Origin: Lytechinus pictus
Taxonomy: Eukaryota
DNA length: 60,000 nucleotides
Assembly: GCF_037042905.1 (NCBI RefSeq)
Contig: NC_087252.1
Coordinates: 6,450,001-6,510,000 of the forward strand
Direction of reading: 5' to 3'
Below are positions 1-60,000 of the stretch, piece after piece. Position numbers and translations under genes: made by a program. The notes under the pieces are model-generated. The model saw only the letters and a program-made list of their open reading frames with translations, ran no database searches and was not told the origin of the DNA. Position 1 is the stretch's first letter, and every line of letters starts with the position of its first letter.

Positions 1-41
<41 letters not shown>

Positions 42-131
42 CAGTAGTAGCAGTAGTAGTAGTAGTAGTAGTAGTAGAAGTAGTAGTAGTAGTAGTAGTA
101 TAGTAGTAGTAGTAGTAGTAGCAGTAGTAGC

Positions 132-166
<35 letters not shown>

Positions 167-440
167 CAGTAGTAGCAGTAGTAGTAGTAGTAGCAGCAGT
201 AGTAGTAGTAGTAGTAGTAGTAGTATTGTAGTAGTAGTAGTAGTAGTAGTAGTAGTATATTAGTAGTAGTAGTAGTAATAATAGTAGAAGTGGTCAGGGA
301 CTGCGGAACGTAATAGCAATTTTTGGATTTCTTTTACCCCCCCCCCCCTTCTTCTACGCACCTGGGAGCAGTAGTAGCATAGTAGTAGAAGTAGAAGTAG
401 TAGTAGTAGTAGTAGTATAGTAGTAGTAGTAGTAGTAGAG
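1..440. repeat. (AGT)n microsatellite mosaic with an embedded ~80-bp unique unit
   Basis: AGT/AGC triplet runs; the unit aagtggtcagggactgcggaacgtaatagc...cacctgggagc recurs at ~2399-2477. Confidence 0.95.
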
Positions 441-1377
441 CATTTGTAGTAGTTGATAGTAAAGCATCAGTAACAATAGGGCTATATTAGTAGAAGTTGC
501 AGAAAACACAGAAAGAATTAATTATCATTCAAACATATTGGCCTTGCGATAATATCAATATCATACCAATTATTGACAGAGATAAATTGGTATGGACACA
601 GCACAATAATACTTCAAGGTTTTCAAATATTTACCTTGATTTAAGGCCAGGGCAGGGGCGTAGATCACCACAGCAATGTAAAATATCTAGGACAGAGAGA
701 GGATAGAAATGTTGGGAGTATGGGTGCGTGTGTGTGAGGGTGTGAGGGTGTGTGTGTAGGGGTGGGGGTGGGGAAGGTCTATGATTGTGTCACATGCATG
801 GGTAGGTCCTTCAGGTCTTAATGGTTAAGCCTAAACTAGCGCGAGAATATTAAAAAGATAAGCAATTTGAATAGGATGAAATAATGATAATAATAATGAT
901 AATAATGATGATGATAATAATAATAATAATTGATAGTAATAATGATGATAATATAGTGTAGTAATATTGCGCACATATCGACCTTGTTAAGTTGAATTGA
1001 ATTATAATTTTTTTTTTAAATGAAAAAACAATTGAGTAAACTTGAACATCAAAACTGGATTGATTGAAATGAATTGGAATGAAAGGGAAAATTTGAATGA
1101 ACTTAAATGGAAAATCAATTTGCTTATCATTAGGTTGAATTGAATTATATAGAATAAAAAAATGAAATGAAAAACAATTGAGAAAAATTGAATGAAGGTG
1201 GAAAAATGAAATAGATTGAAATGAAATGAAAAGGAATGCAATGGAATAGAACTGAATGAAGTTGAATGAAATACAATAAAACAAAGTTGATTGATATGAT
1301 TTCAATGGAAAGGAAATTAATTTAAATGGAATCAAAACATATATGGAATAAGATAGGATTCGATGATGTTATAAAAT
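270..1377 (+). repeat. Local duplication, copy A (empty LINE site)
   Basis: Near-identical to ~2380-2906 joined to 10721-11348. Confidence 0.9.
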
Positions 1378-2199
1378 CGTTCTTAAACTCGCTCTTAAAT
1401 TACGAACAGCTTTATGAAATACCCACCTGGATTTTGATTAGCTGAGAAGCACTGTTACTAATTTTCCAATCTCCTCAAGAATAAGAAGCTACCTAGCCGC
1501 GATTTTGGGGCCGGGGTACTTGCTTTAACGTTAGGGAGCTTTTACTTCTACAATGCACGACGGATTAAAAAACATAGAAAATGTATTGTAAAATGCCCTA
1601 CATGACAATAAACAGTAAAGAAGTCTTTGTCGAAAACTGGTGAATCAAACAGCAGTTTCGTCATGGACTCTGAACAAACGAGATATTTCATCAGCGCCGA
1701 AACTCATGATGAAACTGCTGTTTCGGTTTAACAATTTTCGACAAAGACCTTCCAGCTGTTCATTGTCATTGGACAGGCATTTTCATTACATTTACTGTCT
1801 TCTTGAACTATCCGTGCGTCAGGGAGCGAAAACTCTCTGTAACGTTCATCAATCACAGTTCCCTGAAGTATATCAATTGAACCAAATGACTCGATTGAAT
1901 ACTACAAATATTTGAATTTTCGTGAAAGTCCGTACCTGTCATATTCGTTTACCAACTTCAATATAAATTCATATTGACCTCATATGTCTTAAACCATGGG
2001 CCAATGCTTAAACATATTTGCATAAATCCACAAGTCAGAAAAAATCGTGGACTTCTAGTAGGTCCAAGGAAGAATCCAAACAAAAACCCTTTGAATATTT
2101 CACATGTTGATGTTCTCCTAATTCCTATATCATGTAAATACAATTCATATTCATACCGATTTTAATCATTCTATTGTTGAATATTTCATTTTTAACAAT

Positions 2200-2267
2200 C
2201 ATAGCAAATTTTTGATTTCTTTTACCCCCCCTTCTTCTACGCACCTGGGAGCAGTAGTGGCATAGTA

Positions 2268-2304
<37 letters not shown>

Positions 2305-2493
2305 CAGCAGCAGTAGTAGTAGTAGTAGTAGTATTGTAGTAGTAGTAGTAGTATATTAGTAGTAATAGTAGTAGTAGTAGTAGTAGTAGTAATAGTAAAA
2401 GTGGTCAGGGACTGCGGAACGTAATAGCAATTTTTGGATTTTTTTACCCCCCCCCCTTCTTCTACGCACCTGGGAGCAGTAGTAGAAGTAGAA

Positions 2494-2562
<69 letters not shown>

Positions 2563-2590
2563 TAGTAGTAGTAGTAGTAGTAGTAGAGCA
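2200..2590. repeat. (AGT)n microsatellite mosaic, copy B
   Basis: AGT triplet runs with the same interspersed unit as at 290-370. Confidence 0.95.
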
Positions 2591-5500
2591 TTTGTAGTAG
2601 TTGACAGTAAAGCGTCAGTAACAATAGGGCTATATTAGTAGAAGTTGGAGAAAACACAGAAAGAATTAATTATCATTCAAACATATTGGCCTTGCGATAA
2701 TATCAATATCATACCAATTATTGACAGAGATAAATTGGTATGGACACAGCACAATAATACTTAAAGGTTTTCAAATATTTACCTTGATTTAAGGCCAGGG
2801 CAGGGGCTTAGATCACCACAGCAATGTAAAATATCTAGGACAGAGAGAGGATAGAAATGTTGGGAGTATGGGTGCGTGTGTGTGAGGGTGTGTGTGTGTG
2901 TGTGTGATTAGAGTAAATAGGTCTTTAGTCCTCATTAGCAAGAAAAAAAAAGGACTGGAATGTTGATATTATTGAATAACAGGTATATGCTTAGAGCAGT
3001 AACAAGAAATCATTCCTTCATTATTTATTCATTTCCTTTATTGTGTATGGAATGTAATTGCTTTTTACGTGCAAAGTGCAGGTGTAGTTAACCATTCACG
3101 TGTTTAGGTCTTTCAAGCTTTTTATATCTTTTTGCCCTGATTAGGGCTCTGATGCATAACTCCGGCAAGGCTATCAGTCTTTGGAAAATATTTGTGGAAA
3201 AAAAGGAATGCGATTTGATTAGTAATGTGTCTTAATCAAACTAAATAATACGAGGTTTCAGCTTTACAGCTTGCTTACTCTTTTTTTTTGGAGCATGGAA
3301 TTGATAATGGAATTTATCAGGACAGGATCCCCCCTTAATTTTTTTTGGGGGGATGTTTTGTTTTCAATTATTTTTGTCATCGCAGTGGTTTTTTTTAAAT
3401 GGAAGGTTTATGAATTTGTACCACAATGGCAAATAAAAATATAATGCGCTTTATTTTCAGTGCTAGTTTTTAGTTGTGGTAAAACTGGAATTGAAGAGGA
3501 AGTGGTAAACCAGACGGGTGCAGTGTTTATCAGTCTATTCCTCAATTGCAGGAGGATCCACCCTATTCACGCATTATTTGGTTCCTATAGAATTTAATGT
3601 TGGAAATAGACTTGAGTTCTTTGGATATAATATGTTTGGGTTATTAACTTGGTGTTGGCATATTAGCTATGCATGACCGCCAAGTTAATGGCATGGGAAA
3701 GTGTGGTTGGGTGACTGGCGAATTGTTGCTTTGGATATGTTGGATGTTGAATGAATTTGATTAGAGTAAATAGGTCTTTAGTCCTCATTAACAAGGAAAA
3801 AAAGGACTGGAATGTTGATATTATTGAAAACAGGTATATGCTCAGAGAATAAGAAATCATTCCTTCATTATTTATTCATTTCCTTTGTGTATGGAATGTA
3901 ATTGCTTTTTACGTGCAAAGTGCAGGTGTAGTTAACCATTCACGTGTTTAGGTCCTTCTAGCTTTTTATCTCTCTTTGCCCTGATTAGGGCTCTGATGCA
4001 TAACTCCGGCAAGGCAAGGCTATCAGTCTTTGGAAAATATTTATGGAAAAAAAAGAATGCGATTTGATTAGTTATGCGTCTTAATCAAACTAAAAAATAC
4101 GAGGTTTCAGCTTTACAGCTTGCTTACTCTTTACTTTCGGAGCATGGAATTGATAATGGAATTTATTAGGACAAGCTCCCCCCTTATTTTTTTTTTTTTG
4201 TGGGGGGGGGGGTGTTTTCAATCATTTTTGTCACCGCAGTGGTTTTTGACAAGGAAGGTTTATGAATTGGTATTATTATAATACACTCACTTTAAAGATA
4301 TAGATGTAAAGTTGTAGGGAAATGGTGCATGATTTTCGTTGTTTGATTATCCTTACATCAATGATGTAAGAGATGTTCTAGCTAGTTGCAGCTAGACGGA
4401 TAGTTAGCTGTATAGCCTTTTTCATTTTAGTATGAAGATGAATAATTTAGTAGATCGTTCTCTTTTATGTCATGTTTGCATCTGAGTAAAACCAAGAAGA
4501 GATTTCTTTGAAAAAATCCAAACCCCCACTTTTTTATGCTTGAGTTATAGTACATGAAGTAAAGATGAGAATATTCATTCTGAAACAAATTTAGGCACAT
4601 CGGAAAAGTCTCATTGCAGTTGGTTTTATGGGGGGGGGGGGGTAATTTAGAAAGTAATGGAAAGGTATTTTCTTTTCTACTGTAAACCAGACAGGTGCAG
4701 TGTTAAACAATCAATTCCTTGAATTGCAGAATGATTCATCCTATTCACGCATTATTTGGTTCCTATAGAATTTAATGTTGGAAATAGACGGGAGTTCTTT
4801 GGATATAATATGTTTGGGTTAGGCTTAACTTGGTGTTGGCATATTAGATATGCATGACCTCCACGTTAATGGCATGGGGAAGTGTGGTTGGATGACTGGC
4901 GAATTATTGTGTTGGATATGTTGGATGTTGAATGAATGGGGGTGTTTGGAGTGTGATACTATGAGAGGGCGTGGTTGTATTGTGTTTTGTGTTGCCTGTT
5001 TGCATTTCATGGGTAGTCTTTCATGTCTTTCATTCATTCAGGTTCTGTTGTATTTTTCGGATTGGGTAAAAGTGTATGGATAGAAGGTTATATTTTACTT
5101 TACTCACTTTAAATGTCAGAGGTCTAAGAGACAAGGCTAAAAGAAAAAACATTTTTGAATTTTGCAAAAATAAAGGGAGTAATATTGTGTTTTTACAGGA
5201 AACCTATAGTACGGAAGAGGTTGAAGAGAAGTGGAAATTAGAGTGGAATGGGCCTATATTGTTTAGTCATGGAACGAACCATAGTAGAGGTGTTTCAGTT
5301 CTCATTTCTCCAAATTTAAATATAAAAATGGATAATGTTATTTTTGATGAAAATGGAAGATACGTCGTTATGAAGTTTGAATTTTAACAATCTAAAATAA
5401 TTTTAGTTAATTGTTATTTCCCCACAAGAGATAAGGAGAAGATGCAAATTGAATTTTTAGAGGAACTAGATAAATGTATTTCAAAGCTTTACAGCTCTGA

Positions 5501-5765
5501 AGAAATGATGATTATTGGGGGAGATTTTAATACAATAATGAATGGAGATTTGGATTATTTAGGTCCAAGAATCTTTTATAAAAACAGATTTAACAAGAAA
5601 TTTGATGGATTTTTAGATAGATTCGGTTTAGAAGATATATGGAGGAGGATGAATCCTGAAAAGAAACAATTTACATTCAGGCAAAAATGTCCTATTATGC
5701 AAAGTCGATTGGATTATTGGTTCGGGTCCTCTGCTTTTCAGCATTTAGTTAATGGTTGTGATATT

Positions 5766-6953
5766 TGGGACCTTTCGCAATCCTCACGGACGCTAATATT
5801 AGGGTCCCCTAACACAAAAGTTAACGCTTAATCATACACTTGATTTTTAAGATTGAATGTGCATTATAGTCAATAGAATCAAACGTAGAAAACTTTGTGT
5901 TACAGGGGGGTTACAGGCCCTACAGATCTGCTTTTCGTGTGCAAAATCCTTTTCTGCGACACTCGCACCATACATAGCATGTATATTACGACTGATGGTT
6001 TGAGATATTCGAAATGAAGACCTAAAATAGATTATGACATGGATAAGAAAGTGGTTTTTCAAACAAATCGAGTACATATTGAGTGAGGAAAAACTTACTG
6101 AATGAAGGCTTAGATATAGATCATTACAGTCCATCGAATCGATATTACATTTAATGTGGATTATTGGTGTATCACTGGCAATTGATTTCATGGGTCAGAT
6201 CAACCTCTCCAGCCGAACATTTCGCGTGAGTTGATATGTGCACACCATTATGTAATACATTTGAACTCGTTTCTTTTTGTTTCTTTTGTTTCTTTTGTTT
6301 ATTCCTTCTACACAAACGATATGCCTCTCGCACACGATGTAATGGGCATTATGTTTTACTTCCCCCAGAAATGGGGATTAGATTCAAATTCCGGGGGGAC
6401 CACTTCCATTAATGAGTGGATACCAGGCACGACCATGGGGTTTCGAAAAATACCCTAAACAAGCTGGGAAGTAATTCTTTTCCAGATTATGAAAATGCAT
6501 CTCTTAACAAGAATTTGGCTTGTGAAACCCTACAAGTATTGGATATCCCTTTTTTGTCAGCATTTTAAACATCGTTTTGACACCCTTATAACGTTACATA
6601 GGCCTATACGTAACGTACCTGCCCACTCTGTCCCCTTTTACGCGTGGTCGCTCCTGGGATCCACTAATCAATGGAAGTGGGCCCCCCGGGCGGCCTCTCG
6701 AGCTCTAGGAGGAGTCAAATGTGGCTTTGGAAAGTCGTCCTCAATGAGATATATCGCTGTTACCATAGTAGCAACCAAAATTTTGCACACGAAACGCATA
6801 TTGAATGTTTCCGTCGCAGATGCGAAACGAAAAAAAAATCTCATGTCACACAATTTGCATTGCAGGACGACCATGATGACGGGCCCAAAAAGTCTCTTCC
6901 AAAATCAACTAACGTCGTAAATAAGCGTGCGCGTCCTCAAACGAAAGGTCCGG
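5766..6953. mobile_element. Non-autonomous TIR DNA element inserted in the LINE endonuclease domain
   Basis: Inverted cores GGACCTTTCG (5768) and CGAAAGGTCC (6942-6951); ATT on both flanks (5763-5765, 6954-6956); removal restores NGCDI-VTSITPDH. Confidence 0.8.
6391..6690. mobile_element. MITE nested in the 5766-6953 element
   Basis: Inverted ends ccggggggaccacttccatt...gtggat and atccact...aatggaagtgggccccccgg. Confidence 0.75.
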
Positions 6954-9900
6954 ATTGTAACATCAATAACGCCAGATCATTCGGGCGTTCTGCTTCAATT
7001 AACAAGCAGTGTAGACAAGCCACACTTAGGCAATTCATATTGGAAGTTCAACAATAGTCTGTGCGCAGATCAGGAATTCGTGAATTTATTCAAAGATAAA
7101 ATAGTTGAATTAAAAAAAGAATGGCTCCCGAAAATAGAAGATAAATTATTGTTGTGGGATTTTTTAAAAATGAAAATGAGGGAGATTATTAATAAGTACA
7201 CAAAGAAAAAAGCAAAGCTTAGGAAACATGAAATTGAAAAATTAGAGGAAGATATAAGAAGTTTGGAAATCCACCTATCGACTCAGCCTTCGAGGAAAAT
7301 ACTTGATGAAATGGAGGAGAAAAAGTCTAAATTGAACAGATTGTTTGATTATAGCCGACAAGGTGTAAAAATCCGATCAAGAGCTTTATGGTTTGAGGAA
7401 GGAGAACAAAAAACACAATATTTTGAACAGTTATTAAAATCAAACAAACGGAAAAGTGTAATAAAAGAAATATATGATCAAGGTGAACAGACTATAAAAG
7501 ATAGGAGTGAAATATTGAAGAAGATAAAGTCATTTTACGAAAAATTATATTCATTGAATGAAGTGATTGTAAATGAAAACTCTTTTTTCCTGAAGGATAT
7601 TCCTAAATTATCCAAAGAAAGTCGAGATATTTGTGAAGGTAAAATTACTATTCAGGATTGTTTAAGTGTTTTGAAAGAGATTAAATTTAATAAAACCCCT
7701 GGAAACGACGGTTTTACTGTTGAATTTTATTACACCTTTTGGAATTTATTGGGGGGATTTTTGGTGGAAGTGTTAAATGAAGTGTATAATAGGGGATTAT
7801 TAGCAACTTCACAAAGGCAGGGAGTGATTACACTATTAGAAAAGGAAGGCAAAAACCCTTTATACATTCAAAACTATAGACCAATCACGCTTTTAAATGT
7901 TGATTACAAGATCTTATCAAAGGTACTAGCAAAAAGATTGAAAAAGGTTCTGAATGAGATAATTCATATTGATCAAATAGGGTATGTTGAAAATAGGAAC
8001 ATTGGAGATGGTGTGAGATTAATCGATGATATTTTATTTCAGTCCTCTTTTGGAAATATTGGATATTTGATTACGGTGGACTTTGAAAAGGCTTTTGATT
8101 CTGTTTCCCATGATTTTCTTTTTCAGACTCTTAAATTATTTGGATTTGGCCAGTCTTTCTGTTCTTGGGTTCGTGTTTTATATACAGATATAACTAGTTG
8201 TATTATGAATGGAGGTTATTCCACTGGTTATTTTGATATAAACGAGGGGTAAGACAGGGGGACCCCATTTCTCCTTATCTGTTTTTGCTCTGTATAGAAA
8301 CACTAGCTTTGGCAATAAGAAGAGACGCTCTAGTTGAAGGAATTCAGTTTGGATCTCATGAAATTAAGCAAATATTGTATGCCGATGATATCACTCTGTT
8401 TGTTAAAAATAGCAATTCTGTTAAACGGCTTAAATATCTTTTGGAAGAATTCGAAAAAGTGAGCGGTCTGAAGATAAACAAAGGGAAAACAATTTTTTTT
8501 TGGATGGGAAAAGATCAAGACAGACCTCAAACTCCGCTATTTGGAAATTTGGTTCAGCAAATTAAAATCTTAGGCGTTTATTTCTCTCTAAATGTAATAA
8601 TAAAAGAAGATCTAAACTTCAAAGAGATACTAAGCAAAATAAAAAGACTTTTGGGATGGTGGAAACAAAGGGATCTAACCCTAATGGGTAAAATACAATT
8701 GTTGAAAAGTTATGCATTATCAAAATTAAATTACGTCTCGTCACTTTTAGTTGTTCCTAAGTGGTTGTTCGTTGAGGTGGAACGGATCACTTTTGAGTTT
8801 TTATGGTCAGGTAAAGACCGTATAAAGAGAAACATTATGTATCAGGATTACTCACACGGTGGGTTAAGAATGATGAATTTTAAGTTGTTCATAAAGGCCC
8901 AACGTCTAATGTGGCTGAAACGTCTATTATACGGGGAACGCAATGCTGGGTGGAAATTGTATTTTGATTTCTGTTTTAGATCACTCGGTGGGAGACTGTT
9001 ATTTCTATGCGATTTTGATATTTGCAAATTAACACAGACAATGCCACAATTTTATTCTGAAATGCTGAAGGCTTGGCAAGATATGAGAAAATATAGATAT
9101 ACAAAAGAGGAAGTAAACCCGATTATATTTAATAATAAGAATGTATGTGTAAGAGGTAAAATGATTTTTGATATTGATCTTTATAATAAGGGAATATACA
9201 CTGTAGATCATATTTTTGATAACGGGGTTGTGAGACCTGTGGCTTATTTTCAAAATCTTGGGGTAACCGCAGATGAACTGCTCCACATTATTGATATAGT
9301 ACATGCTATTCCAATTACTTGGAAAAATGCCTATAGCTCTATTAAATTTATAAAGATTGACGATGAGAACTTCAATGTTAATTTGAATATCAGTAAGCTG
9401 GAAACTACTTTTGAGGTGATTAAATCAAAAATGATTTATAGTTGTTTTGTTGAAAATTTACGGGAAACTTATAATTTAACATTGAAAGATAAAAACATTA
9501 ATTTGAATTTTACAGATGTTGAAATGTGTAATAGGCTTGCCCAAACCAGGAGCATAACTTTGATTAGGAAACAAAGAGAATTCCAGTTCTTACTTTTACA
9601 CGGGGCGATTTATACCAAAGAACAGTTATTGAGATTTGGGTATGTTAAAGACAGTTTATGCTCTTTTTGTGGCAGAGAAACTGAATCATACATTCATATT
9701 TTTCTAAATTGTTCCAAGGTAAAACCTTTATGGGAATTTTTCATTAAATATTTCTGTATGTCTGAATTAAGAGATTTAGAATGGAGAGATATACATTTGG
9801 GATTATCTGGAAGTACGAATAGAAATAATTGTGTAAACTGTATAATCTTTTTCATCAAATATGCCATTTTCCAATCCAGAACTAATGGTCAGGTTCCTTC

Positions 9901-12464
9901 CTGCCATAAAATACAAAAATATATTGCGGAACGTAGGGAGGAAGAAAAATGCTTAGCTATAAAATCGGGCAAATTGAGTTTGCATGTAAAGAAATGGGAA
10001 GAACTGAAGGTGAATGAGGCAGTGAATGCAAACAGGTGTGAAGCGTCTGCTGGTGCTGTGAGTATGTAATGGTATGTCCGCGTGTGAATGCGAGTGTGCA
10101 ATGGTATATGTCCGCGTGTGAATGTGAGTGCTTGCTGCCAGGGATGGGGGGGGGGGGGGGGGGTTCCTATCTCCATGGTTAGCAAAATATATGTTTGAGT
10201 AGATCCAAAAAGAAAGAATATTTTGTTTGGGGTGTGGAAAAGGTTTTGTTTGTTTTATTTTGTTGATGTTGTGTTTTGTTTTGTTTTCGTGTGTGCTTTA
10301 TATACAAAATCTTTATTCAGATTATTGTATACTTTCTAAGAATAAACATAGAGACTTTTTTTTTTCTGTATTGTCTTACAAAAGTTGGAGGAATGAATAT
10401 ACATGTATAAGTACTTTTTTTTTATTATGGGATAACCTCTTCACTTAAAAAAGTCTGTACTTTTGATTTTTCATCATACAATACGGTATTATTATACAGT
10501 AAATGCATGTGAAATTACGAGGTTTTTGTTATTGGTATTATGGGTTATGATAATATTTGTTCGAAAAATTTATATCAAGATGTATATTATTTCATATGTT
10601 ATATTGCTGTATAAGTGTACTTCACTTTAATTTGCATACATGTATTTGATTTATTACCCTTGTACATGAAAAATGTAATAGTATCTGAATAAAGGCTAAA
10701 AAAGCAAGAGAAAAAAAAAAGTGTAGGGGGAGGTGGGGAAGGTCTATGATTGTGTCACATGCATGGGTAGGTCCTTCAGGTCTTAATGGTTAAGCCTAAA
10801 CTAGCGCGAGAATATTAAAAAGATAAGAAAATGCAATTTGAATATGATGAAATAATGATAATAATAATGATAATGATGATGATAATAATAATAATAATTG
10901 GTAATAATAATGATGATAATATAGTGTAGTAATATTGCGCACATATCGACCTTGTTTAGTTGAATTGAATTATAATTTTTTTTAATGAAATGTAAAAACA
11001 ATTGAGTAAACTTGAACAGAAAAACTGGATTGATTGAAATGAATTGGAATGAAAGGGAAAATTTGAATGAACTTAAATGGAAAATCAATTTGCTTATCAT
11101 TAGGTTGAATTGAATTATATAGAATAAAAAAATGAAATGAAAAACAATTGAGAAAAATTGAATGAAGGTGGAAAAATGAAATAGATTGAAATGAAATGAA
11201 AAGGAATGCAATGGAATAGAACTGAATGAAGTTGAATGAAATACAATAAAACAAAGTTGATTTATATGATTTCAATGGAAAGGAAATTAATTTAAATGGA
11301 ATCAAAACATATATGGAATAAGATAGGATTCAATTATGTTATAAAATAGAATCAAACGAAGTGAAATTGAAAGGGATGAATGCAATGGCATAAGCTGGAA
11401 TCGAATGAATTTTGATAAAAATAAAATGAAATGAAGATCGTACCACATGAAATCTCATCCTACAGGCCATCGATTGCATTTCATCACACTTATTTAAATT
11501 AAGATATTAATGGAATGACGTCAAAGTCAACATATGTTTTCCTTACCATCGTGACAAAAGCTATGGCAGTCCCGACCAATCGTAGGACTCTGTTAAATCG
11601 AAGTTGAAGGTACTGGAACATTTGATATTAAAAAGGGAAAAAAGGAAAACGTATCAAAATTAGTGTCTTTCCCGTACTTTCGTATTCGACGCCATATTTT
11701 TGCTCAATATGTGTATTAAACAGTTACATCATCATGAAGGTCTATAAGGCACAGACAGTGCGTTTGATTGAATTCATTCAGACTAGACGTGAAATAATTA
11801 GACATGATTATTTATGTCTGAGACCGACCTTTAACGCCACCGTTCTTCCTTCTATCTCTTATTCCCCCCCCCCTTCTCCCTCTCTCTTTGATACTTAAAA
11901 ATAAAATCTGGCGCCCATTCTTATAGCCATCGGGGGCGCTACCTCTGGAAGGAGCTATAAAGTTGGGAGATTTTTTTTTGCTTTAATGTCTTTCTTACCT
12001 CCTCTTGCAAAGTTTGTAGGCCCCCTATACATTTGTGAGTGTGGATGTGATGTTTGAGGTGGGTTGCGTTTTAGCGTTTGAGCATCTGTAGTGTGTGTAT
12101 GCGTGAGACGGTGTGAGTGTGCGTGCGTGACCGTACAAACGTGGGGTTCGCAGAATGCATATTTTCTTTACTCGGCGATCGGGAATGAAGTTATGACCAT
12201 CCTTTTTGATGGAGTCATAACCTTTCAATCATCACGATTTTCAGCAAATGGCGTAGGCCTAATGACATTTTTAAGAATCTGAAACGTTTTGAGGAAGAGA
12301 ATGGAGTGAATAAAAAATAGAACTGTTAAGTAAAAAATTATTTTTTATAATGATTTTTAATATAGTATCCAGATATTTCTTTATAATTTTTTCTCAGTCA
12401 CGGATCTTTTTAAACGATTTTTTCTGGGGGTAGATTTAGGGCTAACATTTTATCATGAACATAC

Positions 12465-12809
12465 CTCATTAGCACTGGTAACTTTCAGTCTTACAAACAC
12501 GGGCATGGTAAGACTTGTGATGCAGCCTGCCACGATGAAAGCACCAGCAAACAACCAGTATCTGGCGCCATAAGCATATACCTCGGCAGGGACCCCTAGA
12601 ATCGTGATAGCTGAAACGAAGCCTGCCACCAAGGAGAAAGCCACTGGTATCGGATTGGCGTTACGACCAGCTAGGAGGTATTCCGTCGCAGTCTTCTGCT
12701 TGCCGCCAGAGCAGGCATAGTAGATCCCAATTAGAGCTGAGATCAGGAGCATCCCAGCCAGGACTACATAATCCCATACTCCAAACCTGATATCCTCCAT
12801 CGTGTCCAT
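12465..12809 (-). CDS. First coding exon of an SLC5 sodium:solute symporter (SLC5A5/6/8/12-like)
   Basis: WDYVVLAGMLLISALIGIYYA..EYLLAGR..PVAFSLVAGFVSAITILGVPAEVY..TSANE followed by a phase-0 donor GAG|gtatgt; no further exon recognised in the window. Confidence 0.9.
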
Positions 12810-14757
12810 TTTAAGAAATTGAACTTTATAATTCTAATTCACTGGCAGTCTCTGAAGAACCAAAATGTATTGCACGTTTGGAATTTAAGTGCGTCTCCTT
12901 TATAACAAAACTTTGAAAACATGTTTGCCTGGAACTTTTTGTTTGTTTTTTCATTATAAAGTAAATACCTTCGCAATAGCTCGAAAATATACATAGCCTT
13001 TGTGATGATCCCTGGTGCATCACATGTTAAATGTCTTGTGTCAGGGGTCCCAATGTTTCTTTAATAGGTTGTGATGGGGGTGGGGCTAGACCCATCATTT
13101 TTCTTCCCCAAATCGTCATTCTAAAAAGCGTATTAAGGGAGCGTTGATTTGTATAATAAAAAATCCTCACATGAAATCTGAGTTAATATTAACATAAATT
13201 CTAGCGCAGTTAATATGACGACACATTGTTAACTTCGGGGGGGGGGGGGGGGGTTGAGGGATCACCATGCCGAAATATGCTTTCACTCTTTCGGTATGTT
13301 CGGCGTCTTCTAGTTTTCATCAAAATATGGGTTTTCCACTTCAAAGGCCGTTTTCGTTTTTCGAGGGTATGCTAATTACAAACTCTGTCTTCGACGAAGT
13401 AGGATTTAAACACCACTCAATTACATTGGCTGGTATGAATACGACGGGTTGTACACCATTCAGGGTACTTATCGATGAAAGGGTGCAAGTTTTACTTCCC
13501 CATTTATCTAGGGTATGTGGGCGCGTATAGCACAATATGAGTGACCACCCCACCCCGCCCCTCTGGAACTTCTACTCCACTTAACTGTCTGTGTCTGGTA
13601 CATTCTTTTTTAAAGCATGCTTCCCGCGGTTGAAGCATACTCCCTCCAACTGCTATTTAAATGCAAAGATTATGTTTGATGCTGTCAAAAATATAGTTTG
13701 ATATATCAGTAGAAAATTTTAATACCTTTTTTTTTTTCAGTTGATAGTCTGCACATCACAAAAGAAAAATCAACACTAAAACAACAGCTTGTCAAAAATA
13801 CTGTTCAAAAAGAATACTGACAACTACTTTATCTTCATATTACATCAAATTATACATGAATACAAAAATCTGCAAATTAATAACCGTACGTTTCCCGCGG
13901 TTGATGATTGCATTATCCCACTCACCGCTTTTAAGATACAAAGATTGACAATGTGCTTAGTACTACATCACTAGAAAATTTTGAAATATTTATTCCTTAT
14001 TTCAGTTGATAGATTGCACGCCACACAAGAATTGTGTCAATAATACAGTTCTAAAAGAATACTGAAAACCAGTATCTTCATAATAAATCAAATTATACAT
14101 GAATAAAATTATCTGCAAATAAATAGTGTAATTTTACTTTAATGTCTGAATGAGCAGCCACGATGTTGACGACAATGACTCGATTTCCAGTCGACTCAAT
14201 TAAGAAATTGAAATCTCGATTCTTAGTGCAAATTTAGCTCAAGCGACTTAATGAAAATCAATATTATATATTTCATTAGAAATTAAAACATTATCGTTGA
14301 CACCAGCTTGTCATGTATGGTTCAACGGATGTTAGTCAACACCAGTTCTCAACACCTGGACATGATCTACCGGAAATGATCAAATTTTCCGAGGTCTTTC
14401 TCAACACCAACCTTAGCAATGTTTACGGTATAGTGTTACCACAACACCAACACCTAATCATGGCCATGTGGCAACAGGAGCGGGATGCTGAAGCATCCCC
14501 AAATTTGTTCATGAGTTGCGTCTCGTTTAGGGGGTAGTCTGCAAGCACAGACGCATATTTGACACTTTAACAAATTATGCCATGTCTAGAGTGAAGACTA
14601 GATGCCAAACTCCCGGTCCTTAGTAGAGCATTGGCCTATCCACGGGTAGAGTCAACAACAGTACATGGTGAATCTAGTCTCACTACTTCAGAAACTACCA
14701 TTCTGCACTATGCGAATTGCAAAAACCCAGGGTCAGTGCCTGCAGAATATTTAGTGC

Positions 14758-15045
14758 GGGGCGTCGTAGTCTAGTGGTTATGACTCTCGTCTTTCGATCT
14801 GAGGGACGTGGGTTCGATTCCAAGCCATGGCGTGTTTTCCTTCAGCTAGAAATTTACCAACATGCTGCACTGAACCCAGGTGATGTGAGTGGGTACCTGG
14901 CAGGAATTTATTCCTTGGAACGCAGTGCGTGAAACGGCTGATCTGCTTAAAGCAAAAGAGGGTAATTAAGCTGCATTACTGTAGAGCGCTTAAAGACTTC
15001 TGAAAAAGTTAGTGTTCAGCACTGTACAGGCAAGTATAATTATTA
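14758..15045 (+). mobile_element. tRNA-derived SINE
   Basis: A box (tagtctagtgg) and B box (ggttcgattcc); body matches the copy at 38011; 3' end approximate. Confidence 0.75.
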
Positions 15046-15131
15046 CTTTTATGATCAAAAGCACTTTAATTGTGTAGTGAAATCTTTGGAAATTGTTTTT
15101 CGCGTGACATTTTTTCTTGACCATAAACACC

Positions 15132-15137
15132 TTTATT
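15132..15137 (-). promoter_or_regulatory. Candidate polyadenylation signal of the death-domain gene
   Basis: AATAAA on the minus strand about 120 nt after the stop at 15255. Confidence 0.4.
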
Positions 15138-15254
15138 CGAGAGTTCGGGAGTGGAAATCTTTTTTTTAAATGTATATATAAAATATTTCTCAGGCCACTG
15201 CACCTAACTCTCTAGTGGGGAGATTGACCTAGCTTTGTTACTTGTACATTAGGC

Positions 15255-15640
15255 CTATAGTGTTTTCTTTTGAACATCCATTAACACACTTAACATGAAA
15301 ACAATCAACATCTTCTCCCAAGTTGGATCAATAAAAACAAGTTGAGAGATATCAGTTCTCTGGACGATAGTACTGTCCACATGGGCTTGGTTGTAGGTAA
15401 GCGATCCCTCGTTGATTTTCTCTGCACCAATACACTCAGTACTCCGTAACACATCCTTATCAGGTGTGGTGTCGCCGTCATTGTCTGTTGGTGGATTGGT
15501 CAGGTCTGCAGGATGCACCCCTTCAGCGGGTTCGTTGGCTGTCTCCAAGTCCTTTGTACTACCTCGTAGGTCCATGGTACTGCATTCTGGTGATACGTTA
15601 AGTACTTGGACATCAGAACCGGATCGACCTTGTGTTAAAG
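15255..15640 (-). CDS. Death-domain gene, last coding exon (acidic low-complexity tail)
   Basis: Acceptor ttccaaacag|, phase-1 entry matching the preceding exon; open to TAG at 15257-15255. Confidence 0.75.
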
Positions 15641-15699
15641 CTGTTTGGAATTAAAGATTTTAGTAGTCTGTATCAGTTAAACAAAGAGAGTTCTATGCT

Positions 15700-15860
15700 T
15701 GTACCGTATTTGGAACCTTTAGAGGTTCCCTGAAAGGTTCTAAATTACTTCAACCGCCACTTTGGATATGTTGTTCTTTAAAAAAAATCATTTAAGTTTC
15801 TTGAGCATATACAGAACCCTTTCGGGAATCCTTTTTCTCGAGGGTTCCAAATACGGGACA
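15700..15860. mobile_element. Small MITE
   Basis: Inverted ends tgtaccgtatttggaacc and ggttccaaatacgggaca. Confidence 0.6.
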
Positions 15861-16410
15861 GATGGGTTCCGATTCAACTTTTTTTTATAAGATTGATTTA
15901 TTATATTAATCTATAAACTTTCGCTTTCACCCTGATGTCAATAGGATTAATTTGCGCCAAATGAAAGCATGGGTGCGATGAACGAATCCTGGTGCAAAGG
16001 ATAACATCATTCTTGCAGTAACCTAACCGTCATTACAAACGTATTTTCAAATAAATTAACTTGAGAGTTGATACTAAAGAGTGTTTGTGAAATATTTGTA
16101 ATGCTAATTATTTGGAACAAGTTTTCCAAAGGAGTTGATTTGCAACTCTCGTAGGAAAACGTCATTGATATCAGAATAAGATTAATTGCAGTCTTGCCTT
16201 ATTAATTGGCTATACAATCGTAAACCGATACTGCATAAATAATGAATAAAATATTTGGGATATATATATAAATATATACACACACACCCTCACACCCATA
16301 CATGTATCTTTAAAGGCCTATATTATGTGTACTCATTCTACAGAACTCTAATTATTTAACCATATATGGCTCCATAACATGAATTATTCTGAGAAAGCTC
16401 ATGTGCTTAA

Positions 16411-17007
16411 AGGGATGGTCCAGGCTGAAAGTATTTATAGCTTAATAAATAGAGTAGAATTCACTGAACAAAATGCCGAAAATTTCATCAAAATCGGATA
16501 ACAAATAACAAAGTTATTGTATTTTAAAGTTTAGCAATATTTTTTTAAAACGGTCGTCATGAATATTCATTAGGTGGGCTGATGATGTCACATCCACACT
16601 TGTTTTTTTGTATTTTATTATATTAAAGTAGGTTTATTCAAATTTTTTCCTCCAAGAACTAGAAAAATTGGATTGACATTTGACATATGATTTAGTGCAT
16701 TAGATATTCATTGCTGTAACTTATTTAATTATAAGGGAGACATATTATTCACACAAGTATGAAATAATGAAAAAGATATGAGTTTATGTAATAACATAAA
16801 AAAACGGAAAGTGGAGATGTGACATCATCAGCCCACCTAATGAATATTCATGACGACTGTTTTCACACAAAAAAATTATATTGCTAAATTTTAAACTTCA
16901 ATAACTTTATTATTTGTTATCTGACTTTGATGAAATTTTCGGCATTTTGCTTAGTGAATTCTACTCTATGTATTAAGATATAAATATTTTCAGCCCGGAC
17001 CATCCCT
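16411..17007. mobile_element. TTAA-flanked MITE (Kolobok-like AGG...CCT termini)
   Basis: TTAA|agggatggtccaggctgaaa ... tttcagcccggaccatccct|TTAA with long imperfect TIRs; relative at 39996-40564. Confidence 0.85.
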
Positions 17008-17079
17008 TTAAAAATAAATCAGTGTCATTTCGTATAAAAGCCAACACATGATGATTTATTCATTAATTTCAATGATTAC

Positions 17080-17372
17080 CTAATTCACTGAGATACCGAT
17101 CTGTAAGTTCGATCAAGTTTGCCGCCAGCATTGCCTTCCTCAACACGACTCTTTCATCGGTCCTTGAAACGCCTTTCCTCCAATGTTTCAGCATATTTCG
17201 AGTTCCATCACTAGTAACATTGTTGAACCTCACGTTGTTCTTAAGAGCTCTTTGTATGTCACCTTGTTGGATTCTTAGATGACGTCCAAGGCTTTCGATC
17301 TGACGTTCATCAATGAGGTCGTCAGCTATCCGTGTTAAGATGCATGCAAATTCGTCATCTTGGACTTCATCC
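17080..17372 (-). CDS. Death-fold domain exon 2
   Basis: Acceptor cctcttag| (phase 2), donor G|gtaatc (phase 1); IADDL..IESLGRHLRIQQGDIQR..MLKHWRK..LRKAMLAANLIELTD fits the death-domain helix pattern. Confidence 0.85.
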
Positions 17373-17894
17373 CTAAGAGGCATTTGAAACAAAACCCATA
17401 ATCAAACGTATCACGATTCGTCCGAATTCAATTGATCAAGTCACGGCACAGTTGACATGCAACAGATTTTTAAATGTCATGGCTCCATTAATACCTCAGT
17501 CACATTTCCTCTACGGCGGCCGTACGGTGAGTCGAAAATAACCATTCTAACATTGTTCGTACATATAGGTGGTTTGAATAATAATGAATAAAACGGATGT
17601 TTTCGACTCGCCCTATCTCCGCCGTAGAGCAAATGTGACTGAGGTATGACTGACGTATTAAGCCCAGGGGACTTGAACACGTAGCCGCATGCAGCGCCTG
17701 TTGGACATGTATAAAAGAACATCTTCGTAATTCCCCCCAAAGTAGATGAATAAATGAAATACGAATGAATAAATAAACAAATTAACCTGTAATTATTAAA
17801 TAAGTAATCAAAATTAAAGAATAAGGAAGTAAGATCGGAATTTTAGCTTATCGCATGTTTTTTTAATTTGTTTTTTTTACATTAATTGTCTCAC

Positions 17895-17943
17895 CGGAAG
17901 TGCAATACATCGGTCCGTCCATCTTCAAAACCTGATGAACCCT
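17895..17943 (-). CDS. 49-nt linker exon (EGSSGFEDGRTDVLHFR)
   Basis: ttcttgacag| ... |gtgaga; phase 1 to 2 joins the two death-domain exons. Confidence 0.8.
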
Positions 17944-18858
17944 CTGTCAAGAATAAGAAAAACATTTTAAAAGATTATTTGGTACGCCTGCAATATATGA
18001 TTGGATAAAACGAAATATGAAATTATACAACTCCCAAGAATGTTCTGTAATCTGATTGGTCCAAATCGAACCACATGATATTCAGCGAATTGTACTGTTG
18101 CATTCAAAATGCACTATCCTGCACCCTGACGTCAGAGTGCAGGATAGTGCGAGTTCTGGAACTTTCTAGAATTATCTAGAATTTAGATCAAATACCGGAC
18201 TCGGTCCTGCGGACCTCGGTGCGGTATATCCATTGGCTCTTCTCGCACATCGTTCATTATTTGGCCCTGCATGCACGCGCTTACGTGCATTATTGGTATA
18301 TTATATATCACACATGTAAGTTTAAGAATAACTGCGAACGTCTATGAACAATCACACTATGAACAATTTTGTTTAAACATATAAATCCTGATCGACTGTG
18401 CTTAGTGAATAGTGGACTAAGGATTCAGATTTGCTTTTAAATCGATTACGATTTCAAATAAATCATAACAATTGAACTCATAAACTCATAGCTCTATTGG
18501 CTATATCACAGCTTATCGCTGATTTCAAGTCTCTGGTTAATGATTTGACAACTGACATGACTGAAGATATTCTGATTTACATCAAATGACAGTGAAACAC
18601 ATCAAGGCATAATTCGTCTTACCATACCAGGAGCTGCTCCAGGATTTTTAAAAGAAAGGTGAGGCATTTTCGTTTAGAAACATTTTAACAAGCCCCCCCC
18701 CCCCAAAAAAAAAAAAAAAAGAGGGGGAAAACATGGAAAAGGGTCTTTAGTCCAAATTGATGGTGATTTATGTCAGGACAGATGAGACAAGCAAAAAAGG
18801 CGGCAAGGGTCTGATGAAGGCCTACCCAAACCGGGATCCGCCACTGTATCATACTTAC

Positions 18859-19154
18859 CCTCTGGAAAGTGATCTTCGGCAAGCTTCGTCAACTTGGCAG
18901 CCACAAGTGCCCTCTTCATTTCTATCCGTTCATCTTCCGGAGATACGCCTCTCCTCCATTGCTTCAGCATGCCATAGGTTCCGTCACTGGTAATCTGGTG
19001 AAACCTCATATTGGTTTTGATCGCCCTCTCAATGTCTCCTTGGATGATACCAAGCTGGCCACCAAGACTGTCAATGCTGGCATCGTCGTAAAGATAGTCG
19101 GCGATTTGCTTTAAGATTTGTGCGAAGTCATCATTTGGGGGCTCTTCTCTGAGA
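18859..19154 (-). CDS. Death-fold domain exon 1
   Basis: tttaaatcag| ... G|gtaagt; FAQILKQIADYL..IDSLGGQLGIIQGDIERA..MLKQWRRG..MKRALVAAKLTKLAE; paralogous to 17080-17372. Confidence 0.85.
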
Positions 19155-19395
19155 CTGATTTAAAAATATGATAACTAAAAACAACAACAACAATAAAAAA
19201 TTGACTTATCGAGGAGAGGCACGATACTTGTACAATATGGAGGATGGAAGTGTGCCCTTCAATTTTTCGAAGTTGTACAGGCGCCTTTGTTAGAGGGTCG
19301 CCCCCCCCCCCTCCATGGAAAAAAAAAATCTTTAAAATCGCCGTCTGTGGACATGTATCATGAAATGTGTATACAGTTGGTGCTATAGAGCTCAC

Positions 19396-19465
19396 CTTGT
19401 TTGGGAAGTGGCATCCCCGTACATTCCTCCCATTGCATTAGACATGTTCGAATACATTGACGGCT
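19396..19465 (-). CDS. 70-nt linker exon (EPSMYSNMSNAMGGMYGDATSQTS)
   Basis: gcctacag| ... AG|gtgagc; phase 1 to 2. Confidence 0.8.
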
Positions 19466-19750
19466 CTGTAGGCATAATATAAAGTGAGAAGGGGTGAATT
19501 TATTGGCATGACACCTGTTGTTAACTTTTCATGAATCACTTCCAGAATGAGCAAGCATATCTAAAAATGATTGATAGATAATCATGAAGGTGGTCGAATT
19601 TCGCTAATTTGTCAGCAAGAACAATCGACAAGAGCTCTGGAAGTCTTTCGTGATATAATCCAAATTATAACGAGTGTAAAGGAGTGTCGAAGAGTTAATA
19701 AGGAATTTAAAATAACCGCCATTTATTGAAAATGATACATATTTTCTCAC

Positions 19751-21229
19751 CATGAAGATTATCTTTCCTTGGAGACACCCATGTGATGAAGTTCTGCATC
19801 CATCGCCGTTGAGTCTTCTTTTCCCAATGCCGTATTTCACTTTCTCTTTGGATCTTGTTTCGAAGCTTCTTTGCCTCACGTTCAAGTTGCTCCATGCGCC
19901 ATGTTCGCTGCTGTCGTGTATCACGTTCCATTTTCCAGTTTGATTCCAATGAAGATATTTCCTCTTCAAATCGAGTCCTTTCTTCCTCCCACGTTCTATG
20001 GGATCTTTCTGTTTTCTTCTTGAAGGACACCACTTCGCGCTCTTTCTCTGCCACAGTCCTAATCAGAGCTTGTTCCCGAGACTCCAGTTTCTTAAGCTCT
20101 TCTTCCAAATATCGTCTTTCCTCTTCAAGTTTCAAGTTGATTTGCATCAAAGACGTTTCCCTTTCCTTCATGTCCGCTGCCAATACACGCTTGTCTTTTT
20201 CCATTTTCTCTGTATCGTGCTTATGTTCTTCTGTTAATTGTTTCATTTTTTGAGCAAGAGTTTTTACTTTGCACTCTTTCTCCTGAATTTTTCCTTGCAA
20301 TGACTTCTCACGTCGCTGCGAAGACTCTAGCTCTCGCTCCATCTTCTTCGTATCCTGCGTATGCTTTTCTGTTAATTGATCAATTTTTTGTGTAAGAGTT
20401 TTTACTTTGCGCTCTTTCTCCAGAAGTTTTCTTTGCAATGACTTTTCATGTTGCTGCAAAGACTCTAACTCTTGCTCTTTCTCCGCGTTCACAGAGGGTT
20501 GTTCTTTTTCAATTTCATCTATTCTAGCCTTGAGTTGTTCGATATTCTGTAAAAGAGTGGTCTCGTTCCGTTTTTGTTCTTCTATCTTCCTTTTGAAAGA
20601 GGCCAATTTATTCATCAATGAGTCCTTCTCGGCATCAGCCTTTTTGCTTAACTCACTCTTTTCTGTTTTCATTTTATCTATCTCATCTTTCAAAGTCTTC
20701 CCATTCTGCTCAGTACCCTTCAGTTTTGTTTTAAGGTTTAGCAACTGTTGGTCCTTTCGCCTCATCTCCTTTTCCATCACAATCCTCTCCTGCCTGCATG
20801 TCTCTATATCATTTTTGGCCCGTTTCTTATTTTCGCTCAACGATACTCCCATTTCCTTTGACTTCCCCCTCTCCTTGGAAATCTCCTTCTTTAGTCTCGC
20901 GATCTCATTTTTCATGGTATCCTGAGTAGCTTGGGATTGTTCTAACTTACTCTCTAGCTGTTTAGTGTTGTTTCTAAGGGATTCATTCTCCTGTTTTCTC
21001 TGTTCAATTTCTCTTATGAGACTGAGAGCATTGTGTTGAATCACCCTTTCCCCTTCTTGGATGCATGCGAATAGAAGCTCAAGCCATGGCAGCCGGTCCC
21101 CATCGGTGAAGTGAGCATTAGATACGGGTACTTTGTAGATGTCGTGAATTCCATGTTTCTTTAATTCAATTGTTGCTTCATTAACATTACCCCCGACGTC
21201 CGCGTAAATACCAACGAGGGGAACATCAT
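19751..21229 (-). CDS. Large exon: end of the alpha/beta region plus a ~430-aa coiled coil
   Basis: Acceptor atgtacag|, donor G|gtgaga, phase 1 to 1; open throughout; E/K/Q-rich heptads. Confidence 0.9.
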
Positions 21230-21517
21230 CTGTACATAATGAATACGAAAAGTTTCATAACAGCTAGAAATATATATATATATATATATATAAATGTGTA
21301 AAGTTATACATGTACAATAGCTTTGGCAACTCTTTTGCCTTAACCACTATATGTATCAAACTGTATCAAAGCAATAGCTTTGATCCAGCTGAAGCATGGC
21401 GGCTTGTCATTGTTCGAAACCCACCTTCACCCGACAATGGAAATTATAATTGGTATAGTGTCGAAAATCTGTCTATCTGACGGTCAAGCGGATCGGGGTC
21501 GCCCTAGCCACTAATCC

Positions 21518-21589
21518 GTCTCTGTGGTCTAGTGGTTAAGGCACCGGCGTTCAAAGCTGGGGGCCCGGGTTCGATTCCCGACAGAGACA
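21518..21589 (+). tRNA. tRNA-like cloverleaf with TCA anticodon inside an interspersed repeat (probably pseudo or SINE-related)
   Basis: GTCTCTG/CAGAGAC acceptor stem, GTCT/AGGC D stem, CCGGC/GCTGG anticodon stem with loop GTTCAAA, CCGGG-TTCGATT-CCCGA T arm, followed by TTTTTT. Confidence 0.5.
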
Positions 21590-21690
21590 TTTTTTCGGCA
21601 TCACCAATTTTTCCAAAGGGTAGATAGCTCTGGGGAACCTTGATTTAAGCTACGCCTACCACTGTTCTCTTCATCCATTTCTTTACTATA

Positions 21691-22510
21691 CAGTGCGTCC
21701 CACAAAAAACGAAACCGAGATTTATCGATGATTTATCATAACTTAATCACGAATACAATAGACAAATGACCTACCATTGTAAAGCTTAGAATCTCCTCTT
21801 TCATCTGAAATTACTTAGATTATTTCTCATTCACGCATGAGTGAGCAAAAACAATTTGAAGAGGGGATACCAAAAAGTCATTTAGCGGGCTGTATCTGGG
21901 TTTCAAAAAGAAAACCACATTATTAAAAAGTTCAATATCTGCTCTTTAATTTGATACCTCAATTACAGAAAATTGTCAAAAAATAACAAAGTTATGGTTA
22001 TTTGAAATAAGGCTTGAATTTCAATAATTTCATAAAATTAAGAGGTTCTACAGGTTAGCGTTCAAACTCACTTGACACTCCGTTTTGTTGACGATCAGCC
22101 ATGCATTAAGTCTTTTGTTAACCATGCGATAGCTTCTGTGGGAAACCGGTGAAAACACGTTTATTTAATGAAATTATGGAAATACAAGCATTGTTTCGAG
22201 GGAACATAACTTTTTTACTTCTTGACCATTTTTTGTGATTAAGGTATCAAATAAAAGAGCAGATATTGAACATTTTAGGCATGTGATTTTCTTTTTGAAA
22301 TTCAGATACCCCCCGCCAAATGAGTTTTTGGTATCCTTTCTTCAAATTGTTTTTGCTCACTCATGCGTGAATGGGGAATAATCTAAGTAATATCAGATGA
22401 AAGAGGAGATTCTAAGCTTTACATTGGTAGGTCATTTGTCTATTGTATTTGTAATTAAGTTATGATAAATCATTGCTTAATCTCGGTTTCGTTTTTTCTG
22501 GGACGCACTG
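21691..22510. mobile_element. Tc1/mariner-type MITE
   Basis: TA|cagtgcgtccca..aaaaaacgaaaccgaga ... tctcggtttcgtttttt..tgggacgcactg|TA; TIRs of several hundred bp. Confidence 0.9.
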
Positions 22511-23599
22511 TATATATATATATATATACATGTATATATATATATTTGTGTGTGTGTGAGAAATGATACATGATCAGCACCTTTGGCAACTCTTTTATTT
22601 AAATATTTTGTGAAAGAAATGGATGAAGCGAACAATGTATATATATTATAATATATATATGCGTCTGCTCTTTATTCAAAATATAGTATTTATAGAGCAG
22701 CTGAATTGGTATTGTATCTGTTCGAATAAACATTAGACACATCTGTTCGAATTACATGAATTAAGTGGAATGTAAGCGTGATAAGTATTAACAGGGGTGT
22801 TAAGATAGAGAGGGGTTTGGTGTGGGTGTGTTTTTAAGAGATATAGACTCAGACATAATATAGGGAGAGAGAAACGATAATGTAGAGAGCTAGACGCAGA
22901 CGGACTCGCAAACGTTATTAGTTTGCATTACCCGTGATTTCCAGCAGACAATAACAAATGAAAAACATTCCACCTCAAAGATCTTGACACAATGTGTTGG
23001 AAGTCGACCTTTTGGGGAAGTGTTTAAGAACTCTCAGGAGCAATGCACACATTTTTTAGTGGCTTACAGCACGTAACTGCAGAAGTACGTATATGGTTTA
23101 ACATGTACCCCCACCGAAGGCTTAAGATATAATAATATGGATATTTTAAGAGATCAAATTTGATGTTTTTCAATTCATTTGAACAACATTTTTTGTTTTG
23201 TTTTGAATAATGTTTGTATTCTGATTTCATGAACAAATAGTTACATAACATTTCAATTTAACATTTCAAATCACATATAATACTTTACATTTCATATTTT
23301 CACTTTTTTCACTAACTTAATATAATCATGAATCATATATATCTTAAAAGAAAACAATGAAATCAGTTATTATTTAAATGCTTAAACACCAATCTTCCCC
23401 TTCCCCCCTCCCTCCCCCGCCCCAACACACACACACACAACACACCACTGTTCCAGAAGATCTGCTCACACTCATCATAAATAAATCATGTTTATAAGTA
23501 CAAAACAATTCGATGAACAATTTTTAATATAACAAAATCACGGGAGAAGCATTACATATATTGAAAGTAAATAAAGACTTACAAACTTAACCTTGTCAT

Positions 23600-24828
23600 A
23601 ATTTTACCGTTTCCCATTTTTGCAAGTGCCGCCCTAATTTCCCCATTTTAAGAGCTATTTCTTTTCTTGATCCTTATATTCTAAAATACGTTTATGTATA
23701 TCGTCAATGGTTGGTAATACCCCCTCCTTTCTAAATATAAATAATATGTATTTTACCATAAAGATAATAGTATTACAACTTTTTATTCTATTTGTATTGC
23801 CTGACAGACCAACAAATATATCCCGCCAATTCAAGTCCTTTATTTCATCTAATTAAAATCGCTGTATCAAAGTTTCCCATATCCGTTTAACCTTTAAGCA
23901 AGACAAAAATATATGTGAATATGTTTCCGTTTCCCGTTTACAGTACGAACAGAGATTATCTTCAACAAATCCAAATCTAAACAAATTAACTTAAGTGCAA
24001 ATTGCCCCATGCAGTAGCTTAAATTGAAATTTTCTCTGTCTCCCAATCAATAATGTTATTCTTGGTCTAAAAAAACATTCACCAATTTCTTTCTCTGTAT
24101 AATTATAATTATTTTGTCCATCTCTTATTTGTAAATCATATGACTTTTGCAATTCTTTAATAAAATAATCATATATTTTTCTTGATGGTACCTTCTTAAA
24201 GCCAATTTTTCTCCCCAACAAAAGCAAGTTTATATTATAGTTAATTAAGTCTATCTCACAAAATTGTATCGAACCTAAATCATTTCTCCAATCACTTGGA
24301 ATTGCATGATACATTTCACCTATTGTAAACAAATGATCACTTCCCATACCAAGGTTCAAAAAGTATGCGACTGGTTTAACATGTCCATTGTCAATGATAT
24401 GTTCCACCTTAATTTAACATCGTTCTAATAAATCTTTATCAAATATCATCTTATTTTCTATATAAATATTCTTATTATTGAAAATGATTGGATTTTTAGA
24501 ACCATTAAAATGTCTTAATTATCGATCTCTTGCCAAGCATCTGGCATTTCCAAATAATACGATGGAATCTTCAACTTACTTTTTATCTTTTTCATTTCAC
24601 AATCACATAGAAAAATTAACCTTCCTCCAACTGAACTTAGGGAATAATAAAAAATAACTTCCACCCCAGATTTCTTTCTCGATACAAAAGTCTTTTTACC
24701 CACATTATACGCTGGGTTCTAACAAATATTCCAAAATTTATCATTTTAACCCCACCACAATTATAATTCTGATACATAATCTTTCTTTTAATACGATTTT
24801 TCCCTCCCCATATAAAATCAAATGATAT
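23600..24828 (-). mobile_element. Degenerate 3' fragment of a related L1/Tx1 LINE ORF2
   Basis: Translates to FDFIWGGKNRIKRKIMYQ, FQFKLLHGAI and IALKMGKLGRHLQKWE, homologous to the C-terminal part of 8285-10069; many stops and frameshifts. Confidence 0.85.
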
Positions 24829-24854
24829 GCTTCGGTAACAAGAAGAGAACTCAC

Positions 24855-24910
24855 CCGTAATTTTCTTTATTGTATCTATCCAACCGGAGTAAGATGAAAC
24901 ATTTCTAGGG
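24855..24910 (-). CDS. 56-nt exon (HPRNVSSYSGWIDTIKKIT)
   Basis: tttattacag| ... G|gtgagt; phase 2 to 1 exactly bridges 25523 and 21229. Confidence 0.8.
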
Positions 24911-25522
24911 CTGTAATAAACGCATGGTAGTGAAAAGTGTAAGAAACATGAGGACTACGATTTCGTTATAATACGAGAACAATATGCCGGAATCATGATG
25001 GTCCATGATATGACGTAATCATTTTATTTTTTATTTATTTATTTATTTATTTAAAAACAGGGAAGCCCATTCAACAATGTGTTGGTCTCCCATGGGGCCC
25101 TGTGACAGTGTACATAGCATAACATAACAGTTATAACAATTAATTTACATAGCAACATCATAACATAAGAGAGGCATAAATAAATCAGTAAATACATGTG
25201 AAGGAAATAAGGAAACATACAATTGACAATCATGACTCTTATCACATTACCCCCTCTTGTCTTTCCTACACAACGTACCATCACCCATATGTATGTATAT
25301 ATAAATATATATATATCTTAAAAGTTTCACGTATTGGCTTCAGTAATGTAACAAAATAATATTGCTGATGATAATGCTTTGATTGCCAAAAAAGTTTTTA
25401 TTATTCACTTGAATTTTCGACGGTCCTCCTTCTTCTTCAGGAGTTTACAATATATATATATATATTCCATTTTTTGTCTAATGCAAAAATAAAAACAAAA
25501 TTCGATAGAAGATATTACTCAC

Positions 25523-25586
25523 TGAACAAACAGAGCGATGCGTCCGACCTTCCTCGCAAGGTATTCAACATCTTTTGTGAATGTAC
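25523..25586 (-). CDS. 64-nt exon (GTFTKDVEYLARKVGRIALFV)
   Basis: aatgtag| ... CA|gtgagt; phase 1 to 2. Confidence 0.75.
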
Positions 25587-25952
25587 CTACATTGTATTAA
25601 TAATAACAGGAATGCAAACGCTCAATTATAGAAGCAGATTAAGAAAAAAAGAAAAGTGGATGAAACAGGGGGAGGTGAATAATTGGAAAATAGAATAAAA
25701 ACACTTTCAGATTATTTATAAAAAAAAGAAAAAAAAATCGCTCACGCTTCATTCTCACATAGTCTTGATTGGGACAAGATACCCATCCTTTTCATGATTA
25801 CAACAAGTGAATAGTGAGTCCGGTTTTAGGTCTAAACCTAAAGAAAAAAATTCCATTGAAATGAAAAATATTTTTTCAATGCTTCTTTGTTGTTTAGTTA
25901 TTAATGGTTAAGAGTCACCTTGAAATTGACTTTCAAACCTTCTTAAGAATAT

Positions 25953-27701
25953 TGTCGGGAAATGGAATTTTGTGAAGGCGAAATTTATAAGGATTTAATT
26001 TGTGCGGTGAGATCTGCGTATCTGAACCAGGTGTTTCGAATATTTACGCTATGTTACGTAATCGTACTAGGCCGAATTTACTTTTTTTTGAAGCGCATTG
26101 ATATATGCATCTTTAATTAGGTCGTACTCGTACCGTTTCACGTGTGATAGCCCTTTGGGTGTGGTTTGATTAGGAGAAGGCATTTGAAGATCTACGTGCA
26201 CGGACGTGTTTGTAGGCAGAGCACGAGAAGTTTTAAACGTGTGTTGGAGATTTCTTCGGTATGTAAACTTTTATATAGCATTTTAAGTCTATAAGAAGTC
26301 ACTTTAATGCTGAGAATAATTCTAAGAGTATTTGTAACTATTTTAACTGGATTTAAGAGATTATTTTGAGTACTTTCCATGTCTTGACTTTGATGCGTCT
26401 GAAGGATAAGAATTTCGATTTCTGTAACAAATTGTGGGAAATGATGCAAATGCTCTGTGGTTATCTCAAAATAGAGATTTATCGGGTTTTCAGTATTTGT
26501 TGTTAATGATTTAATATGTTAAAAGATAACAGGTTCAGATACTTGCTTGTTATAGGAGTGATTTAATTGTTTTTGGTTCAGCATTTACGAACGTAGATGG
26601 CGCCATTTTATCCGACTTCTCAAGATGGCCGCGCCCATGAATCGAAGATATAAAATGTATGTATAAGATCATGAAGTGATTACACTGTAACATTGCAGTG
26701 CAATGTTACAGTGATTGCACTGATATCAAATTATAAGATGATTATTCCGTAAATAATATGATAATTCATATACTTCTGAGAGTATTTCGAGTGTAGAATT
26801 GTTGGTGATGAATAAAGTAACTTCTTATTTATAGCTGGGAGAATTGGGACTTCAGCTGGTCCAATAGGCAGTGGGTCTACCTGTGGCAGTGGCTGGTAGT
26901 GAGCTACTGTGGGGCTTGCAGTGGCTGTGGAGTTTGCAGTCCAGGGGTTGCAGTCTGTGGGTTGCAGTCTGTTGTACTGGTAGTGGCAGCCTGTAGTTTG
27001 AAGCAGTTGATTGACCTTTTTCTGACCTTGGGTAGGCATCTTAGAGTTTTGTTTCTTATATCATCAGATGTGTATCATGTATTAATGTCTGATATTAGGA
27101 TGATTGCATTAATGATTTTATAATGTCTTATAATATTGTCAAACGGTATTACAGAGGATTTGTTTTGACAGTTTAATTAATCTTATACGAAATAGATTGA
27201 ACAGATGCAAGAGTTGAGTGAATAAGCTGGTATTGGTATTATACTAGATATTGTTCGAGGTGCTTTGTACTAAAACAAAGAGGGATTTTATAGGCTTATG
27301 GTGAATTTATAGTAGGCAAGAAAATAACTTGTTGTAAAACCATAATTATTTTGAATTCTTACAAGGGAAATAGTTTCGACTGAATTTAACTTGGTAAAAT
27401 TCAAGATTGTTTGCAGCGAGGCGTTAAACTTTAATGACAAGAAGTCTGTTTCATTTTTGTAAGCATTACAGAACTATCAAGTGATGAGATGGGAACTGTT
27501 TACATGTGAACTTTGTCATTTATTATTTGAATCTGTAATATGATACATGTAATTTATTACGGTTTTTGTTTATGTATCTTTACAGGGTTTTCTTTATGTT
27601 TCCTATGACGCCGATTAAATGAAACTGCCCTAGATCTGGTGTCCCGGTTTCTTTATTGAACTGTCCGGTCCCTTAGCAAGGTCCAACCCCCACCCACGAC
27701 A
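25953..27701 (+). mobile_element. Solo LTR (Gypsy-like, 1749 bp)
   Basis: TGTCG...CGACA termini with 4-bp TSD ATAT (25949-25952, 27702-27705); ATTAAA near the 3' end (~27614). Confidence 0.75.
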
Positions 27702-27761
27702 ATATGTTAATGAGCATGATGATAGGAAAGTAAAACTCAACTGTATTATTTCGATCCCTAA

Positions 27762-28192
27762 AGCCCCCATCACACTTATTCGGAATCAGCAGGAATCAAG
27801 CAGAAGCTGGAAAGAAAAAAATATTCAAAAAATCTAGAAATTTTTGGGAGGAACTTATGAATTCACCAAACTGGAGTTGAAATTCAGTAAATTGACCAGG
27901 TGTATCATCATACACTAGTAAAAATGAACCGCAATTGAGTCAGATTGATAATTCGTGCTACGTTCTTGGACATTCTAGGGGCATTCTAAATATCCTGACT
28001 GCATTCTGAGTGCATTCGAAATATTTTTGTCATTTCTTTTGGCCGTCCCGAAGGTTTTGGTCATGTTCAAAACATTCGAGGGATATTTTCGAACGATGTT
28101 CGAAGTAGATTTAAATGACCAACTGGTGGTCAAACAATAGTCCTTTCATTCAGGCCAATTCTGCTTGATTCGGAATAAGTGTGATGGGGACT
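27762..28192. mobile_element. MITE, PIF/Harbinger-like
   Basis: TIRs agcccccatcacacttattcggaatca and tgattcggaataagtgtgatggggact; TAA/TAT flanks. Confidence 0.75.
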
Positions 28193-28904
28193 TATGTGGC
28201 CTACATGAAGGCCCATTTTGAAAGATAATTAACCATTATTTTGAGATACCCTTTTATCATCATAATCATGAGAATTGTGCTGTTGTGACATAATGGCTCA
28301 GTGGTAGAGCGTCATGTAAACTTAAAAACTTAGGCCTTCTGCCTTCTTGCTATAGGCGCTTAGCATTTACATTGTAGAACAGTAATAATGACATGTAATG
28401 TTATGCAGGGCCCGGTGGAAGATCATCTTACAGCTTAAGTGGCTACCCTGGGTAAAGAGTTATTTTTTATCATTTTATATAGCCCTATTATCATAAAGAG
28501 CGAAGTGACGACGTTAACCTATATCATACTCATACATTAAGATAGATTACAAACATTCACAGTTGCTTAATTCACATCGTAGTTAATTTCTATCAAAAGA
28601 GACTTTACGGTGAGACATAATATATAAACAATGCTTTCAAAATCATGGCTATTTGCTCCAATATCCTCAGATCTATATACTCACAAAGCTGCCATAAACA
28701 AACTTTCTTGAATAAAGGCATTTAAACAATAACCGAACAGTACGTTCAAAATCGACAACAAATGCATTATCAAGCCATATAGGTGGCAGGTTTTTTTATT
28801 ATTACTTGGAGATCGTCTCCTAGCAGCCTAGTGGCGGAGTTCGAGGGGACGGGACGTCATACTGTGGAAGGGTACACACACACAAGCACACCCACACATA
28901 CACA

Positions 28905-29180
28905 ATGCAACGAATGTATTTCATGAGAAAATTGAAGTCATTCCATGTTGACCACACTATTATGGTTTTATTCTACAGATCACTTATTGAAAGCATAATC
29001 ATATGTGATTGTGTGGTTTGGTACACAAGCTGCCGTAAAAAATATCTAAATACACGAAGAAGAATGGTACCGGTCAGATAAGCAGAGAAAATATCAGGAC
29101 AAGACCTAAACCTCATTGATGAATGTCGAAATAGAATACTGGAAAAGGGAAAAGTTCGTTAGACCTTCATCCATAGAAAT
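28905..29180 (+). mobile_element. Rex1/Babar-like LINE fragment
   Basis: Translates to MYFMRKLKSFHVD..MVLFYRSLIESII.CDCVVWY, resembling the post-RT segment of Rex1-type LINEs. Confidence 0.6.
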
Positions 29181-30454
29181 GAGGTGGGTGCATGATTTCT
29201 TTTTTTCTTTCTTTTCTTTAATTTTGAGTGTTTTTGGTATTCCAACCTCGAAGGTACCCATGTTAGTATTTGTTAATTGTGGCAGCCTATGTGGCTACTT
29301 TTTTCCAAAACCGTGTACAAAAACGTAAAAATTACCATATGATTGTGATTTTTTGCATGGTCAGCCCATCTCCTCCCACTTTGAAAACCGTTCCGCGGCC
29401 CCTGCTTAGACGTGCCTTTTTAGGCATTTTAGCATTTACTACGTGGAAACTTTCTACAACGCATCAAATTCCTTTAAAAATGCGAGTCAAATCACAATGG
29501 AGAGCTGAGAGGCTTTTGTCGAAAGTTGGTGGACCGGGACAGCATCAGAATCGCTTGACTCTGGACAACGACTTCCTCGGCAAATCTTCGAATGATCTGC
29601 TGTCCCAGTCCACCAACTTCCGATAAAAGCCTCTCAGCCCTAGGGCCCTGGGGACGATTTTTTCTGGGGTGCCGAAGTAAATTTTTGACAAACCCCCCTC
29701 CAAAAAAAAAGAGGGTTTCACTACAAAATGAAGGTCATTTTGGTCCCGACAAATTGATAAGCAAAAAAAAAAATTCAACACAAGATGTTGGACATTTTCC
29801 TTACATTTTGTCAATTTGCTACACCTATCCGAATTCCTTGGGGTGCTGCCTATGGAGAATAATACACGAAGCGCCTCCAGGGAAAATATTTGGGTTGCTT
29901 CATCACTCCCATGTGATTTTAAGGACGTTCCACAGTTAAAGTGAAATCCATGCCATTTTCACCAAACTTTGCACGTAGATACTTTAGCATCTGTATATCT
30001 AACATGCCTAAGAGGTGCAGACATCAAACAACATTTGGTTCATGTGCTTGCTTTCAAACTATCAGTAATTTTATTAGAGTAAATGTGCTTTTTAAAACAC
30101 ACACAAAAAAACCGCGCCAAGTGCTTTGTATCTACAGTATGTGAGTAAAAAATCCAAACCACTCTACCATTTATTCAAACTCGGTGTAATTTTTGTCATA
30201 CTTTGCAGTACTGCAGAGTAAAGTATTTTGATATTGTAGAGGTATTTTTAAAAAAATGTTCCATAGAATAATTCAAGTTTATTAGCTTTATTAAATAACA
30301 CATCGGATCTGCAGTTAGGGTGCAGATAGAGAGAAAAATCAGCTCATACTTACAGCTGATTAATTACCTGTTCGTCCATTGTTCGTCCATTGTAGTGGTG
30401 CGCGGATCATTTCAGGTTTTTGCAACCCAAGCCGATTCTGCACCGCGAGCTTAG

Positions 30455-30685
30455 ACAGCGTGTAAACGCGGTGCAAGATAAACCAAGAGCCGATTCTGCA
30501 TTAGCCTCTTGTCGAGGGATATAGCGAAGCAGAGCGCCGTGAGACAGGCCAGGCCTAATTCGCTTCGCGAATTAGGAAATCCCTCGCTTCGCTCGAGAAG
30601 CAGCCGCCAGCAGGGCCTCGACAAGAGGCTAAATCCGCATCGGCTTTCGGTTCTGAACCAAAAGCCGATGCACGTGTTTACACGG
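30455..30685. mobile_element. Palindromic MITE-like element
   Basis: Inverted ends cgtgtaaac and gtttacacg, plus internal inverted segments (ttagcctcttgtcgagg / cctcgacaagaggctaa). Confidence 0.55.
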
Positions 30686-31235
30686 TATGTGGAATGTCCT
30701 TAATTGCATTTTCAAAGGAATCGATTCGTTGTAGAGAATTTCCCCCGTAATAACTCCATATTGTTTATTCACGTGACCCATCAACTTATAAGCTAGGTTT
30801 TGCTTTCATTTATTCCCATTTCATATTATGATGAAATAATTTGAGGAATGTGATGATAATATTAATAATGATAATAATTATAATAGTAATCACCATCATC
30901 ATAATGACCATCATAATAACAATAATAATACCAATAATAATAATATTGATTATACTAGTAACAATGATAAAATGGATCTGGGCTCGTAGTTCATTAAACA
31001 AGATAAGCTTTTGTCTTAAGTTTGAGCATTTTTTGAATGTCTAAGAAATCTTCCCTAACGATCGTATAAGTTGGACGATAAGCCGAATTCTATGACGTCA
31101 TAAGAAAATTTCAATGTCGCGCAATATTTTTTCATGAACGTGACATCTGCCCGCGGTAAAAGAAAATAAATAAATGAAGGCATATAATGTTTTTAAAATA
31201 AAGAAAAAATCTCATGACATCAAATCTACGGAAGC

Positions 31236-32532
31236 CAGGCGCGTAGCCAGGGGGGGGGGGCAGTGGGGGCGGTCGCCCCCCCCCCCCAAAAAAAAAACGC
31301 TCCCAAAAAGAAAAAAAGGAGAAAAGGGAAGAAAGGTATAACTTTGTTGTTTTTCCCCTTCTTTTTTGGTTAAAAGAATAAAAACCCTAAACGAGACGTT
31401 CTTCTCTCTTCATACAAAATTTTGCTTCCGCGCTCCGCGCGAGAAAAATATCAAAATTGCCATTCCCTTTTGTTTCCCACACCTTTCTTCTACTCCGTTT
31501 TTTCCCTTCCCGCCTGTGGGAATCGTATATTCTTGCCAGAAATTATACATGGGTGTAAAGAGTATGACAAGTATTTTTCAAATATTGCATTGACACAAAA
31601 GTTTGGCTCTTCTGTTTGGAGCGGGTAAACATTACCGTCGCTCCCCGAGTCCCCAAATGCTATTTCTTCCGCTTTTCAGCAAGCCTTTTGGCAAAGTATC
31701 TGCTCAAAGGGGGAGGCATTAAATTCGTGCCGTGCTATATGCAAAAGTATGTACGATATTATACTTTATTCGATATCGCTGCACATCCATGTCTTGTTTT
31801 GCGCCATTGATTTGAAATTTTGAATATCTCTGAAGTTTCTTAATCAAAAGGAAGCGCTTAATATGAGCGAAATTACACATTTTTCCCCCAAAATAAATCA
31901 CAAAGGTTTCCGCGCTTCGAGAGCATGGGAAAGGAAAAGTCCCTCTTTTAGCTTGCATCATCCCTTTCACATTTTGAGCTCGTTTTTCTTCTTAATCGAG
32001 TTATATATAATCTAAGAAATATCAAATTTAGAGCAGCTGTTAAAGTTTCAGAGGATTTTTTTTATATTCGCGGGAAGGAATATAGCGCCTATTTCCTTCC
32101 TGTATATACCCGTCTTCTACTCTATTTTGCGACTTGAGTTAAAGAAATTTAATGTGGATACACTTTTTACAATATAATCTGATGTGACCAAGGGAGGCAT
32201 AATCATTTCTGTTCTCTATTTTCATAAAACATTATAAGCTTCCACGCTTCGCACGGTAAGAGGAATTATTTCAAATTATTCAATCTTTTCCCATTTTTGG
32301 GGCACTCATAATTTATTTTGTTTTAATCATAGCAAGTCAATATTCGAGTTGATAAGGGTACTAGAGAGTGGAGACGCAAGAGACGCCTTCTTTTGATTTG
32401 AATTTGATGAGATATATCGAAAACTCCCCCCTCCCTGCACCCTAGGGAGCGCGCTTCGCGCGCTCTGTAAGTGTTGGCACGCTTCGCGTGCACTTTAGCC
32501 CCCTCCAAAATTAAATCCGTGCTACGCGGTTG
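31236..32532. mobile_element. hAT-type non-autonomous element
   Basis: caggcgcgtagc ... gctacgcggttg; perfect 8-bp TSD ACGGAAGC. Confidence 0.9.
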
Positions 32533-32764
32533 ACGGAAGCCGAGGAGAAAATGAGAACGAATTTTAAAAAGAAAGAGAGAGGGGGGAAGACATAATTATT
32601 AAGACCGAAAATAAATCATTTCAGGGCAAAGAAATTACACTGAAACTAAATGCAGCAAATCCGTATGATGAGCAAACAGTCGGCAGTTGGGAGAAATACT
32701 ACTACTAATAAACTGGTATAATATTACAAGCCAGATGAACGGAAACGATCACTTAGAAAAGAAT

Positions 32765-32944
32765 ACACTCTTAAAATGTCGGGCAACATACTCTCCACAC
32801 AAAAACTCTTGGTAGTTTTCAATTCAACCAATACTGTGCAGTTTTCACCCAAAGCACACATATGTTTGAAACTACCCAGAAAGTTTTAATCAATAAATAT
32901 TATTGTGTGGACAGTATTACGTTGCCCAACATTTTCAAGAGTGT
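32765..32944. mobile_element. Small MITE with CACT termini
   Basis: cactcttaaaatgtcgggcaac ... gttgcccaacattttcaagagtg. Confidence 0.6.
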
Positions 32945-33297
32945 GGGTGGGGGAGGCATAAGCAACGTTTCTCGTTTTGGGCGTAATGGGTATACAATAT
33001 AAAAAAAAAGTTAGGGCGAAATTCTTATTATATATTATGTATTAATTACACATGGTTAAGAATTTGAAATATTTTTTGTATGGAATATTGACTCTGCAGC
33101 TTAAAAAAAGGTTACTACCCATACATTCTAATTAGACGAGCAAATATCCTAGCCAAATTCTGTGACAAAATTCCTTGCCAATATAATACACGTTTTGGCC
33201 AAGATTTGCCTCCGAAAGAGAATAAGACAAAGTATTTAGATATTTGTTTATCTCCTTTATGAATTACAGGCCCCGAATTCTATAAATGAATACAGAC

Positions 33298-33671
33298 CTA
33301 ATCCATATTTCTCTATGACGGCAACAGAAGATGTCAGATCTATCTGCTCGGCTTGGGAAGATGTAGGTTCTGGTTTGTTTTCCTGTTTCACATCCCCATG
33401 AAGGGCACGACGAATGTAAGGCACTATGTTCGGTGAATTCCAATATGGATCAATCACTCCAATGGTAAGCTTGGAAGGGAAAAACACTCGTTTATCATCA
33501 CAGGACGCATTTTCTCCTGGTGTATACGACAATATTTCATGCTGTATTGCTGCAAGCTTATGTGGAATATCTGGACTAGAGAATTCCATATTTGCACTCC
33601 AATTTTGTCTGAATATGTTGCGTCCAACTATGATGCTGTCGGACGTGTTCTCATACAATAATGCGATGTTG
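33298..33671 (-). CDS. Exon encoding the N-terminal half of a degenerate P-loop/IFI44-like region
   Basis: Poly-T tract with tandem acceptors (tatag|33676, cgtag|33671); open frame NIALLYENTSD..HEILSYTPG..KLTIGVIDP..VAVIEKYGL; donor G|gtctgt, phase 1, matches the next exon. Confidence 0.7.
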
Positions 33672-34979
33672 CTACGCTATACAAAAAAAATCCCCGAGCA
33701 TTTAGCATGTTTAGTTTCCACCTTGCACGGAAACACTTTTGAGTAAACACAGACATTGAAGTGTATGTCTAATATTTCATGTCGCGGAATCTTTCCCCCT
33801 TTTCTGTTGCTTTCTTTTGAATTATTCATTGTTCAGAAGCATTCAAATGCAGGCAAGGGTTCGAAATGCAAACAATTATTTTTTTTCCATTCAAAAGATT
33901 GTGAAGCTGCACCAAGAACACTTTTGCCAAATAATGATAATATTCCGCATTATACAGCGCTTAACACATCCATGACGTCGGAACGACGTCTCTAAGCGCG
34001 ACAGATTACCCCGGTCGTCGGATCCTTACATGCCTGCATACAATGTATGCACCTTCTCCACTCCCTGGGCATGGCCGTAGCCAGAAGCATTTTGTTGGGG
34101 GGGGGGGGTGTACCAGCTAAATTTGCCAACTAAATTTGGCGTGACAGCGCCAACATGAGCACAGGGAGAGTCTGATGGGGGATGTGCCCCCTCTTCAATA
34201 ATCACATGCTAAAATATTTTGAATTTTGGCATTTGGTGAATACTTTAAGGTAAATTATACAAAGATTGAGACTGAGTGACAGTTCTTGGGATAAAAGGGA
34301 TTAGACAGCTTTCAAACTGCATGTTTGAAGCCTGGAATTGATTGCACCAATGAACTTGACTTGATTGACTGCAACCCCAACCTGCCCCCACTCCCACCCA
34401 TCCCCACCCCAAGCATATTCTGACACCATAAATTAAAAATAAAGTCTTCGGCGACAGAATTTAGTAAAAATAACTTAGAACATTTTTGTGTTTTTTGCCA
34501 ACTGCAAACTTGTAGACAAGTCTACAAGTTGTAGACTTGTCTTCATGAATTTGCCAACTGCAGAGTTAGCATTTTTTTAAGTATTGTGTTCTGTTCTTTT
34601 CAGATCTGAAATGGGGCAGTACTTGTACATCACTTTGCTGACTGGTAGAGCGTATAGTGTTCTGCCACTTTAATAGGCCCACTTTATAATTTGCCAACTA
34701 TACTTTGGCTTTGATTATTCAACTTAAACCTTGGAAATTATCCCACCCCATATTTCTTTACCAAGTCTTGCCTCTAATTTTACAAAACTAATGTGTTTGT
34801 TAAATCGTCAATAATTGTGGTATAATTTGCAAACTCACAAGCTTGTTTATATTGGGGGAGGACCGGGGGCTTACTTTGTGTGTTATTATAGCTCCATCTG
34901 TTTTGTCCTTTGTATTTTGCTGACTAAGTAGGGCTCTAAGCCTGGCTACATGGACTTGGATTTGCCAACTGGTTGTGTT

Positions 34980-35080
34980 CAGGGGCGTCGATCCATTTTT
35001 CAGATTGGGGGGGGCAAAATCATGAACAACGTTCCGAAGGCGCTCGATCGTACAACCCCCCCCCCCCACACACACACATA

Positions 35081-35120
<40 letters not shown>

Positions 35121-35857
35121 TCATGAAATACAGACACGTATCTCACCAACAAATTAATGCGAGCGCAAAGCGCGAGCTGAAATTTTTTATGTACTGACCT
35201 TAAAACAGGAAAAGCGTACCTGTTAAGGACTGTTTGTAGTAACTCATGAGGAGGATACATATCTCACAAAACAGATATAATGCGAGTGCCGAGAGCGAGC
35301 TGAAATTTCTGTATATTCTGACCTGAAAGCTTGATACTGTAAGCATTTTTTACACCAATGATTAAGATTGGTATCTAAAAGAAAAGAACAATAGATGCGA
35401 GCGCGAAGCTCGAGCTGAAAATTTTGATATTTCGATCTGAAAAAAAATTAGTTTAATGGACGTTTTTGAAAAAAAAAAAAACAAGATATATATCCAACAA
35501 AAGATTATTGCAAATCGACGTGGGAGTTCTTTTGAGGTTTAGAACTGAAAACGGGACATTCTATTCACGTATTTAATCATGAAAAGTATGGGTTTTTGCT
35601 ACAGAAATGATGCGAGCGCGAAGCGCGAGCTGAAAATTTTTATATTCCAATCTCAAAAGCGGACATTTTGAGCACGATTTGAAATAAAGGACAATTTGTG
35701 TATCTCAATCTCGCTTGCTGAACATTACAATCTTATTTTATTTTTGCACATCCGGAATTATTGGGGGGGGGGGGCAAAACGACATGTTTGCCCCCCCAAT
35801 ATTTTCATTGGTGGGGCGATCGCCCCCCCCCCCTGCCCCCCAGGATCGACGCCTCTG
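34980..35857. mobile_element. hAT-type non-autonomous element with GCGAGCGCGAAGCGCGAGC repeats
   Basis: caggggcgtcgatcc ... ggatcgacgcctctg; 8-bp TSD GTTGTGTT. Confidence 0.9.
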
Positions 35858-35905
35858 GTTGTGTTTACTCTATAAGTCGTAACCTTCTTCGAAGTTTGTA
35901 CCTCT

Positions 35906-36886
<981 letters not shown>

Positions 36887-37226
36887 GCTCGCAACACAAG
36901 CACACAGATATTTGCCTTCAGGGGCGTTATACTTGACATTAAGAAATGTTCAATTTTGCACCTTTCTTATACGTGGCTCATCTCTGCGTCCTATAGGTGC
37001 TTGATATTTTAGCTTACTACACCCTTAGAGGTTCACAAAATGTAATTGCACCCCATAAATTGCACTCATTAGCACCCATTAGGAAGCTGCTATTGTACGA
37101 GGGACGTGGGAGGGAGAACCCCTCGGGTTCAAATTCCAACCACTGTTTCTTCCTTTTGAAAAAACAACAACAATTGTCATGATTGTTGTCGATAAAACAT
37201 CAGGTTTGTAGGCTTCACACGATTCT

Positions 37227-37372
37227 AGGACATCTACCCCCCCCCCGGACATCTACCCCCAGACGTTTACCCCAGGACATCTATCCCCAGACATTTACCC
37301 CCGGACATCTACCCCCGGACATCTAGCCCCAGACATCTACCGCCCGAACATTACCCCCGGACATCTACCCAA
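37227..37372. repeat. Minisatellite of ~14-bp ggacatctacccc(c) units
   Basis: About ten degenerate tandem copies. Confidence 0.85.
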
Positions 37373-38010
37373 GGACTGTTTGCCGGATTTCACGGAGAGG
37401 ATGCGCATCATCATGCGAGCGCGTAGCGCTGGTAAAGATTCTTTTTAGTGAGCATGACCATGGTGCGTATCTCTCGAAAACAAAATAATGAAAAAATCCA
37501 ATCTCGAGCAAAGTTATTTGTGCACATTGACTTAAAAACGGGATATTTAAAGCTTCATTTTATCATATTAAGCAGATCATAACTTCTCACTCAATTGTCA
37601 TTTTGTCATTTTGATATAATCACATGTAAGTTTTTTATTTTATTTTCCAATAATTCTCCTCCCCTTATTTCATTCACTTTTCTTCCTCTGCTACTTTTCC
37701 TCTCTCCCCCTTTCGTTCTTTTTTTTCTAGTAGACTTGTTAAGAGATTGAACGCTTTAAATTTTGTTTCGCCTGCATAGCAGAGCAGACTATAGGCGCCG
37801 TTTTTCCGACGGCGGCGACGGCGCCAGCGGTGTCGTCAACATTGAAATCTTAACCAAGGTTAAGTTTTTGAAACTTTAATTTTGTTTATAATTTTCATAT
37901 TCATTATAAATTATAATTCATATAATTGAAAACAGTACAAACTCCAAATTACTTTATGATAGGGTTAACTCTGAAAATGTACTAGATTTATCATCGTTTA
38001 GTTTCTTCAA

Positions 38011-38637
38011 GGGGGCGCCGGGGTCTAATGGTTACAACTCTAGTTTTTCAATCAGAGGGACGTGGGTTCAAATCCCATCCTTGGCGTGTTTTCTGGCAGC
38101 AACATATTTACCCACATTGTGCTGCACTCAACCCATGTGAGGTGAATGGGTACCCGGCAGGATTAGTTCCTTGAATCATCGACCTACTACTGATGCACTG
38201 AGCGCTGAAAGGCAGCTCGAACTAAAGCCGGGGTAATGATAATAATATTGATAATAAACAATGCGCCTCGGAATAGATTATTTCTAGAAAGATGGCACTA
38301 TATGAATGCCTATTTTTATTAGTATTATTATTATTATCATTATCATCATTATTGTTATGATAATAATATTAATAATGATAATAATAATAATAATAATAGT
38401 TATTATTATTATTATTATGATTATTATTATCATTATCATCATTATTGTTATGATAATAATGATAATAATAATAATAATAATAATACTAGTTATTATTATT
38501 ATTATTATGACTATTATTATCATTATTATTATCATCATCATTATCATTATTGATATTATTATCACTATTATTATCATTATTATCATCATCATTATTATTA
38601 TTAATATTATTATTATTATTATCATTATTATTATTGA
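38011..38637 (+). mobile_element. tRNA-derived SINE with an expanded (ATT/ATC)n tail
   Basis: A/B boxes (gggtctaatgg, ggttcaaatcc); same body as 14758; ATT-type repeat at ~38315-38637. Confidence 0.75.
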
Positions 38638-39022
38638 TACTCAGGGGCGGATAATTGAACATACAATGGGGAGGGGGGCATCCATACTGTATCCATTCAT
38701 ACATCCATCACATCTGTATTCTTATTATATTGTATCATACTTTTATCATATCAACTTCTGTGATAGAAGAAATGTCATTCAAGCAAACGTGATACGGACG
38801 GTTTATTTGGTTTATGTACCACAATTTCAAACAAGGCTGAACATAATATTCACGACTATTACAGAAACATATTTCGAATTCTCTTTTTTTTTGGTCACAA
38901 AATGGGCAGCTACGAAGAGTGTGACTTTACCTTTCCTTTTTGAGAGCTACGCTCCTTTTAAAATCAAATAATAAATGGCTATTTATATGTATTATATACA
39001 TGTATATACATATATATGCATG

Positions 39023-39079
<57 letters not shown>

Positions 39080-39232
39080 GTGTGAAATTATACATGTACA
39101 ACAGCTTTGGCAACTCTTTTATTCGAATATTTTGTGAAAGAAATGGATGAAGAGAACAATGGTAGGCGTAGCTTAAATCAAGGTTTCACAGAGCTATCTA
39201 CCCTTTGGAAAAAATTGGTGATGCGGAAAGAA

Positions 39233-39304
39233 TGTCTCTGCCGGGAATCGAACCCGGGCCCCCAGCTTTGAACGCCGGTGCCTTAACCACTAGACCACAG
39301 AGAC
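39233..39304 (-). tRNA. Second tRNA-like cloverleaf with TCA anticodon (same repeat family)
   Basis: Identical to 21518-21589 except a fully paired T stem (CCCGG); followed by TTCTTT; flanks shared with the first copy. Confidence 0.5.
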
Positions 39305-39995
39305 GGGTTAGTGGCTAGGGAGACCCCAATCCGATTGACCGTCAGATTTTCGACACTATTTTCTAAACCCACCTATACACCCGACAAAGGAAATTATAAT
39401 TGGTATAGTGTCGAAAATCTGTATATATATATATATATATATTTTTTTTTTTTGGGGGGGTAATATCTATACAATAATTATCAGTATCAATGTTGCAAAG
39501 TGGAAATGTGGAGAAAAAAGGAAATATCATAAATTTTCATTATTACCCCCCCCCCTCCCTTGGATTATCAGCGTGCAAAGAGTTAAATGTTTGGAGTCGT
39601 TGGCATGGGTGTCGGTCGGTGTTCATGGTTGGGGGATTCTCCTCGAGAGATTTGTTTTAGTTAAGGGATGGGGTTCAGTGGCGTAGGGCAAAAGTTATAA
39701 AAAGCTGCGAGCGAGCAAAAATTTGGACCTTTTAAATGCAACAGATTTTGACATGATATTTAAAAAAAGATATCATATCGCATCCTGTTTCTGTTCCTTC
39801 TCCTTATTTTCCCTTCTTTCTTTGTTGTGGGAACGACTAAAAAACATGGCATGTCAGGGCTCCGTATAGTACTTGGACATTGAGCATGTGTGCTCAAAGG
39901 CAACTTAGCACCAGGGTGACATTTCTCGTCTTTTGCAATTTCTCGTGGCCGTTGCCTTAAAATCGCGCAATCGTCGTGATGATCATATATCTTAA

Positions 39996-40564
39996 AGGGA
40001 TGCTCCGGGCTGGAAATAATATGATTTAAACAGATCAAGAAAAATCAGACAAAACAAAACACTGAAAATTAGATCAAAATTGGACAACAATTAACAAAGT
40101 TATGGCATTTCAAAGATTTGCATTATTCCGGTGAAACAGTTCCAGGCATGTCTTCATGAAAATTGATGATGTCATATCCCCACTTGTTCTTTTGTACTCT
40201 ATCATATGAAATTGGGTTTATTAAAAAAAATTAACCAAGAACTGAAAAATTTAGATTGACAACTGAGTTAGTGCATTAGATATTCATTGCTGGAACTTAT
40301 TTCATTATAGAGGAGACACATTATTCACACATGTATGTATGCAAATATTGAAACAATTCTGATTTCATGTAATAACATATAAAAAGGAAAGTGGAGATGT
40401 GACATATTCATTATGACGTGTATATGCCTATTTTCACAAAATAATACTATATAAACTTTAAAATTCAATAAATTCGCTATTTGTTATCAGATTTTGATGA
40501 AATTTTCAACATTTTGTTTTGTGAATTTATTTAGATATAAATATTTCCAGCCCGGAGTACCCCT
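39996..40564. mobile_element. TTAA-flanked MITE (Kolobok-like)
   Basis: TTAA|agggatgctccgggctggaaat ... atttccagcccggagtacccct|TTAA. Confidence 0.85.
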
Positions 40565-40580
40565 TTAAAGTCTTTCCTTT

Positions 40581-42750
40581 CCTTTCATTGGCAATATCCT
40601 ATTGTATATGTCACCATAAGCATGCTGATAGACCTATACCCAGGGGCGGATCCAGCCTTTGCCAATAGGGGGGCCTGGATTTTTTGTTCAGCCATATTTT
40701 TCCCGATCGGCCCCTTGAAAATGATTTTTGGTTTCTTTGAAGGGGGTATTCATATTAGTCACTTCTTAGTTTTATTCTTAAATATACAGACATAAATATA
40801 TAATATCATAATCATTATTTATATAATGCGAGCGCGAAGCGCGAGCTAAATTTTTTTTGTGGAAATCTTATGTATTTCTTCCTAAAATTTTGAACATTCT
40901 GGGCAATGATTGTTATCCTGAAAAATATGTCTATGCAAATGAATAATTACTAAGAACGTGAAGCGCGAGCAGAAATGAACTGATGGAAAGAGTACTGTTA
41001 AAGACTGCTTGCAGTTAGCCATGTAGACGTAACATATTTTAAAAATCAAATAATGCGAGCGCGAGCTGAAATTTTTACCTAAGGAATGGAAATTCTACGC
41101 ACTTTTTGTAACTTACACAGAATAGGTATATAACTAAACAATTGATGCGAGCGCGAGATTTAGACCTACTGAACGAGACACTCTATTCAAGTTTTGTAAA
41201 TCATGAAAAGGATGAGTAAGTGGGGATCTTCCTTACATTAATAATGCGAGCGCTAGCAGAAAATTTTTATATACGTTTTGAATTGATCGAAAAGGTACCT
41301 GTTAAGGACTGCTAGCACTTATAGCCATGAAGACGTTACATATATAAACAATCAAATAATGCGAGCGCGAAGCGCGAGCTGAAAATTTTTGACATTTCTT
41401 CATAAAGAATGTAAAATTTTAATCAATTTTTGTAATTGTGAACGGGATAGGTATATAACTAAGCAATTGATGCGAGATTTAAAAAAAATCGAGATTTAGA
41501 CCTAATAACGGGACACTCTATTCATGTTTTGTAAATCATGAAAAGAATGAGTAAAAGGGGATCTTCCTACATTTATAATGCGAGCATGCACAAAGTGCGA
41601 TCAGAAATTTTCTGATGTTGTGACTTGACACTGGATAATGATTTAAATATAGAGAAAAAGTTGAGTATCTGAATAAACATGCGCGCGTGTTTCATATTTA
41701 GACCTAGAATCTAGGCATTCTAAATACATCTTTTGTCATGAAAATCAAAGCGAGCGCGAAGCCCGAGCTTAAACTTTTTGATATACCGATCTAAAAAGAG
41801 TCGATTTCAGCTCTATATTTCAAGCACTTTGCAGGAAAATTGTGAGGTGGATATGGATCGCACATAATTATTACTTTAAATTTTTACATACGACTGGGAC
41901 ATGACGACTATTTTCCTATTCCTCTTGCTGAGTGCGAGATGAAACAAAAGGGACAATTTAATTAATATCTTATTCATTAATGCCTAATGAGGGTGCGAAA
42001 TCTGATGATATTATGGCCTGAAAACTGGACATTTCAAGCACTTTTGTAATTATGAATAAGATGCATCAGTTAATATATTTTAACCATTAAATCGAGCGCA
42101 AATCGCGAGCCAATTTTTTTGATAAACTTGTCATGAAAAGGGGATTTTAAGTAGTTTGTCGTATAATCAATATTAAGACACACATAACTCGCCAATCAAA
42201 ATGCGAGCGTGCAGCGCTAGCTGATACGTTTTGACAATCAGACCTGAAAAGGGATATTTTGAAAACTTTATGGAATACACGAAAATAATAGGTACCTAAT
42301 ACATCAAAATTTTACGAGCGCGCAGCGCGAGCAGAAAATGTAAATACTCAGACCATAAAACTGACATTTTTACAGAGCACTTTTTAAAAATAAATTTGTA
42401 AATCACACAAAATAATGAAAGTTCGATTTCCGAGGTGAAATATGTTTTGTATATTGACTTCCAAACTTGACTTTTAAACTCCATATTGAACAAGATATGA
42501 AAAGCACCTAACAAGCAATGCGAGCGTGAAGCGCGAGCGAAAATTTTATATAGTGGCATGAAAGATTCTTTTTATTTTCCAAGTCTTCCCCACATCTTAT
42601 TTTATTCACTCGTCTTCATCCTCTTCTTTTTTCTTCTCTCTTTTCCTTCCCTTTCCCCTCCTTTTTGCCTTTTTTCCCTTTTTTCATTTTTTTGCTCCGC
42701 CAATAGGGGGGGGGGCGGGCCCCTCGCCCCCCCCCCTGGATCCGCCTATG
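40581..42750. mobile_element. hAT-type non-autonomous element with an internal tandem array
   Basis: caggggcggatccag ... ctggatccgcctatg; 8-bp TSD CCTATACC; recurrent gcgagcgcgaagcgcgagc. Confidence 0.9.
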
Positions 42751-42856
42751 CCTATACCGTCATAAACATTGAAGAATCAAAAATAAAATGAAAAACCGCG
42801 TCGGCACAATGGTAGCAAGGCTTCTGTCCTGGGATGGTCTGCAGTCACGAGAACTG

Positions 42857-43419
42857 GGCCCCGTCTTACAAAGAGTTGCGATTGATCCGATCAATCAAAA
42901 CTATTGAAAGCCAGCAACCCCAACATCTAAAATCCACGTTTGTTCAAAATATATTCTAGATATGATGTGTATTCATACATTCAACGTTTTCTTTAAAATT
43001 AAATGTGCTTCTATTTTGTTTATACAGAGGACAATGTGCAAATTTCCTGGGGAAAATAATTATGACATTGATGATTTTCCGTACTGATAGTTGAGGTTGA
43101 TCGGATAAATCGTAACTCTTTGTAAGACGGGAGGGACCCTGGGCCCCGTCTTACAAAGAGCTCCGGCGATTGATCCGATCAATCGCAACTATGGACGGCC
43201 AGCAACGTCAACAAGTATTATGCTTGTTTGTTCAAAATATTTTCTATCTATCTATGATGTATATTCATGCACTAGTTGTTTTCTTAAAAAAATCACTGTG
43301 CTTCTCTTCGTTTACAAATGAGTAATGTATATTTCCTGTAGAAAAATTTATGACACTGATGGATTTCCATAGAGTTACGATTGATCGAATCAATCATAAC
43401 TCTTTGTAAGACGGGGCCC
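42857..43419. mobile_element. Two adjacent copies of a Harbinger-like MITE (42857-43138, 43142-43419)
   Basis: ggccccgtcttacaaagag ... ctctttgtaagacggg TIRs; CTG before, between and after the copies. Confidence 0.85.
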
Positions 43420-43958
43420 CTGGGGTACACGGGCAGTAGGTTGTGAAAAGTAGCCCCCGAAAATGAAAAAAAAAAACCTGTTTGGCCTTAACGGGACGTG
43501 CCGCTGAAGAATCAAACCCAATTTGAATGTATTTGTTGAAATATTTGTAGCAATGACAGAAATATCAAGTTAGGCCCTCCTCTATTGTACTTCTGAATAA
43601 TATTTCAAGCGATTTTTCTTTAATAGAAGAATTTCTTTTATCAGAAGAATTCTATAAGCAGTATAGCAAGTCCTATTTTCCTAGAGAAAGAGTAGTAAAA
43701 TTGATAAAAGGGTCATTTACGTGTATATTTCTCCTTCTAAAAATATATGGGAAGCCAAAAGGGGGTACTGTACCCTGTTCCTATAGCATTTTGCTGCATG
43801 AAATCATGCACAGTGCTAGTGTCTTTATTAAAGATTTATGTAGTATGTATTTAACTTCCTTATATCCTTTCAGTCATTCACCTTCACTTGTTTACAAACT
43901 CCCCCAATTATATCTAAGAATCTAACCCCCCAATACCATTTAACTCCTAAACCCTGAC

Positions 43959-46900
43959 CAGTGGCGTAACAGGCGGGGGGCAGGGGGGGGGGGCAAGCTG
44001 CCCCCCCTGGTGGAGCTCACCGGGAAAAATTAAAAAAAACGAACGGGAAAAAGAAAAAAAGGGGGGGAAGAAAGGGAAAGGAGGGGGAAAGAAAAAAGGG
44101 GAAAGGGGAAAGGGAAAGGAAAAGGGAAAAGAAAACTAAGAAAAACATGAAAAAGGGAAAACGGAAAGATAACGGGAAAAGGAAGGAAAAAAGAACAAGT
44201 GAGAAAGAACAATTCGCCCCGATATACAAATACATTAGCATGATTAGTAAGACAGGGAAATAAAATAAAGATGACAAAAAGGCAAACAAAAGCGGGAAAT
44301 AAAGGCAGAATGGAATCAGCCAAAATCTAAATTGGAAAATAAAGAATAGGGACAAGATAACGTACACTACCGGGCTGCCGAGGATTGAGATAACGAGCGG
44401 GAAGAAAAATGGATGGTATATAGCATAATGTCGCATGAAAGTCTATCATAAACTTGCTAAATCTCCAAAGGCTCTGTCCAAGAGTCAAGACCCCGTGCAG
44501 TGGGGGCTCTTCATCCGTAACATTTAATGGGTTCTATAACGGGCCCATATATGGACCCTTCCTGCATTAAGCTTTACGTTGAGGGACTGGCGTACCGGTG
44601 GGTGGTTCCACAGCCAAGTGGAAATAAATGAAAATAAAGGAGGCAGCGAAATGAGATGAATGAAAAAAAATATATGACATGATATTTGCTATAATGATGT
44701 AAAAATCTATCACATAATTAGAATTTCATTTTAACAGGCCATTTTTTTCTGGCTCGCTTCGCTCGCTGGCAACTTTTTACAAATTTTCCCACATTTGCTA
44801 TGGTGTGCCCCTAATATTTGGATGATTACGATACACAACTGCATTTAATGTATGTGTTGTGTTAAAGCTATATAAATATACACGCAATTTGATTAAGATA
44901 AGTGGCCATCTGTAAGGTTTAAAATGGCTTTGATATCAAAAGGTTCCGGGGCTCTGCCCTGGACCCCACCCATAAAGCACTGTTATATGGATGAGTTTGG
45001 ACCATGGCCCCCAACAGTTCTACAACCAAACCAAAAAACATGAGGAAAGAAAGGAAAGTGTATTATATTTTTCTGAATATCACGTTAAAATCTATCTTCA
45101 TGTTAGCTCGCTCGAGACCTATGTTAAACTACTTCTTGCCAGAAGCGCCATACTCGGCCCCCTCGAGCATATAGAGTTTCGCCCTGATGCTCACAATCAT
45201 AACAAAAATCCTGTTCACCGTGGCGTACAAAAAAGAGAGAAAAAAGGAGAGAGACGAGGGTGAATATGATATCATCTTTTAACATTATGTCAAAATCTTT
45301 TAAAAATTGGATTTTTGCAATAAAAATATCAAATTTTTTTGCTCGCTCGCTTATATATATATTTGCCCGATACGCCATATCGCCCCCTCAAAATGTTTGC
45401 CTTATGACGCCATTGCCTGTTCCATGATATGACCGGGAAATGTTTGGCTCTTGCCCAGTGGCGTACCGTGGGTCACGGCATTGGGGGGGGGGCACCAACA
45501 AAAATTTTGAATCACTTAGTGAGCGCGCGAAGCGCGCTCAGTTGTCAGGTATACTGACCTAATAGAGACATTTTAAGGAAGCACTTGTAGTCATTGTAAT
45601 CATGAATAACATACACATCTCAGCAATCAAATAATGCGAGCGCGAAGCACGAGCTGAAAATTTTTGATATTCAGACCTAAAAATGGACTTTATAATCGAA
45701 TTTTTGTGATCATGATACGTACCTGTCTCGCTAAACAATGCGAGCGCGAAGCGCGAGCCGAAATTTTTTGTATATATTGATCCCAAACAGGGACAGGACT
45801 ATATTTTAGGAATCTCTTAATAGTATACATATCTCACCATAGTCATCTAATGCGAGTGCCAAGCGCGTGCTGATTTTGTCAGAATTAAATTTAAACACAT
45901 ATGAAACACTTGTAGTCATTTTAATCATGAATAACAGGCATCTCACTAATCAAATTTTGCGAGCGCGAAGCGCGATCTAAAAAATTATGAATTTCAAACA
46001 TGAAGAGGGGCAATTTAAGGCTTGTTTGTAGGAATTCGCGAAACCATACGTATTTCAATAACCAAATGATGCGAGCGCGAAGCACGAGCTGAAATTTGCG
46101 TATATATTGACCCAAAACAGGATTTTTTTAAAGGAATCCATTAAGAGTATACATATCTCACTATAGTCATGTAATTCGAGTGCCAAGCGCTTGCTGATTT
46201 TTTAAGAATTACATCTGAACACATGAAGCACTTTTTGTAGTCAATGTAATCATGATTATCATACGCATCTCACTAATCAAATATTGCGAGCGCGAAGCGC
46301 GAGCTGAAAATTTAGATAATTCAGACCTGAAGCGGGGAAGTCTAAGGCTTGTTTGTAGGAATTCACTAAGACCATACGTATTTCACTAACCAAATAATGC
46401 GAGCGCGAAGCGCGAGCTGAAAATTTTGGACATTTAGATCAGAAAAAGGGACATTTCAAGGACTGATTTTAGAAATTCATGGAGAGCAGACATATCTCAC
46501 CAATTCACTGAAGCGAATGTAATCACGGACATATTTATTTCTATTCTATATTCTATTTCTATATTTATATCAAGACCTTAACATGGAGCAATCACTTTAA
46601 GTAGTCATGAAAAAGAACCATATGTCACTACATAAACAATAACATATTTGGTGTATATTGACTTGAAAACGGGAGGTTTTCGTACAACAGGTTTATATAT
46701 CTCTTTAAACAGACAATGCGAGCACCATGAACAATGAAGACATGGACCCTGAGCAAATTATGTTTCATAAAGTTATGATAAAAATGTTTTTTATGTAAAA
46801 TAACATAACATTATTATAATACAATATACAATTATAATGAATAATAATTTCTGCTTTCCCACTACGTTCCTTTTCCTTTCTCCCTCTTTTTCTCCTTTTC

Positions 46901-47006
46901 CCGTTTTTTTTTTTTTTTTTGTCAGCCGATTGGGGGGGGGGCACGTGCCCCCCATGCCCCCCCCCGTAGTTACGCCACTGCTCTTGCCCCCCCTGTTACG
47001 CCGCTG
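43959..47006. mobile_element. hAT-type non-autonomous element (host of a nested copy)
   Basis: cagtggcgtaacagg ... cctgttacgccgctg; 8-bp TSD ACCCTGAC. Confidence 0.9.
45456..46980. mobile_element. Nested hAT-type element
   Basis: cagtggcgta ... tacgccactg; 8-bp TSD CTCTTGCC. Confidence 0.9.
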
Positions 47007-49331
47007 ACCCTGACCATAAAAGGCCAACCCTCAGTGACGTCAGCTAACTTCAAGGAACAAAAGTTCTAAGAAGTATGGCTCACACTTCCTGCCCAAGTCA
47101 CTTGCACAGAGTATCACCACACTTCTTATAACAGAGAAAGTTTGATAGACAGTTACCTGTAGACCAATCAGAACAAGTTTAGATCACTCCCACCTTAAAT
47201 TGTTACACCCCAAAAACTAGTGATATAAAGAAGACTTCTTGAATATTAGAGATAGAAAAATACTAGACCCACACTCATCCATATAGACTGACTGACTTCA
47301 AGACTTAGACGTCCATCCAATATTATTTTAACTTCAGAATCTTAATCTTATACTTCGAAATTATTATATTCATCGTCTCCTGTTTTATCTGAATCTTCGT
47401 TGATATCTTCATGTACCTCTAAAATATTATATTCATCGTTCTAAACACGACAAAAGGGTGGTTTAATGGACAAGAGCAACAGCACATTTCCATATATTTA
47501 TACGCAAATAAAAAAAAATAAGATAAGTAATTTTTCACTTTTCACTTTTCAGAATGGATGGCAAGTTTTAAATTATTTCCTGATACATAAAGGGTTCTGT
47601 AGCAAAGGAAGTAATTAACATGAAATAGTGAACAATGCAAATCTAAGTTGGCTAGAAGAGATAAGGAGGGGGGGGGGGGTGCCCTACTCCCATACTTCTC
47701 AAATTCATATAACCATGCACTTACATCACCCCTTAGATAATACTTGTTATAATATACGTTGGTGACTATGTCCAACAAAAAATAATGATCAAAATCAACA
47801 AGAGTTTTGGTAAATTCTAACCAATAATTTGGATCGATTTTATTTTTTTTATTCATGTTTTTGTTGGAGATGTCAGACACAATCTTTAACGCTAATGGAA
47901 TTCGAGAGAATCGGTCAATATTTCCATGTTTATGGTATTTATTTTACCACAAGAAGTCTATATATGCAATACTGCATGTATAGTTTACACCATGAAAGAT
48001 TATTTATGGTGAATGTCATAAATAATTTACTAAAATACTATCTTCAACATATCTTGGAATGGAATTCATTCAAACATGCATAAAAATAGGTTCAATTGAC
48101 AAAAAATATTTTACCATTGGTCATTTAATCTGAAAAAAGCATACTCATATATTTTTGGTCAGATTGAAAGAAATATGAGTTCGTCTTTCGTTGGCCCTGA
48201 ATCTATTATCTTTTTTAATATATAAATAAGGAAATTATAAAGTTCAAAATTTTGCATTCAAGATATTTGGAATAAGGGAATTGCTGAACCTAAAATTCTG
48301 AACATCTTATTACAAACGCATTTCGCTGAACTATGAACTTTACAATGAACCATAATACGATATGCATAACATTATATTGCAGACGATGACATGAAAATTT
48401 GTGCAAAAGTTATAGATATGAATATACAAAATACAGCCCATGAATAAAGTATATACATTACTACCTGTATACCACACCGACAAAATTGACTTTTTGCCAC
48501 ATAGAAGCTAATTAATGATTTAACATATTTAACATATAACCATATAATGAATTATCATTGCGATAATGATTTTGAATATTAAGTATAGACAAGAGTTTTC
48601 ACAATAGATCAGAAGATACGCATACATGATCTTATTAGTTCATATAATTTACGTGCACATGAATATGACATTTTTAGTCTGAATAACGTAAAAGTCATTC
48701 TCATATTTTTCTTCATATCATTATAATCACCATCAACATCACTATCATTATATTACAGACATCATGAGGCTTGTGATTATTACTTCCATCACAAAAAAGC
48801 AGCAACAATGTTACCATGACAATAACAATTATTTCATGTCAATGGGGTGGGCGTGAATTGAGATTCATAAGTAGCGTAATACCACAATTCATTAAACATT
48901 TTCCGTTGTTGTTCAATTTAATAGTTCAAACCTTAAACAAGCCCAAAACCAGTGTTGGGCCTACGTCACATAGCATACAAAGTAATTTTGCTTTTCATTA
49001 CTTTCCTTTTTTTTTCTTAATCCCACTTCAATTTTTTCAAATCAAGTCTTGTTTACGATGATACAACAATGTTTGCGAGAAATGCAACTGCAATATTTTG
49101 CAGCATATGTTGACGGGTGATGAGACAATCGAAATTGATTCATCTTGATTTAGTTCACCCGGCCGATGGCTTTTTTGGATATGATGTTAAGAAAATTATC
49201 TTCATCGTATATCAAATGAATTCATCTCTTTATTCACAGTTACTTCAGAATAGTTTGTAATCAATATAAACTTCACACAAAACGTTTCTACATTTTCATT
49301 TATCAATTATTCCATCATAAACGATTGATAG

Positions 49332-49626
49332 CATGGGCGGAAATTCCAGGGGGACAGGGGGACGTGTAGGGGGGGGGGGGACACAATATCAAATGTCCCC
49401 CTACTATTTTTCGTCTTTTATGATGGAGAAAAAATACATCATTCACAATCGAAATAATACATGCATTTAGGACGTTACAGTTTGGGTGAAAACCTTTTTT
49501 TTTTTGCTTGTCAATTATGTTTTTGGGTTAAAATGACCTAACATTTTGGGTGAAAACCATTTTTTTTGCTTGTCAAATTTTCCAGCCCCTGGTTCCCCTA
49601 CCTTTGGGGACAGATTTCCGCCTATG
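49332..49626. mobile_element. hAT-type MITE
   Basis: catgggcggaaat ... atttccgcctatg; 8-bp TSD ATTGATAG. Confidence 0.85.
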
Positions 49627-49755
49627 ATTGATAGTCTGCTTGTACCGATGTTTAAAAAAAATCCATTACGCGTATAGGATTTGACACATCAATTGAAATA
49701 TTACGATTATATTTGCCTTATATACTGTTATACCAGTAGAAAACTACAATATCTT

Positions 49756-50284
49756 AAGGCTACCACACGCCTTAAGCCCCTTTCACAAGTCGTGATGCGA
49801 CTGCTTACAACCTTTGCGATTGTGTGCAACATATATTGTGACCAAATGATCGCAAACGATTGCACGAGTAATTGTGAGAGCCCCTTTGCGATTGGTCTGT
49901 GACCTGATTTGATGTAGTAGAATTAGATGCCAACATTAAGGCATGGAATGTCTCATTATGTAATGTTCTAAATCATCGTACGAATAGTTCGAATCTGTGA
50001 CTATATATAATCCTTATTATATTATAATAAAAGTAAATGTAATATCTAGGCCTAGTTGTAATGACGTCTTAGCAATTGTACGATTGGCTATACGATTTGA
50101 AACTTATTTGGCCTTTACTCCAAAATAAAGGCTTGCAAATCATGCAAAATTGTTTTATAACTATTTTTCAACTATTTTTTTACAATATGCGTTTCATTCA
50201 CATTTTCAGAAAGTGAGCAAAATGCGATTTGTTTCAAAATAAATCAGATCGTCAGTGGACCGGTCGTTAGGTGTGCGGTGCCCT
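49756..50284. mobile_element. Degenerate Harbinger-like MITE
   Basis: Imperfect inverted ends aggctaccacacgcctta and ttaggtgtgcggtgccct. Confidence 0.5.
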
Positions 50285-50324
50285 CTGCATAGGCGTATAT
50301 TTCAACTATGATGATAATACCATA

Positions 50325-51110
50325 CTATTTCCATTGTGCTAAGGCTTCCTTGATTTTACAAACTTCTTTTTCCAAAATCGTGACATCAATTTTGCGCAGG
50401 GAATTCATCCTAACTCTCACTTCACCTTCAAGACGTTGCTTCAAGATTTCGAAATCTCTTTTGAGTTCTGCGTCCTCAAAGTCGCGCCACCGGCCGTATT
50501 TGTCTCCATAGCGGATTGCAGAGAGACCGGTCCCCGACATGCCTTTTGAAGCATCCCATAGAGCTAAGAGCTCTATCAACTCGGCCCAGTCTCCAGTCTC
50601 GAAGGTTCTGACGCTCAAACCTAGTGACACGAGATTTTCTATATTTTCGCGGCCCTCTTCGGATGGGTTATGCCCGCTTGCACTGCCCTTGAAGCAACCT
50701 CGTTGCAAACAGGACGGTCTGTTAATTTTGTAGAGAGCGGAAAACACCAACTCGAAACTCATTTCTTTACCATTACCTTTGTTAAGTTTTTTCTTCATCT
50801 CGCGCAATCTGCCACAGCAGTCAAAACCCGGATTGCTGCAGGGTGAATATTTACTCAAAATCTTCACGGAACTTATTCTTCTCTGGTTCTCTTCAAAGAA
50901 TCTGATTAGGCCATCTTCAGCGTGATGTCGGGTACTGCTTCGGTTGATAAAGACTGTTTTCGCTCCACCTTCCAGACTTACGATGCCAACACATACTGCA
51001 GTATCCCTCCACTGAACTTTGTTACTCCCTACAGCATGAAGCCCGCTCTCGATAAACAGCTCGAGTATCTCCTGACCGGTCATCTCTGGGCAGTTGTTAT
51101 TATATTCCAT
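50325..51110 (-). CDS. AID/APOBEC-like zinc-dependent cytidine deaminase (261 aa unspliced; probable first coding exon of the death-domain gene)
   Basis: HAE at aa 63-65, YSPC-x6-CC at aa 88-99, loop-7-like FSALY; exon acceptor ttctgcag|51163 with an in-frame TGA upstream of the ATG at 51110. Confidence 0.9.
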   Translation of the reverse strand: MEYNNNCPEMTGQEILELFIESGLHAVGSNKVQWRDTAVCVGIVSLEGGAKTVFINRSSTRHHAEDGLIRFFEENQRRISSVKILSKYSPCSNPGFDCCGRLREMKKKLNKGNGKEMSFELVFSALYKINRPSCLQRGCFKGSASGHNPSEEGRENIENLVSLGLSVRTFETGDWAELIELLALWDASKGMSGTGLSAIRYGDKYGRWRDFEDAELKRDFEILKQRLEGEVRVRMNSLRKIDVTILEKEVCKIKEALAQWK

Positions 51111-51650
51111 AACCGTTTGGATTCTTGAAAGAGAGTGACAGCTATATGATCTTCAACCCCGACCTGCAGAATAAAATTTGCAAAGAACAATCAAATTAAT
51201 GCTCGAAAGATGAATGTAGATATAGGTTTAACTTTAATCCCGACCCCTGTTTCAGATAGTGAACAATGGAACAGTGGTCAGAAGAGGTCGGTAAAAACAA
51301 CCTAAACCTTCTATGTTGGGCCACTTTATAAACCCAATATTGATTTTAAAGAAATCAGACCTTTTTATAGGTTATGACAGAATTATTGGAAACATGGAAG
51401 TTTTTCTAATTTCTCGGAAAGACTTTTCCCCCTGTTTTAAGGGTTTAAAAATGGTCCAAGGTGCAAAACTGAGCATATTCACAATAAAGCAATCATTACA
51501 ACGTAAATTATTAAACAACGTTAAAATTAAAAATACAAATTTAAATAGACCTACATAATGATAGAACGAGACCGCCATCATACATCTTTTCACTGACTTG
51601 CAAGTTAGTACTAGTCATGAGATTATGTGTTTAGGCATATACTCCATGTA

Positions 51651-53074
51651 CAACCGCGTAGCCAGGATTTCATTTTGGAGGGGGCGGTAAATGCACGCGA
51701 AGCGTGCCAACACTTACAGAGCGCGCGAAGCGCGCTCCCTAGGGGGTGGGTGCAGGGAGGGGGAGTTTCCCCCTCCCGCGCGAAGCGCGAAGCTTTTGGT
51801 GTTTCATACATTACAATGAAAAGGAGCCTTGTCTCTAGTAGCTATATTAGCTCCAATTCAGTTGACTATATTGTGATTTTGAACCTTGTTTTTAAAAGTG
51901 ATTGTGAACACACAAAAAAGGAATACAATGGAGGAAATTAATATAATAATAACCCCGCGCGAAGCGCGGAAGCTGAAGCGTTTTATAAATTTTTTTTGCC
52001 ATGAAAAGGGTCCAGAGAAAAGGGTATTCTCAATGATATATTGAATACTTCCCTTGGAAAGATCAGATTTGATTACAAACAATTTAGCGACAGTGCACAT
52101 ATTTAACTCGCAAAACAGAGGAGAAGAAGTGTATATGCCGGAAGGAAGATATTCCTCTCCGCGCAGAGCAATGAAACTCTGGAATTTCAAAGAGCGGATC
52201 GATGTTTCATCAAATGCAGATCTCTCTAATACCCCATCACCTCTAATTCAATTGATTTTCTAAGATTATTGAACTTCATGACAAGGAAAATAGTGCGCCA
52301 AAAGTTGAAACTTCTGTGATTTATATTGAAATTATATAAAAAAGGATGCCTAATTTCTTTGACTTATCATCTGAAGCGCTTCATTTTGAATTATAAAGAA
52401 ACTTAAGTGTCATTCAAAATTTCAAACTGAGGGCGCAAAACAGGACAGGAGATGAATGTGCAAGGAAATGACATGAAGTTTAATAGAATTTGATACAAAA
52501 TATTGTACTTTTTATTTAATACGACACGAATTTTATACCTTCCTCTTTTAAAATTAGGAACCTGTTTGCCCCGAAATTATGGTTGTTTAGTAATGAGCTG
52601 AAAAGCGGGAGAAGTTGACTTTATGGAGGTGACGGCAGAAATTGATATAAAGATTTTACACGCCCGGAGCCGACCCGAACAGAAGTTGCGCGATCAATTA
52701 AAAAAAGATAACTTAATATACTTCGGCCTAACCTTACTCTAATTCCATGCCCTAATGTATACATTTGAACTTTAACTGGCAAGAAACACATATAGCTCTG
52801 AGGTGGAAAAACAGTGTTGGGAAACAATGGAGAACGTGCGCAGCGCGGAAGCAAAATTCATATATAAATTTAGAGCACGAGTGAAGGCGTTTCTCATTTT
52901 AGAAACAAAAAAAGAATTAAAAAAAAAAAAAACACAAAGCTACCTTTCTTCCCTTCCCTTTCCTCCCTTCCCTTTTCCTTTTCTCCTCTCTTTTTCCCTT
53001 CTTTTTTTTTCTTTTTGGGGACGTTTTGGGGGGGGGGCGACCGCCCCCACCGCCCCCCCCTGGCTACGCGCCTG
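51651..53074. mobile_element. hAT-type non-autonomous element (related to 31236-32532, opposite orientation)
   Basis: caaccgcgtagcc ... ggctacgcgcctg; 8-bp TSD TCCATGTA. Confidence 0.9.
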
Positions 53075-53262
53075 TCCATGTAGCTGCGATATAATATTAC
53101 ACTAAGATGATTAATCCTACCTTATTTGCCTGCCCACCGATTCTCAAAATTGTAAATGTTTTCTTCTTACTTCTATATCGTCACGTTCGAACAAGACGTA
53201 TAACACGTATATCCAGTATAATAATGTCCTTCAGATCAGATCAGAGTTATATGCTATATTCG

Positions 53263-53399
53263 TCCCATTAATTGCACCGATACCCCGTATGTTAATGACA
53301 TTGGCAAATTCATCCATGCCTATACAAATAGGCATGCATGGATGCTCATGTTGAGAATTTGCCAATGTCATTAACATGAGGGGTATCGGTGCAATGGGA
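53263..53399. repeat. Near-perfect inverted repeat (hairpin)
   Basis: attgcaccgatacccc..atgttaatgacattggcaaatt pairs with aatttgccaatgtcattaacat..ggggtatcggtgcaat. Confidence 0.85.
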
Positions 53400-55172
53400 A
53401 AACTCAGAAATCATAATTAATTAGGTTGTATTTTGATGAGCTATATATACTTATATCTATATTCACGATAAGCGAGCTGACCTGATGGAACAATTATTAA
53501 ATACACCCCTGTATTATTTGAAAATATTTTAATGGGATTTTCGGTCGATATTCTCTCACACATTATTACAGAAATGCATGAAACAAGATCGACTATAGCA
53601 CGACACTTTGAACTTTATTGAAAGAGAGCATCTTGGCCCCGTAGGGGCAAATAAAGGCTTAAACATTAATTATTACATGTACATGTATAAAGGTTTAACA
53701 ATAACATATTTACAATTATTATACAGGATAAAACATATTGGTGCCATTATTTCGTGGGCAGTGATTTACAAATGTATCAGCTGACAGACGGGGAAGTTTG
53801 CAGAAATACCATTACTGAGATGAAAGCATTTTTCCTAAACTTTCTTTTATTCTATAATTGACACAAGCACTGGATTTTTCTATAGAAGAATACAAACTTT
53901 GAATGAATTGGTCATCTTTTCTTTTCTTAATATTAGCTTTCAACCAGAAAATGTCACATGACTACGATGACCATATCCCATTAAAACCACAATCTATAAT
54001 AATTCCTTTAACATGTTTAACACATGAACGGCGGGTATTCCCCGACGTCTATTGTATTTCTGTGGTATTCCCCAACGAAAATTATGTGTGCATTCCCGCT
54101 CTCTCGCGTGGACGAATGATGGCGCATGTCATGGCGCAAACCCCCAGTTCCATTGTCGAAAAAACACCACAATTAATGGTCTGAATAAATTTTAGACCAT
54201 AACATTTTATTTTATCAGGATTGTCTTGATTGTACCTTCTTCTTCCTACTCATCTTCCTCATCTTTTTCTTCCTTTTTTCTTCTTCTTCTTAGCCAATTG
54301 CTGAATTAATAATGCTTGTATTCAAAGAGCGGTAGGCCTACTAAAAGGTCAATTCCACCCCAGAAAAATGTTTATTTGAATAAAAATAGAAAATTCAAAC
54401 TAGCATATAACGCTAAAAGTTTAATCAAAATCGGATGTAAAATAAAAAAGCTATGACATTTTAAAGTTTCATTTATTATTATTTTTTTTTCAAGTTACAA
54501 AACAGAGCTATGCTCAACTCAGCGACATGCAAATGAGATAGTCGATGATATCCCTCACTCACAATTTCTTTTGTATTTTATTGTTTGAATTCTGATTTCA
54601 GTTTAAATGCAGATTTGACAGCTTGACTGAACCATACTATTTTAGGAAATTGGCTATACAATCTCCTAATATTTATATAAAAGTTAGGTCCTACCTTAAT
54701 TCTTGCTCGCCAGAAGATAGAATGGGGTCCAGCCGCTCAGATAAATTGCACAAATCCGTGAATAGAAATATATACACTTCACAATTTCAAATAGATTAGA
54801 AAAAGGGACAGATGTCACAAAATGACTCGCGAAGTAATGAGCTCATTAAATATGCAGAGTGAATATAGACTTCGAAGGAGTGGAAGTGACGGTAAGAAGT
54901 AAGAATTGGAAAATGTAGAGAGATAAGTATAAGTTGATCCTCCACAAGATTTGAGTCGATCCTCACTAGCAGCTGGATGAGATGGTCAGCATGAGTGGTC
55001 AGGACGAAGGCAGAGAGTAGAGTCATGATGTGGTAGAGAAAACAAGTTGTTTTTACCAACATCAGAAAAGATGAGACAAAGAAATAAGCGCCAAAAAGGG
55101 AGGCAAAACGCAGTTGAAAAGAACAAAGAAGAGAGAAGCAGACTGTGAGAAAAGCAAACATGCAAGCATCTC

Positions 55173-57095
55173 TGTAGTGATGTTGTATACCTCCCAGGAC
55201 CAAAATCCAGTTGAAACCAATTAGAGCAAAACCAATTGAAACCAGTTGGCCAACTGGTTTCAATAGGGAAATTGGAACAACTGGAACCAATTGAAACCAG
55301 TTGCCAACTGGTTCCAGTTAAAACCAATTGGGCAACTGGAACCAGTTGGCAATTGGTTTCAATTGGTTCCAGATGAAACCAATTTAAGCAACCAGTTGCC
55401 AACTGGTTACAATTGGTTCAAGTTGTTCCAATTTCCCTATTAAAACCAGTTGAATCCAATTGGAGGCAACTGGTTTCAATTGGTTCCAGTTGAAACCAAT
55501 TGGAGGCAACTGGTTTCAACTGGATCCAGTTGAAACTAATTGGTTTCCAACTGGATCCAATTGGAAATTCCAGTTGGAATGACTTAATTAATGACAAATT
55601 AATTAGAATTTGCACTAACTATTGCTCATGCCAACAAAGAAGCAGTGCTATATGTTTATTAATACCAATGTAAAGGGCATTGATAAAATAGACTTTCTTC
55701 ATGTATATATATTTATATGAAAGATCTTCAAATATATGTATTTGTATTTGATGTAATTTGGTAACAGTTAGTGGTGTACTAATTATCTTGTAATCTGTTT
55801 TAATTATAATCTATAACATTTATGAACATGGTTTTCACTGCTAAGCATTCTAAACACTTATCTGAAACAAGTATGATACTTGAATTAGAAAAGAATTAAA
55901 TAGATACATTTTAAATGATGATGAATCACATAAAACATTAATCTGTGTACACTGGCAGATAATATGCAAATTAACTGGTTTCAATTGGAACCAGTTGGGT
56001 AACTGGAAAATTTCCAATTGGAAACCAATTGGAAGTCATTTCCAGTTACCCAACTGGATCCAGTTAGGATTTCCATGCAGTTACCCAACAGGTTCCAATT
56101 AGAATTAATTTCCAGTTAATCACCTTTCCAGTTAGAAGTCATCTCCAGTTACCCAATTGGTTCCAATTAGAAATCATTTCCAGTTGGAAGTCATTTCCAG
56201 TTACCCAATTGGTTCCAGTTAGGATTTCCAGTTACCCAACTGGTTCCAGTTAGAAATCATTTCCAGTTAGAAGTCATTTCCAGTTAGAAGTCATTTCCAG
56301 TTACCCAACTGGTTCCAGTTAGAAATCCTTTCCAGTTGGAAGTCATTTCCAGTTACCCAACTGGTTCCAGTTAGGATTTCCAGTTACACAACTGGTTCCA
56401 GTTAGAAATCGTTTCCAGTTAGAAGTCATTTCCAGTTACCCAACTGGTTCCAGTTAGGATTTCCAGTTACCCATCTGGTTCCAGTTAGAAATCATTTCCA
56501 GTTGGAAGTCATTTCCAGTTACCCAACTGGTTCCAGTTAGGATTTCCAGTTACCCAACTGGTTCCAGTTAGAAATCATTTCCAGTTAGAAGTCATTTCCA
56601 GCTACCCAACTGGTTCCAGTTAGGATTTCCAGTTACCCAACTGGTTCCAGTTAGGATTTCCAGTTGCCCAACTGGTTTCAATTGGTTTCAACTGGAAATT
56701 GTTATATTCCAGTTAAAACCAATTGAAACCAATTGAAACCAGTTGGAAATCCAACTGGTTTCAATTGGATTTTGGTCCTGGGCTGCAAGTTCATTGCAAT
56801 AAACAAGGGACAATGAAAGGATGTTTGCTCCAAGTCTAAGAACAAAAGAAAGGTTGTTTCTCAATATAAGAATGTGTTTGCCAAGTAGATTTGGACAGAA
56901 AATGAGTTGGCTTGCTCTGTGAATGTACAGTATTGTAGTACATACACATGGCGTGAACAAGTGAGAATATATGAAATTGGAAATAAAAGAAAGAATTTAT
57001 ATACATATACAGAATGTTGAAATATAAATGAAAATATATACAAGGAAAGAATATATAGATGTAGATATATAAAAAGATATAGTCAAGTCACTACA
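55173..57095 (-). mobile_element. 3' LTR of the Gypsy element (~330 bp), interrupted by a DNA element
   Basis: Minus strand: polypurine tract AGGGGGGAG (57101-57109 region), then TGTAGTGA at 57095; ends TCACTACA at 55173. Confidence 0.8.
55193..56782. mobile_element. TIR element with CCCAG termini, 2-bp TSD (EnSpm/CMC-like) and internal satellite
   Basis: CT|cccaggaccaaaatcca ... tggattttggtcctggg|CT; arrays of ccagttacccaactggtt. Confidence 0.85.
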
Positions 57096-57226
57096 GTAGC
57101 TCCCCCCTAGATTTGTACCGAATAGAAATGTAGTAACAAATCGACAAGGGAAAGTAAAAGGGAACTTGGCTATATAAAACAAGAAAATAAAAGGAGTGGA
57201 AACATCAGTGAATTTTGAGAAATGTT

Positions 57227-60000
57227 TCAACCATCTCCGAAAAATTGAACGTACTTGGCAGGAAACCTGACATGGCGACCAGAACGGGTCTTACGAATTT
57301 CGGGAGGCATATGCTTGTCATCAGGATCCCCTGCCAAGTCCGTGGAGTTGGATTGTTGATGAACTTGGTCAGGTGGATCTTGATGATGAAATGGAGTGGT
57401 AGCCTCCTGCTCGATGAAAGCCGGTTTCAGTCTGTCGACACTGACATTTTCATGTTTACCATTATAATCAATGGTAAAATACTTGTCAGTGCGACGGATG
57501 ACTCGGAAGGGTCCTCTGTATGGAGGCTGCAATGGCTTTGTAACAGTATCATCTCTAAGAAAGATGTGAGATGAAGAATGGAGTTCAGGATGTACCTGCG
57601 TTCGAGTTTGCTGTTTTCTAGTAGGAGTGGGATGTACTTCCCGCATCATTCTCTTTAGTCTGTGGGCATAGTTAGATGGGTCATCGGCAGAATCAATTTG
57701 TGAAGGAGCTACAAATTGTGCAGGTAGAGTGACTGTAGTCCCAAATACTAGTTCTGCTGCAGAGCATCCAATGTCCGCCTTGATTGCTGTGCGTATACCT
57801 AGCAAGACTAAAGGGAGTGACTCAGTCCAACGGACCTTGTTATGAGCTTTGAGAGAGGCTTTAAGTTGGCGATGAAAACGCTCCACTAAACCATTTGCGG
57901 CAGGATGGTATGCTGTTGTGCGGATGCGTTTAGTGCCGAGGAGGTTGGTGAGCGCAAGGAAAAGTGCTGACTCAAATTGCCTACCTCTGTCTGTTGTGAT
58001 GGTAGTAGGTGCGCCAAACACTGCTACCCATCTGGCCACAAATGCTCGCGCTACCGTCTCCGCAGTGATGTCTGGGATAGGGATAGCTTCTGGCCATCTG
58101 GTGTAGCGATCAACACAAGTAAGAAGATAATTGTTACCCTCTGATGAAGGAAGCGGGCCAACAAGATCAATGTGCACATGAGAGAAGCGTGCATCAGGTG
58201 AAGTGAAAGTACCAAGTGGTGCTTTGGTGTGCCGATGTACTTTACACTTTTGACATTCGAGGCATGTTTTGGCCCATTTTCTGACATCAGCGTTGATGCT
58301 AGGCCAAACAAAGCGCTCTGTAATGAGCTTTTGAGTAGCTCTGATTCCTGGATGAGAAAGTCCATGAAGGGAATCAAAAATAGCTCTTCTATGTTTGACT
58401 GGTACCAAAGGCCTGGCAGTACCAGTTGATATATCGCACAGAATGGTAGTGGTAGAACCTGGGAGAGCAATTGACTTGAGTTGAAGTGAGGAGTCTTTCA
58501 CCTCAGTTTCATCTTCCTGATCTTTTGCGATGGCCGCAAAGTCTATGATTGAGGAAGAATCAACTCTGTCAATATACAGACGAGAGAGGGCGTCTGCTGC
58601 TGTGTTCTCCTTACCTGAAATGTGCTGTATATCAGAAGTGAACTGAGAAATGAAATCGAGTTGTCGGATTTCACGTGGCGAATGCCTATCCGGTTTCGAT
58701 TTGAGTGCATGGGTAAGAGGTTTGTGGTCAGTGTAGATAGTAAATGACCTACCTTCAATTAGGAGATGACGGAAGTGCTTGATACCAAGGTATGCTGCAA
58801 GCAACTCCCTACCGAATGTGCTGTATTTGGTTTCAGCGGGTTGTAACCTCTTAGAGAAGAAAGCCAGAGGTTGCCAAACTCCATTTACTCGTTGTTGGAT
58901 AGCTCCCCCAACCCCTACGTCAGAAGCGTCGACTAGTAGGCACAAGGGAACATCAGTGCGAGGGTGCACAAGAACAGTAGAGTTAGCCAATTGATCTTTA
59001 GCATGATTGAAAGCAAGAAGCTCTTTCTCTCCAAGATCAATTGGCATGTTCTTTTTTGTTCTGTTTTTCAACAGATCAGTCAGTTGTTGCAGCACCTCTG
59101 CACAACGAGGAATATGAATCGCCTGTAGAAGTTTATCAATCCCAGGAATTCTCGAAGTTTGGTGAGTGACGTAGGTGCGGGAAAATCACGGATGATTTTC
59201 ACTTTGTCGCTAAGAGGGCGGATTCCGGTGTTGTCCACCATATGTCCGAGAAAAGATAGCGATGAAGCACCAAACTGACATTTCGAGAGATTGACGATGA
59301 TGCCATACTCCTGCAGGCGATCGAAAAGCTGACGGAGATGTGTCACATGTTCATCCTTAGAGGAACTGGCTACCAGTATATCATCCAGATAAACATAGAC
59401 AAATGGGAGGCCGTGAATGACGGTGTCCATCAATCGCTGGAATGTTTGCGCTGCATTCCTAAGGCCGAATGGCATTCGAACAAATTCGAATAAGCCGAAT
59501 GGAGTGGTCACGGCAGTCTTGTGAATGTCGCTAGGCTCGACTGGGATCTGATGATATGCCCTAACGAGATCAATTTTAGAAAAAATTGTCTTACCTGCAA
59601 GAGCTGAAGAGAAATCTTGCAAGTGTGGGATAGGGTATCGATCCGGGACTGTGCGAGCGTTGAGCAAACGATAATCACCACAAGGCCGCCAGTCCCCTGG
59701 CGTCTTCTTGGGAACCATGTGCAATGGACTTGACCAGTTGCTCTCAGATTGTCGGATAATGCCAAGTTCAAGCATGTGCTCAAACTCTGCCTGGGCAATT
59801 CTCTGACGATCTGGAGCAAGACGACGAGGGCGCGCTGCCGCGGGCGGGCCTCGAGTTGGGATGTGATGCGTGGTATTATGTTTCACTTCTGAGTGCTTGT
59901 AAACCGGTCGTGTGATATCCGGATACTGACGGAGAATGGAGTGAAATCGCTCCGATGTGTCATGTTGAACATACATCGGGCTTATAGTACCAGTATATGA
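57227..60000 (-). mobile_element. Ty3/Gypsy pol (RT, RNase H, integrase) with one frameshift; runs off the window
   Basis: [41 protein letters not shown] and TDHKPL; HHCC, HIDLVGP, TDRG, NGLVERFHR; 2-nt AT duplication near 59113 splits [12 protein letters not shown]. Confidence 0.95.

Follow-up and report, generated by a model that had tools for sequence, protein, structure and literature searches.

Introduction

For invertebrate AID/APOBEC-like deaminases, the main text of Krishnan et al. 2018 (PMC5889660) describes a lophotrochozoan-echinoderm metal-binding clade with a histidine in loop 1 and three cysteine or histidine residues in loop 7. In the sea urchin Strongylocentrotus purpuratus, SpAIDL1/4a appear in Liu et al. 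2018 (PMC5956068) as proteins of 193-194 aa with a PCxxC motif. Elsewhere, PMC7053062 reports Biomphalaria GIMAP/AIG1 GTPases that have a coiled coil, an N-terminal death domain and intact G1-G5 motifs, and gives GIMAPs as not known from Strongylocentrotus.

The window studied here is a stretch of 60,000 nt from Lytechinus pictus (GCF_037042905.1, NC_087252.1:6,450,001-6,510,000, forward strand; positions below are those of the window). A sequence-only reading had placed ten minus-strand exons in 15255..51110, encoding one protein that would fuse an AID/APOBEC-like deaminase to a pseudo-GTPase, a coiled coil and tandem death domains. When checked against the sequence, the ten exons do sit at those positions, the nine introns between them are all GT-AG with compatible phases, and the total of 3852 nt gives 1283 aa plus a stop, with TA|C at the first junction. 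We nevertheless conclude that the locus very probably holds two separate genes on the same strand and not a 1283-aa fusion. Gene A is most likely a stand-alone deaminase of 261 aa, a member of a kind already known, and gene B is most likely an uncharacterised protein in which a GTPase-fold domain that has degenerated is followed by a long coiled coil and by one death domain or two. In the literature searched, with most subscription journals outside its reach, we found no paper on a deaminase-death-domain fusion and none on the gene B family; gene B is already predicted in RefSeq, as 'trichohyalin-like'.

Results

Gene A

Features of gene A and of the segment that contains it are as follows.

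50325..51110, minus strand: coding sequence of gene A, 261 aa, with HAE at residues 63-65, SPC-x6-CC at 89-99 and TAG at 50327-50325
51111..51163, minus strand: untranslated 5' stretch of the deaminase exon; acceptor AG ends at 51164, read from the sequence
48776..50324, minus strand: transcribed tail, taken from contig coverage to be gene A's 3' UTR
39434..51459, no strand assigned: segment collinear with G000:C2:21.134-21.139 Mb, in ordered blastn blocks of ~78-83% identity

The exon is entered at 51163 and translated to TAG 50325, and RNA-like contigs show it continuing as a 3' UTR to ~48770. The alignment of one contig, from run X15, halts at 51161, leaving 156 letters unaligned on a side that is uncertain. 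No AATAAA lies close to the end of coverage; an ATTAAA is found at 48917-48922. Depth at 53625-53905 was considered as a 5' exon of gene A and rejected, the sequence being a dispersed repeat with 32 matches.

The deaminase assignment holds. Pfam APOBEC_N matches gene A over its cut-off (E 6.6e-6), the AlphaFold2 model (pLDDT 77) matches APOBEC3F/3H, and the Foldseek matches listed for this model were all APOBEC3/AID (best E 3.3e-7). A PDB sequence search with the deaminase gave nothing meaningful, and the exact 261-aa protein is absent from the protein collection. The HxE and CxnC zinc-binding motifs, as defined in the main text of PMC5889660, are both present; H63-A64-E65 and P90-C91 are invariant in all seven aligned copies, and the second cysteine is at 98/99 in gene A. 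The loop-7 aromatic Y127, of the kind into which a pyrimidine fits, is also invariant; it falls just after a predicted strand (118-123) and equates with APOBEC3A Y130 by position, not by superposition. H25 in loop 1 and C134 are likewise invariant, and gene A additionally has C139 and H149, in a loop that is poorly aligned and modelled with low confidence. With the fold and the catalytic motif in place, analogy with relatives suggests, at somewhat better than even probability, that gene A would serve innate defence by zinc-dependent C-to-U editing of single-stranded nucleic acid.

The genome contains nine deaminase copies, some of them clustered in tandem and one a pseudogene. The segment holding gene A is a duplication shared between C2 and C8: it comprises the deaminase and its downstream flank, enlarged in the window by repeat insertions, and for the two blocks tested the C2 locus was the sole full-length second match. 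The C2 twin stops at the same TAG and shares the sequence downstream, differs from the window deaminase at dS ~0.17, and is the only other copy with a 30-residue helical C-terminal extension. It has an internal stop, whereas the copy in the window is transcribed and has an intact frame. From the tandem pair present on C2 we infer that the segment moved from C2 to C8. The 30 kb surrounding the C2 twin contain no match to the downstream exons assigned to gene B.

Gene B

The remaining exons, all on the minus strand, are assigned as follows.

33298..33589, minus strand: first coding exon of gene B, N-terminal part of the Ras-like-fold domain (RefSeq start Met 33589)
25523..25586, minus strand: exon of the G-domain fold (sequence and RefSeq)
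24855..24910, minus strand: exon of the G-domain fold (sequence and RefSeq)
19751..21229, minus strand: large exon, end of the G domain and ~420 aa of coiled coil (sequence and RefSeq)
19396..19465, minus strand: linker exon (sequence and RefSeq)
18859..19154, minus strand: death-like domain 1 (84 related genome matches)
17895..17943, minus strand: short exon in which the RefSeq model ends, at a TGA overlapping the donor
17080..17372, minus strand: exon of death-like domain 2, outside the RefSeq model (dN/dS, Pfam Death)
15255..15640, minus strand: proposed last exon of gene B, a low-complexity tail (open frame and acceptor)

RefSeq models are predictions, and one of them corroborates exons 2-8: residues 290-1058 of the ten-exon protein are identical (769/769) to XP_063959130.1 of L. 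pictus, which starts at Met 33589. Its three homologues (XP_063959375.1, XP_041469887.1 and XP_041470137.1; the four proteins are two from L. pictus and two from L. variegatus) share the aligned start Met and are without a deaminase. A paralogue on the same contig (C8:333773), the only one found in the genome, has exon borders that match those of exons 2-5, as read from its sequence. It starts at the aligned Met, has an in-frame stop 11 codons upstream with no AG between, and shows no deaminase match in the 40 kb around it. Gene B would accordingly be read as translated from Met 33589, independently of gene A. A search for relatives of the coiled-coil exon found none of 862-2460 aa among 7999, a range that excludes the true relatives (769-840 aa), and an Atlas search with the first gene B exon alone gave no usable match.

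The G-like domain model (pLDDT 79, pTM 0.81, with two of five models poor) has a small-GTPase fold that matches KRAS/Rab at E 3.5e-5. In VIA its match to DiRas1 (Z 12.2, rmsd 3.5, 148 aligned) was tied with many GTPases, and an LRRK2 Roc-containing chain scored Z 12.0; because fold scores were tied across so many families, no GTPase family can be assigned to gene B. None of the three aligned proteins has GK[ST] after strand 1, only the Asp at the G4 position (D148) is invariant among them, and their sequences depart from the G1, G3 and G4 motifs of the consensus given in PMC7053062. Pfam AIG1 had no match at E up to 1 in four of four proteins, and the motifs of the GIMAP/AIG1 family (G1-G5, CB box and IAN) are absent; PDB sequence searches with the G-like domain and with death domain 2 returned nothing meaningful. 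The proposed pseudo-GTPase is thus borne out as a Ras-like fold without intact G motifs; having lost the lysine of G1 along with most of the other motifs, the domain is predicted neither to bind nor to hydrolyse GTP.

The coiled coil is read from composition and from weak Pfam coiled-coil matches, and a 138-bp stretch is duplicated in tandem within the large exon (20200-20477); composition and repeat sustain this part of the original assignment. The death domains probably also stand, as death-like domains with weak but consistent Pfam Death matches: exon 9 gave E 0.011 and exon 7 no match, and all seven relatives tested matched, each under the cut-off (E 0.0004-0.04). Domain 2 is 51% identical to domain 1.

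A rival account of the 3' end follows RefSeq in giving gene B one death domain only, and takes exons 9-10 for a fragment, either separate or decaying. XP_063959130.1 finishes after exon 8, ATTAAA lies at 17867, just past that stop, and all three homologues have a single death domain. We consider this account rather unlikely, as the 97 codons of exon 9 are uninterrupted, its splice sites fall in the phases seen at exon 7, and its dN/dS against the paralogue is ~0.12 with synonymous sites near saturation. Judged by that ratio, the second death domain appears to be under purifying selection, and exon 9 is probably a real gene B exon in at least one isoform. The proposed last exon (15255..15640) has no Pfam match and no match in the paralogue region.

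Read from this architecture, there is about an even chance that gene B is a non-catalytic scaffold, in which the degenerate G domain would bind a partner or ligand, the coiled coil would oligomerise, and the death domains would recruit other death-domain proteins.

One gene or two

A fusion requires splicing from 50326 to 33671, across 33.7-50.3 kb, in which we, like the sequence-only reading, find no further gene (among ORFs of at least 90 aa). The transcript evidence consists of assembled contigs at depth 4-8, from which rare forms are dropped by assembly, and of read mapping that spanned 46600-55000. RNA-like contigs pass donor 50326 and TAG 50325 into a ~1.5-kb 3' tail: an X1 contig (856 nt, 0 mismatches) continues unspliced for 65 nt beyond the donor, and the X15 contig, from a different study and at depth ~4, for 122 nt. 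The X1 contigs cover 50261-51115 at depth 8.02 and 48776-49331 at depth 8.63, with 0 mismatches, and bin depth at the donor was 7.8 as against 7.79 expected from one contig alone. No joint or loose end at 50326 was found among those listed, a further 1057 loose ends and 46 joints lying beyond these. In raw-read runs X21 and X22 the deaminase exon was covered by too few reads to be informative. The contigs are classed as RNA by a tool's guess and by the coverage pattern: since 48.8-49.1 kb is covered at exon depth, and depth is zero at 47724-48566 in both runs with coverage stopping near 48770, an RNA source is favoured and a long intron disfavoured.

The frame is open from 33671 to Met 33589. 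Of the eight other deaminase copies, however, four likewise carry, within their final 40 codons, a GT[AG] donor that is in frame with 33671, and the chance of 29 open codons 5' of the Met is ~0.28, so chance alone would give as good a fit at this junction. Nothing in the gene B paralogue corresponds to the 28 residues that separate the junction from the Met.

Nor do the deaminase relatives point to a longer protein. The 150 listed of 230 have a median length of 229 aa and a maximum of 631 aa. No death-fold or NTPase family occurs in 28 of them, including all 16 of at least 350 aa among the 150, and no convincing death-domain match was seen among the 150 listed; relative P0122 scored 9.4 bits against the death-domain profile, as compared to 135-139 for true members. 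A word search for longer deaminase relatives, which is weak evidence, found none among 2471 candidates of 458-2000 aa. A deaminase-death-domain fusion is thus absent both from the literature searched and from the 150 listed relatives.

That a single gene yields the 1283-aa fusion as its main product is exceedingly improbable. All four of its domain types are real, its frame is open and all nine junctions are GT-AG, but the donor is read through unspliced in two studies, the internal start codon is conserved, the RefSeq model begins only at residue 290, no long deaminase relatives were found among those listed or in the word search, and the halves are unlinked in paralogues. We dropped it on the read-through contigs, the conserved Met, the RefSeq start and the chance-level frame fit. 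The proposed splice is therefore not confirmed, and an editing enzyme wired to a death-domain scaffold in one protein is not supported; what was found instead is a deaminase ended at TAG 50325 in transcribed contigs, a downstream half with its own conserved start codon, and homologous halves that lie apart. A real fusion would have tied APOBEC-type editing directly to signalling through death domains.

A weaker form of the idea keeps the two genes and adds a minor or conditional isoform, a young chimera made by splicing the stop-overlapping GT to 33671 after the deaminase block arrived. The genes are on the same strand with nothing coding between them and the junction is in frame; the would-be donor (GTATGG) could in principle be used and is a better site than the one on C2, the twin having GTT where the window copy has GTA; and contigs at depth 4-8 cannot reveal a rare form. 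The second stop-overlapping donor, at exon 8, suggests that the locus may be able to choose between splicing and read-through. We regard such an isoform as unlikely, given that no joint or loose end was listed at 50326, that the contigs show no surplus depth there, that frame compatibility is common by chance, and that the residues leading from the junction to the Met are missing from the paralogue. The more specific proposal, that the recent duplicate upstream of the old gene B uses its stop-codon donor in some cells or after infection to yield a young regulated chimera, is very unlikely; if true, the chimera would couple a death-domain scaffold to a domain that edits or senses nucleic acid. 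Two independent genes remain our reading of the locus.

Discussion

Gene A shares with the clade in the main text of PMC5889660 the HxE/CxnC motifs and the loop-7 aromatic (Y127), as well as a lineage-specific expansion (nine copies) that includes tandem clusters and a pseudogene; its invariant loop-1 His and the Cys/His residues of its long loop 7 may correspond to those of the clade. It differs from that clade in having 6-7 residues between the cysteines and the helical extension at its C-terminus, and the likeness is one of motifs and not of a tree with named members. That invertebrate AID/APOBEC-like deaminases carry fused signalling domains, a premise of the fusion, finds no echo in the main text of PMC5889660, where the words 'death' and 'fused' do not occur. 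Compared by description with SpAIDL, as presented in PMC5956068, gene A is similarly a stand-alone sea-urchin APOBEC_N protein from a polymorphic multigene family, but it is longer (261 aa) and has a longer Cys loop. What the locus adds is a Lytechinus deaminase family of nine copies, of which one is transcribed and was probably relocated recently.

CENP-M is a pseudo-GTPase, and DAP kinase carries a death domain. Like CENP-M, gene B has a Ras-like fold without catalytic motifs, and a CENP-M cluster scored 0.81 in an Atlas feature search, which we take as a lead only. Unlike Roc/AP-GTPase proteins such as DAP kinase, as described in PMC8195603, gene B is without a COR domain, kinase or repeats. 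It joins a P-loop GTPase fold to a coiled coil and a death fold, as do the immune-type Biomphalaria GIMAPs of PMC7053062, but its death domain lies at the C-terminus, its G1 and G3-G5 motifs are degenerate, and AIG1 gives no match. Gene B would represent a small family under a misleading name, combining a degenerate GTPase, a coiled coil and a death domain, in animals reported to lack GIMAPs, and both families are modest leads for sea-urchin immunity. The RefSeq name of gene B reflects the coiled coil alone; in that model the G fold and the death domain are unnamed and exons 9-10 are missing.

Two neighbouring, probably separate genes

The sequence-only reading had joined ten minus-strand exons into a single protein, with a deaminase ahead of a pseudo-GTPase, a coiled coil and death domains, by way of a splice from 50326 to 33671. 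The ten exons do lie where they were placed, all introns have GT-AG borders, and joining the exons leaves one open frame of 1283 aa. Contig read-through past the first donor, the separate start of the downstream half and the deaminase relatives listed, none with a convincing death-domain match, speak against the single fusion; it is very probably an artefact of joining two neighbours, termed here gene A (the deaminase exon, 50325-51110) and gene B (exons 2-8 and the putative exons 9 and 10, from a Met at 33589), both on the minus strand.

The first-exon donor overlaps a stop codon, such that the unspliced frame ends at TAG (50327-50325) and splicing would join TA to C to give Tyr. Because in-frame donors for 33671 are also present in four of the eight other deaminase copies in the genome, and in-frame donors for some YAG upstream of the gene B Met in all eight, the in-frame fit of this junction carries little weight. 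Each gene has a site (50325-50327 in gene A and 17893-17895 in gene B) at which stop codon and splice donor share nucleotides, and there read-through terminates the protein whereas splicing would lengthen it.

Four runs were aligned to window positions 46600-55000. In run X1, an 856-nt contig (depth 8.02, 0 mismatches) spans 50261-51115, continuing 65 nt beyond the donor, and a second (depth 8.63) spans 48776-49331; in X15, from a separate study, a contig spans 50204-51161, or 122 nt beyond it. These are the contig alignments listed, at low depth and with an RNA label that is a tool's guess; the listing leaves out 1057 loose ends and 46 joints. The contigs of two studies run unspliced through donor and TAG instead of joining 50326 to 33671. 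Rare forms are lost from contigs, and a minor chimeric isoform of genes A and B would be interesting, if true, but we consider it improbable. The X15 alignment ends 2 nt short of an acceptor (51163/51164), leaving 156 letters unaligned, on an uncertain side, that are compatible with a spliced 5′ exon. Bin depths match those of single contigs; in both X1 and X15, 48.8-49.1 kb is at exon depth and depth falls to zero over 47724-48566, a low-copy stretch. This pattern fits a terminal exon of ∼2.4 kb and is at odds with DNA and with a long intron; no polyadenylation signal was found directly at the coverage end. Unlike X1 and X15, two raw-read RNA runs with the same species label (X21 and X22) showed hardly any reads over the deaminase exon: either gene A has restricted expression or some individuals lack it. 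PMC5889660 reports presence/absence variation of such genes.

The deaminase family

That the first exon encodes a real deaminase was borne out: it matches Pfam APOBEC_N over cut-off (E 6.6e-6), its AlphaFold2 model, built from seven genomic copies (pLDDT 77), resembles APOBEC3F, 3H, 3G and AID (best E 3.3e-7), and HAE and SPC are invariant in all seven aligned copies. Gene A is an additional member of a known family. Since Strongylocentrotus relatives are reported to be active and inducible by Vibrio (PMC5956068), gene A by analogy probably performs zinc-dependent cytidine deamination on single-stranded nucleic acid in a defence role.

All nine candidate copies in the 812-Mb genome, in which the window is part of contig C8, were deaminases, and in the other eight the domain occupies a single reading frame closed by a stop; the deaminase behaves as a stand-alone gene. 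Its nearest copy (L002, on contig C2) is 85% identical (dS ∼0.17, dN/dS ∼0.41) and ends at the same TAG, followed by GTT versus GTA in the window, with downstream sequence common to both. The segment at 39434-51459 of the window and C2:21.134-21.139 Mb are collinear, and the two blocks of this segment that were tested had the C2 locus as their sole full-length second match; the 16.6-kb interval proposed as an intron therefore consists in large part of the deaminase's own downstream flank, duplicated with it. No gene B exon matches were found within 30 kb around L002, the sole copy whose surroundings were searched.

L002 (C2:21138233-21139033) has an internal stop, TAA, and looks like a pseudogene; it forms a tandem pair with L003 (C2:21107538-21108254), a copy almost the same in sequence as L. 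variegatus XP_041457445.1. Two further clusters hold three copies each, at C17:2.31-2.45 Mb (L004, L005, L009) and C19:1.44-1.50 Mb (L006-L008); L007 and L008 have long acidic tails and nearly identical 3′ parts.

A profile search of 1.84 billion representatives gave 230 deaminase relatives, and the 150 listed have a median length of 229 aa (longest, 631). Pfam analysis of 28 of these, including all 16 of at least 350 aa, identified deaminase domains, often in tandem, but neither a death-fold nor an NTPase family. With a home-made death-domain profile the best relative (P0122) scored 9.4 bits, versus 135-139 for true members.

Gene B

The downstream exons form a gene that has a start of its own. 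The 769-aa RefSeq protein XP_063959130.1 (Lytechinus pictus) is identical to residues 290-1058 of the 1283-aa model. A paralogue at C8:333773-338850 agrees in the borders of its first exons and starts at the aligned Met, with an in-frame stop 11 codons upstream and no AG in between; 40 kb searched around it held no deaminase match. Two L. variegatus proteins, from a search with 4 hits among 999 candidates, begin at the same Met. Each of them is closely related to the paralogue, so the search gave no orthologue of gene B itself from L. variegatus. The paralogue (L025, L026; RefSeq XP_063959375.1, "myosin-1-like") has one death domain, a long acidic tail and a D-x4-G-x-S relic at the G1 position.

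The predicted fold of residues 1-214 (pLDDT 79, from an alignment of three sequences; two of the five models were poor) resembles small GTPases (Foldseek matches to KRAS and Rab, E 3.5e-5), with Z of 11-13 against many GTPase families and no clear winner; in an Atlas feature search the clusters of GIMAP, CENP-M and Roc scored 0.80-0.83, as leads only. "Pseudo-GTPase" appears a fair description of this predicted domain, because the G1 lysine is missing in all three aligned proteins and the G4-position Asp is the sole invariant G-motif residue. A coiled coil of ∼420 residues follows, then death-like domains, for which Pfam support is weak but consistent (84 related matches in the genome). Of the proposed tandem death domains, both exons are present; the RefSeq model stops at the end of exon 8, where a TGA overlaps the donor, and has one. 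Exon 9 (17080-17372) is 51% identical to exon 7 (18859-19154), intact and, with dN/dS ∼0.12 at near-saturated synonymous sites, under purifying selection, making a putative two-death-domain isoform likely.

Gene B is a putative scaffold gene, predicted before but misnamed. On the likeliest reading its product would oligomerise and serve as an adaptor: the degenerate G domain may bind a partner, and the death domains may recruit other proteins. The nearest described architecture is that of snail AIG1/coiled-coil/death-domain proteins (PMC7053062), from which gene B differs in domain order and in having lost most G motifs. Neither the fusion nor gene B's family was reported in the literature searched, with most subscription journals outside the search.

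Other elements

Further features of the window
5070-10069, plus strand: LINE-type retrotransposon; stops interrupt its endonuclease- and reverse-transcriptase-like frames; family assigned by eye
12453-12833, minus strand: first coding exon of an SLC5 sodium:solute symporter (Pfam SSF, E 4.6e-6)
23866-24822, minus strand: LINE fragment in a gene B intron, 63% similar to the 5070-10069 element
35909-36886: TTTC array, 978 bp, between genes A and B
38311-38635: TAT array, 325 bp, between genes A and B
55230-56745: tandem repeats beside the Ty3/gypsy-like frame
57227-59185, minus strand: Ty3/gypsy-like pol frame, 652 aa, upstream of gene A; RNase H and integrase by eye

The SLC5 gene comes directly after gene B, on the minus strand as well, and belongs to a large family (102 genome matches).
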